From: a virus
Taxonomy: Duplodnaviria; Heunggongvirae; Uroviricota; Caudoviricetes
IMG/VR virus record: IMGVR_UViG_3300029604_000306
DNA length: 64,000 nucleotides
Reading direction: 5' to 3' (one strand)
Shown here: positions 1 to 64,000 of the stretch, piece after piece
Layout of the letters: every line of letters begins with the position of its first letter
How positions within the stretch are numbered: position 1 is the stretch's first letter
Translations under genes and position numbers: made by a program
Notes under the pieces: model-generated
Database searches by the model: none
Told to the model about the DNA's origin: nothing
What the model saw: only the letters and a program-made list of their open reading frames with translations

Positions 1-2
1 TG

Positions 3-69
3 GGAAATATCAAAGATACTGTTGATATTGTGAAAGTAATTAAACCGGTATACAATTTTAAAGCACATT
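3..69 (+). CDS. C-terminal fragment of a gene that begins upstream of the window
   Basis: Frame 3 is open from the window edge to a TAA at ~67-69 (…KVIKPVYNFKAH*), and a hairpin plus T-run follows it. Confidence 0.3.
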
Positions 70-75
70 AAGATA

Positions 76-104
76 CGCCGCCTGGAGGTCCAGGCGGTTT
101 TTTT
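76..104 (+). terminator. rho-independent terminator
   Basis: GC hairpin gccgcctgg/ccaggcgg followed by T7. Confidence 0.6.
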
Positions 105-143
105 GTCTAGTAATGCAGGATGCGTTTTCTTTTTTTAAAATCC

Positions 144-152
144 GGCATATTG
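144..152 (+). promoter_or_regulatory. conserved GCATATT(A/G) promoter box P1
   Basis: ggcatattg lies ~37 nt upstream of the ATG at 189. This is one of ≥27 copies of the box in the window. Confidence 0.5.
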
Positions 153-188
153 AGAAAAGAAGAAAACAAAAAAAAGGAGACGTAAAAA

Positions 189-371
189 ATGATAAAACGA
201 GTACGGCTGGATTACAAGCCGGTAGCAAAGAGAACAAGCGAAAAGACGGCATTTGTGGTGTCAACTGAACATGTGGCAGCGGTAAATAGAAGCATAGAAA
301 AGAAATTGAAAAAAAATAAGAGAGAACGAAGAGAGAGCGAAAAAGAGGCGGAAAAATATATTGTAAGATGA
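189..371 (+). CDS. hypothetical small basic protein (60 aa)
   Basis: ORF with an aaaaggaga RBS and its own box and terminator. Lys/Arg/Glu-rich. Confidence 0.5.
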   Translation: MIKRVRLDYKPVAKRTSEKTAFVVSTEHVAAVNRSIEKKLKKNKRERRESEKEAEKYIVR

Positions 372-377
372 GTTGAT

Positions 378-402
378 GCCTGTGCTTGTAGGCGTTTTTT
401 TT
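378..402 (+). terminator. rho-independent terminator
   Basis: gcctgtgcttgtaggc hairpin followed by T8. Confidence 0.55.
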
Positions 403-417
403 GCCTCCAAAAATCCC

Positions 418-425
418 GCATATTA
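418..425 (+). promoter_or_regulatory. GCATATTA box P2
   Basis: cccgcatattaac lies ~36 nt upstream of the ATG at 461. Confidence 0.5.
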
Positions 426-460
426 ACTATACAACAAAAACAAGAAAAGGAGCAAAAACA

Positions 461-856
461 ATGATTGAAAATCCAAAAATCGGCCAAAAAGTTTGGTTTG
501 TAGAACATTGGAGCCAGTGCATCCACAGTGCAAAAATTACGGCACTTGGCGAAACAGAAGTTTCTGTACGAGACCCGAAGAAATATCCATATGCAGATAT
601 TGAATGGGATGATGGTGGAAACAGCGGCTGTCTGCTGAAAGACTTGTATACTTCGAGAGAAGAACTTCAAAAAGAATTAAAAAAAGAAGAAGAAGAGAAG
701 ATTGCCGAAATCAAGGCTAAAATCAAAGATGCAAATGACCTGGTGGCGTTTATGTATGACCACTGCGTGGCCTGTGCGGAGGAGTATACTGATTGGACGG
801 CGAGAAGAGCAGTTAAGGAAATCGCGAAGGAAATGCTTGGACTAGATTTGGACTAG
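461..856 (+). CDS. hypothetical protein (131 aa)
   Basis: In-frame ATG at 461 with an aaaaggagc RBS. The annotated 401 start would fall inside the promoter box. Confidence 0.55.
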   Translation: MIENPKIGQKVWFVEHWSQCIHSAKITALGETEVSVRDPKKYPYADIEWDDGGNSGCLLKDLYTSREELQKELKKEEEEKIAEIKAKIKDANDLVAFMYDHCVACAEEYTDWTARRAVKEIAKEMLGLDLD

Positions 857-984
857 ATTTGGGATTGCAAGAAAAAGAGATGGAAATCGGCTTTGCCGGT
901 TTCCTTTTTTTGTGTGTAGAGTGAAGTGGAATGGAAGAAAAAGAGATAAAGAATGAGAGCGGGAATATACTAACCGGTCAAGCC

Positions 985-1230
985 GGAATGAAGGTTACGG
1001 GCTGGCGGGAGGTTGTGTGGGCTGGTATGAAAAGATATGCGGTGAAAGGCTGTTGGCCGGCTGGCGCCGGGAGGGAAGTAGTAATTACCGGAAAGTGTAG
1101 CGCTCTGTAAAGAATCAAGCCGGAAAGGTGTTGGCCGGCTGTGACCGGAAAGGAGTTTACCGGCTGGCGCGGAAGCCTGGCGCGGTGTGTTTGCGGGGCG
1201 CGAAGCACCGCATATATTCCCGGTTTCAAT
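985..1230 (+). repeat. GC-rich cluster of degenerate direct repeats (ggccggctg…ccggaaagg)
   Basis: About 60% GC in an AT-rich context. It carries 3-4 repeats of GKTGTTGGCCGGCTG-N-CCGG(G/A)A(A/G)GG and a terminal hairpin gcggtgt…caccgc. The ORFs called here on the - strand are probably spurious. Confidence 0.4.
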
Positions 1231-1243
1231 GCTGACAAATTTC

Positions 1244-1252
1244 GGCATATTG
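1244..1252 (+). promoter_or_regulatory. GCATATTG box P3
   Basis: ttcggcatattgg lies upstream of the ATG at 1289. Confidence 0.5.
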
Positions 1253-1288
1253 GATATATAAAAATCAACAAGAAAGGGAGTAAAAAAA

Positions 1289-3058
1289 ATGAAAAAAAGA
1301 ATTGAAGAAGATGATGTGATTTATACCATTGATAAAAACAGCGGTGACTGTATTGATATTGATGTGAAACCAGGTGTTGAAGAAGTAAGCTTCAATGCTT
1401 CGTTTGGTCGTGAATATCTGCTTGGTGACTGTAAAAAGGTATTTCCTGACGTCAAGAAAATCGTGATTGATTACAGTGTATATGATATTGATATTCCCAA
1501 TACATTATTTCCAAATGTGAAAGAGGTGAAATGTAGCAGCTGGTACGGAAAATACATAAAAAGCGGAAGCTTGCTTCTAAGAAATGACAACGGCCAGATT
1601 TTGACAAACGTTTTTGGTAAAAAGGAAGGCGAGACCATAGACCTGAAATATGTAACCAAGATTGATGATGACGCTTTCTCTGGATGTATGGCTACAAAAA
1701 TCATTAATTCAGGAAGTGTTACATCATGTGCAGAATATGCATTCAGAAATTCAGCAATTGGAGATTTAGAACCTGAACCGGCTGGAGCAGTTATTGCCGG
1801 GTCTATTCTTGTTAATATCGATGAAACTTCTGAAAATATTATTCTTCCTGACAAAAGAGTTTCACTGACGGCAATGCGAGACGGAATTAATTTTGATAAT
1901 GTTAAAAGCATTACAGCGAACCGAGCTCAGACTGTAATTAATCTGCGGTATAAGCTGCCAGTTGGCATAAAGATTATTCTAAAAGATAAATCTTATATTA
2001 CAGACGAGCAGCTGTCAGGGTGGAGTCCTTTTCCAATTTTGGAATTAACTGAAGAAAATCCGTATTATTCTACGAAGGATGGATGCCTTCTATCAAAAGA
2101 TGGGTTGGTTTTAGTTAAATATCCATCAGCTATTTCTGGAACAGTACATATTCCTGATGGAATTGAAACTATTACATCATGTGCATTCATCCTCAGCGAG
2201 GCTGAGGAGATATATTTTCCTGATTCGCTGAGGGTATTGATGCCGAAATGTTTCTGGCTGTGTAATAAATTACAAAAAGTAGATTTTGGACATGGCATTG
2301 AGGAAATAGGCATTGGACATGATTGCAGGTTGTTTATGCAATGCAGCATGCTTCATGAGATTGAAATTCCGTCGCAGGTTAGAATAATTGGAGAAAGTGC
2401 ATTTCTTGGAACAGCAATCAGCAAAGTGACTTTTCATGAAGGACTGACGCAAATTATGGATTATGCGTTCAAGCAGAGTTGTATTAAGGAGGTTACACTG
2501 CCGGCATCGTTAAAATATATCGGAAGACAAAGCTTTCCTGGCATGGATAGCGTCACACTGTCATCGGATGACATGCCTTATGGTATCGCAGAAGCAATAA
2601 CGTCAAATACGATACCAGATAACAGCCCTATATATATTAAAATCAAAAAGCCAGCTGCAACGGTTTTCATGCCAAGATATATTGTTACAGCAGATGCTAT
2701 CGCATTAGACACACGGCTTGCAATCCCGTCATTCAGAGAAAAATGCGAAGAATTACTGTATGATTATGGAATGCAGCCGGAAATCAAGTGGAAGACTGCA
2801 ATAAAAACAATGAAAGAATGCCCGAATGATGCAGTTAAAACATATCTCAGAAGAGTCAGTAAGAACATTATCGCAATGTACATGGAATTAAATGATGAGA
2901 CTGGATTGATTGATTTTATCAAGCTTGGTATCATGACACCAAAAGCATTAGATGATACTTACAAAAAAGCGAAAGAAAAGGGCTTCACAACCGTGATGGC
3001 GTACATCTGCGAAGCACAGAAAGACACGAAAGGAAACAACTCATCATTTTCACTTTAA
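1289..3058 (+). CDS. BspA-type leucine-rich-repeat (LRR_5) protein, 589 aa
   Basis: Repeated I-P-x-x-V-x-x-I-G-x-x-A-F-x-x-C-x-x-L segments (e.g. IPDGIETITSCAF, IPSQVRIIGESAFLG, LPASLKYIGRQSF) typical of Clostridia/Treponema BspA-like LRRs. It has an RBS, a box and a terminator. Confidence 0.6.
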   Translation: MKKRIEEDDVIYTIDKNSGDCIDIDVKPGVEEVSFNASFGREYLLGDCKKVFPDVKKIVIDYSVYDIDIPNTLFPNVKEVKCSSWYGKYIKSGSLLLRNDNGQILTNVFGKKEGETIDLKYVTKIDDDAFSGCMATKIINSGSVTSCAEYAFRNSAIGDLEPEPAGAVIAGSILVNIDETSENIILPDKRVSLTAMRDGINFDNVKSITANRAQTVINLRYKLPVGIKIILKDKSYITDEQLSGWSPFPILELTEENPYYSTKDGCLLSKDGLVLVKYPSAISGTVHIPDGIETITSCAFILSEAEEIYFPDSLRVLMPKCFWLCNKLQKVDFGHGIEEIGIGHDCRLFMQCSMLHEIEIPSQVRIIGESAFLGTAISKVTFHEGLTQIMDYAFKQSCIKEVTLPASLKYIGRQSFPGMDSVTLSSDDMPYGIAEAITSNTIPDNSPIYIKIKKPAATVFMPRYIVTADAIALDTRLAIPSFREKCEELLYDYGMQPEIKWKTAIKTMKECPNDAVKTYLRRVSKNIIAMYMELNDETGLIDFIKLGIMTPKALDDTYKKAKEKGFTTVMAYICEAQKDTKGNNSSFSL

Positions 3059-3069
3059 TTTTTAAGTCT

Positions 3070-3097
3070 GGCCGGAATTTTTCCGGCCGTTTTTTTC
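3070..3097 (+). terminator. rho-independent terminator
   Basis: ggccggaatttttccggcc hairpin followed by T8. Confidence 0.65.
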
Positions 3098-3116
3098 TTT
3101 GTCGGCAGAAACTTGA

Positions 3117-3124
3117 CATATTGG
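3117..3124 (+). promoter_or_regulatory. CATATTG box P4 (variant with TTGACA)
   Basis: cttgacatattgggtatataaaa lies upstream of 3163. Confidence 0.45.
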
Positions 3125-3162
3125 GTATATAAAAAATAAAAAGAAAAGGAGAGGCAAAAAAA

Positions 3163-3435
3163 ATGAGCCGCAATAGAGATGAAAAGTATATACATAAAAA
3201 CAAATTGGAAACTGAACCAGAAAGAAAAAAGAAATTCGGAAAAGAATTTGCTGAAATTCCGAAAGGTAAGCATTATGTGGAGGAGCTGGAACCGCTGATT
3301 GGTGCAGTGATTGTTCTGGAATGTGATGATTGGGTGTTTATCCACGGAGAGCTTGGCGGTATGCCGTGCGAGAAGCTACTGCTGAAATCTGTGAAGCTGG
3401 TCAAGTGTCCGGCAAGCAGAGGAGTTGAAAATTAA
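3163..3435 (+). CDS. hypothetical protein (90 aa)
   Basis: aaaaggagagg RBS, own box and terminator. Confidence 0.5.
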   Translation: MSRNRDEKYIHKNKLETEPERKKKFGKEFAEIPKGKHYVEELEPLIGAVIVLECDDWVFIHGELGGMPCEKLLLKSVKLVKCPASRGVEN

Positions 3436-3588
3436 GTCGTCGCATTCTTGTGACTTTAGACGGCTCGTTTTTTTTGAGTACATAAAAATATCGTTTACGA
3501 CATTTTATTTCTCTACATTTCGGTGTAGAGAAATTTTTTATTTATATTATTTTTTTTCGCAAAAAACCGTCTCGCTCCTAATTTTTTC

Positions 3589-3597
3589 GGCATATTA
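3589..3597 (+). promoter_or_regulatory. GGCATATTA box P5
   Basis: ttttcggcatattaaaag lies upstream of 3634. Confidence 0.5.
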
Positions 3598-3633
3598 AAA
3601 GTATAAGAAATTTACAGAAAGGAGATGTACGAT

Positions 3634-3891
3634 ATGGCAAACTCAAACAGGAAGAAAGCCCGTAAATTACAGGCAGCCAAGAAAGCGAACGCCGCCGAAA
3701 GAGAGAAGGCTGCTAAGAAGGTAAAGCCTGCCGAAGAAAAACCGATAAAGTACACTATCACAGCAGAACAACAGGCTGACGGTACTTTTGAGTTTCACGG
3801 AGGCAAAGGCGGATTCAATATCATTAAGCAGAAGAATAAAGTATTAGAGCCTTACGGAAAACATTATGTGATTTTGGTGTTGGCAGTATGA
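3634..3891 (+). CDS. hypothetical small basic protein (85 aa)
   Basis: An aaaggaga RBS is correctly spaced to the ATG at 3634. The annotated 3625 ATG abuts the SD. Confidence 0.5.
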   Translation: MANSNRKKARKLQAAKKANAAEREKAAKKVKPAEEKPIKYTITAEQQADGTFEFHGGKGGFNIIKQKNKVLEPYGKHYVILVLAV

Positions 3892-4090
3892 CTTGGGAAG
3901 GTCAGAACTATTTAGAGTCAGTTAGAGATAATACAAGATGGGGAAAAATAAAAAAAATAGCAAAAGAGAAAGGAATTCCTTTAATGTTTAATACAGTTAT
4001 CGATATTTCAAAAGAGCTTATTATAGCAGCGCTGTAAAAGAAGTATAAAACAAAAAGCGCTTAATACTTAAGACAGGAGGCAAAAAAAAG

Positions 4091-4351
4091 ATGAAAAGAA
4101 ATTGGGCACTGATTAATTCCATCGTTAAAACTATCGCGGAAAGCGATAAAGATATTTTTGGAGTTAATGATTTTAAATCTGCTGAGAACAGCGAAGAAGA
4201 AGTTAAGTATACCCTGAAACTGATGCTGGACAGAGGACTTGTTTTCGATGAAACAACCCGATACGGTGTTGTGCAAGTTGGGCAGCTGACCTGGATGGGG
4301 CAGAATTATTATGAAGATAAAGACCATCAGAAGGCATCCGAAAGGCTTTAA
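4091..4351 (+). CDS. hypothetical protein (86 aa)
   Basis: gacaggaggc RBS, and a terminator follows at ~4360-4395. Confidence 0.5.
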   Translation: MKRNWALINSIVKTIAESDKDIFGVNDFKSAENSEEEVKYTLKLMLDRGLVFDETTRYGVVQVGQLTWMGQNYYEDKDHQKASERL

Positions 4352-4427
4352 GAAAAAATCTCACGCCTGCAGCTTTTGCTGCGGGCTTTTTCTTTGCTGG
4401 CAGATGTGTCGTTTATCTCTTCGTTTT

Positions 4428-4435
4428 GCATATTA
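4428..4435 (+). promoter_or_regulatory. GCATATTA box P6
   Basis: gttttgcatattagcc lies upstream of 4480. Confidence 0.5.
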
Positions 4436-4479
4436 GCCTTAAGCGAAAAAAAATCCGCAAAAAAATAAAAAGGAGGAAT

Positions 4480-4674
4480 ATGAATGGAAATAAGAAAAAT
4501 ATTGGAAAAAGAGCTAAGCAAAAGCGGCGGCTGGGCGGAACTGGTAAAGGTTCCGCCAGAGAGAAGGCCGAGCAAGGAATCGTTGGACAGGCTGAACCGG
4601 GATGTGGAAGGGCTGGTGAGAATGACGGGGAATCAGGTTGCGAAGTGAGGAGAGAAATAGAAAAAATGGAATAA
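4480..4674 (+). CDS. hypothetical small basic protein (64 aa)
   Basis: aaaaggaggaatATG, in frame with the annotated 4426 ORF. Confidence 0.45.
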   Translation: MNGNKKNIGKRAKQKRRLGGTGKGSAREKAEQGIVGQAEPGCGRAGENDGESGCEVRREIEKME

Positions 4675-4703
4675 AAAAGACAGAGCGAATGGGAAACCCG
4701 CGC

Positions 4704-4732
4704 TTGACTTTGATAGCGCGGGGGAGTATGAT
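4704..4732 (+). promoter_or_regulatory. sigma-A-type promoter (TTGACT-17-TATGAT)
   Basis: Near-consensus -35 and -10 elements with a 17-nt spacer, reading rightwards. Confidence 0.55.
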
Positions 4733-4738
4733 ATATAT

Positions 4739-4834
4739 AAATATAGGAAGCCGTGCAAACGGTCTATCTCCAATATTACTATGATGTAATTTTATTTCTT
4801 CCGTCGTCTATTGGCAGTAGTCGACGGTTTTTTC
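4739..4834 (+). ncRNA. candidate ~95-nt antisense sRNA (type I antitoxin-like)
   Basis: It runs from the predicted TSS after the promoter to the hairpin ccgtcgtcta…tagtcgacgg plus T6 at 4801-4834. No ORF or RBS. It overlaps the 3' end of the minus-strand peptide gene. Confidence 0.35.
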
Positions 4835-4935
4835 TTACGCATCTTGTAACGCTCAATTTCAATTTTCCATATAAAACGGATACACTGAAACAAAAAAGCT
4901 AACGCAGTTAACTCAAGAGCGAGTTCTTTGTACAT
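4792..4935 (-). CDS. 47-aa hydrophobic/basic peptide (candidate type I toxin)
   Basis: rc aaggagg RBS with an ATG 8 nt downstream. MYKELALELTALAFLFQCIRFIWKI (TM-like) followed by the basic tail RYKMRKKKPSTTANRRRKK. Confidence 0.4.
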   Translation of the reverse strand: MYKELALELTALAFLFQCIRFIWKIEIERYKMRKKKPSTTANRRRKK

Positions 4936-5047
4936 ACGCATCACCCTCCTTTGTAAAAATAAAGCTGGGAGGATGAACCTCCTCAGCGATGTTGCTGCTT
5001 TGGAGGAGATAAACCGCCTGCCGTAATTCCGGCTTCCTATGCATAAC

Positions 5048-5076
5048 AGTATAGCAAGAAATTCCTGTATAAGCAA
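5048..5076 (-). promoter_or_regulatory. sigma-A-type promoter on the minus strand (TTGCTT-17-TATACT)
   Basis: rc of aagcaa…agtata. It drives the peptide gene at 4935-4792. Confidence 0.45.
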
Positions 5077-5107
5077 ATGTTTTTCAGGAATCTTTAAACT
5101 GGCTTAT

Positions 5108-5150
5108 GCCCGCCGTCTAGCTCCAGTAGACGGCGGTTTCTTTTTTTTCT
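5108..5150 (+). terminator. terminator hairpin homologous to the one at 4801-4834
   Basis: cgccgtctagctccagtagacggcgg followed by tttcttttttttc. It is a direct-repeat homologue of the 4801 hairpin, so the two flank the cassette. Confidence 0.5.
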
Positions 5151-5185
5151 AAAACTTTCTGAATTTTCAGTAGAGAAAATTTTCC

Positions 5186-5193
5186 GCATATTA
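5186..5193 (+). promoter_or_regulatory. GCATATTA box P7
   Basis: ttttccgcatattag lies upstream of 5234. Confidence 0.5.
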
Positions 5194-5233
5194 GATGTAT
5201 CTAGCAATACCATTCAAGAAAGGAAAAAAAGAT

Positions 5234-5413
5234 ATGAACGAACATGAATTTTGGAAAGAACGCCGCCACCTTGAGGAAATGCCGTTTGATAAGCGTTTTG
5301 ATGTGGACGGAAACTCTGAACTTTGCCATGCAACCGGATATGAGGTCTTTGACGGCGAGGACTGGTGGGATGAGTTCGTGGATTCTAACGGAGATTTCCA
5401 ATACGGAAGATAA
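5234..5413 (+). CDS. hypothetical small acidic protein (59 aa)
   Basis: gaaaggaaaaaaagatATG. D/E- and W-rich. Own terminator at ~5430-5462. Confidence 0.5.
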   Translation: MNEHEFWKERRHLEEMPFDKRFDVDGNSELCHATGYEVFDGEDWWDEFVDSNGDFQYGR

Positions 5414-5489
5414 CTCCGTGAAGCAATTTTGCCTGCAGAAATTCTGCAGGCTCTTTTTTCGCAAATTTTTCTTCTCTCCAAAAAATCCC

Positions 5490-5497
5490 GCATATTA
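5490..5497 (+). promoter_or_regulatory. GCATATTA box P8
   Basis: aaatcccgcatattatg lies upstream of 5526. Confidence 0.5.
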
Positions 5498-5525
5498 TGT
5501 ATAGAAAAAACAAAGGAGACAAAAA

Positions 5526-5906
5526 ATGCCTGAAAAAATACTAGTCTTGGATAACTCAACTTTTTTCGTAATCTGCCACGCAGTAGCAGAAGACGAGAAA
5601 GATATACGAAATAATGCACAGAATCTGGATTGGTTTCTGTCAGACGACAAAAATGCAGCAAGCCAGGAGATTCTCTCAGACCACACGTGTGAGACTATTG
5701 TTCTGGATGCAGACTGGATTGCTAAGCATGCCGAAAACAAATATCTTGGACTTCAATACCGTCAGAACGGTAACACACACACCGAAACAGTATGTTTTCT
5801 GTCCAGCGATGTCACAGCTTTGCTGAAAAGAAATTCTTTTGCTAAGCTGAATATATGCGACATACACGGCAACACAAAGGATGCATACACCCTGAAAAGG
5901 AGATGA
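5526..5906 (+). CDS. hypothetical protein (126 aa)
   Basis: caaaggagac RBS. Confidence 0.55.
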   Translation: MPEKILVLDNSTFFVICHAVAEDEKDIRNNAQNLDWFLSDDKNAASQEILSDHTCETIVLDADWIAKHAENKYLGLQYRQNGNTHTETVCFLSSDVTALLKRNSFAKLNICDIHGNTKDAYTLKRR

Positions 5907-5912
5907 TTCAAA

Positions 5913-6668
5913 ATGCTTAAAAAGAAGCTCAAAACAAAAACAAAAACCAAACCAAAAAGAAGTCTAAAAACAAAATCCTCCATCCGGAAACGGCCTTCGC
6001 GCAAGCAGCGCCGCAATAAGAAGATGTACGAAGATGACTCTCTGCTGAATATCTGGAATGGACATGGCTTCGCAATGTGTGGCCTGGGCAAGAAATCCAT
6101 GTTTCTAGCAAAAGTCAAACATTTTTTCAAATGCATCAAATGGTCAAAGCAAAGAGCAAAAAGAGGTTTTGCAGACTACGATGTCTGGAACATGTACGGA
6201 TATCTTGAAGAACTGATGCCGGCGATGCTGCAGCATCTGAAAGATAACCGGATGGGAAGCCCGGCGATGCTCGGCCAAAACTATACTGATGAGCATGGCA
6301 TAATGCAGAACGATGCTTGCCACAAAGAATGGGACAAAATTCTTGACCGGATGATTTTTCTCTGGCGGGAACTTGACGAAGAGACATGCAGTGAGAAAAA
6401 TAAATACGAAAAAGAATATTCAAAAGCCTCTGATGAATTCTTTGATAAATACGGTTTCTTCGGGGAAGGCCTGGAAACAGAAGAAGAAAAAGAAAAAGCA
6501 AAAAAGACAGGCTCCAGGAGAGTGCATTTTATGAGTGAACTGCCGGAGTACGAAGAAATCAGCAGACTGCATATGGAAGAGGAAAAGAGGCTGGTGGAGT
6601 ATAGAGAAAAGTGTAAGGATGAGGTGTTTGACTTAATGAAGAAATATTTCTTCGCGTTGTGGGATTGA
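5913..6668 (+). CDS. hypothetical protein with a Lys/Arg-rich N-terminus (251 aa)
   Basis: aaaaggagatg RBS. Translationally close to the previous gene. Terminator at ~6677-6708. Confidence 0.55.
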   Translation: MLKKKLKTKTKTKPKRSLKTKSSIRKRPSRKQRRNKKMYEDDSLLNIWNGHGFAMCGLGKKSMFLAKVKHFFKCIKWSKQRAKRGFADYDVWNMYGYLEELMPAMLQHLKDNRMGSPAMLGQNYTDEHGIMQNDACHKEWDKILDRMIFLWRELDEETCSEKNKYEKEYSKASDEFFDKYGFFGEGLETEEEKEKAKKTGSRRVHFMSELPEYEEISRLHMEEEKRLVEYREKCKDEVFDLMKKYFFALWD

Positions 6669-6726
6669 GATTTAATGGGCGCTGCCTTCGGTGGCGCTTG
6701 TTTTTTTTGTAAAAATAGAAATCCTT

Positions 6727-6734
6727 CATATTAT
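6727..6734 (+). promoter_or_regulatory. (T)CATATTA box P9
   Basis: TTGTAAaaatagaaatccttCATATTA after the terminator T-run. Confidence 0.45.
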
Positions 6735-6783
6735 TATAGATATATGATATTATTTATATAAAAAAAGAAAGGAGAAAAAAGAA

Positions 6784-7002
6784 ATGGTAAAATACATTCT
6801 AATGCCGGAAGAGGCTATTCAGAAAATAAGAAAAGGAGACAAATTTTTTGTGGATGGCGAACTCAATCCGAATGCTGCCAGAATCATAACTGCGGCACAT
6901 AATGCATATTTTTGGGTAGATGACAACAATATGCCACATTGGACTGTGGACGCAGAGGGGGGCGGATGCTATGGATATGGAGAAATCTGCCAGCAGGTTT
7001 AA
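6784..7002 (+). CDS. hypothetical protein (72 aa)
   Basis: agaaaggagaaaaaagaaATG. Terminator at 7011-7042. Confidence 0.5.
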   Translation: MVKYILMPEEAIQKIRKGDKFFVDGELNPNAARIITAAHNAYFWVDDNNMPHWTVDAEGGGCYGYGEICQQV

Positions 7003-7058
7003 GTTTTTTGATACAGCCAGAAATTTTGGCTGTATTTTTTTTGTAAAAATGGAGAATT

Positions 7059-7067
7059 GGCATATTA
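7059..7067 (+). promoter_or_regulatory. GGCATATTA box P10
   Basis: TTGTAAaaatggagaattGGCATATTA. Confidence 0.5.
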
Positions 7068-7110
7068 AGAATGAAAATTTTTATTGAATCAGCAAAGAAA
7101 GGAAAATGAT

Positions 7111-7593
7111 ATGGAGAAATCAGTAGAAAAATTCTATGGAGAACACTATAAATACATGCAGCGGGCAATGTGGTGTATGGATGCCGCGATTGGCGAGGCA
7201 GCACGTTTTTCAAAAGTGGCGATTGTATCAACTGATGGATTTATAAAAAGGCCAGATTGTAAAACCGGAATTGATGCGGCATTAAATGCAGACGATACAA
7301 TTAACGTTATGGTAATTGTGGACTCTAAAAGTGACGCAACAACCCTCCTGAAATGGCTACAGAATATTTCTTGTGAACATCAGATGCAATTAGAACATTC
7401 AGATGAATTCCTTGATGTGAAAAATCAGGATGGATTCTATGGGATTTATGCGGTATTTGAGGTTAAATCAAAAGATAACAAATGTGGCCCTTTAAAGGTT
7501 CAGGTAAGAATCAGCATGCCAATATTGGATTGTATTACAGCATTAGAAAAGTGTTGCGAGTCTGAAGAAGTTAAACAACTTCTGGAAGTTTAA
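7111..7593 (+). CDS. hypothetical protein (160 aa)
   Basis: An agaaaggaaa RBS is spaced to the ATG at 7111. Confidence 0.55.
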   Translation: MEKSVEKFYGEHYKYMQRAMWCMDAAIGEAARFSKVAIVSTDGFIKRPDCKTGIDAALNADDTINVMVIVDSKSDATTLLKWLQNISCEHQMQLEHSDEFLDVKNQDGFYGIYAVFEVKSKDNKCGPLKVQVRISMPILDCITALEKCCESEEVKQLLEV

Positions 7594-7680
7594 AAAAAAA
7601 TGGCATAATAATTCTATGACTTAGCTATGACATGTCGTCGCATTTTGCGGCGGCATTTTTTCTTGTAAAAATAGCGATTC

Positions 7681-7689
7681 GGCATATTA
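7681..7689 (+). promoter_or_regulatory. GGCATATTA box P11
   Basis: TTGTAAaaatagcgattcGGCATATTA after the terminator at 7633-7662. Confidence 0.5.
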
Positions 7690-7731
7690 GAGGTGACAAA
7701 GAAAATTTTTACAAAGAAAGGAAGAAAAACA

Positions 7732-8631
7732 ATGAGGAAAATCAAAAGAAAAAAGGGATATGCAGGAAAAATGCAGGAAAAGATATTTGAACAGATTAGA
7801 ATGAACGAGATAATAGAGAAGAAAAAGAAGTCAGATATCAAACTGAAAAGTCTTATGTCTAAAGCTGAAAAGATGGATAAAATCATTGTCGATAAAGAAC
7901 GTGTAGAATTAGAGATAAGTCGTCTTGATTTGGCGAATAAGCAACTACAATATTTGCCTATATTAAATAATGGGGTATTTATTGAACATAAAGATGATTC
8001 AATATTTTCTATGGTATTCAATGTTACAAATGTTGGGGAAAATAGTTACGACATCATAGTGGAATCTTTTATTGATATTAGAAAGGAAAATAATCCCACA
8101 TATTATTATAATGCTTGTTTTACTATTTATCCAAACAGTTCTCGCACTGGAACATATCCCAAAATTGTAATCCGAGATATGGACATGCCGTGTGCTTTAA
8201 TGCCGAACGAAAACGGAATAGGATATCGAGATTTTGTTTCGTCAGATTGTAATAATTTGATGAATGATACTTTTGATGAATTTCGTATGTTCTTAAAGAC
8301 AATAGGAATGCTAAACTACATTAGCAAAAACCCTGAAATCAAACAGGTAGAACCTTCAAACCAAATGAAACAGGAGCAAGCCATATCGCATCACGAAAAT
8401 GTAAAGTATGGACAAAAGGCAATTGTATTAAACGGAACGAAAATCGTTTCGCTTAATGAGGAGACAATACATCGTCTTGCCTGCAAGCCGCATCAGAGAC
8501 TGACTGAATCCTGGACTGTCCGCGGTCATTACCGTCATTATGCATCCGGGAAAGTCGGATATGTAAAGCCATATACAAAAGGAACGGGAAAAAAGGATGC
8601 AAAAACATACACCTTGCATAAAATAGTTTGA
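7732..8631 (+). CDS. hypothetical protein (~299 aa)
   Basis: gaaaggaagaaaaacaATG. The N-terminus is basic. Terminator at 8641-8668. Confidence 0.55.
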   Translation: MRKIKRKKGYAGKMQEKIFEQIRMNEIIEKKKKSDIKLKSLMSKAEKMDKIIVDKERVELEISRLDLANKQLQYLPILNNGVFIEHKDDSIFSMVFNVTNVGENSYDIIVESFIDIRKENNPTYYYNACFTIYPNSSRTGTYPKIVIRDMDMPCALMPNENGIGYRDFVSSDCNNLMNDTFDEFRMFLKTIGMLNYISKNPEIKQVEPSNQMKQEQAISHHENVKYGQKAIVLNGTKIVSLNEETIHRLACKPHQRLTESWTVRGHYRHYASGKVGYVKPYTKGTGKKDAKTYTLHKIV

Positions 8632-8775
8632 CTTTCTTGCAAGCTGCCGCTTCGCGGCAGCTTTTTTGCCATATTTGCTGAAGCCTTAAGAATTCTCGCT
8701 ATGTGCAAAGACTAACCTGGAGAATCATCTCCAAGTTTTTTGTTCGCAAAAAACGAACGGAAATCAAAAGATTCT

Positions 8776-8783
8776 GCATATTA
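8776..8783 (+). promoter_or_regulatory. GCATATTA box P12
   Basis: gattctgcatattacag lies upstream of 8825. Confidence 0.5.
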
Positions 8784-8824
8784 CAGTTAGAAAAAAAATA
8801 TAGCAGAAAGGAAACAATAGAAAA

Positions 8825-10648
8825 ATGAGAAAAAAAGACAACGTAAAAAAAGATACGGTGAAGTCAAACGTAACAGACAAAGATAACGGCAGGAACGATG
8901 GAACAGCAGGAAAGGGTCCCGGGAAAGATAAGATAGTAAAAATTATTTCATATATCATGCTGGCCGTTCTGATAGTTACCGCTGGAGCTGGGCTTTATGT
9001 CGGTTCGGGTCCTGGAAGGCCAGGAAAGCCAAAAGAAATAAAATATGAAAAATTCCTGGATATGGTGGATACGGGGCAGATTAAGGAAATCAAGTGGAAT
9101 GAAGATGACGAGACCATCACTGCCTATGACAAAAAAGATAAAGAATATACAACGTCAAATCCAAAATACGATGATTTCAAAGTAGATATGCTGGAGCAGG
9201 GCGTAGAAGTTAAAGAATCAGGAATGCTCAAGAAATATGAAACGCCGATTATGATGGCAGTTCAGTTACTTATGTATGCCGCTTCATTCTATGTAATGAC
9301 AAAGATAATGGGTATTGGTTCCATAAAATCAACCAGAAAGAAAGAACAAAAAAGCAATGTTAAATTCAAAGACGTTGCCGGCCTGGATGAGGTAAAAGAA
9401 GACCTCATGACGGTCGTTGACTTCCTGAAAAATCCGGATAAATATAAAGAAGCAGGCGCAGATATACCAAAAGGCGTGCTGCTTTACGGCCCTCCAGGAA
9501 CAGGAAAAACACTTCTGGCAAAGGCTGTAGCAGGAGAAGCCGGAGTAAAGTTTATTGCAACGTCTGGTTCAGACTTTGATGAGAAGTATGTCGGTGTTGG
9601 AGCGAGCAAAATGAGGAAACTTTTTGACGATGCAAAGAACAATGCACCATGCATCATCTTTATTGATGAGATTGACTCCATGGGCGGCCGCAGGCACTCC
9701 AAACAGAATAATTATGACAGACAGACGCTGAACACGCTGCTTTCAGAGATGGACGGATTTGATGGAAGCAATGGTGTTGTGGTGATTGCGGCAACAAACA
9801 GACTGGAAGACCTGGACCCGGCGCTGACAAGGCCAGGAAGATTTGATAACCATTTTGCAGTCTGCCTTCCGGAAAGCGCAAAAGAAAGAAGGGTTATTAT
9901 TGACCTTTATACGAATAACAAGAAATTTGCCGAGGACGTTGATTTTGATACATTTGCAAAAGAGACCATGGGAAGCAGCCCGGCGACAATCAAGACGGTA
10001 TTAAACGAAGCGGCTATTATTGCAGCAAGAGGTAATAACGGAATCATCGACAGAAAAATCCTTGATGAAGCATGGATGAAACAGTTAATGGAAGGGCATT
10101 TAAGAAGGAATGGTGAAAGAAATAATGTTGAAGTCGTAGCATGGCACGAAGCAGGACATGCGCTGGCAGGACTCTTGCTTGGTCAGGACCTGACAAAGGC
10201 ATCCATCATCCCGTCAACATCTGGTGCTGGAGGCGCAACATTTATCACTCCAAAGAAACTTGGATTATTCACAGTCAAAGAATTAAAAGAGCAGGTAATC
10301 ATGCTGTATGCAGGAAGAAACGCTGAAGCACTGCTGACAGAGAGCAACGGCGAAGAGGAAGGAGTTACAACCGGGGCATCAAATGATATTGAAAAGGCTA
10401 CAGACATCATCAAGAAAATGATTGTAGAATATGGCATGAATGATGAGTTCGGACTGCTGAACCTGGATAATCTCGATGTAAAGCCGGAAGTCATTACAAA
10501 AGAGGCGGTCAAACTCGCAAAGGCACTTCAGGAGCAGTCTCTGATACTAATGAAAGAAAACATTGACAGGCTGCGGGATATTGCAGAAGAACTTATGAAA
10601 AAGGAAACACTCACAGGGGAGGAAATCAGAAAAATTGCAGAAAGATAA
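8825..10648 (+). CDS. ftsH: FtsH-family ATP-dependent zinc metalloprotease (membrane AAA+ protease), accessory copy
   Basis: Two N-terminal TM segments. Walker [14 protein letters not shown], Walker [10 protein letters not shown], second region of homology [19 protein letters not shown], and the zinc site HEAGHAL. Confidence 0.85.
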
Positions 10649-11237
10649 TTTTTTTAACAGAATGACCGGCAGGGGTGAACTGCCAATCAGCAAAATGGCT
10701 GGTCTTCATCCCCCAGAGGACGAAGAGCATGAATATATAGAAGATATAATGCATAAAAAAATAAGCAGAGAGCTTTTGGCATCTGTTCTATGGTCAATAA
10801 TTGGGATTGCATTTATCATCGTATATATTTATATCCATGTAAAATCGAAATCAGAAATAACCATTTATTTCTTTATCACTCTTGCTGTGTTTGCCATGAT
10901 TGTTATTGTAAATACATACCGCTTTGCTGTTGTGGATAAAAAGCTTGACAAGATAGTCAAAGAAAGAAAGTACACGATAAGAGATGTTAAAGTGCATCAT
11001 GTGATGCCGGGCTATGGAACAAATTTTGGCAAACTAACTGTAAAGATTCAGGATGAACAGGAAAATGTGTATTATCAGGAATTTACACTCAATAGAAAAA
11101 TGGCAAAGATGTACAAAAACGACACAGATACAGCATTTATCCTGATAGCACTGGATAGAAATAAAAATATATACAGTCTTTTAAGCAAGAAGGAAGAACA
11201 GAAAAAAGAAAAGAGTGAAGAGGCAGCCGAAGAATAG
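10635..11237 (+). CDS. hypothetical membrane protein (~200 aa)
   Basis: It overlaps the ftsH stop. Two TM helices (LASVLWSIIGIAFIIVYIYI, ITLAVFAMIVIV). The start is uncertain (10635 or 10659). Confidence 0.45.
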   Translation: MQKDNFFNRMTGRGELPISKMAGLHPPEDEEHEYIEDIMHKKISRELLASVLWSIIGIAFIIVYIYIHVKSKSEITIYFFITLAVFAMIVIVNTYRFAVVDKKLDKIVKERKYTIRDVKVHHVMPGYGTNFGKLTVKIQDEQENVYYQEFTLNRKMAKMYKNDTDTAFILIALDRNKNIYSLLSKKEEQKKEKSEEAAEE

Positions 11238-11295
11238 CGGCTGCCTCTTATTTTGCATACAGAGAAAATTGTGCGTATTTCAGGAAAGAAATTCT

Positions 11296-11303
11296 GCATA
11301 TTG
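11296..11303 (+). promoter_or_regulatory. GCATATTG box P13
   Basis: aattctgcatattgtaaatat lies upstream of 11332. Confidence 0.5.
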
Positions 11304-11331
11304 TAAATATAAAAAAGGAGGAGGAAAAGAA

Positions 11332-12060
11332 ATGACGAAAGAAATAGAGAAGTTGCAGGAACTAATCGATAACCACGATAACATTGTATTTTTTGGAGGC
11401 GCAGGGGTCTCAACAGAAAGCGGCATCCCGGATTTCAGGAGCCAAAACGGGCTGTATAATATGGAATACGAGTATCCGCCAGAGACAATCTTAAGCAAGC
11501 AGTTTTTTAAAAAATTCCCGGAAGAATTTTTTAAATTTTACCGTGATAAAATGTTATGCGATGCAGCAAAGCCAAATGCTGCACATTTAAAATTGGCTGA
11601 GTTGGAAGAAGCTGGAAAAGTTAAGGCTATTATTACGCAGAACATTGACAATCTGCATCAGATGGCCGGAAGTAAAAATGTACTGGAGCTGCATGGAAGT
11701 GTATACCGCAACCATTGTACGAAATGCGGAAAGGCATACGGCCTTGATTGCATTAAGGATTCTGATGGAGTTCCGCATTGTGAATGCGGCGGAATCGTCA
11801 AGCCTGATGTAGTACTATATGGAGAGAATCTCAATGACGGTATTATGGCCAAGGCCGCAAGGGCACTCCGTGAAGCGCAGGTGCTAATCATTGGAGGGAC
11901 ATCGCTTTCTGTTTGGCCTGCCGCCAGTTTGATTGACTATTTTTACGGTAATCATCTGGTGGTGATTAACAAAACCCCGTCACCGCGTGATATGCATGCA
12001 GATTTGGTTATCCGTGAGCCAATTGGAGAAACCTTCACTCAGATTCAGCTGAAAAAATAA
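11332..12060 (+). CDS. cobB: NAD-dependent protein deacylase (Sir2/CobB family)
   Basis: GAGVSTESGIPDFRS Rossmann motif, ITQNIDNLHQ, the catalytic HG, and a Zn ribbon C-x2-C…C-x-C (CTKCG…CECGG). Confidence 0.8.
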   Translation: MTKEIEKLQELIDNHDNIVFFGGAGVSTESGIPDFRSQNGLYNMEYEYPPETILSKQFFKKFPEEFFKFYRDKMLCDAAKPNAAHLKLAELEEAGKVKAIITQNIDNLHQMAGSKNVLELHGSVYRNHCTKCGKAYGLDCIKDSDGVPHCECGGIVKPDVVLYGENLNDGIMAKAARALREAQVLIIGGTSLSVWPAASLIDYFYGNHLVVINKTPSPRDMHADLVIREPIGETFTQIQLKK

Positions 12061-12086
12061 GAAAAAATTTATTTTCAAAAGTTGGT

Positions 12087-12125
12087 CAAAAAGTGTTACA
12101 AAAAATTTTTTATTTTTCATATTGT
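12087..12125 (+). promoter_or_regulatory. shared upstream box AAAAAGTGTTACAAAAAA… plus (T)CATATTG (P14)
   Basis: A 30-nt box almost identical to the one at 17904-17940. It leaves a ~160-nt leader before the ATG at 12284. Confidence 0.45.
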
Positions 12126-12283
12126 ATATGAATGCAAAAGAGATGCAAAAAAGCGGGACAAAAGAAACAGGGCTTTGCCGATTGGTAATCCTCCGGCCCG
12201 ATTTTTAAAAGCACCTGGATTTTGCAAAATAAATATAGATGCGCAAGAGAAAGCGCAGAAAAATCTAACAGGAGGAAAAACCA

Positions 12284-12658
12284 ATGCGAAATAAAGCAAA
12301 AAGAAAGATTGACTACAAGAAGGTGGCATGGTGCCTGGCGATGATGGTGCTTGGAAGCATGATGTTTATCATGCCGGCATTTGCTGATGCACCAAGCGCA
12401 TCAGAGACTATGACTAATCTGATTAACTTAATGTGTTCTATGTTTAAATTTGTCGGAGCAGCCATCTTTGTATGGGCAGTTATCCAGTTCATTCTTGCGA
12501 CAAAACGTTCAGATGCAGACTCAAAAGCAGATGCTGTTCAGACTGCGGTGTGCGGTATTGCGCTTATGGGTATCGCCGCTATTGTTACAGCGCTTGGTAT
12601 AGGTTCTGCTATCGACAGTGATGGCGCAGAATTTAAAGACGATAGCTTATCTAGTTAA
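12284..12658 (+). CDS. small secreted two-TM protein, VirB2/TrbC-like pilin candidate (124 aa)
   Basis: Signal peptide ending …MPAFA followed by two hydrophobic helices. Size and topology match T4SS pilins. There is no motif-level proof. Confidence 0.35.
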   Translation: MRNKAKRKIDYKKVAWCLAMMVLGSMMFIMPAFADAPSASETMTNLINLMCSMFKFVGAAIFVWAVIQFILATKRSDADSKADAVQTAVCGIALMGIAAIVTALGIGSAIDSDGAEFKDDSLSS

Positions 12659-12692
12659 AAAAGAGAAAAATTATAACTATCTATTGCAAAAA

Positions 12693-12722
12693 AACAGGTT
12701 TATACAGACCTGTTTTTTTGTT
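12693..12722 (+). terminator. rho-independent terminator
   Basis: aacaggtttatacagacctgtt followed by T7. Confidence 0.6.
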
Positions 12723-12744
12723 TTTTTCGAAAACCCGCAAAAAT

Positions 12745-12773
12745 TTGCGGCAATCTCGAAAATAACGTATAAT
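12745..12773 (+). promoter_or_regulatory. sigma-A-like promoter (TTGCGG-17-TATAAT)
   Basis: A consensus -10 with a weak -35, upstream of 12808. Confidence 0.35.
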
Positions 12774-12807
12774 ATAACTAGAAAAAAAGGAAGAAAGGAG
12801 AAAGAAG

Positions 12808-13473
12808 ATGGCTAAAAATATCTTAAAAAAAATTCTTGCTGCAATCGGTTATCATTCACCGGATATTGCGCGAATTATTACTACCATCATGTGTATCATT
12901 ATGACCAGCCATTGGATTGCTGTGAACAAAGACGGCATGAACGTTTTTATCGTACTGTTTTCTGTATTGGTTATCTATCCTCTTCTTGGTCTTGTCCTTT
13001 CAGTTCTGATAATAATCCCTTCATTTATTTGCCGAATGATTTTGTATGCATTAGGAAACAATGCAAATGCAGAAGACCATTATTCATATACATATGACAA
13101 TAATAGCGATAGCAATAACGCATATAGTAACGCTGAAAATGGATACCAAAGATACCAAAATCAGCAGCAGAGTGGTCGATATTATGGTTATAGCGGTTAC
13201 GGATATAATTCCGGAAATGCCGGTTATGATTACAGCAATACCGGAACCGGTCAGAGAGATTATTCTTATAACTATTCTGGAAGAACAAATATGAAGAGCG
13301 ATTATGAGATGGCACTTGAATTTTATAAACTTCAGATGCCTTTTACAGAAAAAGAACTGAAAGAACGTAGAAGACAATTTATGAAAACCGCACATCCGGA
13401 TGCCGGCGGCAGCAATGAAGAGGCAGAAAAGATTAATGAATATTATGAGATTTTAAAGAAATACGCATCATAA
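12808..13473 (+). CDS. membrane protein with a Y/N/G-rich low-complexity region and a C-terminal J-domain (DnaJ-like)
   Basis: N-terminal TM helices. The C-terminus YEMALEFYKL…HPDAGGS…EKINEYYEILK carries the HPD tripeptide of J-domains. Confidence 0.65.
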   Translation: MAKNILKKILAAIGYHSPDIARIITTIMCIIMTSHWIAVNKDGMNVFIVLFSVLVIYPLLGLVLSVLIIIPSFICRMILYALGNNANAEDHYSYTYDNNSDSNNAYSNAENGYQRYQNQQQSGRYYGYSGYGYNSGNAGYDYSNTGTGQRDYSYNYSGRTNMKSDYEMALEFYKLQMPFTEKELKERRRQFMKTAHPDAGGSNEEAEKINEYYEILKKYAS

Positions 13474-13527
13474 AGCAGACTGTTTTTTGCATACTGTAAG
13501 AAAACGATATGCAAAGGAGCAGAAAAA

Positions 13528-14910
13528 ATGAAGACAACAAGAAAGATAATCATTACAATGTTATGTGTGCTATGTATTATACTGGGCACATCCTATTTTC
13601 TGGGAATGGCGTATTTTCAGACACATTTTAAAATAGGCACTACAATCAACGGTTTCCATTGTGCGTTTAAGACGGTTAACGAGGCCGAGGCGCTGCTATC
13701 AAAAGAAGTCAGCAGTTACGCAATCGCCATAGATACGAGGAATGGAGGGGTCGAAAAACTAACTGCAAAAGATGTAGGAATGACGTTCAATGGAAAAGAA
13801 GGACTAGTGGACATCATCAACAATCAAGATTATAGATTATGGTTTATGCCAGAAATAAAGGAACATAATCTTGATGAGGAAAGTTATGCGATAGATTCAG
13901 CAAAGATACAAAAATCAATCGCGAAATTAAAATGTATGCACAATATGGTGAGTCCTGAGAGTGCGCGTATCGTTGACACGGATGGATTTTACCAGGTAGC
14001 GCAGCAGGTCGTAGGGACTGAACTCGACAGGGAGAAAGCAAAACAGGTGATAGAAACGTCCATAAGGCAATGGCACAAGAGCGTAAACCTTGAAGACAAA
14101 GGATGCTACAAAGAGGCAGAAAGAACAGATGAAAAAGAATTACAAAAGCAGTGTGATTTTTTAAACTCAATCAAAGATGTTATCATAACATATGACTTTG
14201 GGGATAGAAAAGAAACTGTGGATGTTGAGACGATAAGAAAGAATATGCTCAGTAAAGATTTTAAACTGAGCCAGAAAAAGATTGAAGAGTATGTGAAATC
14301 ATTGGCAGAAAAATATGATACAATTGGAAATGAAAGAAGCTTTGTTACCTATGATAATCGGACTTCCAGCATTTCCGGAGGCGATTATGGGTGGCAGATA
14401 GATATAAAAAAGACGGCACAGGATTTAAAACAGATGATTACAGATAAGACAATTGATGTTGTGAATCCAACATACAGTCAGAGTACAGTCAGCAGGAATT
14501 CAGACGACATCGGTCATTCTTATCTGGAAATCGATAAGTCACATGGAAGCGTGATTTTATACGTAGATGGAAATCCAGTGGTTCAATGTCAGGCAAGGCT
14601 TGGCACAGACATCTCATCCGGATTCTATAGATTAAAGCTGAGAGAGGCAGCAACAGAAGACGGTACAAAAAATATCATGTATTTCGGAGATGGTGCTGTT
14701 TATCAGTTTGATGATGCTGCGGCGATGCCTGGTTTCTCCGGAAACGAAGATATTTCAGCAACGGCAACATCGAATGGTGTAAAACAGGGATGCATTGCTG
14801 TTGATGAAACATCTATGAATACAATATTCACCACATTTCAGGACAACTGGCCGATTATAGTCTACGATGATTCCAATATCACGGGACAGACTACACAAGG
14901 AACAGAATAG
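13528..14910 (+). CDS. cell-wall-associated protein, possible VanW/YkuD-like (L,D-transpeptidase-fold) C-terminal domain (460 aa)
   Basis: N-terminal signal anchor. The C-terminal SNGVKQGCIAVDE resembles the SHGC(I/V)R active-site region of L,D-transpeptidases. The match is weak. Confidence 0.35.
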   Translation: MKTTRKIIITMLCVLCIILGTSYFLGMAYFQTHFKIGTTINGFHCAFKTVNEAEALLSKEVSSYAIAIDTRNGGVEKLTAKDVGMTFNGKEGLVDIINNQDYRLWFMPEIKEHNLDEESYAIDSAKIQKSIAKLKCMHNMVSPESARIVDTDGFYQVAQQVVGTELDREKAKQVIETSIRQWHKSVNLEDKGCYKEAERTDEKELQKQCDFLNSIKDVIITYDFGDRKETVDVETIRKNMLSKDFKLSQKKIEEYVKSLAEKYDTIGNERSFVTYDNRTSSISGGDYGWQIDIKKTAQDLKQMITDKTIDVVNPTYSQSTVSRNSDDIGHSYLEIDKSHGSVILYVDGNPVVQCQARLGTDISSGFYRLKLREAATEDGTKNIMYFGDGAVYQFDDAAAMPGFSGNEDISATATSNGVKQGCIAVDETSMNTIFTTFQDNWPIIVYDDSNITGQTTQGTE

Positions 14911-14928
14911 AAAGACGAGGAAAATTTT

Positions 14929-15501
14929 ATGGAAGAAGATAAAGTTAAAAAAGAAGAAGAAAAAACGAACGATTTAAAAAATATTCGGCATACTATAGTT
15001 GTATACCTGACGATAGCCGTTATGACAATGGTTGCAATGGTCGTATTATATACACAGGTACTTATGAATGCTTATATTCCATCCGAATCAATGGAAAACA
15101 CACTGATGACTGGCGATAGGGTAATCGGCAACCGTCTCGCCTATAAGTTTGGACACGACCCGGAAAGATTTGATATTGTTATGTTTCATTTCCCGGATGA
15201 CCCAAGCATGATTTATATTAAAAGAATCATCGGTCTACCGGGGGAAAAAGTAACAATCAAAAAAGGAAAGGTCTACATCAATGACAGTTCCACTCCACTC
15301 GATGATTCGTTTATCCGTGAAAAAATGGAGACAGAACCCGATATGGAATTCAATGTCCCTGAGGGATGCTATTTCATGTTGGGAGACAACAGGAATGAAT
15401 CCGCAGATTCACGGTATTGGGATAATCCATATGTATCCGCTGACCAAATAGTAGCCAAGGCTTCTTTCAGGTATTGGAAGGGGTTCAAGGTGGTAAAGTA
15501 A
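14929..15501 (+). CDS. lepB: signal peptidase I (S26 family)
   Basis: SESMENTLMTGDRV (catalytic Ser box), IKRIIGLPGEKV (Lys box) and GDNRNESADSRYWD. Confidence 0.88.
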   Translation: MEEDKVKKEEEKTNDLKNIRHTIVVYLTIAVMTMVAMVVLYTQVLMNAYIPSESMENTLMTGDRVIGNRLAYKFGHDPERFDIVMFHFPDDPSMIYIKRIIGLPGEKVTIKKGKVYINDSSTPLDDSFIREKMETEPDMEFNVPEGCYFMLGDNRNESADSRYWDNPYVSADQIVAKASFRYWKGFKVVK

Positions 15502-15681
15502 CAAAATAACAACCCTGTAACGACTCTCTGATGGGCAGGGCCCGGTTTATACGGGCATGCTAAAATAAAAGATGTCGATATGCAGGACTCCTTCCGGCCA
15601 ACGCGACAGTTTTCTGTTGCGCTGGCCGTTTTGCATACATCGAAACGATATCAGAGAAAGAACAGGAGGAAAAAATAAATA

Positions 15682-16935
15682 ATGAGAGAAGAAGATAAGA
15701 ATTACAATCTCGAAGAAGATGATGAAGACGAAAACTTTATGATAGGCGGAACCGATGACGACCTTGATGAAGAACCGGAAGAACCGGAAGAACCGGAAGG
15801 ACCGGAAGGAGAGGAGGAAACAGAGGCCCTGGTTAATAAAAAACCTGAAAGAAAGACTACGCCCAACAAAGCAGCGGACACTGAAAGAGCAAATACCAAA
15901 AAGGAGAAAAAAGGAATAATCCATGACGAGGAAGAGGAAGAAGACGACTATGATTATGACGACGATGACGATGAAGAAGAAAACGGCGGAAAGAAGAAAA
16001 TCATTATCATTGCAATCATTGTCGCAGCGGCCGTAGCAGCGGCAGGCGTATGTACATACCAGAAATTAAAAGGAAATAACGAAGGAACGCGTCAGGAGCA
16101 GCAAGCAGCCGAAGTAACAGAAACGCCGACGCCTGAGGCTGACAGCGCAAGTGAAGACAGCGACTACGAAGAAGACTTCGGTGGAGACAGTACGGAGACC
16201 GACGACGGTGCAGACAGTGCTGATGCAGACAGTGATTCCACTGACGAAGATGAAGATGGCAGTACAGATGAAAACGATGCCATGCCGACTTCAACGCCAA
16301 AGCCATTACCAACTGCTACTCCAATTCCAACAGACACACCAAATACAGAAGAGGACACGGATGTTGCTGATGCAAATAATGAAACAGACAGCACGGAAAC
16401 CGAGAACACCGGTGATACTACTGTTGCGGACTCAGACTCACAGTCACAAGAGCCGGCAGGGGTAATTTTCCTTGGTGATGAGAGATTCCGAACAATGGCA
16501 AACTACGCTAGCGGGCAGTCTGATTTATGGGAGTGCTCTGCATCTGGTGATTTTTCATGGATGACAGACACGGCATACCCGGATGTAGATACAAAGATTG
16601 GAAATGGAACAAAAATATTTATCAGTATGGGCATTAACGACCTTGATAACTACCAGGCTTACGCATCTTCCATCAATACAAAAGCGAAAGAGTGGCAGGA
16701 CAAGGGAGCCTCTGTTTATTTTGTAGCAGTGGGACCGGTATCTGCTGAAAGCACCACTTCAAACCAGAAGATTTCAACATTTAATACCTACATGTATCAG
16801 AACCTGAACATTCCGTTTATTGATGCTTACAATCATCTTGTAAGTTCTGGATTTAGTACAACAGACGGACAAGATTATGACGAGGCAACAAGCACTGAAC
16901 TATATAATTATCTAAATAGTCTTATCGGAAGATAA
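15682..16935 (+). CDS. highly acidic repeat protein with a TM segment and a C-terminal SGNH/GDSL-like hydrolase domain
   Basis: D/E-rich N-terminus (PEEPEEPEGPEGEEE), then a TM (IIIIAIIVAAAVAAAGV). The C-terminus has GVIFLGDERF…ISMGINDLDN, matching blocks I and III of SGNH hydrolases. Confidence 0.5.
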   Translation: MREEDKNYNLEEDDEDENFMIGGTDDDLDEEPEEPEEPEGPEGEEETEALVNKKPERKTTPNKAADTERANTKKEKKGIIHDEEEEEDDYDYDDDDDEEENGGKKKIIIIAIIVAAAVAAAGVCTYQKLKGNNEGTRQEQQAAEVTETPTPEADSASEDSDYEEDFGGDSTETDDGADSADADSDSTDEDEDGSTDENDAMPTSTPKPLPTATPIPTDTPNTEEDTDVADANNETDSTETENTGDTTVADSDSQSQEPAGVIFLGDERFRTMANYASGQSDLWECSASGDFSWMTDTAYPDVDTKIGNGTKIFISMGINDLDNYQAYASSINTKAKEWQDKGASVYFVAVGPVSAESTTSNQKISTFNTYMYQNLNIPFIDAYNHLVSSGFSTTDGQDYDEATSTELYNYLNSLIGR

Positions 16936-17001
16936 GCAGCGCGGGCTGATATATTCAGCCTGCTTTTTTCTGAAAACAGACGAGAGGAGGACGCTGCCTG
17001 A

Positions 17002-17838
17002 ATGGAAAAGATAGGAGCGAAAGAAAGCAGAAAAAAGAAAAAAAAGAAGATGACAGCCAGCGACGTTGTCTTGATTGTGATTTTTGTCGTTGCGATTACG
17101 GTCGCCGCTGTCTCTGGTTATAAATTATATTCTATCATGATGGAATACAAAGCGGGTGTCGATGAGTACAACGAAATTGCAGACACGGTTGTCAAAGAAA
17201 GAGATGCGGACGCGGAGGAAGTAAAAAAACTGAAAGACGCAAAAGGACATGAGACCAAACATTGGACGTCACCGTTGGAAATTAATTTTGATGAGTTGAA
17301 GAGCATTAATCAAGATGTAGCAGGTTGGCTTTATATGGAGGCTTTACCAAACATTAATTACCCGATTGTCCAGGGAAGTGATAATGATTTTTATTTACAT
17401 CACACATACAAAAAAGAATCTATTTTCGCAGGTTCTATTTTTGTTGACTGCAAGAACACAAAAGATTTTTCCGACCAGAATACCATAGTTTATGGGCACA
17501 ATATGAAGAATGGTTCTATGTTCGGAACATTAAAACAATATAAGCTGCAGGAGACCATTGATAAAAGTCCATACTTCTGGGTCATCACGCCAAAAGAAGC
17601 ATATAAATATAAGATTTTTGCGATGTATGTGGCAAATGTGGATGGCGATACGTACACTTTGATTAAGGGCCCGGGCAAAGAGACTATTGAATATGGTGAA
17701 AGTATGAAGGCAAAATCGCTGATAAATACAGGAGATTATCAATTTAAACAAACTGATAAGATTGTTACACTTTCAACATGTACAGGCGATTCTTCAACAA
17801 GGTTTGTAGTACAAGGCGTAAGAGTAGAACCGGAATGA
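17002..17838 (+). CDS. srtB: sortase (class B-like transpeptidase)
   Basis: N-terminal signal anchor. IVYGHNMKNGSMFG carries the catalytic His, and TLSTCTGDSSTRFVVQGVRV is the TLxTC Cys motif with a downstream Arg. Confidence 0.85.
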   Translation: MEKIGAKESRKKKKKKMTASDVVLIVIFVVAITVAAVSGYKLYSIMMEYKAGVDEYNEIADTVVKERDADAEEVKKLKDAKGHETKHWTSPLEINFDELKSINQDVAGWLYMEALPNINYPIVQGSDNDFYLHHTYKKESIFAGSIFVDCKNTKDFSDQNTIVYGHNMKNGSMFGTLKQYKLQETIDKSPYFWVITPKEAYKYKIFAMYVANVDGDTYTLIKGPGKETIEYGESMKAKSLINTGDYQFKQTDKIVTLSTCTGDSSTRFVVQGVRVEPE

Positions 17839-17845
17839 GTGCAAA

Positions 17846-17884
17846 AAGATGACTGGATATAATGTCCGGTCATCTTTTTTTTTG
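17846..17884 (+). terminator. rho-independent terminator
   Basis: gatgactgg…ccggtcatc followed by T9. Confidence 0.6.
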
Positions 17885-17903
17885 ACAAAAATAAATTGTT
17901 AAG

Positions 17904-17940
17904 AAAAAGTGTTACAAAAAAAATTTTATTTTGCATATTA
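17904..17940 (+). promoter_or_regulatory. shared upstream box AAAAAGTGTTACAAAAAAA… plus GCATATTA (P15)
   Basis: The same 30-nt box as at 12087. It leaves a ~360-nt leader before the ATG at 18304. Confidence 0.45.
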
Positions 17941-18030
17941 AATGTAGAGAACATGCAGGCATGGCATATACGGCCGACCGATAACTCGGAGCAAACCCCT
18001 TTGCTATCAACGTAGAACGGGGAAGCCGCG

Positions 18031-18118
18031 GCCGACCAAAAGTCGTCCGCGGGTAAAATGTCCCAGTTTTAACTTCGCGCGCGGGTCGAAATCCCCGTTC
18101 GAAGTCAGGTAACGGGTC
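18031..18118 (+). repeat. family-B structured repeat, copy B1
   Basis: …ccgaccaaaagtcgtccgcgggt…ttttaacttcgcgcgcgggtcgaaatccccgttcgaag. Homologous copies sit at 25619, 50283 and 51998. Confidence 0.6.
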
Positions 18119-18290
18119 CGGCTTTGCTGGCGAGTTATCAATTGATGATACCGCGCGTGCACCAAAGCCTCGTAAAGGCTGACAAGTGAAGCCGTTAGGC
18201 TGAGCACAGTAGGCTTTAGCCGCAGACAAATGATACCTGCAGATAGTTCTAAAAGAACCAGCAAAAAAATATGCGAAAGCAAAAAAAATA
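18119..18290. repeat. family-A/C hairpin-repeat modules in mixed orientation
   Basis: ggtaacgggtccggctttgctggcgagttatcaa, followed by the rc of the ctctgcactcagccttacggcttcgcttgtcag module. Confidence 0.55.
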
Positions 18291-18303
18291 GGAGATAAAA
18301 GAA

Positions 18304-21300
18304 ATGAAAAATAAAGTTATTTCAGCCATGCTTTTAGGCATGTCAGCAACAATGGCTGTGCCAGGCACAGTAGTTATGGCAGCGGAAGACGGTTCCGAGT
18401 CTACCGCAGTAGAGGAGACCGCAGCTGAGGTCCCAGAAACAGAAGGAGGAGCGTCTGAGGCAGAGCAGAGCGATGAGGAGAGCCAGGATAAACAGGATAC
18501 TGATACAGCTGTCCAGAAAATGATTGACTATGCAACAGACGAGAGTGCAAAAGTCGCAGATACACCAGACGATTTCGGACCTAAACTGAGCAACATTGTT
18601 TTTTCTGATGATGTATTTGGAAGATATGCGGATTCATTAAACGAGTATATCAATGGCAGCGAGGTAGATACAGGTTCTATTTACAATTGCGAAATGGATA
18701 TGGTAGATAAGGTAGCCGAACTTACCAAAGATGAAAGTGCAGAAGCGATTGCTGCATCAAAATACCAGGTTGCTCTGACATTTGAAAGTGTTTATGGAGA
18801 GGACGCTTTTATGCCAGGACGGGATATCAGACGTGCACTGATTGCAGATAGCAGTAAAGATGAAGATTTTGCTGTATGCGGAACAATTGCAGAGGCTGAT
18901 ACGGTATACATCAGCGCAGGCGGAACAACAGCGATTCCGACTACTCTTTTTAAAGCGGTATCCGAACAACCGGAAAATCCAGATGAGACAGGTGCTACAG
19001 ACTCACCAAACGACACAGATTCAGTTACTAAAGACGAAGACCAGAACGGAGCAGATGACTCAACTACAGAAGAAACGCCGTCTGATACAACAAACCCGGA
19101 TACCCCAGGAGACGTAACAACAGATTCAGATTCTGCAGAGGAAGAGAAGAGAAGCCTTGATGAATATGTGGAAGGGCTTGACGATATTGAAATCCAGCTT
19201 GGAGATGACCTTCCGAGTCCACGCGTTTCCTATGATGATACAAAAGTCGTATCTGTATCACTTGACACTTCAAAAGTAGACAAAAACACAATCGGAGTGT
19301 ATACGATTTCTTACATCATCAAAGGAGTTGATGGTACCACTAAGATTGTAAATAAACAGTGTGCAGTATCTGAAGACCCGGTCCTTAAGGAACTGAGAAA
19401 ACAGATGTGTGAAAAAGCCGGCGAGATTGAAAAAGGTAAGTTTACCGAAAAAGATTTCAAAAGCAAATGGGATGAAGCCGTAAAAGCAGCAAAAGCAGAA
19501 ATCAACAAGAAGAAAAATGAAGAAGAGATGCAGGCAGTGTTGGATAAACTGACAGAAACAGCCGCATCAATCCTTAATGACCAGCAGCTTTATGTAACTA
19601 AAAACGGATATGTTGGCGAAATGTATAGTAAATTTGAGTCCATGGAATTTGTCACTGATGCGCAGAAAAACATGGCAAACGATGTCTTAAAAGACGCAGT
19701 CGCAAAAATCAAGAAATCCGAAACAGTTGAAGACGCTAAGCAGGAAATGGATGAAGGAATTGAAAGCATCGAAAAAATCGCTGCGCAGGATGATTCATCT
19801 ATTGACGCGCTGAAGAGCGAGGCGAAGAAGAAAATCAATGCTGCTATGGATGGAATCAAGGATAAAACAACCGTACTGCAGAATGTATACGGTTCATTAA
19901 TTTTCAAACTCGATACATGCACAACAGCGAAAGAAATTGATTCCGTAACAAATTCCGCAGACAGCGCTTTTGCCCATGTGAAAGCTGCGATTGAAGGTGA
20001 CATGGATTCAATGTTTGCTCTGTATAAAGACCTTAAGGGAATTGCTCCAGACAGCGATACAACGGAAACAATTGACGAAATCATATTACTCGGCACACCA
20101 AGTGATATTTCTGATGGAGAAGATAAGATTTCAGATATCCATAAGGCTATCACGAGCGACGTGGATGAGTTTACAGCATATCTTACCGGACGCGCCGGTG
20201 AAACAATTTCTGGAGAAACAAAAGCAGAGGCTTATGCCGCTTACGTAAAAGCTACGAACGGAACCCCAGATGCAGACCTCACAAAAGTAAAAGAAGATGC
20301 AAAGTCAGAAATCCAGAAAGCACTTGATGAAATTACAAGTGACAATAAAGAAGTAACAGACAAGAAAGGTCAGATTAAAGACGAGGTGTTTAAAAAAATT
20401 GATGCCGCAGCATCTGCAGAAGAAGTAGAGACTATTGTCAGTGATGCTAAAAGCGAAATCAAGGACCTGAAAGATGAAATTACAAATAATGAGGGTCTGA
20501 GTTCAGTGAAAGAGAGCGCCAAGAAAGAGATTCAGAATACTGTAGACAATCAGTCTGACGAAAAACTGAAGGTCTTAATTCAGCAGCTGGCTGGTGCCGC
20601 ACTGAAAAAAATAGAGAATGCTGCAACAGAGGATGAAGTAAAAGATATCGTAGAGGGATTTAAATCTGACGTACAGACAACTACAGATGCTTACAAAAAA
20701 GACAAAGAACTTGCATCAGTGAAAGCAGACACATTAAGTAAATTGTCTGTTCTTGAGTCAAAAGTGAAGTCTGAGTATGTAACAGCAGATATGAACAGCA
20801 TCATCAGCACTGCGAAAGCAAACATTGAAAATGCACAGTCTGCATCTGAATGCTCTAAGATTTACGCCCAGGCAAAAACGGATTACAATAATGCATACCT
20901 GACATCAATGCGGTCCGTATTTAACAATAAGCTGGATGCACTCCTTACAGAGTACAAATTTACAGATGATACATATTCTCAGAAAGCACAGGAAGTAATC
21001 AACAAGCAGAAAGAGAACATTAACAAAGCAAAAAATGAAACAGCAATGGAAAAATGTTACAACCTTGCTAAAGACAACCTTGCGAAGCTTGTAACCGCGC
21101 AGGACGCAGCAGCAAAACTTGCACAAGCAAAAACGGATGCGATAGCAAAAATCAAAGCAATGGTAACAAATCCTACAGATACTTCAAACAAGATTATCGA
21201 TACTTACACAGACAAAATCAACAAAGCAACGTCAGAAGATGATATCAATAAACTTGTTGACGGCTGTCAGCAGGCACTGAAAGACGCAGGGGTTGATGCG

Positions 21301-21732
21301 AGCAGCACGGCAGATGCATCAAAACTTGCACAGTTAAGGGCAGACGCAATCAGCACACTCCAGAAAATGCTTGACACGGTCCCTTCAGACAAGAAAGAAG
21401 ATGCACAGAAAGTGTTTGATTCTTACGTAGAAAAGATTAACTCAGACACAACAGAAGATGCCATCAAAAATGACCTGGAAGAAGGCAAGACCAAATTAAA
21501 GAAATACGGAGCGTCTGATGTAACAGATAATACCCCAGCCCCGAACGGAAATACATCTACGACTCTTGATGGTTCCGGTTCAGGAGCAACAGAGAAGGGA
21601 AGCGATGTTGCCACAACGAGCGGAGTAAAAACCGGCGACGATAATATGGGTATCATTGCAATAGCAGGGGCTGCAATCACGGCGGCACTTGCAGCAGCAT
21701 TTATTTCACTGAAGAAATTCATTAAAAGATAA
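18304..21732 (+). CDS. large acidic surface protein (1142 aa) with an Ig-like domain, a long alpha-helical repeat region and a C-terminal VKTGD sorting signal
   Basis: Signal peptide MKNKVISAMLLGMSATMAVPGTVVMA. An Ig-like segment (TIGVYTISYIIKGVDG), then more than 600 aa of K/E/D-rich helical repeats. The C-terminus SGVKTGDDNMGIIAIAGAAITAALAAAFISLKKFIKR is motif plus TM plus basic tail. Confidence 0.75.
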   Translation: MKNKVISAMLLGMSATMAVPGTVVMAAEDGSESTAVEETAAEVPETEGGASEAEQSDEESQDKQDTDTAVQKMIDYATDESAKVADTPDDFGPKLSNIVFSDDVFGRYADSLNEYINGSEVDTGSIYNCEMDMVDKVAELTKDESAEAIAASKYQVALTFESVYGEDAFMPGRDIRRALIADSSKDEDFAVCGTIAEADTVYISAGGTTAIPTTLFKAVSEQPENPDETGATDSPNDTDSVTKDEDQNGADDSTTEETPSDTTNPDTPGDVTTDSDSAEEEKRSLDEYVEGLDDIEIQLGDDLPSPRVSYDDTKVVSVSLDTSKVDKNTIGVYTISYIIKGVDGTTKIVNKQCAVSEDPVLKELRKQMCEKAGEIEKGKFTEKDFKSKWDEAVKAAKAEINKKKNEEEMQAVLDKLTETAASILNDQQLYVTKNGYVGEMYSKFESMEFVTDAQKNMANDVLKDAVAKIKKSETVEDAKQEMDEGIESIEKIAAQDDSSIDALKSEAKKKINAAMDGIKDKTTVLQNVYGSLIFKLDTCTTAKEIDSVTNSADSAFAHVKAAIEGDMDSMFALYKDLKGIAPDSDTTETIDEIILLGTPSDISDGEDKISDIHKAITSDVDEFTAYLTGRAGETISGETKAEAYAAYVKATNGTPDADLTKVKEDAKSEIQKALDEITSDNKEVTDKKGQIKDEVFKKIDAAASAEEVETIVSDAKSEIKDLKDEITNNEGLSSVKESAKKEIQNTVDNQSDEKLKVLIQQLAGAALKKIENAATEDEVKDIVEGFKSDVQTTTDAYKKDKELASVKADTLSKLSVLESKVKSEYVTADMNSIISTAKANIENAQSASECSKIYAQAKTDYNNAYLTSMRSVFNNKLDALLTEYKFTDDTYSQKAQEVINKQKENINKAKNETAMEKCYNLAKDNLAKLVTAQDAAAKLAQAKTDAIAKIKAMVTNPTDTSNKIIDTYTDKINKATSEDDINKLVDGCQQALKDAGVDASSTADASKLAQLRADAISTLQKMLDTVPSDKKEDAQKVFDSYVEKINSDTTEDAIKNDLEEGKTKLKKYGASDVTDNTPAPNGNTSTTLDGSGSGATEKGSDVATTSGVKTGDDNMGIIAIAGAAITAALAAAFISLKKFIKR

Positions 21733-21811
21733 GAACGGAACGATGTAACCATTACATGAGGCAGCACAGGCTGCCTCATACATAAAAATTCATAGAAAAG
21801 AGGAAAACGTA

Positions 21812-22672
21812 ATGAAAAAAGGATTAATTGCTGTAGTGCTTGTTGCAGTTTTAGCCGCTGGAGGCGCTGGGGGCTATACTGTATACCAGAAAAAAGTAGC
21901 AGAAAAAAAATATGAGCAGGATATGACAAAAACGATATCCAGCCTGCCGGCTATCACGGTATACGAAAAAGAAGACCTCCCATCCGTAGAGGAAGAGTTC
22001 AAAGGTACCGAATCAAATATCAATATTGATTCTATAACACCTGATATCAGTGGTGTACATACAAGCGAGCCGGGTGAATATGATGTTAAATACACTTTTA
22101 AAGACAGCCATGGCACAGACAGGACTGCAACTGTAAAATGCACCGTAAAACCTGAGTTGGCATCACATGTGGAGGGTATGCAGGATATCGAGATTGACAA
22201 AGGGGATGAACTGCCTACAGAATCCGGATGTACATTCGATGATTATGTAAGTTCCGTAACATTAAATACCGATGAGGTAGACAATGAAGAGGCTGGAACT
22301 TACGACATCTCTTATACGGTTCTTGGTGCAGATGGAGACATGAAGACAGTAGAAGGTTATACCTGTACCGTCAACGAAGTTGCAACGCCAACCCCAACGG
22401 CAACTCCAAAACCGACTGCAACGCCGAAGCCAACCGCTACCCCAGAGGCAAAACCGGAAGACGATACAGCACAGCCTGAAACGACAGAAGCAGAAGGTAA
22501 TTCACAGCCTGAACAGGCAGCCGCTGATACAGCAGTAGGAAACGTAGAAGTGCAGAATAATGTTGTAGAAACAGGAGATGAGAACAATATCATCGCAATC
22601 GGAGTGCTGATTGTTGTTTGCCTTGGTGCTGCCGCAGGAGTGCTGATTTATAAGAAGAAAAAGAAAAATTAA
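21812..22672 (+). CDS. surface protein with two Ig-like domains, a Pro/Thr linker and a C-terminal VETGD sorting signal (286 aa)
   Basis: Signal anchor. GEYDVKYTFKDSHG and GTYDISYTVLGADG Ig-like cores. TPTPTATPKPTATPKPTATP linker. VVETGDENNIIAIGVLIVVCLGAAAGVLIYKKKKKN tail. Confidence 0.7.
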   Translation: MKKGLIAVVLVAVLAAGGAGGYTVYQKKVAEKKYEQDMTKTISSLPAITVYEKEDLPSVEEEFKGTESNINIDSITPDISGVHTSEPGEYDVKYTFKDSHGTDRTATVKCTVKPELASHVEGMQDIEIDKGDELPTESGCTFDDYVSSVTLNTDEVDNEEAGTYDISYTVLGADGDMKTVEGYTCTVNEVATPTPTATPKPTATPKPTATPEAKPEDDTAQPETTEAEGNSQPEQAAADTAVGNVEVQNNVVETGDENNIIAIGVLIVVCLGAAAGVLIYKKKKKN

Positions 22673-22750
22673 TTTTAATCTGGTACCGGGCCGAACGGAG
22701 AGTTATCAATTTTAATCTGGTGCCGAGCCGATACGGCGAGGTATCAAACA
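22672..22750 (+). repeat. family-A hairpin repeat, two units
   Basis: ctggtaccgggccgaacggagagttatcaattttaat and ctggtgccgagccgatacggcgaggtatcaa. Confidence 0.6.
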
Positions 22751-22795
22751 GAAAGCGCTCAGCCGACAGGAAGCCAGCAAAAATAGATAGAAAAA

Positions 22796-22830
22796 GCCCT
22801 TCATTTATTCACAGATGAGGGCTTTTTTTG
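22796..22830 (+). terminator. rho-independent terminator
   Basis: aagcccttcat…atgagggctt followed by T7. Confidence 0.55.
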
Positions 22831-22876
22831 TCGGCAAAAAAAATGCGCAAAAAAGCAACGATTCTTGAAATTATTT

Positions 22877-22885
22877 GGCATATTA
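22877..22885 (+). promoter_or_regulatory. GGCATATTA box P16
   Basis: ttatttggcatattatc lies upstream of 22937. Confidence 0.5.
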
Positions 22886-22936
22886 TCTTAGAGAAAATTA
22901 ATTTTGATTTAGATAGTTTGAAAGGAGAAAGAAATA

Positions 22937-24805
22937 ATGGCAGAAAATTATTTAATTGGGATGGCAGAGGAAATCAAATCATATATTCCCGGCACATCAA
23001 ATATTGAAGAGGGGGACAGCAAGATTACGATTAATGCAGAATTAAAGACAGGCATTAAAGGTATAAGCGTTGCGATTGAGTGCGCCCCAAATACAGTAAA
23101 AATCAAAGGTACGCAGGAATATAAGTATCCGATTTCCGAAGAATCCGTAGAAGAGTTCCAGCAGGAGATGATGGAAAAATATTCCGGATGCAATGTGTAT
23201 GTAAGCGGCCAGGTATTTGCATTTTCAAAGTTTTTTTCATACCAGACAGTAGAAGAAGCAGTAAAAACAACAGAAGAAATCATCGATGCGATGCAGGACG
23301 CAGTGGTGACATTTGAGAACGACTGCGTAAACTTTCTTGAAAAAGATGTTGAGGCCAAAGAGGAAGACTATAACCCGGAAGAAAACGTAAATCTTGTACA
23401 CGTGGATAATGCATACCATGCGGTATCAACTACGATGCAGGATACAGAGGACTATGAGGAAGAACATCGCAAATTTGCGGAAAAAATTTTCTGTGATTTA
23501 GCAGCTGAAATTGGTGGGACATTAAATGGAAATGAAGTTATCCTCGCCGACGAAAAAGAAAAAATTACAACAGACTGTATTTTTTTACCTCTGGATGCGG
23601 AGATTCTGGTTTCCGTATCTACTCCGGCAGATAATGATGCCGGCACGATATATGTTTCCTACATCAATGCAAATTATCCGGAATTGATGGCTGCTTATGA
23701 CGCAGACAATGAAGTATTCAAAGTAAGAACGTATTCAAGCCCAGACAAATACGCACCGGATGAAACAAAAGAGCGTCTGGATTTATGTAGAACGGCTCTA
23801 GTTGCATGCATGAAGGAATATGAAAGAACGCTAAAAAAGAAAGATTCCGCGGACTTTGCGTCAGACGTACAGCAGATTTTGTCAGAACAGACAGCAATGG
23901 TATCTGAGCGAGAGAAGGCTGTCGCTGAGCGTGAAAATGAAATGGAACAGAAAGAAAAAGAGATGCAGAAAAAAGAGGCAGAACTACAAAAACAGGTTGC
24001 TGTATTGGAAGAAGAAAGGGCTGCACTTCAGGAGAAAATCAAATCAGAAGAGGCGAAAGTAAAAGAGCATGAAGAGGAGATGCAGAATAAAATCAAAGAA
24101 TATGAGGAAAGGGATACAAAAAATATACTGAATCTGCAGCAGCTCGCAAAGCAGCTGGCTGCATTGCAGGATAGACAGAATGCCCTGGGAAAAACTGATA
24201 ACGAAGCGGAAGAAGAAGTGTTCAGAATGAAGCAGAAAGTACAGCAGCTGGTAGGACAGAAGATTGCCTTGGAGAAAAAATTAACAGAAAAAATTGTCAC
24301 AAAAGAATCAAAAATCAAAGAACTCTCTGATTCCATTGGAAAGAAGGACCGTGAAATCAAAAAGATTGAAAGCAATATTGAAGACATGGTCAAAAGCCAG
24401 GTAGCAGATGAAGTTAAAAAAGTAGAAGAACGCGCGGAAAGTATCCAGAAGCAGCTGGACGAAATCGGGCATATCCTGACGCCGGAGGACCTGATTTCTT
24501 ATTATGAGCAGTATTCCGATGCTGAAATCAAAAAATTCCATGCCCCAAATGCAGAATTTGTTGTATACAATGACGGGGCTCTTGAAGTTAGAATCCGTAT
24601 CGGAGAGACGAACTACGTTGAAGTATCAAGAAGCGCAGCGCTAAAAGACCAGATTCTGAGGAAACTTAACACAAAGTACAATGATGTCAAATTTTACAGT
24701 ACAAAAGATGACAGGATTGCAGCAAGGTCATATTTTAAGAAAAATGCCGCTGCTGAAGATGTCGACGACATTGTAGCATCATTGTCTGAAAATTTCAAAA
24801 AATAA
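22937..24805 (+). CDS. hypothetical protein with a ~300-aa coiled-coil (622 aa)
   Basis: gaaaggagaaag RBS. Heptad-rich region KEKEMQKKEAELQKQVAVLEEERAALQEKIK…. Confidence 0.6.
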   Translation: MAENYLIGMAEEIKSYIPGTSNIEEGDSKITINAELKTGIKGISVAIECAPNTVKIKGTQEYKYPISEESVEEFQQEMMEKYSGCNVYVSGQVFAFSKFFSYQTVEEAVKTTEEIIDAMQDAVVTFENDCVNFLEKDVEAKEEDYNPEENVNLVHVDNAYHAVSTTMQDTEDYEEEHRKFAEKIFCDLAAEIGGTLNGNEVILADEKEKITTDCIFLPLDAEILVSVSTPADNDAGTIYVSYINANYPELMAAYDADNEVFKVRTYSSPDKYAPDETKERLDLCRTALVACMKEYERTLKKKDSADFASDVQQILSEQTAMVSEREKAVAERENEMEQKEKEMQKKEAELQKQVAVLEEERAALQEKIKSEEAKVKEHEEEMQNKIKEYEERDTKNILNLQQLAKQLAALQDRQNALGKTDNEAEEEVFRMKQKVQQLVGQKIALEKKLTEKIVTKESKIKELSDSIGKKDREIKKIESNIEDMVKSQVADEVKKVEERAESIQKQLDEIGHILTPEDLISYYEQYSDAEIKKFHAPNAEFVVYNDGALEVRIRIGETNYVEVSRSAALKDQILRKLNTKYNDVKFYSTKDDRIAARSYFKKNAAAEDVDDIVASLSENFKK

Positions 24806-24867
24806 TAGTACAGCCCATCGGTAATTTACTCATTACTGATGGGCACGCATAAAGGAGGAGTAGAAAA

Positions 24868-25764
24868 ATGGACAATACAGTGATTATTTTAATCGGAGCC
24901 GGTGTTTCTTGCGTCGTGATTGGTTTCGCTCTGTTTGTTAAATTGGCAAAAATGGGCTCACAGGAAGAGAGTGAAGCATCAGGAAATAAGAAACTGCTTG
25001 CAGACGATTATGCAGAAAATTTCCAGGAATGTTTTGAAAACACTGGAAACATTGAGGACACGCTTGAACAGCTGGCTGATATTTATACTGGAAATCAGTA
25101 TATGTATAATCTGATTATCAATGCCCTTAACTTCCTTAAAGAAGACCAGGGTGATTATGAGACTGCATTGGAGGGTATCAATGTTGACAGTGATACAAGT
25201 ATCATGAAGATGCATAATAACGCGATAAAAAAGGCGTTAAACATTGGAAATAGAAATAACGCTCATGAAGATGTTAAAGAGAAACCGGAACGAGAAAAAG
25301 CAAGAGAGAGTCACAATAAATCAACAAAGAGCGAAGGGGACTCGGCCGATGATATCGTCTGTGAGCCAGGCCCTGCGGTTTCAGCTTTTCATGAAGGCTT
25401 AAATTCACGCCCTGAGTTCGATAACGAATCAAGTTTTGCTGACAAATTGCCGACGAATGAAGAGGATGAGTATGAAGAAGACGAGGAAGAAGATGAGGAA
25501 GAAGACGAAGAGTATAACAGCACACAGGAACTTTTAGATAACGTTAATACTGATAAGAAACAGGAGGCACCGAGTCTAAGAACTGGCCACAAGAGGGAAG
25601 CGCGGATTATTAATGGAGAACAGGAAATCCCCGACCGACAAAAAGTCGTCCGCGGGTCAAGTGCTCCGGTTTTAACTTCGCACATTATCAAAAAAGAAAG
25701 AAATCAGGAAATCGAAAGTGAATCTTTTGAAGATGACGACTTAGATGATTTCAAAATTGGCTAA
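24868..25764 (+). CDS. hypothetical N-terminally anchored acidic protein (298 aa). Its C-terminal part is encoded by the family-B repeat.
   Basis: aaaggagga RBS. TM IILIGAGVSCVVIGFALFV. Nucleotides ~25619-25672 are repeat copy B2, translated as …PDRQKVVRGSSAPVLTSH…. Confidence 0.5.
   Translation: MDNTVIILIGAGVSCVVIGFALFVKLAKMGSQEESEASGNKKLLADDYAENFQECFENTGNIEDTLEQLADIYTGNQYMYNLIINALNFLKEDQGDYETALEGINVDSDTSIMKMHNNAIKKALNIGNRNNAHEDVKEKPEREKARESHNKSTKSEGDSADDIVCEPGPAVSAFHEGLNSRPEFDNESSFADKLPTNEEDEYEEDEEEDEEEDEEYNSTQELLDNVNTDKKQEAPSLRTGHKREARIINGEQEIPDRQKVVRGSSAPVLTSHIIKKERNQEIESESFEDDDLDDFKIG
25619..25672 (+). repeat. family-B repeat, copy B2 (5' half only, in-frame within the CDS)
   Basis: ccgaccgacaaaaagtcgtccgcgggtcaagtgctccggttttaacttcgcac. 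Confidence 0.55.
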
Positions 25765-25777
25765 GGAGAGGATGGAG

Positions 25778-27016
25778 ATGGACAACAAAATAAAAGCAAT
25801 TATCGCCGTTGCCGTTGTTGCAGTTGGAATGATTGGATACACACAAATATCAAAAGAAATGAACAAAGACCCTGAGATAACCGGACTGCAGGCTGAATTC
25901 GTTGGAAAGGTAGGACCGGGAGGGTCGTTATCTAAAAACATGTTTAAAGTGACTGGAACCACTGAGGCGGGTAAGGCTGTGCAGATAAATGACTTTTCTT
26001 CAAAAACAGCTACTGCTGCAAAAAACGGAGCATCTTGTGAAGTGAATATTGAGGCTCAAGGACAGTCGGCGACAGTAATTGTTGACATTACAAGAGAACC
26101 GGTACTTGAAGAAAATATCGGATATCCAAATGAGAAAAGCGCAAAAGTGACATGCTATTCAAATGGAGATTTGGAATTCACAGGAAAGGGGGACATTACA
26201 AACTTCACAGCGTTTCCGTGGTCATCAAGTACATATTCCCATGTGTATATTGACGATTCACTAAAAATCGAGAATATGGACAACTGGTTTGAGGGGAATG
26301 AAAATCTGGTATACTGCGACAATCTGCCAAAAACGTTAAAGACGATGAAGAGCACATTCGCAGGATGTACGGCAATAGAGAAGACTCCTGATTATTTCCA
26401 GTGCTCGAATTTAAAAATTATGGATTATGCATTCTCTGGCTGCTCTGCATTAAAAGAAGCAGACATCATCCCGGTCAATGTGTCATCAATGAAATACACA
26501 TATGCCGATTGCATTTCACTCCAAAGCCCAATCAGTCTTGATAAAACAAGTAATCTGACGAACGTCTCTGGACTATATTCTGGGTGCACAAACCTGAGGG
26601 AGGCAACGACAATACCTGATAGTGTTATCTACATGAACGAAACATATAAAGACTGTATCAATATTAAAGAAGCGGTAAAATTCCCGAAAAGTATAGAAGA
26701 AATCAGCGCAGCATATGCAGGATGTACCGGATTGCTGACGGGAGCAACGATTCCAGAATCCGTAATAAATTTTACTGATTGTTACAATGGCTGCGAGTCC
26801 TTAAATGGCAAGTTGGAAATCAATTCAGACTCGGATTCATTTGAAGGTGTACTGATGGGGGCAACAACAAACGGTGACAAATTAAGTATATCAGGAAACT
26901 GCGGTAATCTTCTTGCAATACAAAAAAATGCTTCAAACAGTAATATCGTGATGGCTGACCCTGAAGCAGCGTCAAAACAGAACGAAAGATTAAACAGAGA
27001 GAAGGAGAGTCAATAA
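25778..27016 (+). CDS. membrane-anchored BspA-type LRR protein (412 aa)
   Basis: An RBS-spaced ATG at 25778. N-terminal TM helix, then a C-terminal run of LRR_5-like units (NLKIMDYAFSGCSALKEADIIP, LTNVSGLYSGCTNLREATTIPDSV, EISAAYAGCTGLLTGATIPESV). Confidence 0.6.
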   Translation: MDNKIKAIIAVAVVAVGMIGYTQISKEMNKDPEITGLQAEFVGKVGPGGSLSKNMFKVTGTTEAGKAVQINDFSSKTATAAKNGASCEVNIEAQGQSATVIVDITREPVLEENIGYPNEKSAKVTCYSNGDLEFTGKGDITNFTAFPWSSSTYSHVYIDDSLKIENMDNWFEGNENLVYCDNLPKTLKTMKSTFAGCTAIEKTPDYFQCSNLKIMDYAFSGCSALKEADIIPVNVSSMKYTYADCISLQSPISLDKTSNLTNVSGLYSGCTNLREATTIPDSVIYMNETYKDCINIKEAVKFPKSIEEISAAYAGCTGLLTGATIPESVINFTDCYNGCESLNGKLEINSDSDSFEGVLMGATTNGDKLSISGNCGNLLAIQKNASNSNIVMADPEAASKQNERLNREKESQ

Positions 27017-27018
27017 AA

Positions 27019-28095
27019 ATGGTAAAAAAAATAGTTGTGTTTTTATGTTTTTTTGCTGGAGCCACATGCTTTATCTCTGCCGGTTTATACATAAACAGGC
27101 AGAATGCTGGACTTGAGCCGCAAAAGACAGAGGAAACAGTTTCAAAGGTGAAAAGTCCAGAACTGTTATCAGAAATCGACATGACATCATATGTTTCGCT
27201 TCCAGAATCATTTTCAGACATTGACATTACAGAAGACTTGGACAATATTGAGGTCACAGATGATAATGTGCAAGATGTTATGTATGAACAGCTCGATAAA
27301 ACTGCAGACCGGTTAGGTTCAGTGCAATTAGACAGTAACGATAATATCACCCTTATTGTGGATTATACAGTAACGCAAAAAGGCAAAGTAAAAGAAGTTA
27401 AAAGTAATTTTAAAATGGCATACAGCGACAACTCGAAGATATACAATGACGATGTCTATACTGCATTGAATAATGCTAAAAAAGGAGACACTGTAAGAGT
27501 AACGGATACAACTTTTAATGGTGTCGAAGATGCATCGGTAGACATAACGATATCTGATATTTTGAATATGCCATATCCAGTTACCGACGATTACATTCAG
27601 AACAACACAGAATACGACAGTGTGCATGATATGTGCTCCGCATTAAAAAACGATGCAAGCGGAGAGGCTAAGGAAATTGCAAGAGAACATACGATAAATT
27701 CACTGATTGATACGATGATGGAACAGACTACATTCATTCAGCTTCCGGAAAGCCTTATTCAAAGAGAGCTGGAAGTCCTCCAGAAAGATGACCCAAACGC
27801 AACATATGAACAGGCAAAGCATAGTCTTTATAAAATTTTCTTTATCGCATCGGTTATAAAGAATGATGGCGTTGCGACAAAAACGGACCTGGAAAAAAGG
27901 TATGAAAAGCTAGACAAATCGGAAAAAGAAGGACTTTCGAAATATGAAATTGAAAGAAAAAAGTACCTTTTATTTGAGGAGGATGTTGTCACCAGCATTT
28001 ATAAAAAAGTTCAAATTAACAGTCAGGAAAGTTCAACAAGCAGCTCTGATGCTGCTGAAAATGATAACACTGAGGACGATAATTCAATCGAATGA
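27019..28095 (+). CDS. hypothetical secreted or anchored protein (358 aa)
   Basis: aaggagagtc RBS. N-terminal hydrophobic signal MVKKIVVFLCFFAGATCFISAGLY. Confidence 0.55.
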   Translation: MVKKIVVFLCFFAGATCFISAGLYINRQNAGLEPQKTEETVSKVKSPELLSEIDMTSYVSLPESFSDIDITEDLDNIEVTDDNVQDVMYEQLDKTADRLGSVQLDSNDNITLIVDYTVTQKGKVKEVKSNFKMAYSDNSKIYNDDVYTALNNAKKGDTVRVTDTTFNGVEDASVDITISDILNMPYPVTDDYIQNNTEYDSVHDMCSALKNDASGEAKEIAREHTINSLIDTMMEQTTFIQLPESLIQRELEVLQKDDPNATYEQAKHSLYKIFFIASVIKNDGVATKTDLEKRYEKLDKSEKEGLSKYEIERKKYLLFEEDVVTSIYKKVQINSQESSTSSSDAAENDNTEDDNSIE

Positions 28096-28176
28096 TTCTG
28101 AGTAACACGAAGAGCAGAGATTTATATTTCTGCTCTTTTTTTTTGCAAAAAAAACGTAATCCTTCATATTGTTTTC

Positions 28177-28185
28177 GGCATATTA
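28177..28185 (+). promoter_or_regulatory. GGCATATTA box P17 (a second half-box tcatattg sits at ~28165)
   Basis: ccttcatattgttttcggcatattaac lies upstream of 28224. Confidence 0.5.
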
Positions 28186-28223
28186 ACATAGAGCACGAAA
28201 ACCTGAAAAGGAGGCCGAAAAAT

Positions 28224-28520
28224 ATGCGAAAAACAATGTATTCAGCAATGAAAAATCTAGCAGAATATATTGCCGGGAACGAAAGTTATGACTTTGAAAC
28301 TATCTGGAAAGAATGGGGTTCCAAATATAAACCATTAGAAGAAACCACTAAAGAATTAAAAAAGATGGGAGAAAGTTTATGTCAGATAGATAAGAGTGAC
28401 ATCAAATCGGTGCCGGAGAGGAGCTATCGTGAAACTATAAAAAAGATGTTAAAGCCAGAAATCAACAAGGAGGAGTTTTTTGATGGACACGTCAGTGACA
28501 AAGATGAATGCTGCCGATAA
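28224..28520 (+). CDS. hypothetical protein (98 aa). It overlaps the start of the sigma factor gene by 38 nt.
   Basis: aaaaggaggccgaaaaatATG. Ends …DKDECCR. Confidence 0.5.
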   Translation: MRKTMYSAMKNLAEYIAGNESYDFETIWKEWGSKYKPLEETTKELKKMGESLCQIDKSDIKSVPERSYRETIKKMLKPEINKEEFFDGHVSDKDECCR

Positions 28521-29499
28521 TGCTCAACTATTAGAAGAAAAGAAGGTAGTCTACAGTTCAAATGGAAAATACGACCCACAGGAGATTAATAAACTGGTCA
28601 AAGTATACCATATGGCACTTGAAGCGGGCGACAACGCAACGGTACAGGACGCATTTACGCAGATATACTATTTTATCAAAAATTACGTTTATAAAACACT
28701 TTGGGATAACTATCGCACACTTATGCAGAACAGATATCATCAGGAAGACATTGTTCAAGATGTGTGGATTAAGATTTTTTCGGAATTAAAAAATTACGAC
28801 CCTGACAAAGGTGCTATCACTACGTTCATAGCGCCATGGATTCGCCATGTGGTAAGCGATTATGCAAGCAAAAATTTCAGGAAAACCTCTGTGTATTATG
28901 CGAATGCCATGAAAAAAATCAATGGCGCGCAGAATTACTGTAAACAATATGGATTAAATGCAGATGACATTGAGACAATCATGAGCCTGACAGGGCTGTC
29001 AGAAGCGACCGTAAAGAATACTCTTGATTTAATGTCAAAAAAAGACAGCGTCTCATACGAAGCATTAATTGATGCGGGCGCAGACTATACAGCATCAATT
29101 AAAGGACCAGAAGAATCTGTTATTGAATCAGAATCAGAGGAAAACTTAAAAACAATCCTTAAGGATGTATTAACGGATGAAGAGCTTAATCTCTTAGAAC
29201 TGTTATTAAATCCTGAGAATTCAAGTAAAAAGCACTCCAGTTATCGCGAGATTGCAGAACAGATTCCAGGCAGTAATATTCCAAAAGTAAAACGTAAAAT
29301 ATCACGCATTACCACAAAGCTAAAAAATAATAAACAGTTTGCACAATTGTACCCTTATATTATCGCACAGGAAAAAGCATTGGAGGATAATTACATACCA
29401 GTCATGGGTGATGATGGGAATGAAGATGACGACATGTATGAGGAGTTCGATGACATGGACATGTCGGAAGGATGGAAAAGAACGAAAAAAAATAAGTAG
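28483..29499 (+). CDS. sigma-70-family RNA polymerase sigma factor (338 aa) with an acidic C-terminal tail
   Basis: Region 2 DIVQDVWIKIFSELKNYDPDKGAITTFIAPWIRHVVSDYASKN. Region 4 HTH-like YREIAEQIPGSNIPKVKRKISRITTKLK. caaggaggag RBS. Confidence 0.7.
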   Translation: MDTSVTKMNAADNAQLLEEKKVVYSSNGKYDPQEINKLVKVYHMALEAGDNATVQDAFTQIYYFIKNYVYKTLWDNYRTLMQNRYHQEDIVQDVWIKIFSELKNYDPDKGAITTFIAPWIRHVVSDYASKNFRKTSVYYANAMKKINGAQNYCKQYGLNADDIETIMSLTGLSEATVKNTLDLMSKKDSVSYEALIDAGADYTASIKGPEESVIESESEENLKTILKDVLTDEELNLLELLLNPENSSKKHSSYREIAEQIPGSNIPKVKRKISRITTKLKNNKQFAQLYPYIIAQEKALEDNYIPVMGDDGNEDDDMYEEFDDMDMSEGWKRTKKNK

Positions 29500-29535
29500 C
29501 CTGTCATACAGGCTCATGATACCGCGAGCTATGCT

Positions 29536-29880
29536 AGCTTGTCAGCCTCTGCGAGGCTTGGTAACGAGCCGGTAACGGCGAGTTATCATATTTATTCTGG
29601 TAACGAAGGCGTTAAGCCTGAGTTATCATTTTTAATCTGGTGCCGAGTCCTGTAAAGCAGGCGAGGTATCATGCGTGCTCTGGTGCCGAATCCGGCAAGG
29701 CCGGTGAGGCATCATATTCATTCTGGTACTGAGTGCGAAGCACGAAGTATCATATTTATTCTCTGCACTCAGCCTTACGGTTTCGCTTGACATTTGCTGC
29801 GCAAATTGGTAACGAGCCGATGCGACAAGGTATCATGCGTGCTCTGGTACCGACTCCGGCAAAGCCGGCGAGGTATCAAA
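29536..29880 (+). repeat. family-A/C hairpin-repeat array (7 A units plus 1 C module)
   Basis: Units read ctggtRNCGA-[4-5-bp stem, 3-4-nt loop, stem]-GAGGTATCAT-7 nt. Stem sequences differ between units (CCTG/CAGG, CCGGC/GCCGG, GCCG/CGGC, AGGC/GCCT, GTGC/GCAC) but remain complementary. Confidence 0.7.
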
Positions 29881-29955
29881 GTTGGACGAGGGCTTTCCTC
29901 CCGTCGATGATTTTTAAAAAAAATTAAAAAATCCGTCCGGTTCACAAATTATTCT

Positions 29956-29963
29956 GCATATTG
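29956..29963 (+). promoter_or_regulatory. GCATATTG box P18 (no protein gene downstream)
   Basis: attctgcatattgattc. The next convincing CDS begins at 31472. Confidence 0.45.
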
Positions 29964-29969
29964 ATTCTG

Positions 29970-30842
29970 ATGATACAGATGACAGCCAGGAACTTTACAA
30001 AAAGTCCTGAAGGACCTTACTGATATTGTACAAAGAAACGAAAAAAAATAAAAAGAAGCAGGAAATTCGTGGAAATATCACGCGGTCAAATTAAATATTG
30101 AGGTGTCACCTCTACCAAGAGGACGTTAATTATTGTTTTTTTGCATAAAGATAAAAAAAGAAAGACAAAATCAGCAAAAATAATAAAAAAAAACGTGATG
30201 AGAACGAGACATATGCTGCAGTAATGCAGAGCAAGGACCAATCTGGTTACTAAAACAACGTTAAGTGTTGCCGAGCGGTAAAAGTCGAGCAGGGAGCGGA
30301 GAAAATAGTTTGGTCTTAGACTATCCGATGACCTAAGGGGGTGTAGTGCGTTGCAAGCCCTTTGCCTAATACGTAGTTGTATGCGTAAGATGCGAAAGCA
30401 CGGGTGAAAGCCTGGTTAAGAGTAGGACGCGGGGGAGTTTGTGGATAACGGAATCCGCGGGAATAAAGACAAACTGCATATACAGTTGATGTAATAAAAC
30501 CGCAACAGGAGGAAGTGAAGCACAGATGCACAGACAGCTTGCGGGCTGCCGGGACCTGTAGGATGATGGAAACATCATGGCGTGTGGGATGTGCCATAGA
30601 TTGTACAGAAGAAATGTATAATTTAGACTACGCCAAAATCAGCACGGCTGATTTGAACTGCAGGGTTGCGCTCTCCGATAAACTCTTCGATAAGTTTTTC
30701 GATGAGTGCGACTGCTATCTAAGACCGTCATGATGTGAAGCGACCGATTCCGACGGGCTACATAAAATCTGAGCAGAATGGCATAGCGTTATCCTTCTTC
30801 CGCGCAGACGCATACCATTAGAGGGAGAGTCTGCGCTTTTTC
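29970..30842 (+). ncRNA. candidate large structured non-coding RNA (boundaries tentative)
   Basis: GC-enriched with no ORF carrying a properly spaced SD. A 9-bp long-range complement ggtcttaga(30313)/tctaagacc(~30720) pairs across it. It ends at the hairpin gcgcagac…gtctgcgc plus T5 (~30801-30842). Confidence 0.3.
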
Positions 30843-31471
30843 GCAAGGAGAAACTATGTCAATCTGCTCAGCTCCCTCCTCCTCTGGGCTGCATGGCGGC
30901 CAAAGGCCGCCTTTCAAAACGTATGGTTACGAAATATAAATTTACTTTTTTCAAGGTGTAACGTTGAGATGGCAACTGGGAATGCAGCCCATTAACGAAG
31001 GGTGTGATTTATCCGGTAAAGCGACATCACGCATCGTAATAACACTCAACATGTCAAAACTTTTAGAATATATGAATCACGCCCGCACTAACGAAAGGAA
31101 AAAGCTGAGACAAGACATGTACACTGCAAAATCTTCATATATCTGGAACGCGAAGATACTGGATATCACGATATATATGAATTTTAAGAAAACTTATAGG
31201 ATATCCAGTATCGGAGCGGATAGAGCCTTCCGCGATTTTGTAGTGTACATGTCTTGTCTCGAGGTCAGAGTAATCGGCTTGCCGATTAGGATGACCTCCA
31301 TGTTTTTTATATACGTTTTTTATATACAAATACACTGTTCTTCCAAATATTTATCATATTGTACATAGAGAACCGGGACACAAACGACGTGTCTGCAACA
31401 ACTGGCCATTGCATCAACACTTTAAATTCCTGTTTCGGTTATCGGCAACAAAACACACAGGAGGATAAAAT

Positions 31472-32536
31472 ATGTTTTTTGTTATAGTTATTCTAGTAAT
31501 AATCATCGTATTCCTGGCGAACCAGATACGTATCGTCCCTCAGCAGGCATGCTACATTATTGAACGCCTTGGAAAATACAGCACAACGTGGGAGGCTGGC
31601 CTGCATGTGAAAGTTCCAGTCATTGATAAGATTGTAAAGAAAATCTCCATCAAGGAACAGGTGTACGATTTTCCGCCACAGGATGTTATCACAAAAGATA
31701 ACGTCACAATTAGTATCGATTCTGTCGTGTATGCAAGTGTTTTCGACCCAAAATTGTATACATATGGGATTGAGAAACCTATCACTGGTTTACAGAATTT
31801 GACAGCCACGACTCTCAGAAGTATTATTGGCGCCATGGAATTAGACCAGACACTGTCTTCGAGAGCAGATATCAACCGCCAGATGCAGGATGTGCTTGAT
31901 GAAGCAACTGATGAATGGGGTATTAAGGTATCACGCGTGGAGGTCAAAAATATCAAGCCACCGAAAGAGATTGAAGAGGTCATGACAAAGCAGATGAGGG
32001 CTGAAAGAGAAAGACGCCAGACCGTATTGGAAGCACAGGCACATAAAGAATCTGTAGTATCCAGGGCAGAAGGTGATAAGCAGGCGAAACTGCTTGACGC
32101 AGAAGCTGAGAGAGACGCAAAAATTGCTCTTGCGAAAGGCCAGGCGGAGGCTATCAGGCTTGTATATGAAGCAGAAGCAGAAGGACTTAGAAGGCTTGCG
32201 GAGTCAGGCGTAAATGAAAATATTTTACGTTTAAAATCTATTGAGGCGATGAAGGATGTAGCCGATGGCCGGGCTACAAAAATCTTTATCCCAAATAATC
32301 TGGCAGAAGGTGTCGGGCCTGCAGCGATTGCCGGCGAGGCTTTTTGGGGAGCAACAAAGGAACCTAAAAAGGAATTCTCAAATGCCGAAGCGGAAAAAAT
32401 CCGAAAAGAAAGATGCGTCAAAAAGACGGTGTCTGAGGATGCCTGTATGAAAGCACCAAGGACGAAAGTAAGTATGCAGTCGGCGATGACTAATGCGGGA
32501 ATGGTCCATGATATGCATAAGGACGAAACTGACTGA
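31472..32536 (+). CDS. SPFH/band-7 (stomatin/HflK/C-like) membrane protein
   Basis: N-terminal TM, then an SPFH core (IVPQQACYIIERLGKY…GLHVKVPVIDKI…ISIDSVVYASV…) followed by a coiled-coil. acaggaggat RBS. Confidence 0.8.
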   Translation: MFFVIVILVIIIVFLANQIRIVPQQACYIIERLGKYSTTWEAGLHVKVPVIDKIVKKISIKEQVYDFPPQDVITKDNVTISIDSVVYASVFDPKLYTYGIEKPITGLQNLTATTLRSIIGAMELDQTLSSRADINRQMQDVLDEATDEWGIKVSRVEVKNIKPPKEIEEVMTKQMRAERERRQTVLEAQAHKESVVSRAEGDKQAKLLDAEAERDAKIALAKGQAEAIRLVYEAEAEGLRRLAESGVNENILRLKSIEAMKDVADGRATKIFIPNNLAEGVGPAAIAGEAFWGATKEPKKEFSNAEAEKIRKERCVKKTVSEDACMKAPRTKVSMQSAMTNAGMVHDMHKDETD

Positions 32537-32615
32537 CAGGCGCTGCAATAGACAAAAAAAAATAAGAAAAAGGTACATCGCAAAATGCTACGATGTACCT
32601 TTTTTATTTTATTTT

Positions 32616-32623
32616 GCATATTG
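32616..32623 (+). promoter_or_regulatory. GCATATTG box P19
   Basis: tattttgcatattggag lies upstream of 32695. Confidence 0.5.
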
Positions 32624-32694
32624 GAGAATAGAGAAAAGAAAAAAAAGACTCTCTAAAAGAAAGAAAACTATAGAAAAAAAGAGGAGGAAAAAAT

Positions 32695-33549
32695 ATGGCA
32701 AGACATAATTATGTGAGTGTTCTTGCGCTGGTACGAAAGGAACCAAAATTCAAAGACACAGTTGACGGAAGAGCCGGAATCGTTGGTCTTACAACGATTA
32801 TGAGTGGAAGAGAGTACGACAAGGCTACAAGCGGTTATCAATTAAACAGTGTTTCTTTTTGTGCCAGAACACAGGAAAAAGAAATCCTTGATGTGATGGA
32901 TACATTGCAGTTATGGGATGTTGTAAAAATGACAGGATTTTTAGCAACAAGAGAAAAAGATAAAAAAGCAGAGTGTCCGTTTTGCAATGCGGTCAACCGA
33001 AGAGTTGATGCATGCGTAAGAAACGGAAAGCCAAAATCCGGTGGTAATGAGATTTTTGTATATCCAATTACGCTAAGAGTAGAGGAGAAGTTTGAAACCG
33101 AGCAGGCAGCGTACGAGTATCTGCATGCAAACGAAGAGGATGCAAACCGTGTGTTTGTGCTTGGTAATTTAACAAACTCTCCTATCCACGGGGAGCTGCA
33201 GGGAGGACGAAAGCCGTATACAAGATTCCAGCTGGCTATCAACCGTAAGTATTGCCCAAAGGGCGGAAATGAAATGTACGAAAGGACAGATTATCCGTGG
33301 GTGTATTCTTATGGCGACAAATCTATCGAAGATTACCAGAATCTTGAAAAAGGTGCCCTCGTATTTGTAGATGGCGCCCTGCAGGCAAGAAAATTTAAAG
33401 AACAGTATACCTGTGGAGTATGCGGCGAAGAGTATGACGTAAGGGGAAGGACACTGGAAGTCCTTTCATACGATACAGAATATCTTAGACTTCCGAACCT
33501 GGCTCCGGATGACGAAGAAGACGATGATGAGAACGAAGATTCAGAGTAA
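32695..33549 (+). CDS. SSB-like single-stranded-DNA-binding protein with two OB-fold-like segments, a Zn ribbon and an acidic tail
   Basis: The N-terminus NYVSVLALVRKEPKF resembles the SSB NRVxLVGRLxxDPE start. A second segment NRVFVLGNLTNSPIH follows. CPFC…C ribbon. C-terminal DDEEDDDENEDSE tail. Confidence 0.45.
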   Translation: MARHNYVSVLALVRKEPKFKDTVDGRAGIVGLTTIMSGREYDKATSGYQLNSVSFCARTQEKEILDVMDTLQLWDVVKMTGFLATREKDKKAECPFCNAVNRRVDACVRNGKPKSGGNEIFVYPITLRVEEKFETEQAAYEYLHANEEDANRVFVLGNLTNSPIHGELQGGRKPYTRFQLAINRKYCPKGGNEMYERTDYPWVYSYGDKSIEDYQNLEKGALVFVDGALQARKFKEQYTCGVCGEEYDVRGRTLEVLSYDTEYLRLPNLAPDDEEDDDENEDSE

Positions 33550-33649
33550 CTATATGAGGCAGCGGCATAAACTCCGCTGCTTTTTTGATGAAACGAAAAA
33601 CATTCATATTAAATGTGAAATAAAAACAAATAAGAAAGGGGAAATTAAT

Positions 33650-34747
33650 TTGAGAACATTTAATATGGAAGGCCTGAAAGATTTATGGGAAGACTATTCC
33701 TCTGCAATAAAATCGACAAAGATTGATTTTAAAAAAGCAAAAATCTATCAGGCAAAGGAAATAAAAACAGGAGGGCTGGAAATGCTGGTCACATCCGTAA
33801 GTACTGGAAAACAGGAGACGATTTTTGAGCAATTGCCTGATAAAATGTGCTATATCATCAATAAATCTGAGTGCTTTTATGAGATTGACGGAATACGTTA
33901 TATCCCAAGCCGTGAAGTAAACAGCAGAACACTGAACGATTACAGCCGCAAGAATATTGTTGATGACTGTATGAACAAAGGAAAAACAAAAGAACCTCCT
34001 ATAACGGTAAATCATTTCTCATCACCGAACACATTGAAAACACTGGCCGGAAGATTAAGGCGGACAGATGAGCTTATCGGTATTCATTATAAACCGGTCC
34101 GTGCCAGAAAAAAAGTATATGCACGGCTTGTTGGGTTAAAATCTATGAATGGTGAGAATCAGATTTCTGCGGTAGAGATTGCTGGATGTCTATATGATAA
34201 ATACGGAAGGAGTATGCTGTTTGAGTCTGCATACCTAGAGCAGATAAAAAGACAGCCAGCATTAAGCTTTACTTTTAGATGCAAACCTGCCCGGTTGCGT
34301 TCCGACGGAATCCCGGTATGTATTTTGTTCCAGGATACATTATCTGGGAGAAAGAGCATGCGCGTCGATTTTGCAGTAAAGATTGACAACAGGCTGTATA
34401 TCCTTGACAGCATGGAAGTTAACCATCGTACTAAGATGTCCGGAGACGAGATTGCCGATAACATCATTAAACGATTCGAAGTATGTTATACGGCAGATTT
34501 AAATCTAAATATTACAGCAAATGATATCATTAAAAACGTGCTGCAAAAAGGACTTGTTCCAAAAAAAGCAGAAGAGAGGTTTGTAACTTATATGTCATCT
34601 ATTAACACTGATACGCCAATCGCTATGGCTTCAGATGTAATAAAGACAGGGATATTTAATATAAAAAACAAAAAGCATACAAGCAGCGGATATGACGGCG
34701 GAAAGCGTCGCTATGAGTTGGAGTTGGGACGCGCTCTGATAAGATAA
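33650..34747 (+). CDS. hypothetical protein (~366 aa)
   Basis: aagaaagggg RBS with a TTG at 33650 (or the ATG at 33665). No recognised motifs. Confidence 0.45.
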   Translation: MRTFNMEGLKDLWEDYSSAIKSTKIDFKKAKIYQAKEIKTGGLEMLVTSVSTGKQETIFEQLPDKMCYIINKSECFYEIDGIRYIPSREVNSRTLNDYSRKNIVDDCMNKGKTKEPPITVNHFSSPNTLKTLAGRLRRTDELIGIHYKPVRARKKVYARLVGLKSMNGENQISAVEIAGCLYDKYGRSMLFESAYLEQIKRQPALSFTFRCKPARLRSDGIPVCILFQDTLSGRKSMRVDFAVKIDNRLYILDSMEVNHRTKMSGDEIADNIIKRFEVCYTADLNLNITANDIIKNVLQKGLVPKKAEERFVTYMSSINTDTPIAMASDVIKTGIFNIKNKKHTSSGYDGGKRRYELELGRALIR

Positions 34748-34805
34748 TGTTTTCAAAAAATATAAGACCGGGGAGATATCTCCGGTTTCTTTTTTTGGGC
34801 ATACT

Positions 34806-34895
34806 AATTTTAATCTCTGCACTCAGTCTTACGGCTTCGCTTGTCATTTGCTGCGCAAATTGGTAACGAATCCGGCAGAGCTGGTGGGGTATCGA
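34806..34895 (+). repeat. family-C module plus one family-A unit
   Basis: tctctgcactcagtcttacggcttcgcttgtcatttgctgcgcaaattggtaacgaatccggcagagctggtggggtatcgag. The stem ccggc/gctgg pairs through a G·T wobble. Confidence 0.6.
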
Positions 34896-34929
34896 GATAA
34901 ACGCATAAGAAGGTATGGAGGAATAAAGT

Positions 34930-35799
34930 ATGGCATTTATGACAGAAACGGCAAAATATGAAACAAAAAATGTGGAAAATATGATTAGAGGTTCTCGTAA
35001 TATTACTTTTTTGAATATATTTAGCGTAGGTAAAGAAATCCTGCGTATTGAGGCAGAAACCTATTATGTGGAAGATGTTCTTGAGAATGGCGATGTTATT
35101 AATATAATCGGAAAATTCATTGCAAACTCTGACCCTTGTGCCAAATTGAACATCGTTTGTAAAGATGAAAGAAAGAGAAGACCAGAAACATTAAGAAAAG
35201 TTGGAGTAACACTTGAAGAATTAAGAAATGGTATGGAAAAGAAGGAAATGGCAAGAGCTGTGTCTGATTATTTTATAAAATATGACGGGATTATAGTTTC
35301 TTGCAAACCATATTCTATTATTTCGATGCTGAATAATGATATCATTGAATCCAAGTATAAATCTATTGATAATTCATATTTTGATATAAAAAGAATGGCT
35401 AAAAAGTGCGGTGAAAATTTTACAGATAAGAACAGCCTGGAAAATCTAAAAGAAACGTTTATAGACTGCACCGGAAGTTACCGCAGGATGAAAAAGATGG
35501 AACAAAATAAAAAAGCCTGCGTTGTAAACTATGCATATTTTTGGCAGAGTTCGTATCGAAACTATGCAGAATGGATTTTTTGCGATACTTCGATTGGGAA
35601 GATTTATTATGACACGTTGACTGAGAAATGGGGGATTACAAAAAAAGAGGAAAAAGAAAATGGGCTGCGTATCGAAAGTGTTGATACTTTTGATGTAAAA
35701 AAACAATTGATGGATAAATATAGAGTGAATAGCATGATGGAACTTAAAAATCTGCTCAAAGAAAAAGCAGAAGAAAGAGAAAAAAGAATGGCAGTCTGA
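34930..35799 (+). CDS. hypothetical protein (289 aa)
   Basis: ggtatggaggaataaagtATG RBS. Confidence 0.5.
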   Translation: MAFMTETAKYETKNVENMIRGSRNITFLNIFSVGKEILRIEAETYYVEDVLENGDVINIIGKFIANSDPCAKLNIVCKDERKRRPETLRKVGVTLEELRNGMEKKEMARAVSDYFIKYDGIIVSCKPYSIISMLNNDIIESKYKSIDNSYFDIKRMAKKCGENFTDKNSLENLKETFIDCTGSYRRMKKMEQNKKACVVNYAYFWQSSYRNYAEWIFCDTSIGKIYYDTLTEKWGITKKEEKENGLRIESVDTFDVKKQLMDKYRVNSMMELKNLLKEKAEEREKRMAV

Positions 35800-35901
35800 T
35801 ATCTGGAAATAAGTCCGGCAAATTCGGGAAGTCAGTAACAAAGAACAGAAGTTTCAGGCTGGAGATGCTGCTCTGGTGTTTTTTAGCGACAATCAAATTT
35901 A

Positions 35902-35909
35902 GCATATTA
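35902..35909 (+). promoter_or_regulatory. GCATATTA box P20
   Basis: aatttagcatattaaaaatgctaaa (also palindromic) lies upstream of 35965. Confidence 0.45.
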
Positions 35910-35964
35910 AAAATGCTAAACAAAATATAGCTAAAATAGCTAAAAAAAGAAAGGAAAAAATATT

Positions 35965-37116
35965 ATGAAATTTAAAACAGACTATGAGACATTTAGAGGA
36001 GCAATCGCAACAATTGGAAAAGCTGTAAAGAAAAACGGTATCAACGAAATGGCCGTTGTTAAGATGGAGGTAAAAGGAAATATCCTGGAATTATCTACAA
36101 ATGGTAATATTGGATGCATCGTCCAGGTTGAATTGACAGATGGAGAAGATGGAGAGTTTGTCGTGTCATTTTCAGAACTTAACATCTTTAGTCTTAGAAA
36201 GTGCACCGGAAAAATCTCTGCATCATCAAGTGATGATGGCAACGCTATGACCATGATGTACAGAGACGGAAATGCCAAGACTGTACTCACAAGAGTTGAT
36301 GTTGTATTTAATGACGTAGCAAAGCCTGAAAAAGATACACCGAAGGTTGCGCTTCCGTTTGCAACATTAAAGAAAATGGTTGCAGAAACAATTTTTGCTG
36401 CAAGCCGTGAGGAGACAAATGCAGGGTATGGCGTACATCTGAATATCCGTGAAGATGAGGACGGGCTGCTGGCTCTTACGATTACATGCCTTGATGGCTT
36501 ACGCGTGGCTCAGCGAACTGCATATGCTGTCAAGAATGGAGACTACACCGGAACTGTGATTGTTCCGCCTGAGCAGTTTAAGACAATGATTGACATTGTA
36601 GATGCATCAGATGATGATGCTAATATCGATATTACTATCGATAGCGGAAAATTATATATGGATTACAGTAAAAAGCATGTGTGCATTCCGGTCCTGGATA
36701 AAAAATATCCGGCCGTACAGCGAATGATTGACGGAGAAATCGGAAAAGACGCTTGCAAATTCTCTATCACAATTGACAAGAGAGACTTTATTGAATCCAT
36801 CTCCTGTGTTCAGTATGTACTTCAGGAGACCGGGGCATCTGGAGTGAACTCATCAGCGATGCTGAAATTCAAAGAAAAAGAACTCGAGATTGGAGGAATC
36901 GGTCTTTCTCAGTATGGAGAAAAGATTGAGGCTGAGACAGTCGGAGAAGTTCCAGAGCCTGCTTATTTTAACCCGGATTTTCTGAAAGAAGCAGCAAGCA
37001 TTTATCCTAAGGACAAAATTACAATCGGAGTGATTGGACCGAAAGCGCCAATCTGGATGTGCTGTGGGGACAGTAACGAATATGTTTACTGTGTGCTTCC
37101 AAGAAAACGCGAATAA
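35965..37116 (+). CDS. DNA polymerase sliding-clamp (DnaN/beta-clamp)-like protein, 383 aa
   Basis: Length and N-terminal pattern FRGAIATIGKAVKKNGINEMAVVKMEVKGNILELSTNGNIGCIVQVEL parallel DnaN domain I. The C-terminus …EIGGIG…YFNPDFLKEAAS…ITIG parallels the DnaN C-terminus. Confidence 0.5.
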   Translation: MKFKTDYETFRGAIATIGKAVKKNGINEMAVVKMEVKGNILELSTNGNIGCIVQVELTDGEDGEFVVSFSELNIFSLRKCTGKISASSSDDGNAMTMMYRDGNAKTVLTRVDVVFNDVAKPEKDTPKVALPFATLKKMVAETIFAASREETNAGYGVHLNIREDEDGLLALTITCLDGLRVAQRTAYAVKNGDYTGTVIVPPEQFKTMIDIVDASDDDANIDITIDSGKLYMDYSKKHVCIPVLDKKYPAVQRMIDGEIGKDACKFSITIDKRDFIESISCVQYVLQETGASGVNSSAMLKFKEKELEIGGIGLSQYGEKIEAETVGEVPEPAYFNPDFLKEAASIYPKDKITIGVIGPKAPIWMCCGDSNEYVYCVLPRKRE

Positions 37117-37142
37117 GATAAAAATAGAAAAGTTAACATAAT

Positions 37143-37177
37143 AAAAAAGCAAGAGGGCAGCCCTCTTGCTTTTTTAA
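37143..37177. terminator. bidirectional terminator
   Basis: aaaaaagcaagagggcagccctcttgctttttt. A perfect hairpin flanked by an A-run and a T-run. It sits between convergent genes. Confidence 0.6.
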
Positions 37178-37202
37178 TCTTGCACGCTTTGTGAACCTCT
37201 CG

Positions 37203-37285
37203 GAAATTGATAACTCCCCGGCTTTGCCGGAGTCGTTACCAGAATAAATATGAATTACCGAGTATCCGAAGACACCAGGTAAAAC
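37203..37285 (-). repeat. family-A hairpin repeat (reverse orientation, 1-2 units)
   Basis: rc reads ctggtaacgactccggcaaagccggggagttatcaatttccg. It is in the 3' UTR of the TnpB-like gene. Confidence 0.55.
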
Positions 37286-37289
37286 AATT

Positions 37290-37466
37290 ACTTTTACCTG
37301 CGAGAAATACAACCGACACATATGCAAGCATATGCACCAGAACTATCCCTGGACAGAGGCCCGGCTGCAGACATGCTACAGCAGGACACGACGAGGCTCC
37401 TATGGGCCTGAAGCTTTCGACAGAAGGTGTAATAGTCAGAGACTATTTCTTTTCTGCATACTCGTT
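37290..37466 (-). ncRNA. GC-rich structured 3' region downstream of the TnpB-like gene (candidate omega-RNA-like scaffold)
   Basis: About 55-60% GC with internally complementary segments (ggcccggctgcag…ctgcagcaggac, gaggctcctatgggcctg). No ORF. It lies between the stop codon and the bidirectional terminator. Confidence 0.25.
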
Positions 37467-39068
37467 TCAGGCCGCTGCTTTGTATTGGTCGTTACGTGAT
37501 TTGTATATCATCTTAAGATTCTTCTGTAACTCATTATGTTTATACTTATACTTTTCGCATATCTCCTGTATTTCCTGGTCGTCGATTCTTGCCTTGATGT
37601 TCAGGCTTCCAACATAATCCGCATCCGCTTCATATCCGCAGCACTTGCATTTAAAAGACTTGCCATTGCGGTTGTCTTTTTCAAGATGGCTGCATACCGG
37701 ACATGTCTGGCTGGTGTAATCCGGTATAATTTCCTTGAAATCATAGCCATACCAGTTTAAAGTCTCCATGAGCTTCTTCTGCAGCTTCCCTCTCGCAAAT
37801 GTTGACATCATACCGTTAGACTTACGACTTTTGTTAAATTCCCTGATATCCAGTTTTTCTAGGACTGTCAGGGTATCATGTGAGATTGATTCTATATATC
37901 TGTCTATGCTTGATTTAATCTCATGGTCAAGTGTTTCATAATAGCAGCGCTTCTTGCGGTATGGGGCATCAGCCTTTTGAATCATCTGGTCAAGCCGGTC
38001 CATCTTTTTGATGAGAGAACGTCTCACATCTTCCGGAAGGGCCTTATGTCTTCGCAGGTAATGGCTGATACTGCGTTTTTTATTTCTCATGTCAGACAGC
38101 GAAGCGAATGACTTTTCCACTGTATCGTGGTAAAAAGCAATCACCGGCTTCATGCTGCCGATTGGTTTATCTTCAGATGTATGCAGTGTGTCAGAGATAC
38201 CGACATCAACGCCTACCACATTTGAAGTCTTTGGCTGTTTCATTTTTGACTCATAACTCCATCCGACCTGCAGGATTCCGTTTTCATCAATTGACGCCAT
38301 GACTGTACCGGCCATTTTATGTGATTTGATTTTATTGGCAGAATGTCTGCTTGTGTTAATCGGTATTACGATTCTTTCTGCGTTTTTATGTAAAGCGTCG
38401 CTTATCTTAATCACATATGGCATGACGGTATCTGTTGATACTTCAATCTTCATCAGCCTGCTGTCAAGAGGCATATGCGCCCGTCTTAATTCTGGGACAC
38501 GGTATTCCATTGATAAACTGATATACATATCCATGAATTCCACCTGTTTAAATGTAAACTCGTCGTCTGACATTTCATTCAGGATACTGATACAGTCTTC
38601 ATAGAAAGCCTTGTCTTTCTTTGTTTTAGACGCAATCTGTTTCATAGTGCTCAGCATCTCAGACTTCGTCTTGGAATCAATGGACATTGCAAACAGGACT
38701 TTTGATGATGTAAAGACTGACTGTTCTTCTGTATACATATCCTGCCGGATGCTATCCATACGGTTAGAAAGATGGGTCACCGCCATGTCAAAGGCATTCT
38801 GAGAGAATGCAGAATTTGCATTTTTCGGACGGATGGATTTTTCAAACTTGCGGATGTCACTGCTCTTCTTATCATTTTTTACGATTTGAAGTGTAAATTT
38901 ATCATTACCCGCAAGGAGTCTGATATATCCATTTACCATCTTTGTAAATTCATTCTGCATATCCCGGATGATTTTAGATTTGTCTTTATTCGGGCTGCCA
39001 TACAGAAATACACTTTTCGTCATAGAAGTTTCAAACTGCGTATCTTTGCGTCTTCTCGCCTTTGCCAT
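37467..39068 (-). CDS. TnpB/Cas12-family RuvC-like nuclease with a C-terminal zinc ribbon (533 aa)
   Basis: RuvC-I VVGVDVGISDT, RuvC-II TLTVLEKLDIREFN, Zn ribbon CPVCSHL…CKCCGY, and RuvC-III EADADYVGSLNIKAR. rc aaggagg RBS with the ATG at 39068. Its own GCATATTA box sits on the minus strand. Confidence 0.75.
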   Translation of the reverse strand: MAKARRRKDTQFETSMTKSVFLYGSPNKDKSKIIRDMQNEFTKMVNGYIRLLAGNDKFTLQIVKNDKKSSDIRKFEKSIRPKNANSAFSQNAFDMAVTHLSNRMDSIRQDMYTEEQSVFTSSKVLFAMSIDSKTKSEMLSTMKQIASKTKKDKAFYEDCISILNEMSDDEFTFKQVEFMDMYISLSMEYRVPELRRAHMPLDSRLMKIEVSTDTVMPYVIKISDALHKNAERIVIPINTSRHSANKIKSHKMAGTVMASIDENGILQVGWSYESKMKQPKTSNVVGVDVGISDTLHTSEDKPIGSMKPVIAFYHDTVEKSFASLSDMRNKKRSISHYLRRHKALPEDVRRSLIKKMDRLDQMIQKADAPYRKKRCYYETLDHEIKSSIDRYIESISHDTLTVLEKLDIREFNKSRKSNGMMSTFARGKLQKKLMETLNWYGYDFKEIIPDYTSQTCPVCSHLEKDNRNGKSFKCKCCGYEADADYVGSLNIKARIDDQEIQEICEKYKYKHNELQKNLKMIYKSRNDQYKAAA

Positions 39069-39101
39069 TCGTCTCACCTCCTTGCCTTTTCATTACATAT
39101 T

Positions 39102-39110
39102 TAATATGCC
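39102..39110 (-). promoter_or_regulatory. GGCATATTA box P21 (minus strand)
   Basis: rc of ttaatatgcc gives tttttcggcatattaaatat, ~35 nt upstream of the TnpB-like start. Confidence 0.5.
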
Positions 39111-39232
39111 GAAAAATTTACAGACCGGTCGTTTTTTGCGAAAAATTTCTGTATGGAAGTAAAAAATCTTCGCATCCATATCTGGACACGAAGATAAAAA
39201 TCGTAAACGATACTTTTATTTATTTCGCGCTT

Positions 39233-39913
39233 TCATCTCGGTAATTTAATTGCCGAGGATTCCCGCTTTATATCCTCTAATTGTTCATATTTTGACATGA
39301 ACATATAGTTATGAAAAAGAAAATCATTTTTCACTGCAGACGGCATGCTGTCGTGCATGTATTCCAGCGGTGTTGCGTAAAAACTGATATATAATTGATA
39401 TAATTTATTTTGTTTTAAATATTTAATACACTCTTTTGAAGAAAAGAACCTATATAGTTCATCTTCTGATTTGAACATACATGTCTTGTTGATTACATAT
39501 TGAAGACATATTTTGGCGCGAAGCATACCTAGGTATCCGTACATATAGTCCTTTGGGTATCGCCCCTCTCCTGCCATTACCTTATCATATACACGAAGTG
39601 TATACCTTTTTACGTCGTAATCTACATAGCGAGGATAAAGAAGATAAAGGATATATTCTGTATCATCCTTGGTAACATCAGATGGAAACGCAATGTATTT
39701 TACCATCTGGTCAAGTTTCATAAACGAAATGTAATTTTTATTAAATAGCTTTATTGCATTGTGGATATCCCATCCTAATAAATTCTCTATCGCATATCGG
39801 ATTACAGAAAGTGCAATCCTCTCGTTTCCCTTTTTATCAAACAAAAAATAGCTTGTCGGTATGCGCTGCCGGTTTCCAAGCAGGACATCTTCATAATCGT
39901 TTAATATTCCCAT
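39233..39913 (-). CDS. hypothetical protein (226 aa), co-oriented with the TnpB-like gene
   Basis: rc aaaaggagtt RBS. Tyr-rich. No recognisable motifs. Confidence 0.5.
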   Translation of the reverse strand: MGILNDYEDVLLGNRQRIPTSYFLFDKKGNERIALSVIRYAIENLLGWDIHNAIKLFNKNYISFMKLDQMVKYIAFPSDVTKDDTEYILYLLYPRYVDYDVKRYTLRVYDKVMAGEGRYPKDYMYGYLGMLRAKICLQYVINKTCMFKSEDELYRFFSSKECIKYLKQNKLYQLYISFYATPLEYMHDSMPSAVKNDFLFHNYMFMSKYEQLEDIKRESSAIKLPR

Positions 39914-39956
39914 TGTATTTTAACTCCTTTTTCCGATATTTTTTATTTCTTTCTTT

Positions 39957-39964
39957 TAATATGC
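39957..39964 (-). promoter_or_regulatory. GCATATTA box P23 (minus strand), divergent from P22
   Basis: rc of taatatgc gives catttcgcatattaaaag. Confidence 0.45.
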
Positions 39965-40012
39965 GAAATGAATCCCTTTTTAACCTAGCCGTGCCGATAT
40001 TTTTTTTATTTT

Positions 40013-40020
40013 GCATATTG
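40013..40020 (+). promoter_or_regulatory. GCATATTG box P22
   Basis: tattttgcatattggag lies upstream of 40048. Confidence 0.5.
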
Positions 40021-40047
40021 GAGATAAAGATAAAGGAGGAAAAATAT

Positions 40048-41148
40048 ATGGCGACAACAGATATTTTATACAGATATTTTAAAGCCAGACAGGAAGTAAA
40101 TGAAAACGGACATGCAGAAACTCTTGCTCAATGCATCCATTACAATCGCGGAGTTGATGCAGTGGTCCTTGATATGAAAGATAAAGGACTGGCTCAAAAA
40201 ATATTAAAAGAAACAGATATAAATGACGCTTTTGACTCATGGCTGTTGGATATTGCTGGAAACTTGGTTTTAATATATCCACGAGAACAAAGAGAAAAAT
40301 ACATGGAAATTCAGCCACATTTGGTGCTTGGAGAAAAACTGGTGCAGTATGGAGGATTTTCGCACAGCGAAGCAAAAGGTATGATAGATTTTCTTAAGGA
40401 AGCAGGAGTGGATTATAAGCAGTCTATCGGAGAGGATGGAAGGATTAGCTTTTTGCTTGCAGAAAATAAAGAATATATATTTAAAAACGCGATGGATACA
40501 ATAAAGCGAGAAGAAACCACGGAAGTTGGCGAAAAACATTTCGTATCACAGAATTTGTATTGGCGCTATGCCATCAACCAGGCTTCAAAGGCGCTAAATC
40601 ATGATGGCGTTGTATTTTTAGGGAGTGAAGCAGGGACGCGTGGAATAAGAATTGACAAAAATGGAGCAATCAGTATGAATCCATTAAAAAAAGGACGTTT
40701 TATTCCCAAAAATGACCCGGATTATGAGCGTAAAGTATTGAATGAAATTCTGAATACGATGAACGGAAAAGAATTTCCTGTGAAAGTTTTTTATGGAGAA
40801 CTCGCCGATGTAATGAGCAAGGATATGACGCGTAAAAGTTTACGGGAATCCCCTCTGATGCTAAAAAAGAGAGAAGCATTGGATATATTAAATTTAAGTG
40901 ATATCCCTTCTGTTGATGAAATTGGAAAGATGGTAAACAATCTTGAGGACTATGGGGACCGCGAAAGAAAAGCGATTTATTCTTTGATGCGGATGCGGGT
41001 ATGTCGTGATTACAAGATAGAAGATATCCAAGCGTACAAGATGTCTAAGCAGGATAAGCAGGATTATAAACAGATGCATGAACAACATATAAAACAATTT
41101 GCGAAAGGATGTAGACAAGACAGGGAGGGGCTGGTAGATGAAAGATGA
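40048..41148 (+). CDS. hypothetical protein (366 aa), translationally coupled to the coupling-protein gene
   Basis: aaaggaggaaaaatatATG. The stop overlaps the next gene by 11 nt. It is a possible relaxosome or accessory component with no motif support. Confidence 0.5.
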   Translation: MATTDILYRYFKARQEVNENGHAETLAQCIHYNRGVDAVVLDMKDKGLAQKILKETDINDAFDSWLLDIAGNLVLIYPREQREKYMEIQPHLVLGEKLVQYGGFSHSEAKGMIDFLKEAGVDYKQSIGEDGRISFLLAENKEYIFKNAMDTIKREETTEVGEKHFVSQNLYWRYAINQASKALNHDGVVFLGSEAGTRGIRIDKNGAISMNPLKKGRFIPKNDPDYERKVLNEILNTMNGKEFPVKVFYGELADVMSKDMTRKSLRESPLMLKKREALDILNLSDIPSVDEIGKMVNNLEDYGDRERKAIYSLMRMRVCRDYKIEDIQAYKMSKQDKQDYKQMHEQHIKQFAKGCRQDREGLVDER

Positions 41149-43687
41149 TAAAGAACTTGAACAGAAAAAGCTTGCCTTTGTCTTGTATGGCATCTTGTGG
41201 TTTATTGGCCTGATGATAGCTGGTGCATTTGGCTATCAGAAGCATACACAGGATGGAGCAAGTATTTTTTCAGCAGTGGAAGCGGTATCCCATTTTGGTA
41301 TCTTCTATTGGTTAAATCCGGTAAGCTGGGGTACATGCTTGAGATGGACGTTTATATATTGGATTGGTGTAGCGCTTTTCATGATATATGAGCAAAAATG
41401 GAAACATGATGCGGCCGGTAAAGAGGCCGGCTCGGCTCATTGGAATAAGAAAGTTGAAGAATTTAACCAAGGACATTCGGAGCCGTTTGGTGAAAAGACT
41501 TTTAGTGACGAGCCTGGTCTGACAAAAAAAATGGGTGGGGAAAACCTGAACAATAAAAAGACACCACCAGTACCAGGAAACCCTAACATGATAGAATCGG
41601 AATTGGTAAGGCTGTCAACAGCTGATATGAAAACACATTTGAATAACAATGTTTTTATTGTCGGTGGTGCTGGTACTGGTAAATCACGATTTTTTATAAA
41701 GCCAAACGTATTACAGATGAACTGCTCTTACATAGTAACAGACCCTTCCGGAGAGCTTCTGAAATCAATGCATAACGTATTGGTTGAGAATGGGTATAAG
41801 ATAAAAGTATTTAACTTGGTCGATATGTCTCATTCAAATAAGTACAATCCATTCCGATACGTCAGGAGCGAAACAGATGTCAGTATTCTGGTGGACTGTT
41901 TTATTTCAAACACAACAGGTCCGGACCAAAAAAGCGGCGACCCGTTCTGGGATAAATCGGAAAAGGCTTTGCTCTCAGCGCTGGTATTTTATCTTGTTGA
42001 TATTGCTGATGCAGAGTTTAGGAAGTTCTCAACCATTTTGTGGATGGTACAGTTGGCACAGATGGATGAAAACGGCCGGCCAGGTCAAAAGCCATCGTCT
42101 GAATTTGGCTTCTCTATAGATATGCCGCTTGATGAATTGTTTGATGGAACAAAAAAAATCGGTAAAAAAACAATTACAGATAAAAAGACAGGAAAGAAAC
42201 AGACGGTGCTGGATGCTGTGGAGGTTACGGACCAAAAAGAAATTGGAAGGCTGCGTGATAAAATAGAGACTTCACTTTGCCTCACCAACTATAAGACGTT
42301 CAAACTTGGTGGAACAAAAACGTTGAAATCCATCTTGATTTCAGCTGCTGTTAGACTGAACCCATTTAGTATTCCGGCAATCCAGAATTTGACAGATGAT
42401 GATAACGTGGAACTGGAGAAGGTGGGTGATGAATTGACGTGCTTTTTTGCAATCATTCCGCAGACGAACAGCACATTTAACTTCTTGATTTCCATGCTGT
42501 TCTCTCAGATGTTTGAATCTTTATATTATAAGGGTGCCACAATACCGAATAGCCGGCTTCCATATCATGTAAGGTTCCTGCTCGATGAGTTCGCCAACAT
42601 CGGCAAGATTCCGGAATTCCCACAGAAGATTTCCACTTGCCGAAAATATAATATATCAACAACGATTGTCCTGCAGTCTATTGCACAGATAAAAATGCTG
42701 TATAAGGATGACTATGAGACAATCATCGGTAACTGTGACACCGCAATCTGCCTTGGTACAAATGAGCAGACTACGGCAGATTATTTCAGTAAAAAACTTG
42801 GAAAAGGTACCATCACGTCGAGAAGTAAATCCACGCCCGTGGGCAAGAGCGGAGGCAATCTATCGTTTAACCAAACAGGACGTGAATTGATGCTTCCAGA
42901 TGAGATAATGACCATGCCGTTTGACAAATGTATTGTCATGATGCGAGGAATCGACCCATTTTATGATAGTAAATATCCACTGGAAAAGCATCCACAGTTT
43001 ATGAAAACAGGTGATGGGGATGAAAAAAACTTTTATTTCCTGGAGCAGGACGAAGAGTTTTCGTGCGTTGATAAGTCAGTAGAATATGAGGAGATAGCCG
43101 AGCAGGAAGAAAATAATGATACAGTAAGCGAAAAGTACCAGCCTAAAACACTGGAAGAAGTGCTGGACGGAATTCTGGTCAACTATCCGGAAGAAGATGG
43201 ATATTATCTGATTAAGGATGCAGATAATAACAAAACAAGGAATTCAATGATTACAAAGTACAGTGAATTGCTGGAAGACACAATCCAGATGTCTATGGGT
43301 AACGACGAAACAACGATATTGTTTGACGGGAAAAATATGGATATTGCTCTTGCAAAAGGTCTGATAAACAGGGCTTTTGAACAACATGACGGGGAATTTG
43401 AGGATTTAGCCGTTGCCTGCAACGGAATCAGTGATGGACATGTGTGCTGGTTCGGCGCAAAGAATGACCAATGTAATATCGTTAAAGTAGCAGAACGATT
43501 ACAGTTGTCATTATCCAAGAAAAAACGAGGAAACATATCCAGGCAGGATTTATATAAAGTTAACGATATCCTATCAGAAGATAAGTTTGAAGAATTAAAA
43601 AAAGGATGTAAAAATGGTGCTCATTGTATGGCTTCACAAAAAAATAACGATGTAGATTTTGATGATTATGATGATGATAATGATTGA
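41138..43687 (+). CDS. type IV secretion coupling protein (VirD4/TraG/TraD family ATPase), 849 aa
   Basis: Two N-terminal TM helices. Walker A IVGGAGTGKSRFF. Walker B/DE box FLLDEFANIGKIPEF. Acidic C-terminal tail. Confidence 0.85.
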   Translation: MKDDKELEQKKLAFVLYGILWFIGLMIAGAFGYQKHTQDGASIFSAVEAVSHFGIFYWLNPVSWGTCLRWTFIYWIGVALFMIYEQKWKHDAAGKEAGSAHWNKKVEEFNQGHSEPFGEKTFSDEPGLTKKMGGENLNNKKTPPVPGNPNMIESELVRLSTADMKTHLNNNVFIVGGAGTGKSRFFIKPNVLQMNCSYIVTDPSGELLKSMHNVLVENGYKIKVFNLVDMSHSNKYNPFRYVRSETDVSILVDCFISNTTGPDQKSGDPFWDKSEKALLSALVFYLVDIADAEFRKFSTILWMVQLAQMDENGRPGQKPSSEFGFSIDMPLDELFDGTKKIGKKTITDKKTGKKQTVLDAVEVTDQKEIGRLRDKIETSLCLTNYKTFKLGGTKTLKSILISAAVRLNPFSIPAIQNLTDDDNVELEKVGDELTCFFAIIPQTNSTFNFLISMLFSQMFESLYYKGATIPNSRLPYHVRFLLDEFANIGKIPEFPQKISTCRKYNISTTIVLQSIAQIKMLYKDDYETIIGNCDTAICLGTNEQTTADYFSKKLGKGTITSRSKSTPVGKSGGNLSFNQTGRELMLPDEIMTMPFDKCIVMMRGIDPFYDSKYPLEKHPQFMKTGDGDEKNFYFLEQDEEFSCVDKSVEYEEIAEQEENNDTVSEKYQPKTLEEVLDGILVNYPEEDGYYLIKDADNNKTRNSMITKYSELLEDTIQMSMGNDETTILFDGKNMDIALAKGLINRAFEQHDGEFEDLAVACNGISDGHVCWFGAKNDQCNIVKVAERLQLSLSKKKRGNISRQDLYKVNDILSEDKFEELKKGCKNGAHCMASQKNNDVDFDDYDDDND

Positions 43688-43699
43688 CATTGCTGGTTA

Positions 43700-43743
43700 G
43701 AAAGGACACCGCGTATTTTATACGCGGTGTCCTTTCTTTTTGC
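43700..43743 (+). terminator. rho-independent terminator
   Basis: gaaaggacaccgcgtattttatacgcggtgtcctttc followed by T5. Confidence 0.65.
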
Positions 43744-43783
43744 AAAAAAAACATTTTTACTCCGTTCGAAAAATGAAAAATTC

Positions 43784-43792
43784 GGCATATTG
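43784..43792 (+). promoter_or_regulatory. GGCATATTG box P24
   Basis: aaattcggcatattgaagg lies upstream of 43831. Confidence 0.5.
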
Positions 43793-43830
43793 AAGGCAAA
43801 CCGCAAAAATAAAAAAAAGGAGAGAAAGAT

Positions 43831-44082
43831 ATGCAACATATTGAAATAACAGAGCATGACTTTGATGCCTTAATGGATAAACTGGAAAAGATTGAAATGG
43901 AAAACGATGGATATATTCCGTCAGAGGAAGACGTTTTTGATTATATTGAAAAAAATCCAGAAAGATATTACCTGTATTTGCTTTGGTACAGCGAACATAA
44001 GCCGAAGCCTCAGACAGAGGAAGAAAAAAAGATTTTAAAAAAAATTACAAAGATAACTAATCAAACAATCAAGATTTTATAA
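43831..44082 (+). CDS. hypothetical small protein (83 aa)
   Basis: aaaaggagagaaagatATG. Confidence 0.5.
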   Translation: MQHIEITEHDFDALMDKLEKIEMENDGYIPSEEDVFDYIEKNPERYYLYLLWYSEHKPKPQTEEEKKILKKITKITNQTIKIL

Positions 44083-44096
44083 GGAGGGAATAAAAA

Positions 44097-46745
44097 ATGA
44101 GATATTTATATCTGGCGGAGAAGCCGTCTGCTATGAAATCGGTGAAGGCTGCTTATAATGCAAGCAATAAGCCGCTCGGCGATATTGATTTTTTCGCTCT
44201 AGCCGGACATATCTGCCGTTTATGTGAACCAAAAGAATATGAAGACTGGGATGTAAAATGGGCAGACCGAAAGCTGCCAATGATTCCGAACCCGTTTAGG
44301 GTTGGAATCTTGACAGATAACAAAGTAAAAGACTTAAAAGAACAGCTAAAAAAAGTTAAATACGATGCAATCATTGTCGGCACCGATAGTGATGTGGAAG
44401 GTAACGGCATCTATGACCTGATTGAAACATACCTTGGGCTGCAGAATTATAAGACTTACCGATTTTTTGAATCTGACCTGACGCCGGCTGGAATCATGAA
44501 ATCAATGAATAACCTGACAGATTATCATACAAATCCACGTGATGTAGGGATGACACAGTCTTTTAGAATCCGAAGCCGGTTCGACTGGCTGATTGGTTTT
44601 AATATGACTGTCGCATATACAGTGAAATCAGGTTTTTTGATGAAGGTTGGACGAGTTAAGGCGCCAACATTAAAACTCGTGTATGACAACTGTAAGGCAA
44701 TTGACGAATTTAGCTCTAAGACGGCATATCAGCCGGCAATCGTAACAGAAAACCCGGAAGTTACTGCATATATGATTGACGATGAAGGCAAGGCAGTGTC
44801 TTATGCTGATAAAAATGAAGCCCAGAAAGTTCTGACTACATTAAGCGGTGAAGCGGAGGTGCTGAGTTTTGAAAAAACAACAAAAAAAACGCAGCCGGAC
44901 CAGTTATATAAATTAACCGACATCCAGGTCGAAGCCGGTTCTAAGTATGGATATACCCCGGAAAAGACTCTGGAGCTGATTCAGTCTCTGTATGAAAGAC
45001 ATAAGCTTATTTCATATCCAAGAACTGATGGAAGGTATGTGTCTACCGAAAAATCAAAAGACTTTGCCAGATTACTGAAAGCGGTAGAGGCTATGCCGAG
45101 TCTTTCTGCAGCAGTAAAAACGGTTACCCCGGAAGCAATCGCTGCTGCACAGGGGAATAAACGATTTGTAAATGATGTTGAAGTACAGAAATCCTCGCAT
45201 GATGCGCTTATCCCGACAGGCGATACAGCAGCGCTTGCAAATCTGTCTATGGATGAGATGCATATCTGTGAAATGATTTTCAAAAGATTTCTTGCAATAT
45301 TCTTCCCTCCATTGGAAGAAGAAAAAACAAAAGCAGTGCTGACTGACAATAATATTAAGTTTTCCTGCACCGGCTCCAAAGTTGTGAATCCTGGCTTTAC
45401 AGTCCTTACCTCAAAGCCAAAGGAGGCACCGCTTCCAGACTTTAAAAAGGGGCAGAAATTAAAAGAAAAAGAAACATCCTTGCACGAAATCGTAAGCAAG
45501 CCGCCTGCGCGTTTTACACAGGCAACACTTATCAAAGCGATGGAGAATGTCCAGAAATACATGGCGGCTGATGAGACAGAGCTTAAGAAGGCGCTGAAGA
45601 AAGCAGGAGGCATTGGCCAGCCGTCATCCAGAGCCGCAATCATTTCCGAACTGGTTTCTACTGGATATATTGATGACGTAAAGTCTGGGAAAGGAAAGGG
45701 CCTCCATATTACAGATTCCGGTAAACGTTACATAGAGAATCTTGGCAGCAGTTCTATTGTAAGCCCTGAACTTTCTGCACAGTGGGAAGTATATATGAAT
45801 GATATACGTGAAGGCACCAAGACATATGATGAAGTCTATGAAAAGGTCATTGACTATGTATATCAGGCTTTAAAAGAACTGGAAGGGATGAAAATCCAGA
45901 AAATGGCTGCAGGAAACAGAAAAGAGGTCGGCAAATGCCCGAAATGCGGAAGACCGGTTGTTGCCCTGCCAAAAGGATACGGCTGCAGCGGTTATCCTGA
46001 CTGTGATTTTTCCGTATTTAAACGTGTTGCAGGAACAGACCTTACAGATAAGGATATGGCGGATATGCTGAACGGAAAGGCTACGAAAGTTATGAGTTTT
46101 AAGAAGAAAGATGGGAGCACTTTCTCTGCCGCGTTAATACTAAATAAAGAACATAAAATTACATGGGCTCCATTTGAAAGTAAGACAGACTTGACGTGTC
46201 CAAAGTGTGGAAAGCCGCTGGTTAAGACTCCTATGTCTTATAAATGCGATGACGACGAGTGCGGTTTCATATTCTGGACGAAAATCTGTGGAAAAACATT
46301 GACAGATACACAGGTGAAAAAATTGCTTTCTGGGCAGTCTACCGGAACAATCAAAGGATTTAAGAAAAAAGATGGTACATCCTTTAATGCCAGTCTGATA
46401 ATGAAAGATGGAAAACTGGAATGGGAACATAGCATTGCAAAAGATACCGGTCTCAAGTGTCCGAAATGCGGAAAGCCAATTGTTGCAACAGACAAGGCTT
46501 TCTCCTGCGCAGATAAAAAAGACGGCAAGTGCGATTTTCAGATTTGGAGAATGCTTCCAGGCGATAAGGTCGTATTGACAGAAAAAGATATGAAGGATTT
46601 GCTTGAAAAGAAAAAGACAGGCCTCAAAAAGGATTTAAAAAGTAAAGGTGGAAACACATTTAATGCTTATATAACCTTAAAAGACGATTTTACAAGAGGT
46701 ATGGAATTCGCAGACACAGAGAGAAAAAAGAAACCGCAAAAATAA
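44097..46745 (+). CDS. topB: DNA topoisomerase III (type IA) with multiple C-terminal zinc ribbons
   Basis: Toprim start LYLAEKPSA and the DxD motif VGTDSDVEGNGIYD. The catalytic-domain Tyr region is present. Four Cys-4 ribbons (CPKCGRP…CSGYPDC, CPKCGKPL…, CPKCGKPI…). Confidence 0.88.
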   Translation: MRYLYLAEKPSAMKSVKAAYNASNKPLGDIDFFALAGHICRLCEPKEYEDWDVKWADRKLPMIPNPFRVGILTDNKVKDLKEQLKKVKYDAIIVGTDSDVEGNGIYDLIETYLGLQNYKTYRFFESDLTPAGIMKSMNNLTDYHTNPRDVGMTQSFRIRSRFDWLIGFNMTVAYTVKSGFLMKVGRVKAPTLKLVYDNCKAIDEFSSKTAYQPAIVTENPEVTAYMIDDEGKAVSYADKNEAQKVLTTLSGEAEVLSFEKTTKKTQPDQLYKLTDIQVEAGSKYGYTPEKTLELIQSLYERHKLISYPRTDGRYVSTEKSKDFARLLKAVEAMPSLSAAVKTVTPEAIAAAQGNKRFVNDVEVQKSSHDALIPTGDTAALANLSMDEMHICEMIFKRFLAIFFPPLEEEKTKAVLTDNNIKFSCTGSKVVNPGFTVLTSKPKEAPLPDFKKGQKLKEKETSLHEIVSKPPARFTQATLIKAMENVQKYMAADETELKKALKKAGGIGQPSSRAAIISELVSTGYIDDVKSGKGKGLHITDSGKRYIENLGSSSIVSPELSAQWEVYMNDIREGTKTYDEVYEKVIDYVYQALKELEGMKIQKMAAGNRKEVGKCPKCGRPVVALPKGYGCSGYPDCDFSVFKRVAGTDLTDKDMADMLNGKATKVMSFKKKDGSTFSAALILNKEHKITWAPFESKTDLTCPKCGKPLVKTPMSYKCDDDECGFIFWTKICGKTLTDTQVKKLLSGQSTGTIKGFKKKDGTSFNASLIMKDGKLEWEHSIAKDTGLKCPKCGKPIVATDKAFSCADKKDGKCDFQIWRMLPGDKVVLTEKDMKDLLEKKKTGLKKDLKSKGGNTFNAYITLKDDFTRGMEFADTERKKKPQK

Positions 46746-46764
46746 TATCATCGAAAAAAATTCA

Positions 46765-46772
46765 GCATACTG
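46765..46772 (+). promoter_or_regulatory. variant box GCATACTG (P25)
   Basis: aaattcagcatactgatt lies upstream of 46809. Confidence 0.35.
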
Positions 46773-46808
46773 ATTTTGCAAAAAGGACAGGAAAGGAGCA
46801 TATCATCA

Positions 46809-49004
46809 ATGATTCCAGTAAGAGGTAGGATTGTCGATTTTTTAATAGACCGTTGTAGTGACGGGTATGCTGAATTTTTATTTAAAAGTGATTACGATAA
46901 AGACTGCCCGCGATTTGAAGCGTTGTGCGCCGGAAAAATCCCGGATGTTGTCCCAGGTGTCCCGATTACTACAGAATTTGCAGCAGATAATATGGACAAG
47001 ATTTTGAAGATAGATTTTCGTGAATTGAAGATTGAAAAGATTACAAAATATGTAAAAGAAAAATACATGAACCGAGTCGCATATACGTGTATTAATTATA
47101 ACGACGAAGAATATGCAAAAACGCTATTGGTGAAGGTGAAAGGAATATCAAGTAAAACTGCAAACCGAATACTGGATGCTGTTGATGGTGACATAAGCAG
47201 GCTTTCTGATGTGTGGAATGACAAGGAATTCTGGAAAGGACTGAAGGGCTCAAAGCGTTACTTGTCTGAACTTAAAGAGACAGTGGGAGCGATGATGGAA
47301 AAAGACCATCTCGTAAAAAAGTATCAAAAGTATGGAATCGGGTATCCGCAAATAGATATGCTGACTGCATGGTATGGGCTGGAAGCAGAAGAAAAGTTGT
47401 GTCAGAACCCTTATGCTGTCTTGCAAAAAATGGAACTGGATTTTCAGGTTGCAGATAATTTTGCAAAGGACCTCGGCTTTGGATATTTGTCTACAGAACG
47501 GGTCAGGTCAATGATATATCAGGTATTGGTAAATAACGAACAGTCTGGAAACACAGCAATCAAATTGAAAGATTTTTATATCAATTGTGCGAGGCTTCAT
47601 CGATATTCAGCATGGAAGGATTATGTTGTATCTCCATATTACCTTTTGGCGACTCTTGTAGATATGAAGAGCGTGTATTGTGAAAATGGCATGCTTGGGT
47701 TTATCCGGACAATGGATAAGGAGGCCGATATCGCGTTCCAGATTAGCAGGTTGATGCAGATAAATACCGAGATGGGAACAAAGGAAGAGGTATTTGAATC
47801 TATCAAAGATAAATACAATAAAGAACAGCTCGAATTTCTGAAAAGTTTTGATAAAAACAGTGTTGTCTTGCTCCTTGGACGAGGCGGAACCGGAAAAACG
47901 CATACAATCTGTGGCGCTATTGACCTTTTTAAAAAAAGACACCCAGATGAAGAGATACGGCTGTGCGCACCAACTGCACGTGCAGCAGGTGTGCTGAAAG
48001 AGCATTCAGGGCATGAGTCTTCAACAATACATATAATGCTTGAGTTGAATCCATATATGCCGGATGATGCCGGTAAGAATGAGGAGAACCCATTAAATGA
48101 AAAACTTATTATAGTTGATGAAATGTCGATGGTAGATACAGACCTGATATATCATCTTTTGAAAGCTGTCAAATCAGGTGCAAAACTGATTCTAAGCGGA
48201 GACCCTGACCAGCTTGAAAGTGTTGGATGCGGTGCAGTTTTAAGAGATATGATTGATTCAGACGTTATACCAAAGGTGAAACTCAAAAAAATCATGCGTC
48301 AGGGAGAAGGCTCAGCGGTTATTGATAACTGCGGGAAAGTGCTTGCTGGCAAGAGCAATTTCATTGAAAATGAATCATTTGTGGTAAGAACATGTAAGTC
48401 GGAAGAGGAAGCCAGGGCCTATTTAAAATCACGGTATCACGGCGACCCTCACAATACGCAGATTTTATCCACGACCAAAAAGGGCGTGGTCGGTACGATG
48501 GCTTTAAATAAAGAATTTGAGGATGTGGAACAACCCGGTATCTGGTTTCACGGAGACCATTTTAAGATTGGAGACAAGGTTGTTTTTACAAAAAATAATT
48601 ACGATTCCGGGTATTGTAATGGTGATATTGGATTTATTGAAACGCTGACAAATCCAGTTAAAGTCAGGATGCAGGGTGAAGATAAAGTAATAGATATAAA
48701 CAAAGATGATGCGGTGGACATGGAACACGCAGATGCGATTACCATCCATAAGAGCCAGGGAAGCGAATATAATGATATTTATATTATGCTCCCGGATAAG
48801 CCAGTTTCATTGTTAACAAGGAATATGGTGAATACAGCGATTTCCAGGGCGCGCAAGAGCGTTGTCCTTATAGTGGTTAATGATGCTTTACAGACTGCCG
48901 CAAGTAATCGTTTTAAGAGGAACAGGATAACAAGATTAAAAGAAAAACTAAAAAACATGGGGGAAATAATATGTCCAGAGGAAGAAAAAAAAGCAGAAAA
49001 GTAA
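46809..49004 (+). CDS. RecD2-like SF1B DNA helicase (AAA_30/UvrD_C_2 type) with an N-terminal HhH-containing domain
   Basis: Walker A LLLGRGGTGKTH, Walker B IIVDEMSMVD. KLILSGDPDQL, ITIHKSQGSEY and VNTAISRARKSVVLIV are the RecD/TraA helicase motifs. HhH at ISSKTANRILDAV. Confidence 0.8.
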   Translation: MIPVRGRIVDFLIDRCSDGYAEFLFKSDYDKDCPRFEALCAGKIPDVVPGVPITTEFAADNMDKILKIDFRELKIEKITKYVKEKYMNRVAYTCINYNDEEYAKTLLVKVKGISSKTANRILDAVDGDISRLSDVWNDKEFWKGLKGSKRYLSELKETVGAMMEKDHLVKKYQKYGIGYPQIDMLTAWYGLEAEEKLCQNPYAVLQKMELDFQVADNFAKDLGFGYLSTERVRSMIYQVLVNNEQSGNTAIKLKDFYINCARLHRYSAWKDYVVSPYYLLATLVDMKSVYCENGMLGFIRTMDKEADIAFQISRLMQINTEMGTKEEVFESIKDKYNKEQLEFLKSFDKNSVVLLLGRGGTGKTHTICGAIDLFKKRHPDEEIRLCAPTARAAGVLKEHSGHESSTIHIMLELNPYMPDDAGKNEENPLNEKLIIVDEMSMVDTDLIYHLLKAVKSGAKLILSGDPDQLESVGCGAVLRDMIDSDVIPKVKLKKIMRQGEGSAVIDNCGKVLAGKSNFIENESFVVRTCKSEEEARAYLKSRYHGDPHNTQILSTTKKGVVGTMALNKEFEDVEQPGIWFHGDHFKIGDKVVFTKNNYDSGYCNGDIGFIETLTNPVKVRMQGEDKVIDINKDDAVDMEHADAITIHKSQGSEYNDIYIMLPDKPVSLLTRNMVNTAISRARKSVVLIVVNDALQTAASNRFKRNRITRLKEKLKNMGEIICPEEEKKAEK

Positions 49005-49510
49005 TTAATCCATTGGTAGAGCATATAGCTGATTATTCAGACATGGAGTTTGTTGATAATGAGAGCGGAGAGGCTCTTATTGCATCTCATGCGCAGGCAA
49101 AGATTGATAAAAAGTGCGAAGACGAAACGGACCGCATGTGGATGTATAAAGATAACAGAGATGATGAGATTGTTGATGAAGATGAATCCACAGAAGACGA
49201 CCTCTGGAGTGACGAAGATAAGAAAGAAAAAGAAAGAAAAAAATCAGAAAAAGGAACTGCACAGGTAGAACAAAAAGTCAATGCTGTAGCGGAGGAAAAA
49301 GTAAAACAATATATGGATGCGGCTGTATGGTTTAAAGATATAAGTGAAAGAGGGGAGATGACAGAAAAGGAACAAAGATATGTTGAACTTATGATAATTG
49401 AATTGTCGAAATTCTATTTTTCAAATCTGGACACACTGCATCCAAGTTCAAAATGCAGGGAGTCAATTTGTAAGATTTTCGAAGACATAAGGAGGGCAGG
49501 GATGTGTTGA
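48971..49510 (+). CDS. hypothetical acidic protein (179 aa)
   Basis: It overlaps the helicase stop. D/E-rich. Confidence 0.45.
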   Translation: MSRGRKKSRKVINPLVEHIADYSDMEFVDNESGEALIASHAQAKIDKKCEDETDRMWMYKDNRDDEIVDEDESTEDDLWSDEDKKEKERKKSEKGTAQVEQKVNAVAEEKVKQYMDAAVWFKDISERGEMTEKEQRYVELMIIELSKFYFSNLDTLHPSSKCRESICKIFEDIRRAGMC

Positions 49511-50328
49511 GAATATTAAAATCGTTGCTTGCTGAGTCTTCTTATTTCTTTGAAAAATATTTTGGTGCAACGTCAATCGCATGGTCTGTTATTTTTGTCG
49601 CTTTTTGTTCGGCGGTGATTATCGGGTCAATGGTGAAGGGACTATTTTGGGTAATAGGGATAAAAAAGAATAAAAAAAAGACGGAAACAGCAAAAGTAAA
49701 TTTATTCTTTCCGGTGTATATTGGAATCATGTTGTTAATCACGTATTTTATAAATTATCTTGTTAATACAGCGTATACATGGAACAGTAAGCTACAGCGC
49801 GTGATGTCGAATTTTGAATACGTGCTGTCATTTAAAACAAACCGCCATGCGTTTTTATTTGCATTAAATTTGCCAGACAATGTACAAAATAAAAAATCAT
49901 TGTTTAAAATGGCGCTGTATTTAAACGATAAGCAGTGGGATTCTGTTTTTAATAATGCAGGAGAAGGTGCATGGTATTTCGAAAAAGTAAAAAAAGCCGT
50001 TTTTGAAATTTTACATGTAGGAGACTGCCATTTAATGTTAAGCCCATTGCAGCAAGGATGGTTGGCGTATCTTCCAATTGCAGGGATGTTAATTGTGTTG
50101 CTTATCTTTCTATTGAAAAGAAATTGCGCAAATACTTTAGCTTCTGCTGTTGCTTGCATTTCAGGACTGTTCGTGAATATGGGCGCAAGTATTTTTATGC
50201 TAAGCGCAATGTGCTTTGGAGTGATATGGGCTATAGCGCTAGATACAGCAATGAAACAAAGCATTTACGAAGGGCGAAAACCCCCGGCTGACAAAAAGTC
50301 GTCCGCGGGTCAAAGGTTCAGGTCTTAA
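49504..50328 (+). CDS. hypothetical polytopic membrane protein (274 aa). Its last ~15 codons lie in family-B repeat B3.
   Basis: GTG start. At least 5 TM helices. The stop falls inside repeat B3 (…KPPADKKSSAGQRFRS*). Confidence 0.45.
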   Translation: MLRILKSLLAESSYFFEKYFGATSIAWSVIFVAFCSAVIIGSMVKGLFWVIGIKKNKKKTETAKVNLFFPVYIGIMLLITYFINYLVNTAYTWNSKLQRVMSNFEYVLSFKTNRHAFLFALNLPDNVQNKKSLFKMALYLNDKQWDSVFNNAGEGAWYFEKVKKAVFEILHVGDCHLMLSPLQQGWLAYLPIAGMLIVLLIFLLKRNCANTLASAVACISGLFVNMGASIFMLSAMCFGVIWAIALDTAMKQSIYEGRKPPADKKSSAGQRFRS

Positions 50329-50362
50329 CTTCGCACGCGGGTCTGAATCCTCGTTCGAAACA
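50283..50362 (+). repeat. family-B repeat, copy B3
   Basis: ggctgacaaaaagtcgtccgcgggtcaaaggttcaggtcttaacttcgcacgcgggtctgaatcctcgttcgaaac. Confidence 0.6.
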
Positions 50363-50525
50363 CGCTTCGCTCAGACTTGCGGCTTCGTTTGTCAGTCTCT
50401 GCGAGGCTTGGTAACGAGCCGGAACGGAGAGATATCAATTTTAATCTCTGCACTCAGCCTTACGGCTTCGCTTGTCAGCGGCAAAAAACCGCTTGGTAAC
50501 GACTCCGACGAAGCCGGCGAGTTAT
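50363..50525 (+). repeat. family-A/C repeat modules (2 A units plus 2 C modules)
   Basis: gtcagtctctgcgaggcttggtaacgagccggaacggagagatatcaa…ctctgcactcagccttacggcttcgcttgtcag…cttggtaacgactccgacgaagccggcgagttatcaa. Confidence 0.6.
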
Positions 50526-50627
50526 CAAGATAGCAAAAACGAAAAAAATAAGGAAGGAGAGAGATGAGGACAAAACCTTACCTCTCTTTTTTTGTGTATA
50601 AAATGCATTCGTTTTTTAAAAAATTTA

Positions 50628-50635
50628 GCATATTA
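50628..50635 (+). promoter_or_regulatory. GCATATTA box P26
   Basis: aaatttagcatattagaat lies upstream of 50732. Confidence 0.5.
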
Positions 50636-50731
50636 GAATAAGCGGTAATTAATTCCTGTTTCTGAAATAGCAGCAGGTGACAACCATAAAATGCAAAAAA
50701 AAGAAAAAGCAAAGGCAAGGAGGAAAGGAAA

Positions 50732-51148
50732 TTGACAAAATACAGTGATTTGCCAGAAGCAAAATCTGCACTCATTGCTGATAAAGAAATTATACAGACT
50801 TTATTTCGTTCAGGCTATGAATACCTGATTTTGAATCTATACGATGAAGTCTACACGACTCCGGAGATATACGACTATTTTGCGAAGAACCTGGATTTAG
50901 ACAGTCTAAAGATATTCAGGAGCGAAATCAAAAGAGCAGAGCTTAAAACGAGTAAGATAGTTCTCCGAAGTATTATCGGAAATGATGAAATATTATCGGA
51001 AGATGAAGCATATGCAATACTTTATGCAATGACAAATAAAATTGATGTGATTTTGGATGACCCGAGAAAATACGAGATGTTCAAAGTTCGTAATATCCAT
51101 ACACTAAGGCTGTCGGAGATTATTGCAGCAGCAAAAAATTCAGATTAA
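50732..51148 (+). CDS. hypothetical protein (138 aa)
   Basis: aaggaggaaaggaaaTTG. TTG start. Confidence 0.5.
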   Translation: MTKYSDLPEAKSALIADKEIIQTLFRSGYEYLILNLYDEVYTTPEIYDYFAKNLDLDSLKIFRSEIKRAELKTSKIVLRSIIGNDEILSEDEAYAILYAMTNKIDVILDDPRKYEMFKVRNIHTLRLSEIIAAAKNSD

Positions 51149-51162
51149 GGGAGGTGAAAAGG

Positions 51163-54100
51163 ATGTTGCCAAAAGAAGAATATATAAGCTTATTGGCCAA
51201 TCTGTTTCAGAGAGGTTTATGTCTGGATATGATAGATATAGACGGAAAACAGGATTCCCCAGATATATCAGACGAGGAAAGGATTAACTTTAAAGCGGCA
51301 GATGAGGCTTTGAGCAGAGTTGACCTAGATGAACTTTTCGATAATGCGGAAATTTTAGAAATTCCAGATAAGTATCCGGAATTTTATGAATATCTGCGAG
51401 AACTTCAGCTTGAGAGACAAGAAGATGGACATGGTGAAAGAACCATTGAGGATGTCTCTGCAGATGAAGAGGTAGAAGAGGGCGAAGAGGAGCCAGGACC
51501 GGAAGAGCCACATGGGCTTTCAACGAAAGACCAAGTTTTAAAGAATATCGTAGGTGGAGAACACACCGGAAACCAGAGGGACAGTGAAAAATACCGAAAA
51601 GGTGACGAGATGCGGGCTCGTCTTGACGAAGAACGCCGTGAAGCATTGTCTCGTGCTGCGGAACAGGAGCGATATGATAATGAACATCGTATGCCTCTGG
51701 AATCCAAACTTGAAGACGAACGTGGAGAGGCCATAGCCAGGGCTGAAGAACAGCAACGGCAAAGAGAAGCTTTAAGGCAAAAGGAACTGGCTGAGAGACC
51801 TGAAACAACCGTTAATATCACAAGTATACACGATAAGAGCAAGAGTGCAGATGGTGTTACAAATGTGGTGAAAGGTAATATTCCAGACGAATCGACAAAA
51901 CACAATGAGAGTAAAACTCAATACTATGAACCAGATACGTTTAACGAAGAACGGGGAATCCATGACCGGCAAGAATCCGCCCATGAGTCAAATACTTCAA
52001 TTTTAACTTCGCACGAGGGTTTGAATCCACGTTCAGCGTCTGGGCACGAGCGCGAAGCTCGAACTATCAATAAGTCGTCTGATTTGTATCAGCAGATGCA
52101 GGCCAAGGACAATGACACATTATCAGATGCACAAGACAGGTCGCATAAGAATGATAAGAGAGATGAAAGGCCGGAGCCTGAAAAGAAAGATAATAACAGG
52201 TCTGCGACAAATGAGTATTCTTCTCGTATCACAAATGACTATGCGGAAAAAGATTCCCATATTACAGAAGACATAAATAGAACTGGTCCTCAAGTATTTG
52301 AACCAAAGCGGGAAAATGTAGAACAAATATCTGGTCATGAAGAACTTAACACGAAAAGCGCTCAGGATGTAAGTCATGTTGTAAAAGGAGATACTTATTC
52401 TGATTTTTTTGGACAGGACAGACCCGAGGTAAGGGATGAAAGAAATCGTGCAGACGTTCATAACGAATCAAGGTACCAGTCATCGCGGGGAAGCCGTGAG
52501 GATTCGGTGGGTGCTGGCGTACTTGACCGAAAGAAGGCTGAGGATACGTCTCAATATCATTCAGAGGCAGGCTCAGAAGCGGCAGTAGATAATACAAGAA
52601 GGACTGAATCGGAAAACAAATATATATCTGATTCGTATGAGAAGTCTGGACAAAGAGATACTGGTGAAACTTATAAGCGCCATCAATATGACGGAGGTTA
52701 TGGTGGTACTGATAAGGAAAACCGTTTATATGAAGCTGAGAATAACCACACAAATCGCAATACTGAAAGGGTTGGACCAAATCAAGGCAGTGAATATAAC
52801 GAAGGTTTTATATACAAGAAGGATGCCGGTATAAACAAACACGCGGAGTCAGATGGCTCTATTGTAGAAAAACGCAGAGAGCATGATACAGAAGGTTATA
52901 GAAGCACACAGGGATTCGATAAGCCGAATAGCAGCGAACCGTATAAAGCGAGCAGCATTCCTCAGCATGAAAAGGAATCAGTATATGACGGGAATGCCAT
53001 CAGCAATCCAGACTCAGGAAACGCGTCAAATGGAACCGCACAATATAAAAGAGAAGCATCAGAAAGTAAAAAATACATTAATGATTCATATGAGCAGGCT
53101 GGGCAACGGGAATCTGCTGATATTCAATCTCACAAGGATACCGGTGAGGATACGTACGCATCGTTTAAACCCAAGGCATATGATGCTACTAAGAATGAAG
53201 ACCAATCTTCGACATTCGTAGCACGGAATGAAAGAAGAGCCTATGATGCCACAGCGAATAGTACGGACAGCATCGCAAGAAAAGAAAATGGAGATTCACA
53301 CTCTGTCTTAAACTTTGGCGCAGATAAACGTCCGTCTGCTGAACCGGCTTCAGAAAATGCAAAAAGATATGTAGGCAGTTCATATGAAATGGCTGGACAG
53401 AGAGAAGCCGAGCGTAAAGACCGTGGTTATGAAAATCTGGAAAGACAGGGGCTTGCGGATAAGCATACAGGAAGTGTGCAGCCACCATTCTCTGACGGAA
53501 TTGGAGAAGTAGAAAAAAAATATGAAAAGAGTAGTACAAGAGAAAATAGTGCATCAGAGGTGACATCTAGGCGTCAATCTGCAGTAGATGATTTATCTAA
53601 AAGTGAAAGGGTCCAGGCCGATAACATTGTCCGAAGACCAATCTCTCAGATGCCAGCTTCACATACTGCCTCGAATCAATATCCAGGATTAGATGGGGAC
53701 AGTCACCAGCCTTCCGAAGCAAAAACAATGACGCATGACCAGCGGCAAGATGTAGGAAACCATCGGGATGAAAAGCCTGGAGCGAGTGCTATTGAAGAGG
53801 TTCTCAGGAATAGGGCTGCTAATCAAGAAAATCAAGATGCGAATAGGGCGTCTGGCGGCATCAATGAACGAAAGCAGACATATAGCAGGGATTCATATGA
53901 ATCTTCGGGACAGGCTCCAGTAGATGAGAAGAGGAAAGAACCATACGGTCCAGGAGAGACCTATAGCTACGTTGGCAGAAAGGATGGACAGGCTGACAGA
54001 AAAGTCGCCGAAAACCGTGTCTTAAAGTCTGATAAAACTGATGTGGTGTATCCACAAAAGAGAGATTCTTCGGTTTCGAGCGAAAGCAAAAATGGCCTTC

Positions 54101-57100
54101 AATCTATCAAAAAAAAGGACGAAACGAAAGTTATTGAAATCACAGTACCGTCAGGCTCAGGTCAGACACATACTGTACGAGGTACTGTGTCCGGAGCTGC
54201 AGCTGTAACTGCAGTAGCAGCCGCGTTAGCGGCAAGAGAAGCTGCGAAGGCCACCTCTGATGCCGCAAAGACTGCTACAGACAAAGCGGAAGGCATGGTG
54301 ATGCTGAAAGATACATCAATCATGTCGGCCAGCGAACTTGCTGCATATGCCAGTGCAGTGAACAGTGCGCAGGCAGCAACGCAGATAAACGGAAAACAAA
54401 TCGCCGATTCCTATGCTTTGGCAGGTCAGGCTGATGTAGAAACGATAAAGATAAATGTAGAGCAGGCTCTTGCGAATGCGAGAGAGATAGCAGCGGGGAC
54501 TCGTTCCGGATTGAACGTTCCAGGCGTTACATCTGGCCCAGTGGGACCAACCTCATCTGGCGCAACACAGAATTTTAATATCACGAGACCGTCTATACAT
54601 ACACTGGGAATTTCAGGCGTCGTAAAGAACTCAAATTTCACAGACGTTGGAATGTTTGTCCTAAAAGAAGGAAATCAGGTAACTATATCCAGAAATGGAA
54701 AATCAAAAAGATACACAGTCCGTTCTGACGGGACTATCAGAATAGATGGAATTGTATTGAACGTATATTCAGTAGACAAAGACAGAGCTTTTGTTGGTTG
54801 GAAAAACGCGGCTGTATATGGCGGCAAGATTTATACGGCTACAGGCACTGTCCTTGATATAAGTACGGATGGAAGCATAGGAACGACCAAAACGTTGGCT
54901 GGCCTGGAATTCCATATTAAAAGAGATGTTAAGGTCAATGCAAAACAAATGACAATGGCGATGACAATAGCCCCAGCATTAAACCAGCCTATTACAGACG
55001 CAGATTTTGTGAAAGTTGGAGATAAGTTTATATCAAACAAAGTAACAGAATCGTATAGTGGACTTTTGTACCAGAAAGCATTAAACAAAGGCAAAGTCTC
55101 TCAGCTTATTTTTAAACAAAAAATGGCAATGCATTCAGTCTTTCGAGCACAGCTGCTTGCAGGCGCAGCAGCTAACATGAAGTCGATTGATTTGAAATTA
55201 GACCTAAATACGCTGGTTGCAAATTACGATAAAATATTGACATCAATCAGTGGAAACAGCAAGCAGTTTTATCAAATGAATGTGTTTTTGGAAACACGCT
55301 ATTTGAGCGATATTGAACGTCAGTATCTGTTTGACGCAAAGGCAAAACTTAAGCACCTTGGTCTTACTGAAAATACAGATACATTAAAAGAACTTCTGGC
55401 TGGCGGCGGATTGTCCCCAGAAGCAGCAAGCGCAATAACGGATTACCTGAATGTATATGAAAATACAAGAGAAAAAATTATACGAAAAGGTGTGCTTGGG
55501 GACCAGAGCATAGGCGATTTCAAAGTGGAAAGAGCGTTTTATGCTGCTGCGCTGCCATATGTGCTTCAGGCAAGGGGACTTCCGTCAGATAAAAAGGCGC
55601 TAAAAAAATTATTAAAAGCAGGAACAACTTCAAAAGAAACGAAAGAGTTGATAAGAAATGTATTTAAACTGCAAAGAAGGATGTTTTTGCTTAATTTGAC
55701 AGAAACAACATTAACGGCATATGCCAAAGGTGCTGTCAAAGCGGTTAAAAATGGATACCGAAAAATAAAATCATTGGCTAATAGATATATGGGCGATGAT
55801 TATACGATGCGAGGACTCCTCATGATGGAGTCAATCATTGTTGGCTCTGCTATGAAAGCGTATCGTACATCAAGAAAAATAAAATGGATGAGAGAGAACG
55901 CTGGAAGGTTGCTAAATTCCTCAATCAGGCTTGGAAAGTCAATAGGAAATGCTGCGGTCGCAGGATATAGAGGTGCAAAAGCAGGTATTCATGCAGTTCA
56001 TATGGGCGGAAGAGCGGCGAGAAAAGGTTTCCAGTATCTTAGGAAAAACGGACTTAAAAAAACGCTAAAAAAAGGTGTAAAAAAATTACGGATGAAAGGC
56101 ACGAAAGTTGTCAGAAAAGGCGTTTTAAAAGTCGCCAAAGTAGCGCAAAAGGCCGCGATTAAAGCAATCCAGGCTGCGATAAAGTTGATACAGACATTGA
56201 TTTCAGCATTAGTAGCAGCATTAGGACCTATAATCATAGCATTGATTATTGTATTGGCAATCATCCTTTGCATTATTTCATATGTGAAGAACGCAGGAAA
56301 TGAAGTCTATTATGACGCAGGCGATGAAGACACTACTGAAGTTTTACAAGAAATGGTTGATGTCTTAACCTTGTGTCACAATTCGTTCAGAAGTGAATTA
56401 TCGAATCATTTTGGTGGAACGTCAAGCACAGGCTCGGCGTCTGGTACAGATGGCTCAACGATGAATGCACCACAGCTACAAAAGGGTGATAGTTCTAAAG
56501 TTCAGGGGTTATATGATGTGACTGAGGGGACCTGGTGGAATTATGAGTTTACATACCAATATATTCATGGTAATTGGGCTTCCGGAACACGGCAACAGGC
56601 GTTGGATAACAAGGTAACAGTTGAAGGCAATGGAAATTACGCTGTCGTCGACCAGAACGGAACAAAGATGTATATGGCGGCTTTTGGCTCGTATTGGGGA
56701 AAAGTAGGAGATGTCCTTAAAGTGGAATTTAATAACGAATTCACAATAGGCAGTCAGCCTGCATCCAATACTATGTACATTATTATTGCGGATGAAAAGG
56801 CTTGGAAAGATACTGGTTATCCAGCAGAGCAAGAAGGAATATATGGACATCACTTAGGAAGCCACCGAGATTTTGCAGAATTTATAGGTTATGGCTCTAA
56901 ACCTGCAGGATTGAATGGAAATGGATTGATTCCTACTACTGCAACAAATATGGGAAGTATTTTGGATGGAACATTTGATTCATCAACGATAGGAACTGGT
57001 TCAGCTGCTTCGTCGGTAAGCGTAAATGCCGATATCCTGTATCGTCAGGAAATAGACCAGGATGTTTATCGCGACATTTTAAATAGGGATAAAAACATAT

Positions 57101-58485
57101 ACTACACTTTTCCGGAAGAGCAAAAAGTACCAGATGGTATTACCCCAACACCTACTCCGGAAGGATATGTAAAAGCAGATGCAAAAGGTGAAGTGTATGG
57201 ATTCTATAATAATAATCAAGAGCTGATTTCTATGGTAATGGCTATGTTTGATTTTGAGGCAAGTTCTAGTACTTCAACAAAAAGCACAATCATTAGCAAA
57301 AAAGATGCTTCCGGCTTTGACGAGGCAAAAACAAACGACACATATCAAAAAGGTATGACGGATAAAGAAGTTGATGATAAATGGAAGCTGATAGAATACC
57401 TGAATGAAAAAGGCTTAGACCTGACAAATTACAAAGCAGGCGGCTATGACGATTTGAGATATTCGGCTTTGATTGGTCTTTTTAATGCTTCACATATTAT
57501 CACGGGAACAGCCGTTAAGCAGTACCATGCAGGCCCAGACGGAACAATCAATCCAGTATATAACGATGATGGAAGGATTGTTGGTCAAAATAATACCGAT
57601 GGTATGTCTTATCAAGTGCCGGTTATGGAAACGAAGACAAGACAAGTCAGAAACGAACACGGAGATATCCAAATCGAATACTACACCGGATATAAAACGG
57701 ACTCGGATGGAAACATCGTTTATGAAACAAAGTATGCACCGTGTCCGGGCCATACAAAGTACAGTGGAGCAGTTATTACCCTGCATTTTGATAGTCTGTT
57801 AAATCTTGATGACTGGTGGGAGAAAAACATCTATGGAGTAGATGATTTTGATAAGGAAAACCCTAACTATGAAAGCAGTGACGCAAGTGCAGATACATAT
57901 AGAGCTAAAGAGAATACGCTAAAACGTACAATCCAGTATATTAAAAAGCCGGATTATTATAAGAGTCTGAGTGGAACATGCTCAGAAGGAGAAAACTCTA
58001 CCACAGACAGTTTCAATCCTGGAACGTGGGATGGAGACCAAGCAAAAGTTGCTAAAGAAGTATATGAATTCCTGACAACAAAAATGTCGAGAAAATTAAC
58101 CTCTGAACAGGCAATGGGAGTATTGGTAAATATCTATAGAGAATGCTCATTCAATTATACAGAAGAAGAAATTGGCGGTACTGGATATGGCTTAACTCAA
58201 TGGTCGTTTGGACGCAGAACAAAACTTGTTCAATGGTGTAATGCAAATGGATATCAGTACAATACGCTTGAAGGCCAGCTAAAACGTTTGGAATGCGAAT
58301 TTACGGAAGATACGAGTGATTGGTCCCCGAGCGGAGTAGAAGGATTCTATGCATGTACGACTGCAAGAGAAGCAGGCGAATTCTTTATTACGAATTACGA
58401 AAGGCCTGATGCACAATGTAAAGCGCAGCGTTTAGCCGAGATGGACTCAGATATCGCTACTATTCAGGCAATGCTGCAGTCGTAA
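51163..58485 (+). CDS. giant membrane-anchored protein (~2440 aa): disordered charged N-terminal half with SYExxGQRE repeats, a TM segment, and a C-terminal lysozyme-like (phage-tail-lysozyme-type) domain
   Basis: aagggaggtg RBS. Six or more degenerate repeats (Y[IV]xDSYE[KQM][AS]GQRE). TM at ~aa 1690 (LGPIIIALIIVLAIILCIISYV). The C-terminus NIYRECSFNYTEEEIGGTGYGLTQWSFGRRTKL resembles E…S…GxGLxQW lysozyme-like catalytic regions. Family-B copy B4 is embedded at ~51998-52078. Confidence 0.6.
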   Translation: MLPKEEYISLLANLFQRGLCLDMIDIDGKQDSPDISDEERINFKAADEALSRVDLDELFDNAEILEIPDKYPEFYEYLRELQLERQEDGHGERTIEDVSADEEVEEGEEEPGPEEPHGLSTKDQVLKNIVGGEHTGNQRDSEKYRKGDEMRARLDEERREALSRAAEQERYDNEHRMPLESKLEDERGEAIARAEEQQRQREALRQKELAERPETTVNITSIHDKSKSADGVTNVVKGNIPDESTKHNESKTQYYEPDTFNEERGIHDRQESAHESNTSILTSHEGLNPRSASGHEREARTINKSSDLYQQMQAKDNDTLSDAQDRSHKNDKRDERPEPEKKDNNRSATNEYSSRITNDYAEKDSHITEDINRTGPQVFEPKRENVEQISGHEELNTKSAQDVSHVVKGDTYSDFFGQDRPEVRDERNRADVHNESRYQSSRGSREDSVGAGVLDRKKAEDTSQYHSEAGSEAAVDNTRRTESENKYISDSYEKSGQRDTGETYKRHQYDGGYGGTDKENRLYEAENNHTNRNTERVGPNQGSEYNEGFIYKKDAGINKHAESDGSIVEKRREHDTEGYRSTQGFDKPNSSEPYKASSIPQHEKESVYDGNAISNPDSGNASNGTAQYKREASESKKYINDSYEQAGQRESADIQSHKDTGEDTYASFKPKAYDATKNEDQSSTFVARNERRAYDATANSTDSIARKENGDSHSVLNFGADKRPSAEPASENAKRYVGSSYEMAGQREAERKDRGYENLERQGLADKHTGSVQPPFSDGIGEVEKKYEKSSTRENSASEVTSRRQSAVDDLSKSERVQADNIVRRPISQMPASHTASNQYPGLDGDSHQPSEAKTMTHDQRQDVGNHRDEKPGASAIEEVLRNRAANQENQDANRASGGINERKQTYSRDSYESSGQAPVDEKRKEPYGPGETYSYVGRKDGQADRKVAENRVLKSDKTDVVYPQKRDSSVSSESKNGLQSIKKKDETKVIEITVPSGSGQTHTVRGTVSGAAAVTAVAAALAAREAAKATSDAAKTATDKAEGMVMLKDTSIMSASELAAYASAVNSAQAATQINGKQIADSYALAGQADVETIKINVEQALANAREIAAGTRSGLNVPGVTSGPVGPTSSGATQNFNITRPSIHTLGISGVVKNSNFTDVGMFVLKEGNQVTISRNGKSKRYTVRSDGTIRIDGIVLNVYSVDKDRAFVGWKNAAVYGGKIYTATGTVLDISTDGSIGTTKTLAGLEFHIKRDVKVNAKQMTMAMTIAPALNQPITDADFVKVGDKFISNKVTESYSGLLYQKALNKGKVSQLIFKQKMAMHSVFRAQLLAGAAANMKSIDLKLDLNTLVANYDKILTSISGNSKQFYQMNVFLETRYLSDIERQYLFDAKAKLKHLGLTENTDTLKELLAGGGLSPEAASAITDYLNVYENTREKIIRKGVLGDQSIGDFKVERAFYAAALPYVLQARGLPSDKKALKKLLKAGTTSKETKELIRNVFKLQRRMFLLNLTETTLTAYAKGAVKAVKNGYRKIKSLANRYMGDDYTMRGLLMMESIIVGSAMKAYRTSRKIKWMRENAGRLLNSSIRLGKSIGNAAVAGYRGAKAGIHAVHMGGRAARKGFQYLRKNGLKKTLKKGVKKLRMKGTKVVRKGVLKVAKVAQKAAIKAIQAAIKLIQTLISALVAALGPIIIALIIVLAIILCIISYVKNAGNEVYYDAGDEDTTEVLQEMVDVLTLCHNSFRSELSNHFGGTSSTGSASGTDGSTMNAPQLQKGDSSKVQGLYDVTEGTWWNYEFTYQYIHGNWASGTRQQALDNKVTVEGNGNYAVVDQNGTKMYMAAFGSYWGKVGDVLKVEFNNEFTIGSQPASNTMYIIIADEKAWKDTGYPAEQEGIYGHHLGSHRDFAEFIGYGSKPAGLNGNGLIPTTATNMGSILDGTFDSSTIGTGSAASSVSVNADILYRQEIDQDVYRDILNRDKNIYYTFPEEQKVPDGITPTPTPEGYVKADAKGEVYGFYNNNQELISMVMAMFDFEASSSTSTKSTIISKKDASGFDEAKTNDTYQKGMTDKEVDDKWKLIEYLNEKGLDLTNYKAGGYDDLRYSALIGLFNASHIITGTAVKQYHAGPDGTINPVYNDDGRIVGQNNTDGMSYQVPVMETKTRQVRNEHGDIQIEYYTGYKTDSDGNIVYETKYAPCPGHTKYSGAVITLHFDSLLNLDDWWEKNIYGVDDFDKENPNYESSDASADTYRAKENTLKRTIQYIKKPDYYKSLSGTCSEGENSTTDSFNPGTWDGDQAKVAKEVYEFLTTKMSRKLTSEQAMGVLVNIYRECSFNYTEEEIGGTGYGLTQWSFGRRTKLVQWCNANGYQYNTLEGQLKRLECEFTEDTSDWSPSGVEGFYACTTAREAGEFFITNYERPDAQCKAQRLAEMDSDIATIQAMLQS
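51998..52078 (+). repeat. family-B repeat, copy B4 (3' half, in-frame inside the giant CDS)
   Basis: ttttaacttcgcacgagggtttgaatccacgttcagcg…, translated …ILTSHEGLNPRSASGHE…. Confidence 0.5.
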
Positions 58486-58596
58486 TATCGTGTATGTTCG
58501 ACGCATGATTGTGGTACGGGCGGAGCACTCCGCCCGTCATTGCGTCAGGCAAGGAAACCGCAAGCTGTGTTTGTAAGCGGTAGGAGGATGATAAAA

Positions 58597-60369
58597 TTGA
58601 GAAAAAAACAAAAACAAAATAAACATAGAGAACGCTTAATTGCGGGAGTCGTGGCCATAATCCTTGTTTTAGCACTTATACTCACAAGTATTGCCGCGTC
58701 TCGCGTACCGGTTTATGCGGCTGTGGCCTCTACTACAGGAACTTCAACCGTCAAATCAAAAGCAAATAAATCCGGGCAAAAAAAAGCGACCCCAACACCA
58801 ACGACAATGCCAAAAAAAGAAAAAAAAGCATTGGAAAAAATAATGAAAGGATTATCTACGTTTCATTATAAAGCATACGAATGGGCGGGATTAACCGTCG
58901 GAGGCATGCCGTTCGCTTTGGCGGAGGGGATTTATAATATATCTGATTTAAATACTGATGGAACAAAAACGCCAATATTTTGGAAAAATGAAGATACAGA
59001 ATCAGAAATGAAAGATTTTTACTCTTCTACGAATTGGAATGAATTTGAAGGAATGTATGAAACAGTTGAGCTGAGTAATAGCTGCGAAGCGGTTTTGTCT
59101 GATGAGGTTGCAAAGTATGAAGACCTGATGGACAAAGCGGCGGAAGATAATGGTTTTAAAACGTATAAGGAGATATTTAAGGCAATTGCGCAAGCAAGGT
59201 TTAATGAGCATAAAGATGAGTATGAAGCCATGAAAAAAGATATAAAAGGAGAGGGCAGCGATAAGTTTGATTTATTTCATATCAATGGTTCATGGCTGGC
59301 AGATACAAGCAACGGAGACGTTACTCCGGTAAGCAGCAAAGCAAATGTCTCGCCGAAAGACGAATATGGAGAAGATGAAAGGCTAAACCTAGCAAATAAG
59401 AAAAAAGAGGCTGGAAAATACACAGTGCAGGAATCCATAGATGCCGCGGCAAAGGCCTTTGCGAATATGGTGGAAGAAGCAGTCTATCCATCACCTTATA
59501 ATACTGATTCATTGATATGTGTTGTCCAGGGATTTGAATTTGGTGGAAGTTCTAAAGCAATAAAAAATCAATATAATAGGTCACCACTAAAACTTGATGA
59601 AGAAACCGGGTTTGTTACATTTACGGACTATTGTAACAACAAGGCGTCAAGTAGTAAAAACCAATCCGCAGAAAAAGAAGAGGTGGATTATGACTCTATC
59701 ATTGAGGCTTATGCAAAAGTAATCGCCCATGGTGAAGAAAGAGCTAATGCTGATGATGAAAATGGCAAATATAAATATTCGGACCAGAAGTTTTATCAAA
59801 AGGTATTTGAAAATTATAAATGCTCTGGCGGTGGTTCTGGAAACCTGGACATGGGACAATTACCGGATGATATGAAAGAGATACTGAAAAAGTGTATGGC
59901 GACATGGGATAGTAAAGTGACAAAAGAAAGGCGTGAGATTATACAGCAGGGAGTTATGCTGTATGGCGTGACGTATTCGATGGACTATGCCAGAACTGAC
60001 ATTGATAATCCAAAGTATCTAGATTGCTCGTCTTTCGTTGGACAAAGTTATTGGAGGGCTGGTGTTCTTGATAAAAGTGCAGCTAGTTGGTGTACCGGAG
60101 ATTTTTGCGACGCGGGTAAAGGGTTTAAGCAAATAGATGCTGCTCAATTGATACCAGGTGACTTTGGACAAAAGACATGGACACCTGGAGGTAGCGGTGG
60201 CAATGAACATATTGGAATATATCTTGGAACGGTCGATGGGACTATGTACTGGCTTCACTGTACAAGCTGGTCTCCAGAAGCACCAAATACAAAATATGCA
60301 CCAGGAAAAGGCGTTGTTATAAATGACTATAAAGGTTTTAAAGCGTATGGACAGTACCCAGGACTATGA
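58597..60369 (+). CDS. secreted NlpC/P60-family peptidoglycan endopeptidase (cell-wall hydrolase)
   Basis: Signal anchor. The C-terminal YLDCSSFVGQSYWRAG (Cys motif) plus HIGIYLG…WLHCTS (His) form the NlpC/P60 catalytic core. taggagga RBS with a TTG at 58597 (or the ATG at 58588). Confidence 0.75.
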   Translation: MRKKQKQNKHRERLIAGVVAIILVLALILTSIAASRVPVYAAVASTTGTSTVKSKANKSGQKKATPTPTTMPKKEKKALEKIMKGLSTFHYKAYEWAGLTVGGMPFALAEGIYNISDLNTDGTKTPIFWKNEDTESEMKDFYSSTNWNEFEGMYETVELSNSCEAVLSDEVAKYEDLMDKAAEDNGFKTYKEIFKAIAQARFNEHKDEYEAMKKDIKGEGSDKFDLFHINGSWLADTSNGDVTPVSSKANVSPKDEYGEDERLNLANKKKEAGKYTVQESIDAAAKAFANMVEEAVYPSPYNTDSLICVVQGFEFGGSSKAIKNQYNRSPLKLDEETGFVTFTDYCNNKASSSKNQSAEKEEVDYDSIIEAYAKVIAHGEERANADDENGKYKYSDQKFYQKVFENYKCSGGGSGNLDMGQLPDDMKEILKKCMATWDSKVTKERREIIQQGVMLYGVTYSMDYARTDIDNPKYLDCSSFVGQSYWRAGVLDKSAASWCTGDFCDAGKGFKQIDAAQLIPGDFGQKTWTPGGSGGNEHIGIYLGTVDGTMYWLHCTSWSPEAPNTKYAPGKGVVINDYKGFKAYGQYPGL

Positions 60370-60385
60370 TATGGAGGATAAATGT

Positions 60386-61060
60386 ATGAAATTAAAAAGA
60401 ATAGTGAGATTTAGTTTGATAATTGGATTTGTTGCCTTATTTTTCATACAATCAACGAATGTATTTGCAAACAGCAATGAAAGTGAAACAAGCGAAGAGG
60501 ATTTGAATGAAGATGATGAGTTACCAGATACTTTTTATCGTCCTAAATCAACTTTTACTTCTTCTTATGATTATGAAGAATATTGCAAAGAAATGTACCG
60601 ACATGGATATATGGATGAGAACTATAATTGGACACCAGCGGCTCAAAATTATATTGATAACATGAATGCTGAAACATTAGAAACACTTAATAAAGATGCC
60701 AAAGGAACGGTAGAACAGAGGGTTGCAGATGGCGAAATGAAACAAATAGACAATCCGTACATTTCATATGATGAATGGAAAAGGTTATCAGAAGAGAACA
60801 ACAAAAATAAAAATAGCAAAAACGAAAGCAACGCTGACACACAAACAGAAAGTGAATCTTCAAGCGAAGGCAATACTGAGATTTCAGAATCACCGTCTGA
60901 AGACGATAATACAATCACAGTAACGCCAGAAGAGGAGCAAGCAGAGAAGGAAGACGAAAAACCAAGTTCTCTTGCAAACCGCATAAAACTTGTGTTTATG
61001 GTATTATTAGCAGTAGGCATTGCACTTGTTACATATTCTATTTATAAAAAACAATTCTAA
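60386..61060 (+). CDS. hypothetical secreted acidic protein with a C-terminal TM (224 aa)
   Basis: atggaggata RBS. Signal peptide MKLKRIVRFSLIIGFVALFFIQSTNVFA. C-terminal LVFMVLLAVGIALVTYSIY. Confidence 0.55.
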   Translation: MKLKRIVRFSLIIGFVALFFIQSTNVFANSNESETSEEDLNEDDELPDTFYRPKSTFTSSYDYEEYCKEMYRHGYMDENYNWTPAAQNYIDNMNAETLETLNKDAKGTVEQRVADGEMKQIDNPYISYDEWKRLSEENNKNKNSKNESNADTQTESESSSEGNTEISESPSEDDNTITVTPEEEQAEKEDEKPSSLANRIKLVFMVLLAVGIALVTYSIYKKQF

Positions 61061-61070
61061 AAAAAGGAAA

Positions 61071-61103
61071 AGAGAGCCAAAAATATACGGCTCTTTTTTT
61101 TTG
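61071..61103 (+). terminator. rho-independent terminator
   Basis: agagagccaaaaatatacggctct followed by T9. Confidence 0.6.
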
Positions 61104-61144
61104 TATAAAAAAAATAAATCATATAACACTCTGCAATTTTTTCT

Positions 61145-61152
61145 GCATATTA
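61145..61152 (+). promoter_or_regulatory. GCATATTA box P27
   Basis: ttttctgcatattaaaag lies upstream of 61228. Confidence 0.5.
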
Positions 61153-61227
61153 AAAGAGAACAGGAAATGCACAGCATATATTGCTTAGTTTTGAAATTAC
61201 AACTGCAGAAAAAAGAGGAGGATAAAA

Positions 61228-62388
61228 ATGGATTTAAAAGCATTTAATACAGCACAGGAAATTATTGCATGTAAAAACCCAATGGTGTCACACTGGGTCA
61301 TTGCTGTTGATATTGGTTTTTCAGGAGTAAAGGGAATGTCTCCGAATAAAAGGTTTTGCTTTCCGTCTTATGTTAAACAGATTGAAAGCAATCTGATGTC
61401 GGTAGATGAAGAAGATATCTATTATAGGGATGAAGAAGGCCTGTATATGATTGGAACAAAAGCACAGGACCTTGTCCGAGCCGATGATACTAACGATACA
61501 GGTTCTACGTTTGACAGAAACCGATATTTTACAAAGGAATTCATCATTCTTGCCAGGACGGCTGTAGCTATCGGATTGATGAGCAATGAAGTAAGAGAGG
61601 GAGGGCCACAGATTAAGCCATTTATCCAAACTGGACTTCCAGCCGCATACCTGAAAGCAGATGCGCCGAAAATCAAAAGCGCATTCACAGCACAGGGTGT
61701 TTATGAGGTAAAAATCGGTACTGGTAGATGGATTCGTTTTGAAAACAATTTAAGAAATAGTGATGTGAGCGTCATGTCTCAGCCAGCCGGAACCTTAAAT
61801 TCCATTCTGTTCAATGATGAAGGAGAACGACGAGATGAAGCTAAAGAATTGATGGCAGAAAATATCATCATCGCTGATATTGGATTTGGCACGTTTGACC
61901 CATACGGAATCATCAATAGGAAGAAGGTTTTGGAGGAATCTATCAACAATCTCGGAATGAAACGAGTATTGGAGACGGCGGCTGAGTATATTTTTAAAGA
62001 TTATCAGATGGATATCCGTATTCCACAAATGAGGAAATACATGAAAGACGGATATTTCAAGGTGGTTGATATCCGGCAGATGACCAGTAAAAAAATCCCG
62101 TTGGACGGATACATTGAAAAGGCGTGCAAGGAAGTGGCAACGCAGGCGGCGAAGAAACTGTATGAAATGGCAGAATATTTCACCGATTACGATGTACTTG
62201 TTGTGACTGGTGGAACCGGTGCAGCATGGATTCAATATTTCAGGGAGACGTTATCAGGATTGGAAGATTTGAAGATTATTCCTGGAAACGATGGAAACGA
62301 GCTTCCAATTTATTACGCAAACGCAAGGGGATATTATATGTCCGCTTATAGACGATTGAGAAAAGAGAGGACAGGTAAAAGTGAATGA
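61228..62388 (+). CDS. parM: actin-like ATPase of the ParM/Alp plasmid-segregation family
   Basis: Phosphate-1 VIAVDIGFSGVKG, phosphate-2 IIADIGFGTFDP, adenosine VVTGGTGAAW. aaaagaggagga RBS. Confidence 0.75.
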   Translation: MDLKAFNTAQEIIACKNPMVSHWVIAVDIGFSGVKGMSPNKRFCFPSYVKQIESNLMSVDEEDIYYRDEEGLYMIGTKAQDLVRADDTNDTGSTFDRNRYFTKEFIILARTAVAIGLMSNEVREGGPQIKPFIQTGLPAAYLKADAPKIKSAFTAQGVYEVKIGTGRWIRFENNLRNSDVSVMSQPAGTLNSILFNDEGERRDEAKELMAENIIIADIGFGTFDPYGIINRKKVLEESINNLGMKRVLETAAEYIFKDYQMDIRIPQMRKYMKDGYFKVVDIRQMTSKKIPLDGYIEKACKEVATQAAKKLYEMAEYFTDYDVLVVTGGTGAAWIQYFRETLSGLEDLKIIPGNDGNELPIYYANARGYYMSAYRRLRKERTGKSE

Positions 62389-63359
62389 TGAAGGTAGAAG
62401 TAAAACTGTATTCCTATCATGACATGGACCTGGTTGGCCTGTATAAAACAGGGAAAGTTTCCTTTCCTGAAACAACCAGGCAAGTACTAAATTCTTATGC
62501 CCGTGGCGAAGTGTATAAAGTCAAATTATTACACACGAATGATAAAAGGCTCGCCAAGTATCCAAAGACGAGCTTCCGGAAGTATTATCACTATCATGTG
62601 GTACTGGATGGAAAGGAAGACTCTGATGCGATTTCCTTGCTGCATAAAATAACACCAGGATACAGAAACAATTTCATTAAAGTCGTACTACGTCAATATC
62701 TTTGCGGTGTTTTTCTTGAAGAGTACTGTGTCAATGGGGATACATCGTTTTTCAATGAAATGTCACGAAAATTTCAGGGTGGAAGAGATGAGAAAGAAAT
62801 AAGACAGACAAAAAAAGAAAGAGATAAATGCACCCAAACAGAACTCAAAAGCCCTGATGTGACGACGAGAACTTTAATAGAATCTGGTAGCGAGTCCGAC
62901 TTTGTCGGCGAGTTATCAATAGAATCTGGTAACGAATCCGGCAGAGCCGGCGAGTTGACAAAAACAGCAAGCAGAGGAGCTAAACTAAAAGAAAAACAAA
63001 AAAAAGGAATAACAGATGACACGGTTGACACTGATGAACGGAGTTTATGGGACAATGTAAAAGATGAGAATGAATCCAGGTATGTTGAGCTGCCTACAGA
63101 AAAGCATGAAGCAGAACCAGCAGATATCGTAAAAAATACTGAGCACAAGGCCCTGATAAATGATAAGGCAAAGAGTATTGAGCCTGGCTCCAAAGATAAT
63201 AACAACAAGATAAAAGAAGATTCATTCGAATTGTCAAACAATAAAACCATGACAACCGCACACACTGACGCACATCCAAATATAGCGAATAGCGTTCAAT
63301 CCTATAGCGATGAGGATGATTTCGACGAGTTCCTTGACGAAATGACAGAACAATATTAA
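62385..63359 (+). CDS. hypothetical protein downstream of parM (possible segregation adaptor). Its C-terminal half contains an in-frame family-A repeat insertion.
   Basis: It overlaps the parM stop (ATGA). Nucleotides ~62870-62960 are family-A units translated …ESGSESDFVGELSIESGNESGRAGELT…. Confidence 0.4.
   Translation: MMKVEVKLYSYHDMDLVGLYKTGKVSFPETTRQVLNSYARGEVYKVKLLHTNDKRLAKYPKTSFRKYYHYHVVLDGKEDSDAISLLHKITPGYRNNFIKVVLRQYLCGVFLEEYCVNGDTSFFNEMSRKFQGGRDEKEIRQTKKERDKCTQTELKSPDVTTRTLIESGSESDFVGELSIESGNESGRAGELTKTASRGAKLKEKQKKGITDDTVDTDERSLWDNVKDENESRYVELPTEKHEAEPADIVKNTEHKALINDKAKSIEPGSKDNNNKIKEDSFELSNNKTMTTAHTDAHPNIANSVQSYSDEDDFDEFLDEMTEQY
62870..62960 (+). repeat. family-A hairpin repeat (2 units) inside a CDS
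   Basis: aatctggtagcgagtccgactttgtcggcgagttatcaatagaatctggtaacgaatccggcagagccggcgagttga. Confidence 0.55.
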
Positions 63360-63371
63360 GGAGATGATTAT

Positions 63372-63659
63372 ATGTACAACAGACAGGATGTATTTAAAAA
63401 GCATATTCAAAAAAAGGCAGAAGAGTTAAACGACCTTTGTAAAACACTTGGTGTGGTTTCTTTTATGTCTTTTGCCATTAAAGATAACGGGGTCTCTACT
63501 GATTATAAAAACTATATTTATGGCAGCACATCAAACGGTATTCGTTTATCAAATGACCAGATACGCGGACATGTAAATGTATCAAATGGATTCCAGACGG
63601 TTCCACCTGGTGACAATATTGATGCTGATGATTATATGGATGATATTGATGATAATTAA
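63372..63659 (+). CDS. hypothetical protein (95 aa)
   Basis: attaaggagatgattatATG. Confidence 0.5.
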   Translation: MYNRQDVFKKHIQKKAEELNDLCKTLGVVSFMSFAIKDNGVSTDYKNYIYGSTSNGIRLSNDQIRGHVNVSNGFQTVPPGDNIDADDYMDDIDDN

Positions 63660-63670
63660 GGTGAATACAA

Positions 63671-64000
63671 ATGGCAAAAACAAAAATCATAATCATTGCT
63701 GAGAAAGGAGCAAACAAATACGAACCTGGAAAGATGCAGGGAATTGGCATCAAAATGTATATACTTAACAATGCGGCCGGTTTGAGTAGCGTGCGAGAGT
63801 TAAAAGGGAAGGATGCTGGCCCATGTCATTGTTATATTATTGGCAAAAGTCCGAAATATTGCGAATCCATAGAAAAGACAATCAGAATAAATAAAACAAA
63901 ATGGAAAATAGTAAAGACCTGCAAAAACGAAGACGAAATCATGAAACTCGAAAATAGGGAGTTTTTAAAGAAGGTTGAAGAGTCTGCAAAATTTAAAAAA
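63671..64000 (+). CDS. hypothetical protein, 5' part (runs off the window)
   Basis: ATG at ~63671 after an aaggtga RBS. No stop before the window end (not in the ORF track for that reason). Confidence 0.4.
   Translation, partial: MAKTKIIIIAEKGANKYEPGKMQGIGIKMYILNNAAGLSSVRELKGKDAGPCHCYIIGKSPKYCESIEKTIRINKTKWKIVKTCKNEDEIMKLENREFLKKVEESAKFKK

Follow-up and report, generated by a model that had tools for sequence, protein, structure and literature searches.

The window, which is the whole 64-kb stretch of DNA analyzed here, encoded VirD4/TraG, TopB, a RecD2-like helicase, a giant protein with a lysozyme domain, a ParM-like protein, DnaN and SSB, as found on conjugative plasmids, together with an FtsH-like protein; tRNA and Rfam searches of the window gave no matches. 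Judging by its sequence, the window belongs to a giant plasmid-like replicon of the conjugative kind and not to a phage. A sigma-70-family factor was also encoded, and boxes of the form GCATATTR or one-mismatch variants thereof preceded many of the genes, as listed below.

145-152, +: box GCATATTG, 44 nt before gene 189-371; terminator 77-98 upstream
418-425, +: box GCATATTA, before gene 461-856
1245-1252, +: box GCATATTG, before gene 1289-3058 (589-aa LRR, BspA-type protein)
3116-3123, +: variant box ACATATTG, before gene 3163-3435
3590-3597, +: box GCATATTA, before gene 3634-3891
4428-4435, +: box GCATATTA, before gene 4480-4674
5186-5193, +: box GCATATTA, before gene 5244-5504
5490-5497, +: box GCATATTA, before genes 5526-5906 and 5913-6668
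6726-6733, +: variant box TCATATTA, before gene 6784-7002; TTGTAAAAA upstream
7060-7067, +: box GCATATTA, before gene 7111-7593; TTGTAAAAA upstream
7682-7689, +: box GCATATTA, before gene 7732-8631; TTGTAAAAA upstream
8776-8783, +: box GCATATTA, before FtsH-like gene 8825-10648
11296-11303, +: box GCATATTG, before gene 11332-12060
12117-12124, +: variant box TCATATTG, 167 nt before gene 12284-12658
13489-13496, +: variant box GCATACTG, before gene 13528-14910 (PG_binding_4)
14988-14995, +: box-like GCATACTA, uncertain, within the 5' part of ORF 14929-15501
17933-17940, +: box GCATATTA, about 370-nt leader, then 1142-aa gene 18304-21732
22878-22885, +: box GCATATTA, before 622-aa gene 22937-24805
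28178-28185, +: box GCATATTA, before the operon of small ORF and sigma; second copy TCATATTG at 28164, 14 nt upstream
28224-28520, +: conserved 98-aa ORF overlapping the sigma start
28483-29499, +: sigma-70-family factor of 338 aa (sigma2, sigma3-like part, sigma4), its His122 aligned with sigma70 Q437
29956-29963, +: box GCATATTG, 559 nt downstream without ORF
31354-31361, +: variant box TCATATTG, 118 nt before Band_7 gene 31472-32536
32616-32623, +: box GCATATTG, before SSB gene 32695-33549
33604-33611, +: variant box TCATATTA, before ORF ending at 34747
34799-34806, +: variant box GCATACTA, before gene 34930-35799
35902-35909, +: box GCATATTA, before DnaN-like gene 35965-37116
39102-39109, -: box GCATATTA, within a TnpB insertion sequence, 41 nt before tnpB (39068-37467)
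39957-39964, -: box GCATATTA, before gene 39913-39233; back to back with box 40013
40013-40020, +: box GCATATTG, before gene 40048-41148 and VirD4/TraG coupling protein gene 41138-43687
43785-43792, +: box GCATATTG, before gene 43831-44082 and TopB gene 44097-46745
46765-46772, +: variant box GCATACTG, before RecD2-like helicase gene 46809-49004
50628-50635, +: box GCATATTA, before gene 50732-51148 and 2440-aa gene 51163-58485
61145-61152, +: box GCATATTA, before ParM-like gene 61228-62388

Distribution of the boxes and transcription units

GCATATTR occurred in 24 exact copies in the window, compared with 6.65 ± 2.79 in dinucleotide shuffles (shuffle maximum 17). The intergenic DNA (8,700 nt) wholly held 22 of them versus 0.73 expected from first-order Markov resamples (maximum 4 in 500), and the 55 kb of coding DNA contained 2, one of which (5490) overlapped the last codons of a gene. 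All 23 copies touching intergenic DNA were oriented as the next gene, and 19 of these lay 35-104 nt from the start codon; with gene 5244-5504, box 5186 (58 nt) also falls inside this range. Long leaders followed the boxes at 17933 (371 nt), 12117 (167 nt) and 29956 (559 nt), the last of which could possibly drive a non-coding transcript. In an unbiased 7-mer enrichment analysis of the regions upstream of genes, GCATATT ranked first, and a PWM scan returned 36 matches of at least 9 bits versus 4.55 in shuffles.

One-mismatch variants in similar context were ACATATTG at 3116, TCATATTR at 6726, 12117, 31354 and 33604, and GCATACTR at 13489, 34799 and 46765, plus the site inside an ORF at 14988. 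The last, which has a counterpart in the sister plasmid L033 at 17219, is uncertain and may represent either an internal promoter or a coding coincidence. Including the variants, about 31-32 boxes were counted for about 53 genes, so that the "at least 27" copies of the preliminary description were a fair estimate; its box coordinates were all real to within 1 nt, the offset arising because the base before GCATATT varies. The motif TTGTAAAAA that it had noted upstream of several boxes was found at 6726, 7060 and 7682, beginning 19 nt before the G, and at none of the other boxes.

In the region 1-20000, 40 terminator-like sites were detected versus 16.6 expected. The proposal that the box usually follows a terminator held for 24 of the 32 boxes, which had a GC-rich hairpin and T-tract, ending 2-50 nt upstream, directly in front of them in the manner of a terminator-promoter insulation module. 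In contrast, "nearly one box per gene" was overstated because multi-gene operons exist: about 31 boxes serve the 53 or so genes, and the description is close to true in 1-12 kb, outside which operons of 2-6 genes were found (e.g., 24868-28095, 44097-50328 and 51163-61060). Likewise, insulated monocistronic units for almost every gene went too far, given that ~60% of genes have a box of their own and a quarter of the boxes lack an upstream terminator. The terminator-promoter modules would divide the plasmid, over much of its length, into short units that are each started separately.

Some intergenic regions were 60-77% identical to one another over the 40-50 nt surrounding the box (families D4 and D6-D9), as would be expected if a single intergenic cassette had been duplicated and the copies were what is left of it, a dispersed repeat under no independent selection. 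Most copies, however, showed no similarity outside a 12-nt core, orthologous regions of diverged plasmids retained only the box, and the enrichment, orientation and start-codon spacing were those expected of a functional site; such an origin, already disfavored, is thus extremely improbable.

Consensus and proposed promoter geometry of the box

The extended consensus was TTYnGCATATTR, followed 5-6 nt downstream by T/purine. Among the 23 sites of the window for which GCATATTR was the only search criterion, T occupied -17 in 22 and -16 in 20, and C/T occupied -15 in all. In 37 non-redundant promoters of seven lineages, which were selected on positions -17 to -15 and therefore say nothing extra about them, T preceded the inferred start in 27 (-1) and a purine stood at the inferred +1 in 36. 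A-11 and T-7, the two bases flipped out by sigma-70-family factors, were invariant, as was C at the inferred -12. Across orthologous upstream regions of four diverged lineages, the invariant elements were only CATATTA, the ribosome-binding site and ATG; box 22878 was retained at the orthologous position in 4 lineages. Polymorphism within lineages affected 2 of 108 box positions versus 3.9% of other intergenic DNA, in what is a low-power test.

The boxes did not conform to the sigma-A consensus, as had been stated in the preliminary description: the inferred -12 is C rather than T, TGn is absent, and no clear -35 hexamer was found upstream, either at the window sites or in the 37-promoter set. 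They thus differ from primary sigma-A promoters (TTGACA, 17 nt, TATAAT, with T at -12), and matches to a sigma-70-type consensus were not enriched (54 versus 49.2 expected). Extended -10 (TGn) promoters likewise depend mainly on the -10, have conserved bases immediately before the hexamer and can do without a good -35, but they carry TG at -15/-14, whereas here -15 is C/T, -14 is variable and G is conserved at -13, within TTYnG (-17 to -13), and the hexamer starts with C instead of T.

The box is a non-random, promoter-positioned element that, on its sequence features, appears to function as a -10-dominant promoter starting at a purine. CATATT would be the -10 hexamer (-12 to -7), with T-T-Y-n-G at -17 to -13 serving as an extended -10 element, and transcription would start at the conserved purine, with T just before it, 7 nt past the hexamer. 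A specific -35 hexamer would be dispensed with, weak preferences lying near -34, -31 and -28, and the A-tract often present near -42 could serve as an UP element. The position between terminator and ribosome-binding site would also suit an operator at which a global repressor or nucleoid-type protein of the plasmid binds DNA, or else a signal acting at the RNA level, for example where read-through transcripts are processed. Against this, the box is asymmetric, without dyad, and A-11, T-7 and the Y/R start 7 nt downstream reproduce exactly the -10 geometry of the sigma-70 family; moreover, no other conserved promoter-like element lies between the strong terminators and the genes, so that the genes would lack a promoter if the box were not one. 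We accordingly regard a non-promoter role as quite improbable.

The plasmid sigma factor as candidate reader of the box

ORF 28483-29499, assigned to the sigma-70 family in the preliminary description, indeed encodes a real, very divergent member of that family. The protein matched Pfam Sigma70_r2 (PF04542; E 9.2e-11, 41.8 bits versus a cut-off of 24) and, over residues 70-282, TIGR02937 (52.4 bits versus 42.9); its WIR motif aligned to sigma70 region 2.3/2.4, and its AF2 model matched full-length sigma chains (Foldseek probability 1.0). The helical segment 140-186, between sigma2 and sigma4, aligned to region 3 of RpoH and RpoD. A match was also obtained to the phage sigma family PHROG 351 (E 2e-16). 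An ECF (group 4) identity was rejected on the basis of the 338-aa length and the region 3-like segment, as compared with the ~200-aa two-domain sigma2-sigma4 architecture, and no ECF subfamily model fitted, all matches being far below cut-offs. A region 4 helix-turn-helix was recognized, residues 187-265 aligning with region 4 of SigH in the PDB, while the Pfam region 4 models stayed below threshold on this protein. The presence of a sigma4 domain, set beside promoters without a clear -35 element, counts against the plasmid sigma as their reader.

The 98-aa ORF overlapping the sigma start (35-51% identity in L022 and L023) had no family matches. Box 28178 in front of this operon implies autoregulation, whereby the sigma factor would boost its own production. 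No sigma-A-type promoter was found upstream of the operon, which leaves the first sigma synthesis after transfer unexplained if every unit needs the plasmid sigma.

All loci reached via homologues were plasmids or other mobile elements; a sister lineage was present in an assembly named Ruminococcus sp., and the identical sigma protein was indexed in 1144 blocks of the collection. The sigma gene was a core syntenic gene in every relative found. The box was present in all sigma-carrying relatives despite GC contents of 30-45% (L042, L023, L022, L020/21), a span suggestive of different hosts, and the sister plasmids L033, L031 and L028 likewise had both sigma and boxes. At position -13, the window, L042, L033 and L031 had G, L023 (sigma 73% identity) had a mixture, and both L020/21 (62%) and the Acetatifactor conjugative element L011 (sigma 29% identical) had T. 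Among other gut mobile elements that have related TnpB genes and a similar GC content, L041 had no box and L035 had one of different flavor, again with the CATATT core, and encoded an ECF-like sigma in the stretch fetched.

In the hhalign alignment, FIAPWIRHVVSD of the plasmid sigma was placed on YATWWIRQAITR of sigma70, whereby His122 matched Q437. This His was invariant in 20 family members and present also in the L011 sigma. The E. coli primary sigma has Gln at the equivalent position (hhalign), as the primary sigmas of other bacteria generally do. In sigma70, replacing this Gln by His (Q437H) suppresses promoter mutations from T to C at -12 (Waldburger 1990, reviewed in PMC2613000). Because all sigma-carrying relatives keep the box, because the -13 base shifts as the sigma diverges, and because the invariant His122 fits the C at -12, we infer that the plasmid sigma is the reader of the box. 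It is thus probable that the boxes constitute a plasmid-specific promoter class to which the plasmid's own sigma (28483-29499) would direct the host core RNA polymerase. From the element-specific regulon originally envisaged, the promoter-positioned box and the encoded sigma-70-family protein were retained, and the monocistronic organization of almost every gene was not.

It is rather unlikely that the boxes are instead read by a host sigma, either the housekeeping factor of the Ruminococcus-like host, with an unusual specificity, or an alternative, e.g., sporulation-type factor with a CATA-type -10, with the plasmid sigma controlling something else or a subset. The sporulation factors sigma-G, sigma-K and sigma-E recognize CATA-type -10 elements, and CATATTA fits the Bacillus sigma-G -10 CATnnTA; the box shares this CATA start but lacks the matching -35 (GnATR, as in sigma-G promoters, or AC), and a sporulation sigma would be biologically implausible over genes for replication, partition and conjugation, none of them sporulation-related. 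The CATATT core in the unrelated L035, beside a different ECF-like sigma, could point to a shared host factor, whereas the absence of the box from L041 speaks against one. Similarly, the TnpB insertion sequence carries the box and insertion sequences often shuttle between chromosome and plasmid, but the box-bearing related TnpB copies were all in sister plasmids. Among the relatives compared, all of them plasmids or other mobile elements, the box stayed constant over the whole GC range and its flank changed with the plasmid sigma, not independently. Finally, primary sigmas, with Gln at the 437-equivalent position, disfavor C at -12, whereas the plasmid sigma has the suppressor His.

Known systems and significance

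The closest characterized analogue of the plasmid sigma, and its best characterized remote homologue, is SigN (ZpdN) of the Bacillus subtilis plasmid pBS32, likewise a plasmid-encoded sigma-70-family factor, whose self-activating regulon is essentially plasmid-restricted (Burton et al. 2019, PMC6751061). SigN promoters (-35 TTTACGTTT, -10 AGATAWAA) precede replication-type genes and differ from sigma-A promoters, and SigN, which is toxic, is held in check by LexA by way of a sigma-A promoter (PMC6751061). No such LexA/sigma-A-type control was found upstream of the sigma operon here. The two proteins aligned over sigma2 only (hhalign probability 91%, E 1e-6, 27% identity, 74 columns), and tblastn against PLSDB, which includes pBS32, gave no match. 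SigN comprises 199 aa versus 338 aa here, with the sigma3-like middle domain and an acidic tail, has Lys instead of His at the Q437-equivalent position, and recognizes two-block promoters as opposed to the -10-dominant TTYnGCATATTR.

The phage sigmas SPO1 gp28 and gp33/34 and T4 gp55 are also mobile-element factors that redirect the host core polymerase to a private consensus. CATATT resembles the late -10 of SPO1, GATATT, and the late promoters of T4 consist of a -10 element alone. Here, however, there are no temporal classes, one box serving all functional modules of the plasmid; sigma4, missing from T4 gp55, is kept by the plasmid sigma, and no sequence match to any phage record was found.

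The proposed expression program would travel with the plasmid, covering replication (DnaN, SSB), partition (ParM-like), conjugation (VirD4, TopB), surface proteins and a resident TnpB insertion sequence. More broadly, and tentatively, giant conjugative plasmids (200-430 kb contigs), very common in human gut Ruminococcus-like bacteria, may run an essentially orthogonal transcription system, with one private sigma and one private -10-dominant promoter before practically every unit; resident TnpB insertion sequences would have adopted it, and related Lachnospiraceae elements would use diverged sigma/box pairs (CATATT core, other flanks). If so, an expression program would have been retained across hosts of very different GC content, and a broad, so far undescribed class of sigma-autonomous plasmids would emerge.

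If the plasmid sigma reads the boxes, the two would form a natural portable sigma/promoter pair controlling a whole megaplasmid common in human gut metagenomes. This would account for how so large a plasmid can keep host regulation away from its genes. TTYnGCATATTR would then provide a simple rule to annotate transcription units and to recognize related elements in metagenomes, and the pair would be available as an orthogonal expression part in gut Clostridia that are hard to manipulate genetically. The fit of His122 to C at -12, which can be tested directly, would be nature's counterpart to the classic change in specificity of sigma70 Q437H.

Copy number and placement of the box

GCATATTR was found in 24 copies in the window, as compared with 6.65 ± 2.79 in dinucleotide-preserving shuffles (largest 17), and all the box coordinates listed in the preliminary description were located to within 1 nt. 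Based on a rough gene model (53 genes, 86% of the window covered), 22 copies lay entirely within the 8,700 nt of intergenic DNA, against 0.73 in first-order Markov resamples of that DNA (500 runs, maximum 4), and the 55 kb of coding DNA held two only, one of which overlapped the last codons of a gene. All 23 copies touching intergenic DNA shared the orientation of the next gene, and 19 of them were situated 35–104 nt before its start codon; the box at 5186 lies 58 nt before a start codon if the gene 5244–5504 is used, and the remaining boxes are followed by long leaders. In an unbiased enrichment analysis, GCATATT was the top-ranked 7-mer upstream of genes, and a position weight matrix built from the 23 sites gave 36 matches of at least 9 bits in the window versus 4.55 in shuffles. 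The box is real, and the earlier figure of at least 27 copies was borne out by about 31–32 credible boxes, including the one-mismatch forms ACATATT, TCATATT and GCATACT in the same context. On the plasmid contigs, box density was about 4–9 per 10 kb. The TCATATT copies at 29586, 29712, 29750 and 37247 (minus strand) were rejected as promoters because they form part of a dispersed repeat.

The description of nearly one box per gene held within the first 12 kb but failed for the window overall, where operons of two to six genes occur. Likewise, a terminator directly preceding the box, described as usual, was recognized as a hairpin plus T-tract ending 2–50 nt upstream in 24 of 32 boxes but not in the others; terminator-like sites were commoner than chance (40 vs 16.6 expected in the first 20 kb). 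The upstream TTGTAAAAA, said to occur in several cases, was indeed present but restricted to three boxes. One divergent pair of boxes stands back to back 56 nt apart (39957, minus strand; 40013, plus strand) and separates the gene 39233–39913 from an operon ending in the VirD4 coupling protein gene.

Predicted promoter anatomy

Alignment of the 23 sites, retrieved by GCATATTR alone, revealed T four bases ahead of the G in 22, T three bases ahead of it in 20 and C or T two bases ahead of it in all 23, together with A/T-rich DNA further upstream and a T-A step 4–5 nt downstream. When 37 non-redundant promoters of seven lineages were compared, the base 7 nt after CATATT was a purine in 36, with T just before it in 27; the three bases preceding the variable one had served to select this set, which is thus uninformative for those positions. 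In a sigma-70-type reading of the extended box TTYnGCATATTR, the hexamer would supply C-12, A-11, T-10, A-9, T-8 and T-7 with a purine at -6, T-T-Y-n-G would span -17 to -13, and transcription would start at the conserved purine. The two bases that sigma-70-family factors flip from the duplex, A-11 and T-7, were invariant in the boxes. Comparison of orthologous upstream regions across four lineages left CATATTA, the ribosome-binding site and the ATG as the sole invariant parts. Within the lineage, 2 of 108 box positions were variable versus 3.9% of other intergenic sites, which agrees with constraint on the box, although the variable sites are too few for significance; both were the degenerate -15/-14. 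The box sequence shows no dyad symmetry, which makes a site for a dimeric repressor less likely. The box is very probably a promoter. Our literature search found no description of it.

A -35 hexamer was sought in the aligned promoters and none was found; the preferences near -34, -31 and -28, along with a CCGTnCG-like subset, were too weak for a specific -35 element to be counted as defined. A-tracts were frequent near -42 and might represent UP elements. The -10 of sigma-G-type promoters is CATnnTA. A sporulation-type, sigma-G-like factor could be proposed as the reader of the box on account of this resemblance, but the boxes lack a -35 matching the sigma-G type, and it is implausible that a sporulation sigma would drive replication and transfer genes. 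As first described, the box is also unlike the sigma-A consensus, matches to which occurred in the window at chance level (54 vs 49.2 expected). The best of these (4704–4732; TTGACT, 17 nt, TATGAT) sits in a 569-nt gene-poor gap (4675–5243) closed by a terminator at 5110–5136, and could be the promoter of a small RNA or peptide gene that depends on host sigma-A.

The plasmid sigma factor as the probable reader of the box

The sigma operon and its surroundings comprise the following features.

28178, box upstream of the sigma operon
28224–28520, 98-aa ORF overlapping the sigma start codon
28483–29499, sigma-70-family ORF, 338 aa
29389–29499, disordered, strongly acidic C-tail of sigma (residues 303–338; DDGNEDDDMYEEFDDMD...)
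29500–30514, 1 kb right after the sigma gene, with tandem repeats and no convincing ORF
29956, full box within that stretch, with no gene for 559 nt downstream

The assignment of the ORF to the sigma-70 family was confirmed by Pfam Sigma70_r2 (E 9e-11), by the generic model TIGR02937, which covered residues 70–282 above its cut-off, and by the phage sigma family PHROG 351 (E 2e-16). Sequence comparison with the PDB matched RpoH regions 2–3 and SigH region 4, and an AF2 model (pLDDT 70) matched full-length sigma-A, -S, -B and -28 chains with a Foldseek probability of 1.0. These family and structural matches indicate a predicted architecture of a disordered N-terminus, sigma2, a sigma3-like segment, sigma4 and an acidic C-tail; the segment between sigma2 and sigma4 excludes a two-domain ECF sigma. 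The acidic tail, atypical among sigma factors, is present in most aligned family members. The family is small and distinct: 1093 of 1.84 billion representatives were retrieved at E ≤1e-3, roughly 280 at ≤1e-10 and just 19 at ≤1e-30.

The overlap of the 98-aa ORF with the sigma start codon was kept in three lineages, and the ORF itself is conserved in the related loci L022 and L023 (35–51% identity). Its product, which matched none of the family models searched, may act with sigma as a partner or against it as an anti-sigma. The position of the operon behind its own box would imply positive feedback and favours the plasmid sigma as reader of the box. A search for a sigma-A-type promoter upstream of the operon found none; the candidate TTGCAA-16-CATATT (28142–28169) was rejected, as it matched 8 of 12 positions. 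The stretch 29500–30514 may encode a non-coding RNA or represent a region resembling an origin.

Relatives reached via the sigma all retained both synteny and boxes despite very different base compositions, a co-occurrence that supports the link between sigma and box.

Related loci compared with the window (percent identities are of their sigma to the window sigma)
L042: 80% identity; GC 30%; box and synteny kept
L023: 73% identity; GC 31%; 7 exact boxes in 21 kb
L020/21: 62% identity; box and synteny kept
L022: 60% identity; GC 45%; box and synteny kept

A distant conjugative element, L011 (Acetatifactor sp. MAG contig JAZNMF010000127.1, 2035–20312), encodes UvrD helicases and a TraG P-loop ATPase; its sigma shares 29% identity with that of the window, and TTTCTAT-CATATT-R precedes at least nine of its genes. 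At -13, the window and close relatives have G, L023 is mixed, and L020/21 and L011 have T; this apparent co-variation with sigma divergence also supports the link. In L022, Tn916-type integrase and DUF6462 genes follow the backbone (15069–18919) with degenerate boxes upstream (GCATCTTA, TCATACTG).

Primary sigma factors carry Gln at the position equivalent to sigma70 Q437. In an hhalign alignment, FIAPWIRHVVSD of the window sigma was paired with sigma70 YATWWIRQAITR, so that His122 corresponds to Q437. In sigma70, the classical substitution Q437H suppresses the replacement of T by C at -12 (Waldburger et al. 1990, reviewed in PMC2613000). His122 was invariant across 20 family members, the L011 sigma also has His there, and C occupies the inferred -12 in every box. 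The pairing of His122 with C-12 thus appears to be a specificity determinant and further supports the link.

Two gut mobile-element loci of similar GC with related TnpB genes served as apparent negative controls that support the same link: L041 lacked the box, and L035 had another flavour, CTTTGTT, 11–12 nt, C-CATATT-TA. The latter, a 17.6-kb metagenome contig encoding Bro-N, a PIF1 helicase, an integrase and a 665-aa ECF-like sigma, carries this two-block box before about eight genes. Since the CATATT core is common to L035 and the window plasmid, a shared host factor could lie behind CATATT boxes. From these sequence comparisons we infer, with moderate confidence, that the plasmid sigma reads the box.

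The replicon, its mobile modules and known systems

The window encodes a VirD4/TraG coupling protein, topoisomerase III, a RecD2-like helicase, a 2440-aa protein with a lysozyme domain, an FtsH-like protease, LRR surface proteins, a beta-clamp, a Band_7 protein, TnpB, SSB and a ParM-like protein, and tRNA and Rfam searches of it gave no matches. Judged from this conjugative and plasmid-type gene content without tRNA or Rfam matches, the replicon is a conjugative plasmid-like element and not a phage; a phage origin was likewise ruled out by the phage collection, which held neither a nucleotide nor a sigma-protein match. PLSDB gave no match by DNA or sigma protein, ruling out a known plasmid. 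The 185,579 GTDB species representatives held no close relative, a single-protein scan being empty and a profile scan returning distant sigmas only (22–35% identity). The collection indexed the identical sigma protein in 1144 blocks, the contigs being from human gut metagenomes and as long as 378 kb, and related lineages reached 382–428 kb; the plasmid is very common in human gut metagenomes. According to NCBI records, an FtsH homologue (74% identical) named 'Ruminococcus sp.' is on a syntenic sister plasmid, and the protein names carry the organism 'Ruminococcus sp. RTP21484sp1...'. The sister plasmid L031 is a box-rich contig of assembly GCA_040919145.1, which is the best lead to the host. 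Inocle elements (GC 24–32%, oral Streptococcus) were set apart from this family, of which no description was found in the literature.

Several mobile or non-coding features accompany the boxes.

37191–39275 (minus strand), TnpB-only insertion sequence, 2085 bp
37247 (minus strand), D1-type hairpin at its right end
17941–18303, 370-nt leader after box 17933, holding D2 and D1 repeats and preceding a 1142-aa surface protein gene
18023–18145, 25626–25706, 29586–29883, 34809–34899, 50279–50532, 51957–52037 and 62883–62965, dispersed repeats D1/D5 (hairpin TCTGGTAACGAnTCCGGCAAAGCCGGCGAGTTATCA), D2 (81 nt) and D3 (61 nt)

The insertion sequence is missing from L003, a strain of the same plasmid, and its insertion site is the 3' end of the gene 39233–39913. 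It has its own plasmid-type predicted promoter GCATATTA, which is kept with TnpB homologues (61–63% identity) in the sister plasmids L028 and L031; the homologue in L027 has a mutated GCATATGA in its place. All TnpB homologues located were on sister plasmids or other mobile elements. The dispersed repeats are mainly intergenic, with the copies at 25626, 51957, 62883 and 62925 within called ORFs; given the hairpin at the insertion-sequence end, they may be solo ends or omega-RNA-like modules, and they had no Rfam match. The leader 17941–18303 may be a structured 5' leader. The long leaders and non-coding stretches were also searched against Rfam and for tRNAs, with no match.

Among characterised systems the nearest is SigN of B. 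subtilis pBS32, a plasmid-encoded, self-activating sigma with a plasmid-restricted regulon (PMC6751061). Within sigma2 the two appear to be remotely related (27% identity over 74 columns; hhalign probability 91%), but SigN differs in length and domain content, has Lys at the Q437-equivalent position where the window sigma has His122, and recognizes TTTACGTTT / AGATAWAA rather than TTYnGCATATTR; moreover, the window sigma lacks an obvious LexA/sigma-A entry promoter. The SPO1 and T4 phage sigma systems are functional analogues, and extended -10 promoters share the architecture of the box, which however lacks their TGn motif. The plasmid system belongs to an already known phenomenon, that of a sigma carried by a mobile element and serving promoters of a private class. 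What is notable is its scale, with a box before most units of a megaplasmid and across all functional modules, the prevalence of the plasmid in the human gut, the simple and testable pairing of His122 with C at -12, and the adoption of a plasmid-type promoter box by the resident TnpB insertion sequence.

Follow-up and report, generated by a model that had tools for sequence, protein, structure and literature searches.

What does a mobile element encode over a stretch in which it carries no real gene? In the window, by which we mean the whole stretch of 64,000 nt that was analysed, such an interval (29,500-31,470) lies between a sigma-factor gene (28480-29499) and an SPFH gene (31472-32536). 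The only plus-strand ORFs longer than 60 aa between these two genes are a 72-aa frame that begins with GTG and a 134-aa frame that begins with TTG. A sequence-only reading had taken about 1.5 kb of this DNA for an RNA-centred, non-coding locus, and had named protein-like third-position wobble as the observation that would speak against it. This wobble was looked for and was not found.

Polymorphism was flat over the three codon positions of the 72-aa frame (4.2/4.2/5.6%) and of the 134-aa frame (9.7/10.4/9.7%), the latter also carrying frameshifting indels. For comparison, the flanking genes gave 0.8/0.8/3.7% (SPFH) and 0/0.4/5.6% (SSB). No frame is open across all lineages in which the locus was found, and both small frames are closed in two of them (L013 and L003, described below). 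Among 5.8 billion proteins, homologues of the 72-aa frame were confined to its own 90% cluster, and neither frame had a match in Pfam. At the nucleotide level the picture is the reverse, with 2.0% polymorphism in the core of the proposed RNA vs 9.9% in the adjacent spacer and 0 indels in 675 nt. The locus is conserved as nucleotide sequence and not as protein. The GC-rich block of the earlier reading (30240-30850) was also borne out, with enrichment from 30,190 to 30,870. The GC content of 200-nt windows was 0.45-0.525 across 30200-30999, compared to 0.295-0.385 at 29900-30299 and 0.32-0.41 at 31000-31500, and the core has 47.3% GC vs 40.0% for the whole window.

The RNA has homologues in four lineages, which represent three contexts. 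The element in the window is of a conjugative megaplasmid type, with genes for replication and transfer near the RNA (SSB, beta clamp, coupling protein, topoisomerase, helicase). Near-identical copies were detected in 12 human-gut metagenome contigs and 10 more by look-up, and the window-type copy is present in hundreds of public gut assemblies. Two diverged relatives, L001 and L003, belong to the same conjugative megaplasmid family, and in each of them the RNA is cut by a contig end (the L001 contig ends inside the RNA). In L001, the RNA lies about 5 kb away from its window position and the sigma and SPFH genes are adjacent to each other, while in L003 an SSB gene with its own box follows directly downstream. 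The remaining lineage, L013, is a 12.5-kb element with TerL, integrase, ParA, portal and capsid genes that looks like a phage-satellite-like or phage-plasmid-like element. Its RNA lies near ParA and a run of ~12-nt direct repeats, with neck and portal genes downstream. The genomic position of the RNA varies among related elements, and a promoter-like element is always found upstream.

Five motif patterns were scanned against viral contigs, and L013 was the sole new true homologue, all other matches being the L001 contig or chance. A second metagenome scan returned the 12 near-identical copies and one chance match; the first metagenome and genome motif scans gave 0 matches, as did the second genome scan over 185,579 species-representative genomes. 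Neither the region nor the L013 copy had a BLAST match among annotated phages and plasmids, and the conserved motifs were not found in the 200 searchable supplementary files. Most related elements identified through the SSB gene are without the RNA at this site, and it is also missing from L077, a relative identified through the portal family of L013. Relatives without the RNA are missing the whole intergenic cassette, with no precise intron-like excision.

On the plus strand, the conserved RNA begins at ~29,975 and reaches 30,870 or further (~0.9 kb). Its 5' leader is variable and is followed by a core of extreme conservation, a 3' domain with several helices and, last, a long terminal rod (Table 1).

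Table 1. Features of the RNA locus and its surroundings (positions in the window)
Feature	Position	Strand	Remarks
Hairpin-unit tandem array	29500..29900	+	~40-43-nt units; repeat families
Promoter-like box TTATTCTGCATATTGA	29949..29964	+	perfect copy of element-specific motif
5' leader domain, AT-rich, variable	29975..30190	+	polymorphism 6.7%
Leader hairpin CCUC/GAGG with invariant loop (C)UACCAA	30109-30122	+	stem covaries completely
Core, highly conserved	30191..30436	+	polymorphism 2.0%, no indels
Core block CGUGAUGAGAAC	within 30191..30436	+	
Core GUAA hairpin	30216-30229	+	
Core block GUUAAGUG	within 30191..30436	+	
Core hairpin Pa, loop GCGGYAAAAG	30270-30290	+	
Core hairpin Pb, variable	30297-30327	+	
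Core hairpin Pc	30337-30362	+	
Core candidate pseudoknot	30256-30260 with 30349-30353	+	
Core block GCCUAA	within 30191..30436	+	
Core variable hairpins	30370-30414	+	
Core 22-mer GGUUAARAGUAGGACGCGGGGG, invariant	30414-30435	+	
3' multi-helix domain	30437..30769	+	model R2, cross-lineage helix table
3' domain helix	30436-30442/30469-30475	+	
72-aa Cys-rich GTG ORF	30515..30733	+	spurious frame within RNA
3' domain enclosing helix	30555-30561/30658-30664	+	
3' domain helix	30579-30584/30629-30634	+	
3' domain hairpin	30636-30654	+	
3' domain long hairpin	30665-30712	+	
3' domain conserved block GCUAUCUAAGACCGUCAU	30714-30731	+	
3' domain helix	30725-30729/30752-30756	+	
Terminal rod	30770..30870	+	17-nt inverted repeat, 88% complementary
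Rod helix	30770-30786 with 30854-30870	+	
Rod helix	30789-30796 with 30845-30852 (AAGGAGAA)	+	
Rod tip hairpin, GCGCAGAC (30802-30809) with GUCUGCGC (30829-30836), then U5	30802-30836	+	
Spacer, non-coding, poorly conserved	30871..31471	+	polymorphism 9.9%, 2-nt and 13-nt indels
Spacer hairpin	30895-30912	+	
134-aa TTG ORF	30964-31368	+	in spacer; not a gene
Spacer 27-nt inverted repeat	31107-31133/31234-31260	+	
Spacer terminator-like hairpin, then U-run	31261-31298	+	

Sequence similarity between L001 and the window begins at ~30031 in a pairwise alignment, within the leader. The stem of the leader hairpin reads CCUC/GAGG in the window, CCCC/GGGG in L001 and GGUA/UACC in L013, and the loop is unchanged. 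The RNA carries unpaired blocks that are nearly invariant, among them the 22-mer of the core, in which 21/22 positions are identical between the megaplasmid and the unrelated phage-like element, the R position being A or G. The rod is preserved in L003 through different 5' strands (AUUGACGUAGC/GCUAUGUCAAU and CUUUUCUU/AGGAGAAG), and in a natural variant, A30791C, a C:G pair takes the place of an A.G mismatch in the rod. AAGGAGAA looks like a Shine-Dalgarno sequence and is a strand of a rod helix. A helix GCUA/UAGC (30714-30717/30784-30787) was dropped, as the better supported terminal rod uses its 3' strand.

Several details of the sequence-only reading changed with this architecture. Its 1.5-kb extent was too long, as 30871-31471 is a fast-evolving spacer (possibly the 3' tail of the transcript), and the RNA is not confined to the GC-rich block but starts well upstream of it, with the leader hairpin lying outside. 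The 9-bp long-range complement is present (30312-30320/30718-30726), but at chance level: one or more perfect 9-nt inverted pairs occur in 43% of dinucleotide shuffles and a long-range one in 23%, and the complement is disrupted in a natural variant, L029 (U30314C), with no compensating change. The proposed terminator (30801-30842) does have an 8-bp GC-rich stem followed by U5. It is not clearly the 3' end of the RNA, though: it lies inside the conserved rod, has a 19-nt loop, was not called by a terminator scan, and conserved paired sequence runs on to 30870. The GTGCG that had been pointed out occurs at 30346 and 30706 and is trivial; the copy at 30346 sits in the loop of hairpin Pc and not at an intron boundary.

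The folding energy was -210 kcal/mol for the plus strand vs -165 kcal/mol for the minus strand (z -2.8 vs -1.1), and the plus strand of the L013 copy reached z -4.5. GNRA and UUCG tetraloops and many G:U pairs were seen on the plus strand only. A covariance model of the core (R1), for which nothing but the window type was used, detected both L013 (56 bits, E 7e-16) and L003 (32 bits, E 4e-8), while the model of the 3' domain (R2) aligned L003 at 18.7 bits (E 0.003) and did not detect the 3' domain of L013. The comparison with related elements, called for by the sequence-only reading, revealed covariation in both domains. With alignments that are partly fitted to the model, both sides had changed in 11/37 core pairs vs 2.3 in shuffles (0/500) and 0-3 in slid controls. 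Counted in the same way, the 38 comparable window/L003 pairs of the 3' domain comprise 19 identical pairs, 6 with one side changed, 10 with both sides changed (0-3 in slid controls) and 3 that are broken. A predicted hairpin at 30563-30578 is lost in L003 though its sequence is conserved. RNAalifold recovered Pb and Pc with compensatory pairs from an independent MAFFT alignment. Polymorphisms within populations carry little information, with pairing kept at 15 sites and broken at 7, and a further 20 sites unpaired. Because there are only four lineages, two of them cut by contig ends, the covariation reflects few independent events. We conclude that the RNA has many helices maintained by compensatory substitutions. 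Together with the conservation over four lineages, the strand-specific folding and the flat codon-position polymorphism, this upholds the reading as an RNA-centred locus.

The promoter box that had been placed at ~29956 was likewise confirmed, at 29949-29964. With up to 3 mismatches allowed, its motif, TTATTCTGCATATTGA, has 15 copies in the window vs 1.55 expected (0/100 shuffles reach 15), mostly on the plus strand and in several cases ~90 nt 5' of a gene start. Similar boxes precede the RNA in L001 and the SSB gene in L003 and L009. Presumably, the box at 29949-29964 drives the RNA, and the sigma factor that the element encodes may recognise it. A motif scan found no further promoter box between 29964 and 32609. 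Read-through from the RNA into the SPFH gene is therefore possible, as this range includes the interval between the two. The hairpin array noted earlier is also real; it lies upstream of the box in the window, but its related units in L001 lie between the box and the RNA, and its number of copies differs between strains, as seen from length differences. The array is associated with the RNA locus, its relation to the RNA being unproven.

These data are best explained by a structured RNA that stands alone, acts in trans and belongs to a new family. We put the probability at roughly 60% that the locus encodes a large and highly structured non-coding RNA whose family is uncatalogued and which acts in trans for the mobile element.

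Among the alternatives, we consider a giant cis-acting leader unlikely. Here, the RNA would form the 5' UTR of the SPFH-SSB operon that follows it and would regulate this operon like a very large riboswitch or attenuator, by means of the hairpin with U-run at 30802-30841 and by sequestering the Shine-Dalgarno-like AAGGAGAA (30845-30852). The RNA and the downstream genes are on the same strand in all lineages, and no promoter box separates them in the window. A 3' hairpin, U5 and an anti-SD-like helix are present, and this helix is conserved and improved by the natural variant. AGGAGAANCUAUG resembles a ribosome-binding site with a start codon, a pattern that also gave 24 chance matches in viral contigs. 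The downstream gene, however, differs: it is SPFH in the window, SSB with its own box in L003 and neck/portal in L013. In L013, the RNA is followed by a strong terminator, and the hairpin with U5 and the anti-SD-like helix, both present in the window and in L003, are absent. Furthermore, the ORF after the SD-like sequence has 27 codons in the window and 3 in L003, about 600 nt of fast-evolving spacer with more terminator-like hairpins precede SPFH, and the size and two-domain complexity are far beyond known leaders.

We give still less weight to an element that works as DNA, be it a lagging-strand priming site on ssDNA, a single-strand origin, a single-strand promoter that is active after conjugative transfer or rolling-circle replication, or part of a replication origin. 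The neighbourhood of replication and transfer genes would suit it, as would the position of the L013 copy beside ParA and direct repeats. In rolling-circle plasmids, single-strand origins have strand-specific hairpins with covariation, so the strand-specific, covarying hairpins described above fit such origins too. On the other hand, the ~700 nt conserved here are several times the length of known single-strand origins and priming sites, the abundant GNRA/UUCG tetraloops and G:U pairs are typical of RNA, and in every lineage the region is bracketed by a promoter-like box or, in L013, by a promoter and a terminator. In addition, the published origins of the matching megaplasmid class lie elsewhere: oriV is in AT-rich DNA beside Rep_3, and oriT precedes the relaxase gene (PMC12934698). 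The RNA region is GC-enriched.

A divergent or degenerate copy of a known RNA (GOLLD, ROOL, OLE, group I or II intron, RNase P, tmRNA) is very improbable. The look and habitat of GOLLD and ROOL, which are large, ornate, borne by Firmicutes mobile elements and variable at the 5' side (PMC12286853), are matched, and a GTGCG is present. However, cmscan with Rfam 15 at the gathering threshold gave 0 matches in the 64 kb. At E<=10 with relaxed filters, only noise (microRNA and sRNA models) was obtained for 29400-31600, 30000-30900 and the L013 copy, and the models for GOLLD (RF01998), ROOL (RF03087), OLE (RF01071), HEARO/omega RNA (RF02033), RNase P, 6S and SRP remained unmatched. In kind, the RNA is comparable to GOLLD and ROOL, to which the sequence-only reading had pointed, but it is not a member of these families. 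ARAGORN detected neither tRNA nor tmRNA in the 64-kb window. A group II intron was rejected, with no Intron_gpII match, no reverse-transcriptase ORF and no exon junction in the relatives from which the entire cassette is missing; so was a group I intron, with no Intron_gpI match and an intergenic RNA in all lineages. We also rejected a type III toxin-antitoxin system (a ToxI-like repeat array with its toxin), as the toxin gene is missing downstream, and a retron, as the reverse transcriptase is missing. The only RNA-guided nuclease gene is a TnpB-like ORF on the minus strand (37467-39077), 6.6 kb from the RNA; a guide RNA for it was rejected for this distance and the opposite strand.

Finally, it is scarcely credible that the 72-aa and/or 134-aa frames are real small genes of an unusual protein-coding locus: gene callers report both and their exact sequences are in a protein collection, but the flat codon-position polymorphism, the frameshifts in the longer one, their closure in L013 and L003 and the missing homologues and Pfam matches all contradict it.

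For the trans-acting structured RNA, we propose that it would be transcribed from the box at 29949-29964, probably by the element's own sigma factor, and that the folded RNA would then act in trans for the benefit of the mobile element, as proposed for GOLLD and ROOL. Action in trans is inferred from this analogy and from the fact that no neighbouring gene is constant. The RNA would serve neither as an mRNA nor as the leader of one particular gene; it may act as a scaffold or form an assembly, bind a host factor, or be a ribozyme. Functional contacts are likely to be made by the invariant blocks and by the hairpin loop with the conserved sequence CUACCAA. As this loop complements the common tRNA D-loop sequence UUGGUAG, tRNA is a speculative host target. 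More tentatively, and with clearly less confidence than we place in the RNA gene itself, it could found a third giant ornate-RNA family beside GOLLD and ROOL, one carried by conjugative megaplasmids of the human gut and by phage satellites, the invariant core being catalytic or an interface of an RNA-only multimer that manipulates a host component.

To our knowledge, very few bacterial RNAs that are both large and intricately folded have been described. Each of them has opened a field of work, as illustrated by ribozymes, the OLE ribonucleoprotein and the recently solved GOLLD and ROOL RNA cages. If our reading is true, a further family is carried by conjugative megaplasmids common in the human gut and by a small phage-like element. 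It would be a new target for structural biology, with two well-defined domains and a 22-nt block that varies at one position, and could clarify what such RNAs do for mobile elements. The newly described megaplasmid class, in whose description RNA genes go unmentioned (PMC12934698), would gain a functional non-coding gene. With the window-type copy in hundreds of public gut assemblies, expression and population data for testing exist already.

The RNA looks like a new ornate-RNA family because it has no catalogued match and is found on related megaplasmids as well as on a phage-like element. It could be an unnamed entry in the lists of bulk-predicted candidate structured RNAs, which draw on the same sources, human gut metagenomes and IMG/VR (PMC8040213, PMC10690425); as far as could be checked, such an RNA is not named or described there. 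ROOL RNAs are ~600-660 nt long, elaborately folded, stand-alone, with pseudoknots, and occur in Firmicutes phages and prophages without a constant protein partner (PMC12286853). The RNA described here is likewise large, elaborately folded and sporadic in its distribution. Unlike ROOL, it has no model match and is hosted by conjugative megaplasmids and a capsid-encoding satellite-like element, and the 64-kb window is free of tRNA, whereas ROOL usually lies near tRNA islands. GOLLD exceeds 800 nt, is borne by phages and has a 5' region less conserved than the remainder (PMC12286853). In the same manner, a variable, AT-rich leader (6.7% polymorphic) precedes a conserved core (2.0%) in our RNA; it differs from GOLLD in its conserved motifs, in lacking a model match and in having no adjacent or embedded tRNA in the 64-kb window. 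OLE is an ornate RNA of ~600 nt that is found on the chromosomes of anaerobic Firmicutes and linked to oap genes. In contrast to OLE, the RNA described here is borne by mobile elements, has changing neighbours and gave no match to RF01071; like OLE, it is ornate, with long invariant stretches between its helices.

To judge from comparative sequence analysis, a large structured non-coding RNA lies in the gene-poor region between the sigma-factor gene and the SPFH/Band-7 gene of the window. Rfam 15 lacks its family, whose carriers are conjugative megaplasmids of the human gut and a small phage-like element. No convincing gene lies between the two flanking genes, and only two plus-strand frames there exceed 60 aa (ORF72 and ORF134, see the table). 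GC content is 0.45-0.525 at 30200-30999 against ~0.30-0.41 on either side, and reaches 47.3% in the core versus 40.0% for the whole window. The scarcity of frames and the GC enrichment described in the sequence-only reading are thus both real.

That reading had named protein-like conservation with third-position wobble as evidence against an RNA. Among window-type copies, polymorphic sites by codon position amounted to 0.8/0.8/3.7% in the SPFH gene and 0/0.4/5.6% in the gene for the single-stranded DNA-binding protein (SSB), the third-position excess expected of genes. The values were 4.2/4.2/5.6% for ORF72 and 9.7/10.4/9.7% for ORF134, which favours an RNA; ORF134 also carries indels of 2 nt and 13 nt. 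A search of 5.8 billion proteins found no homologue of ORF72 outside the 90% cluster to which it belongs. Since neither frame shows a third-position excess and no open reading frame is common to all lineages, both were rejected as genes, and we take the region to be non-coding.

Coordinates of the features discussed (positions in the window unless another element is named)
Feature	Position	Strand	Details
Sigma-factor gene	28480-29499		Sigma70_r2; left flank of gene-poor region
Promoter-like box	29949-29964		TTATTCTGCATATTGA; perfect motif copy
Leader	29965-30190		6.7% polymorphic sites
Leader hairpin	30109-30122; L001 11331-11344; L013 6447-6461		(C)UACCAA loop
Core	30191-30436		2.0% polymorphic sites
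3' part	30437-30865		4.7% polymorphic sites
ORF72	30515-30733	+	GTG start, 72 aa
Spacer	30866-31471		9.9% polymorphic sites
ORF134	30964-31368	+	TTG start, 134 aa
27-nt inverted repeat	31107-31133/31234-31260		arms 100 nt apart; nested 13-nt inverted repeat
Strong terminator-like hairpin	31261-31298		18 bp, then U-run
SPFH/Band-7 gene	31472-32536		right flank of gene-poor region
SSB homologue	32695-33549		284 aa
TnpB-like ORF	37467-39077	-	536 aa
Type IV coupling protein gene	41138-43687		intact

Homologues were gathered by protein-anchored retrieval and motif scans, which yielded four lineages; BLAST of the region against annotated phages and plasmids gave no match. The window type comprises 12 near-identical copies (1-3% divergent) from human-gut metagenome contigs, and 10 further ones were obtained by look-up. 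In L001, a diverged relative of the same megaplasmid family (SPFH protein 70% identical, flanking genes 71-75% identical in DNA), the sigma gene adjoins the SPFH gene, so the entire 2-kb cassette is missing at that position; about 5 kb further on come a promoter box, hairpin units related to those of the window and the RNA's 5' part, and then the contig ends. In another relative (L003/L004), the 3' two-thirds of the RNA lie directly upstream of the SSB gene and are cut by the contig start. A complete copy (about 6350-7290) was found in L013, an element of 12.5 kb with genes for TerS, TerL, integrase, ParA, portal, protease and major capsid protein, in which no tail genes were seen and which by its gene content is satellite-like or phage-plasmid-like. 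This copy has a series of short direct repeats on one side and a strong terminator on the other. The repeats (~11-12 nt, at 6230-6300: CATAAAAACGGA, CATAAAACGGG, CGTAAAATCGGG and others) follow ParA and three small ORFs, lie just upstream of the RNA, and are iteron-like or centromere-like. The RNA was not found near the SSB gene in most other megaplasmid relatives or in a relative of L013, and its core motif occurred in 0 of 185,579 species-representative genomes. We conclude that it is sporadic and positionally mobile, although gut samples often contain the window type.

Similarity to L001 starts at ~30031 and similarity to L003 runs to the block GUCAAU (30858-30863), which also closes the L013 copy; these limits place the conserved RNA at ~29975 to at least 30870. 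Across 30191-30865 (675 nt), the window-type copies show no indels. The proposed large RNA is supported, but its conserved part measures roughly 0.9 kb rather than 1.5 kb, and the last ~600 nt of the flagged region are a fast-evolving spacer, which may or may not be the 3' tail of the transcript. An inverted repeat and a terminator-like hairpin lie within this spacer (see the table). An analogous arrangement of a long hairpin and a terminator, of unrelated sequence, is seen in L003 (~487-572 and 860-890), indicating that the downstream architecture is conserved while its sequence evolves fast.

The plus strand folds far more stably than the minus strand (-210 vs -165 kcal/mol; z -2.8 vs -1.1). 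Megaplasmid and L013 copies share blocks that include CGU.AUGAGAAC, GUUAAGUG, GCCGAGCGGYAAAAGUCG, AAGGGG.U.DAG.GCGUU.CAAG, GCCUAA and the 22-mer GGUUAARAGUAGGACGCGGGGG, and the hairpins between conserved blocks vary in sequence and length with their pairing retained. The leader hairpin has a constant loop on a stem that reads CCUC/GAGG in the window, CCCC/GGGG in L001 and GGUA/UACC in L013. Likewise, the GUAA hairpin (30216-30229) reads CUGCA/UGCAG in the window vs CCGCA/UGCGG in L001, the core hairpin Pc (30337-30362) GGGGG/CCCUU vs GGGGU/ACCUC in L013 and L003, and a candidate pseudoknot (30256-30260 with 30349-30353) CAACG/CGUUG vs AAACG/CGUUU in L013. Several 3'-domain helices also differ between the window and L003, pairing being kept.

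For the core, a covariance model trained on window-type sequences alone, with our own structure, matched L013 (56 bits, E 7e-16) and L003 (32 bits, E 4e-8), with no other match in 288 kb of related loci. In the resulting alignment 99.6% of cells pair, and 11 of 37 core pairs are changed on both sides (2.3 +/- 1.3 in shuffles, 0/500 reaching this count; 0-3 in slid controls). All covariation described here is drawn from no more than four lineages, of which two are incomplete, and from alignments partly fitted to the model. A second model (30553-30735) aligned L003 at 18.7 bits. Between the window and L003, 19 of 38 comparable 3'-domain pairs are identical, 6 are changed on one side, 10 on both and 3 are broken (0-3 double changes in slid controls). 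All three broken pairs sit in hairpin 30563-30578, whose sequence GAUGAUGGAAACA is conserved, so this sequence probably has a role other than that hairpin. RNAalifold recovered Pc and a second core hairpin, Pb (30297-30327), with compensatory pairs from an unguided MAFFT alignment. A 3' rod pairs 30770-30786 with 30854-30870 and 30789-30796 with 30845-30852, its tip being hairpin 30802-30836; L003 retains the rod although the 5' strand differs, and the one A.G mismatch of the rod is mended by the natural variant A30791C. Of the variant sites within the population, 20 are unpaired, 15 leave their pairs intact and 7 break them, which makes them only mildly informative.

With flat codon-position variation, conserved helices and compensatory changes, the interpretation as a structured non-coding RNA was essentially right. 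Two details fared less well. The 9-nt complement exists (30312-30320/30718-30726) but only at chance level, as 43% of dinucleotide shuffles have one and 23% a long-range one, and one natural variant breaks it. The supposed terminator does have a hairpin and U-run (30802-30841), but the loop is 19 nt, a terminator scan did not call it and the hairpin is the rod tip. The leader loop is complementary to UUGGUAG, a common D-loop sequence of many tRNAs, and the window match extends to 9 nt (CUCUACCAA); this may be a lead and is possibly a coincidence.

The proposed promoter box is upheld by its motif, TTATTYTGCATATTRA, which occurs at 15 sites in the window at <=3 mismatches (for example 17926, 29949, 32609, 40006 and 61138) against 1.55 expected, a count reached in 0/100 shuffles. 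Copies are mostly on the plus strand, several ~90 nt upstream of gene starts, and are also found in L001, L003 and another related element, L009. The box is probably a promoter read by the element's own sigma factor. Nucleotide constraint, conserved helices, invariant unpaired blocks, a shifting position and an upstream promoter-like element in each lineage point to a stand-alone RNA gene. The gene would be transcribed from the element-specific box, plausibly via that sigma factor, and its folded product would work in trans. A cis-acting leader of the downstream gene remains the main rival, as no box lies between the RNA and the SPFH gene and the 3' rod unites a hairpin with a U5 run and a helix of anti-SD type. 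Against a dedicated cis-regulator speak the inconstant neighbouring gene (SPFH in the window, SSB in L003, neck and portal genes in L013), the terminator behind the L013 copy, and the long, decaying spacer ahead of SPFH. The second rival, a role as single-stranded DNA, as a priming site or origin, would suit the replication and transfer neighbourhood but is disfavoured by the region's size, RNA-type tetraloops and transcription signals.

A tandem array of 40-43-nt hairpin units occupies 29500-29900 and is also present in L001 (11000-11170) and in further sequences (L078-L087). Each unit has a basal stem GGUAAC/GUUAUC, which covaries between units (e.g. GGUGCC/GGUAUC), an internal loop rich in GA and, at its apex, a variable hairpin of GNRA type. 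The number of units varies widely by strain, with 783 to 1540 nt from the sigma stop codon to ORF72. In L001, related units separate the RNA from the promoter box, and a stretch of 27 nt among them is 100% identical though in inverted orientation. The array may belong to the same RNA system; alternatively, it may be an independent element, either a repeat RNA or DNA.

The window encodes an FtsH-like protease, a Sir2 protein, signal peptidase, sortase, surface proteins, its own sigma factor, SPFH, an unusual SSB, a beta-clamp homologue, a TnpB-like protein, a type IV coupling protein, topoisomerase III, a RecD2-like helicase, a ParM-like actin and a 2443-aa ORF. Relatives additionally encode SecY and SecE, and contigs carrying copies of the element reach 403 kb. 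The element fits the 'Hodor' conjugative megaplasmids of the human gut, whose description mentions neither a non-coding RNA nor a sigma factor (PMC12934698). Their oriV is located in an AT-rich region adjoining Rep_3 and their oriT lies upstream of the relaxase (PMC12934698), so neither falls within the RNA region. The SSB has a ~150-residue N-terminal extension ahead of the OB fold, and faint zinc-ribbon matches occur in relatives. It defines a protein family, confined to this group of megaplasmids, with 61 or more members. The TnpB-like ORF, an insertion that separates the beta-clamp gene from the coupling-protein region, contains a Cas12f1-like/TnpB TNB domain, which marks it as an IS605-family RNA-guided nuclease gene. 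In two relatives (L003 9931-11352, L011 18366-20276), the coupling protein gene is split by an RVT_1 (reverse-transcriptase) ORF, indicating group II intron insertion.

Rfam gave no match in the 64 kb at gathering thresholds and nothing relevant in the region at E up to 10, so that none of the models proposed for the check (GOLLD, ROOL, OLE, HEARO, group I/II introns) hit. As far as models and sequence can show, GOLLD and ROOL membership was rejected, as their models matched neither the window copy nor the L013 copy and the 64-kb window has 0 tRNA genes; OLE, HEARO, group I and II introns, RNase P, tmRNA, SRP and 6S were excluded likewise, with no match. GOLLD and ROOL usually lie near tRNA islands, and in this respect the window is unlike their surroundings. 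The RNA may be a nameless member of bulk lists of predicted structured RNAs, although its motifs were not found in the 200 searchable supplementary files of PMC8040213. ROOL and GOLLD are large ornate RNAs of Firmicute phages for which neither a constant protein partner nor a function is known, and the 5' region of GOLLD is less conserved (PMC12286853). Being large, ornate and borne by mobile elements, they are the closest in kind to the window RNA, which, as far as its sequence tells, is best filed as a new family among the 'large ornate RNAs of mobile elements'.

Follow-up and report, generated by a model that had tools for sequence, protein, structure and literature searches.

Copy comparison points to a tnpA-less IS200/IS605-family element with a covarying 3′ RNA scaffold in a probable conjugative element of the human gut

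Our comparison of related loci indicates that segment 39276-37191 of the window, by which we mean the whole 64,000-nucleotide stretch of DNA analysed here, is very probably a non-autonomous, tnpA-less IS200/IS605 insertion sequence (IS). It has landed in the final codons of a conjugative element's DUF4046 gene, on the 3′ side of a TTAG. The unit consists, in order, of a left end with its hairpin, a terminator-like hairpin, a promoter of host-element type, tnpB, and an omega-RNA scaffold of about 175 nt. It is a fresh member of an already known kind of IS200/IS605 TnpB element; what is unusual is that its tnpA-less subclade carries the host elements' bipartite promoter and that a 43-nt hairpin sits in the terminal loop of its scaffold. 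The features referred to below are as follows.

39277..39913, minus strand: resident DUF4046 gene of the conjugative element, outside the IS (226-aa ORF 39913-39233)
39277..39280, minus strand: TTAG in host DNA, adjoining the left end on its 5′ side; putative TAM and site of left-end cleavage by TnpA
37191..39276, minus strand: whole IS unit, tnpA-less, IS200/IS605 family; 2,086 bp (2,043 bp without the 43-nt hairpin insert)
39237..39276, minus strand: left end, AG plus GATATAAAGCGGGAATC, then the subterminal hairpin CTCGGCAATTAAATTACCGAG (39257-39237); conserved with and without tnpA
39166..39195, minus strand: terminator-like hairpin then a T-run, inside the IS between left end and promoter
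39102..39139, minus strand: bipartite promoter-like motif GCAAAAAA-N22-GCATATTA upstream of tnpB
39083-39075, minus strand: ribosome-binding site AAGGAGGTG upstream of tnpB
39068-37467, minus strand: tnpB coding sequence, 533 aa from ATG
37191..37407, minus strand: omega-RNA scaffold, about 174 nt plus the 43-nt insert (covariation, covariance model)
37208..37250, minus strand: 43-nt hairpin unit (TATTTATTCTGGTAACGACTCCGGCAAAGCCGGGGAGTTATCA) in the loop of the terminal right-end/omega-RNA hairpin (copy comparison)
37171..37190, minus strand: host DNA predicted to serve as guide (AAAGCGTGCAAGATTAAAAA), adjoining the right end on its 3′ side
37176-37142: bidirectional host terminator, beyond the right end

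Results

Ends, target motif and insertion sites

When the window was compared with 102 loci by blastn, homology began at about 39276 and halted at 37251/37191 regardless of the flanking DNA. Copy comparison thus defines both a left end (39276) and a right end (37191) sharply, contrary to the earlier note's statement that there are no IS ends. As in IS200/IS605 elements generally, these ends are subterminal imperfect palindromes and there are no terminal inverted repeats. The left end, composed of TTAG, GA...AAGCGGGAATC, the hairpin and ATGAAAGCG, is common to copies with and without tnpA, and its hairpin is nearly the same as that of the right end (37258-37199), which in the window is interrupted by the 43-nt insert; both end hairpins are conserved across the family. 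A (T)TTAG, or TTAC in one sub-lineage, lies 5′ of the left end in 17 of the 17 flanking contexts examined, and stands just before GATA in all copies other than that of the window, tnpA-bearing ones included; the window copy has an extra AG (39276-39275) between TTAG and the left end. By analogy with IS200/IS605 biology, TTAG is the putative TAM. Either the extra AG or the 43-nt loop insert could impair excision or RNA function in this particular copy.

The unit occurs at many places. Copies with equally sharp ends lie at 20 or more unrelated sites in human-gut metagenomes: for the closely related subclade, about 20 different right flanks were tallied from flank listings, and two loci whose coding sequences are 99.2% identical (L028 and L030) occupy different insertion sites. 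A profile search of genome contigs with an alignment as query recovered 2-3 copies per genome in Anthropogastromicrobium aceti, Acetatifactor and Wujia; the same contigs searched with a single TnpB protein gave no match.

An intact TnpB in a family with Y1 transposases

On its sequence, the tnpB product is a catalytically intact TnpB/Cas12-type RuvC nuclease, predicted from family membership to be RNA-guided. The motifs GVDVGI, LEKLD and DADY and the CxxC...CxxC pairs are all present, and the catalytic residues D288 (GVDVGI), E404 (LEKLD) and D482/D484 (DADY), as well as the zinc-ribbon cysteines C456/C459/C474/C477, are invariant in an alignment of 20 family sequences, which bears out the earlier description of an intact 533-aa minus-strand TnpB with RuvC triad and zinc ribbon. 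In the profile and structure searches suggested in the earlier note, Pfam Cas12f1-like_TNB (PF07282) matches at 3e-16 (59.7 bits against a cutoff of 26.3), and NCBIfam guided_TnpB (NF040570) scores 98.2 bits, just below its curated cutoff of 100, over residues 232-494, that is, within the C-terminal 60% only. Sequence matches to solved TnpB/Cas12f structures were also obtained. The first ~230 residues lie outside the sequence profiles and are assigned through the AlphaFold model (pLDDT 79.6) only. In Foldseek, this model matches the cryo-EM structures of AsCas12f, CnCas12f1, ISFba1 TnpB and ISDra2 TnpB over its whole length (E 1e-12 to 1e-6), at a TM of only about 0.3 because of domain placement. 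The gene is under strong purifying selection, with dN/dS about 0.1: the seven more divergent pairs compared gave 0.07-0.12, and two near-identical pairs gave 0.28 and 0.48.

The presence of Cas12f complexes among the top structural matches, together with a weak NCBIfam Cas12f2 match, could be taken to indicate a miniature type V CRISPR effector of Cas12f-like kind, or else a nuclease-dead repressor of TldR type. We regard this as exceedingly improbable. The former was rejected because there is no array: as the earlier note had said, no CRISPR array lies nearby; spaced direct repeats are absent from window positions 30000-47000 (30-47 kb), and no cas1/cas2 was seen. TldR proteins lack an intact RuvC triad, whereas here it is complete and invariant, and the latter was rejected on that ground. 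Moreover, the guide-RNA scaffold abuts a transposon end and not a repeat, and tnpA is present in family members.

That transposase is what the window copy lacks. A tblastn search of the window returned no tnpA (E > 0.1), again in line with the earlier note, and neither tnpA nor a remnant is found in this copy or its subclade. Elsewhere in the family, locus L111 encodes an intact Y1_Tnp (PF01797, 3e-41) immediately before tnpB, 10 other loci give near-full-length TnpA matches by tblastn in the corresponding place, and about 30 retain remnants with deletions; an intact Y1 TnpA lies upstream in members 51-58% identical, and in one that is 35% identical. Since these relatives carry Y1 TnpA and the window copy and its subclade do not, the copy is a non-autonomous derivative, and as no remnant is left, its ongoing mobility depends on an unseen helper. 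As grounds for abandoning its own reading, the earlier note had listed an ordinary IS605 TnpB with identifiable LE/RE ends and a TnpA remnant; most of this was found, in that the ends are identifiable and the family contains tnpA and its remnants, and what the window copy does not have is a tnpA remnant of its own. The clade is abundant in the human gut, with more than 500 full-length homologues. An assignment to IS607 (serine recombinase) was rejected because the relatives carry Y1 TnpA, and one to the IStrons (group I intron fusions) because only 208 nt lie upstream of tnpB and Rfam gave no intron match.

A promoter of host-element type

Upstream of tnpB lies the GCATATTA box (39109-39102, 34 nt from the ATG), present in 16 places in the window where 2.9 would be expected, so that the earlier observation of a box shared with host-element genes stands. 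The full bipartite pattern is found five times against 0 expected, and four of these occurrences precede host-element genes, whose promoters are of the same type (GCAAAAAA, a 22-25-nt spacer, GCATATTA). Among IS copies, the box is conserved at -41 to -48 wherever TnpB is at least 62% identical to that of the window and is absent in other subclades. The surroundings also differ: DNA around the tnpA-less subclade holds 0.33 boxes per kb, as against 0.037 per kb for the other subclades. We infer that the hairpin at 39166-39195 blocks read-through from the DUF4046 gene.

The resident gene, the empty site and the question of domestication

The 226-aa gene upstream, to which the earlier note could assign no function, is no part of a TnpB module but a resident DUF4046 gene of the conjugative element whose tail is supplied by the IS. 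PF13255 is carried by 65 homologues of its product, and the C-terminal tails of DUF4046 homologues differ past residue 212. The last 14 codons and the stop (39235-39233, inside the left end) come from the inserted IS; the insertion displaced the native 3′ end, and the ORF therefore runs on to this stop. In silico removal of 39276-37191 yields a gene ending in ...KYEQLESVQD and a stop codon, followed by the terminator, and this gene end resembles those of related elements. The IS-free gene order itself is seen in three loci (L125, L126 and L128), which read T4CP, a 367-376-aa gene, DUF4046, terminator and DnaN-like gene, with no TnpB. Because a search of IMG/VR for the exact right flank gave no match, and no IS-free allele above 90% identity with the window came to light, the exact left junction and the TAM are placed by comparison and by the reading-frame argument. 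The IS-free allele of the window's own element is predicted to read ...ATGAACAATTAG joined directly to AAAGCGTGCAAG.

A T4SS coupling-protein gene (41138-43687) adjoins the locus, as had been noted earlier. The PLSDB plasmid and INPHARED phage collections gave no megablast match to the region; the host of the unit is a large human-gut conjugative element, probably of Lachnospiraceae.

These observations bear directly on the earlier proposal that the protein is a domesticated nuclease and not a transposon passenger, namely a TnpB that has ceased to belong to a transposon and is now, along with the 226-aa gene upstream, a fixed gene under host-element control. A unit without tnpA, under a promoter of host-element type, kept by strong purifying selection and residing in DNA rich in the promoter box is what such a history would leave behind, but the remaining findings speak against it: the left and right ends are intact with hairpins of transposon type, the unit sits at 20 or more unrelated sites with near-identical copies among them, related elements lack it at this locus, tnpA-bearing members exist in the family, and the 226-aa gene is a resident gene truncated by the insertion. 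The multiple insertion sites and the empty site largely refute domestication, to which we attach very little credence.

A conserved RNA scaffold 3′ of tnpB and its predicted guide

Between the tnpB stop and the bidirectional terminator lies a structured non-coding stretch, as first described, and its position 3′ of tnpB, pointed out in the earlier note as that of a guide/omega-RNA, is occupied by a conserved scaffold. In a trimmed alignment of 3′ regions, RNAalifold gave 45 pairs, 28 of them with compensatory changes, and 93.9% of cells were paired, compared with 78.3% in shuffles and 34-44% in slid controls; the untrimmed alignment, with its variable 5′ parts and the 43-nt insert, split the terminal hairpin. 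The fold comprises a long-range closing helix (GGAGCCTC with GAGGTTC), three internal stems and a terminal hairpin. Its terminus, ...GGTTCAC, falls at the right-end boundary, and its last stem-loop is the right-end hairpin. The many G-U pairs indicate an RNA of the tnpB sense strand.

The search with a covariance model, also suggested at the outset, gave 117 bits in the window (model R1, E 8e-29, full model length) and, in relatives from Thermoanaerobacter and Virgibacillus that had been left out of model building, picked out the scaffold where it was expected (29-38 bits); it also matched weakly at the window's left end via the hairpin part. Rfam 15 returned no family for the whole window at the gathering threshold, and at E up to 10 on 37100-37600 it returned chance matches only, on the terminator hairpin, so that the scaffold is not a curated Rfam family. 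Judged by its covariation and by the covariance model, then, the region 3′ of tnpB is a guide (omega) RNA scaffold, which we infer to be expressed and processed. The 43-nt insert in its terminal loop is missing in most copies and identical in two (L026 and L042); related units occur in the window at 29852, 50501 and 62934.

Copies diverge exactly past GTTCAC. With the scaffold ending exactly at the right end, the guide would be flanking DNA, here AAAGCGTGCAAGATTAAAAA, which is unique within the window and overlaps the 5′ arm of the host terminator; the role of guide is assigned to it on the model of known TnpB/omega-RNA architecture.

What such a guide might be for leads to a further alternative, under which the unit is still a transposon but its subclade is kept mainly because TnpB and omega-RNA, expressed through the element's promoter programme, destroy IS-free sibling conjugative elements at conserved loci. 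A study that combined F-plasmid constructs in E. coli with statistics on PLSDB (Mears et al., bioRxiv 10.1101/2025.02.20.638934) found IS605/TnpB units clustered near the MOB genes of large conjugative plasmids and acting as a gene drive and a factor in plasmid competition, and this precedent of IS605 on the F plasmid and its enrichment near MOB genes lends the idea experimental weight. In the window, the host-type promoter, the confinement of the subclade to box-rich elements, the conserved backbone location adjoining the T4SS coupling-protein operon and a dN/dS of about 0.1 despite loss of tnpA all point the same way. Against this, no IS-free close relative turned up with a protospacer for this guide, which has no match at the orthologous sites of L125 and L128 either, and the insertion sites are diverse, not concentrated in backbone genes. 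We consider a principal role as a weapon possible but on balance doubtful.

Discussion

The reading that we prefer, a non-autonomous IS200/IS605 element, suggests a course of events that we draw by analogy with established TnpB systems. The omega-RNA would come from the tnpB transcript, or from the 3′ part of that transcript; its scaffold would bind TnpB and its 3′ extension, copied from the flank (AAAGCGTGCAAGATTAAAAA), would act as the guide. The complex would then cut DNA that carries TTAG followed by a guide match, which is to say the IS-free site, whether after excision or in sibling elements, and repair from an IS-bearing copy would retain or spread the IS. Movement to new sites would require a Y1 TnpA acting in trans, which is plausible given that tnpA-bearing relatives have matching end hairpins.

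We also put forward, tentatively and as something we would not ourselves expect to hold, that the tnpA-less subclade may have become a specialist of one family of conjugative and phage-like elements in the human gut, exchanging tnpA for a transcription insulator and for the elements' own bipartite promoter, so that TnpB and omega-RNA are expressed within the host programme and serve chiefly as a gene drive or exclusion weapon against IS-free siblings. If true, this specialised subclade would be an intermediate stage on the way from selfish transposon to domesticated module for defence or competition.

The general lesson is that a lone TnpB without tnpA beside conjugation genes is not evidence of domestication, since comparison of copies can expose transposon ends. 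Our analysis also adds an abundant gut TnpB clade for which the ends, a putative TTAG TAM and a scaffold of about 175 nt have been mapped, and whose nuclease could be tried as a compact editor. Finally, it supplies a natural example that fits the gene-drive role proposed for TnpB-bearing ISs on conjugative plasmids, with the twist that the IS and its host element share a promoter type.

Comparison with known systems

The known kin of the window IS include ISDra2 of Deinococcus radiodurans, IS608 and the Geobacillus IS605 group, and non-autonomous derivatives that carry only tnpB are widespread. Like these IS200/IS605 elements, it has subterminal imperfect hairpins at both ends, is inserted 3′ of a short conserved motif (here TTAG) with no target duplication, has autonomous relatives in which Y1 TnpA is encoded directly upstream of tnpB, encodes a TnpB of WED/REC/RuvC/zinc-ribbon architecture, and carries 3′ of the tnpB stop a scaffold that spans the right end to its boundary and would take its guide from the flank. 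Unlike them, its TnpB has 533 aa, compared with about 400, and is modelled with a larger helical lobe (~28-188) and long helices between the RuvC motifs; its scaffold matches no Rfam 15 family and bears a foreign 43-nt hairpin in the terminal loop, and a terminator-like hairpin and host-type promoter stand in place of tnpA.

Like the IS605 studied by Mears et al., the window IS encodes TnpB, lies next to transfer genes of a large conjugative element and has a guide that would be fixed by the backbone insertion site; in contrast, the element described here belongs to uncultured gut Firmicutes, its IS is without tnpA, and it is known from sequence alone. The window protein has its best structural matches in Cas12f (type V-F) and shares with it a similar size, a core of RuvC and zinc ribbon, and a T-rich motif on the 5′ side, whereas the locus has no CRISPR array or adaptation genes and has instead a single fixed flank as predicted guide and transposon ends. 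TldR proteins, too, derive from TnpB, have a guide-RNA scaffold on the 3′ side and occur without tnpA, but the window unit differs in keeping intact and invariant RuvC residues, both transposon ends and a presence at many sites.

Results

When positions 33000-44000 of the window were compared by blastn with 102 loci encoding TnpB relatives, homology began at about 39276 and stopped at about 37251 or 37191 regardless of the neighbouring genes, and the sequences outside both ends were unrelated from locus to locus. The earlier note had seen no IS ends here; comparison of copies maps sharp, conserved ones on both sides. In the printed junctions the left end reads ...TTAG|GATAnnAAGCGGGAATC-CTCGGyAATTmAATTrCCGAG-ATGAAAGCG and the right end ...GATGCTCGGTAATTCA-ATTkCCGAGrGrTTCAC, the two bearing a nearly identical imperfect hairpin, and (T)TTAG always precedes the left end, except in one sub-lineage, which has TTAC. 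In the subclade closest to the window, a tally from flank listings gave at least 20 different right flanks, and two copies with 99.2% identical coding sequence (L028 and L030) occupy different sites. There are 2-3 copies per genome among isolate genomes and MAGs placed in Lachnospiraceae (Anthropogastromicrobium aceti, Acetatifactor and Wujia chipingensis). Only the window copy and those at the same site (L023, L024, L025, L032, L036) have an extra AG, at 39276-39275, between TTAG and the left end, which may change the spacing between cleavage site and hairpin and so immobilise the window copy. In another locus, L043, a full copy has an inverted left-end fragment of the same family (1615-1704) as its immediate neighbour, which is evidence that insertion there, or close by, happened more than once.

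Features of the unit and its promoter motif
39276-37191, minus: IS unit, 2,086 bp
39195-39166: terminator-like hairpin between left end and promoter
39109-39102, minus: box GCATATTA upstream of tnpB
39083-39075, minus: ribosome-binding site AAGGAGGTG of tnpB
39068-37467, minus: tnpB, 533 aa from ATG
37250-37208: 43-nt hairpin unit in the loop of the terminal scaffold hairpin
37190-37171, minus: predicted guide AAAGCGTGCAAGATTAAAAA, the flank directly after GTTCAC
3559-3597, 8746-8783, 22847-22885, 28145-28185 and 39102-39139 (the last minus): bipartite motif sites

The upstream 226-aa ORF (39913-39233) belongs to Pfam DUF4046, and the C-terminal tails of its 65 homologues diverge past residue 212, where the IS left end starts. 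In three related conjugative elements (L125, L126, L128), whose DUF4046 protein is 79-81% identical, TnpB is absent from the corresponding locus; there the T4SS coupling-protein gene is followed by a 367-376-aa gene, DUF4046 and a 35-48-nt terminator, and then by convergent DnaN-like, 281-aa, 352-aa and SSB genes. Deleting 39276-37191 in silico gives a window DUF4046 ORF that ends ...KYEQLESVQD* directly before the bidirectional terminator 37176-37142, a layout that agrees with these uninserted relatives. The TnpB unit is therefore an insertion, and the 226-aa gene is a resident of the conjugative element that now takes its final 14 codons and its stop from the IS. An otherwise identical allele (P0122, 213 aa) has a 13-residue internal deletion and keeps the IS-derived tail. 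In L125 (1-4822) the Pfam coupling-protein domains are split over two called genes, separated by two small ORFs and a gene for an RVT_1 reverse transcriptase that may represent a group II intron.

The upstream sequence ends ...ETIRKYIEHQSKQY* in many relatives that share 51-58% identity with the window TnpB; in L111 it is an intact 157-aa ORF matching Y1_Tnp (PF01797, 3e-41). Searched by tblastn with this L111 TnpA, ten further loci gave near-full-length matches that lie immediately upstream of tnpB: L018, L064, L067, L094, L099, L106, L109, L112, L116 and Thermoanaerobacter L118. About 30 loci (among them L068-L073, L083, L085-L088, L095, L096 and L105) share one internally deleted tnpA remnant that keeps about residues 21-50 and 110-157; therefore, one non-autonomous derivative has proliferated widely. 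The same search found no TnpA match in the window, whose copy is a non-autonomous IS200/IS605-family derivative. Since left-end sequence and hairpin are the same with and without tnpA, its mobilisation in trans is plausible. In the 220-kb contig L002, a copy at 586-2628 adjoins an EcoO109I-type restriction enzyme and a DNA methylase, and a second, unrelated OrfB_IS605 TnpB (491 aa, 6738-8213) lies 2 kb downstream.

The 533-aa protein matches the Pfam Cas12f1-like TNB domain (3e-16) and, over residues 232-494, NCBIfam guided_TnpB (98.2 bits; cutoff 100). A search of a large protein collection returned 515 relatives, mostly full-length (525-570 aa) and nearly all from human-gut metagenomes; across 20 of them spanning 57-92% identity, D288, E404, D482/D484 and four zinc-ribbon cysteines are invariant. 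Its AlphaFold model (mean pLDDT 79.6) aligns over the whole length with cryo-EM structures of AsCas12f, CnCas12f1, ISFba1 TnpB, ISDra2 TnpB and Fanzor. Domain matches, invariant residues and structural alignment thus bear out the initial description of the protein as an intact TnpB/Cas12-like nuclease. The gene is under strong purifying selection: among the pairs compared, dN/dS is 0.07-0.12 in the seven more divergent ones, and the two near-identical pairs give 0.28 and 0.48. A sub-lineage (P0078 and P0087, 570 aa) has a 20-residue insertion, INVERGIPRSESGNEQERRV (protein alignment A1, columns 410-429), directly after the catalytic LEKLD motif of RuvC-II.

Every member ends, 3' of the tnpB stop, with GATGCTCGG..ATTCAAT..CCGAG-nRGTTCAC and diverges immediately beyond, even the Virgibacillus and Thermoanaerobacter relatives at 30-35% protein identity. 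From a trimmed alignment of 21 scaffolds, RNAalifold gave a consensus of 45 pairs, 28 with compensatory changes, comprising a long-range closing helix, three internal stems and a terminal hairpin. The closing helix pairs a 5' strand GAACnnC with GnnGTTC just before the right-end boundary, through sets that include AACCTC/GAGGTT, AATCCC/GGGATT, AACTAC/GTAGTT, CAACAAC/GTTGTTG, AACGAC/GTCGTT and AACTGC/GCAGTT. On this structure 93.9% of cells are paired. Column shuffles gave 78.3%, with none of 500 reaching the observed value, and sliding the partners gave 34-44%; 144 cells changed on both sides against 42.8 expected. The frequent G-U pairs indicate that the RNA would be the tnpB sense strand. 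A covariance model from the same alignment matches window 37407-37191 over its full length (117 bits, E 8e-29) and locates the scaffold at the predicted place in relatives outside its training alignment, scoring 29-38 bits in the 30-35% relatives; no Rfam 15 family matches it. Covariation and covariance model support the omega-RNA where it had been placed, 3' of tnpB. By analogy with characterised TnpB systems, the guide would be the flank following GTTCAC, AAAGCGTGCAAGATTAAAAA, which occurs once in the window and extends into the 5' arm of the host terminator.

The 43-nt insert in the scaffold belongs to a hairpin family (CTGGTAACGACTCCGGCAAAGCCGGsGAGTTATCAA) whose ~36-43-nt units are scattered through the conjugative element, with related units at 29852-29873, 50501-50522 and 62934-62955 and an adjacent one at about 62900. 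Identical copies sit in L026 (unit DNA 98% identical, different site) and L042 (another site, a subclade 64% identical in protein), hence in three IS copies of two diverged subclades at different sites, which suggests either that the hairpin is itself a small, site-specific mobile unit or that right ends have undergone gene conversion with one another.

The tnpB box is the downstream half of a bipartite motif, here with the spacing GCAAAAAA-N22-GCATATTA. In the window, GCAAAAAA-N22-25-GCATATTA has five exact matches against 0 expected, four of them preceding host-element genes, and GCATATTA alone occurs 16 times against 2.9. IS copies of the subclade with TnpB at least 62% identical to the window's keep the box at -41 to -48, apart from L001, where it is mutated, and L037, where none was found; it is absent from other subclades, and its density in the flanks is 0.33 per kb for this subclade against 0.037 for the others. 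The tnpA-less subclade therefore inhabits a single family of mobile elements that use the box, and its promoter is of their type. Many genes of the conjugative element are preceded by the motif. It departs from the sigma-70 consensus and may be recognised by an alternative sigma factor or by one that the element encodes; a gene for a 665-aa sigma-70/ECF-like protein is present in the related element L008. The terminator-like hairpin may block read-through. Promoter sharing, as first noticed, is supported; the domestication drawn from it is not.

Discussion

The window is a conjugative element with a VirD4/TraG-type coupling protein, topoisomerase III, RecD2-like helicase, DnaN-like clamp, FtsH, BspA-type LRR proteins and a 2,443-aa protein with a lysozyme domain. 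The same 11-kb region recurs, with DNA about 99% identical, in contigs of 56-158 kb from human-gut metagenomes; the TnpB encoded by two of these contigs, L023 and L032, is reported as 100% identical. The locus as first described was a real observation; its reading as a domesticated nuclease is rejected, given IS ends, many sites and an empty site in relatives. The unit is an IS200/IS605-family insertion sequence of the tnpB-only kind; its ends are mapped, its putative TAM is TTAG and its omega-RNA is supported by covariation. A search for a closely related allele that lacks the IS and carries a matching protospacer found none, and the window guide has no match at the orthologous sites of L125 and L128.

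According to a recent preprint, large conjugative plasmids carry clusters of IS605/TnpB elements near their MOB genes, and these act as a gene drive and confer an advantage in plasmid competition (10.1101/2025.02.20.638934); the window locus fits this picture. Three features are of modest interest: a promoter of the host-element type, an enlarged TnpB and a hairpin inserted in the scaffold. Like IS200/IS605 elements, the unit bears an imperfect hairpin at both ends; its nuclease is longer than TnpBs of ~400 aa, and the model places the extra length in long helices that separate the RuvC motifs and in a large helical lobe at about residues 28-188.
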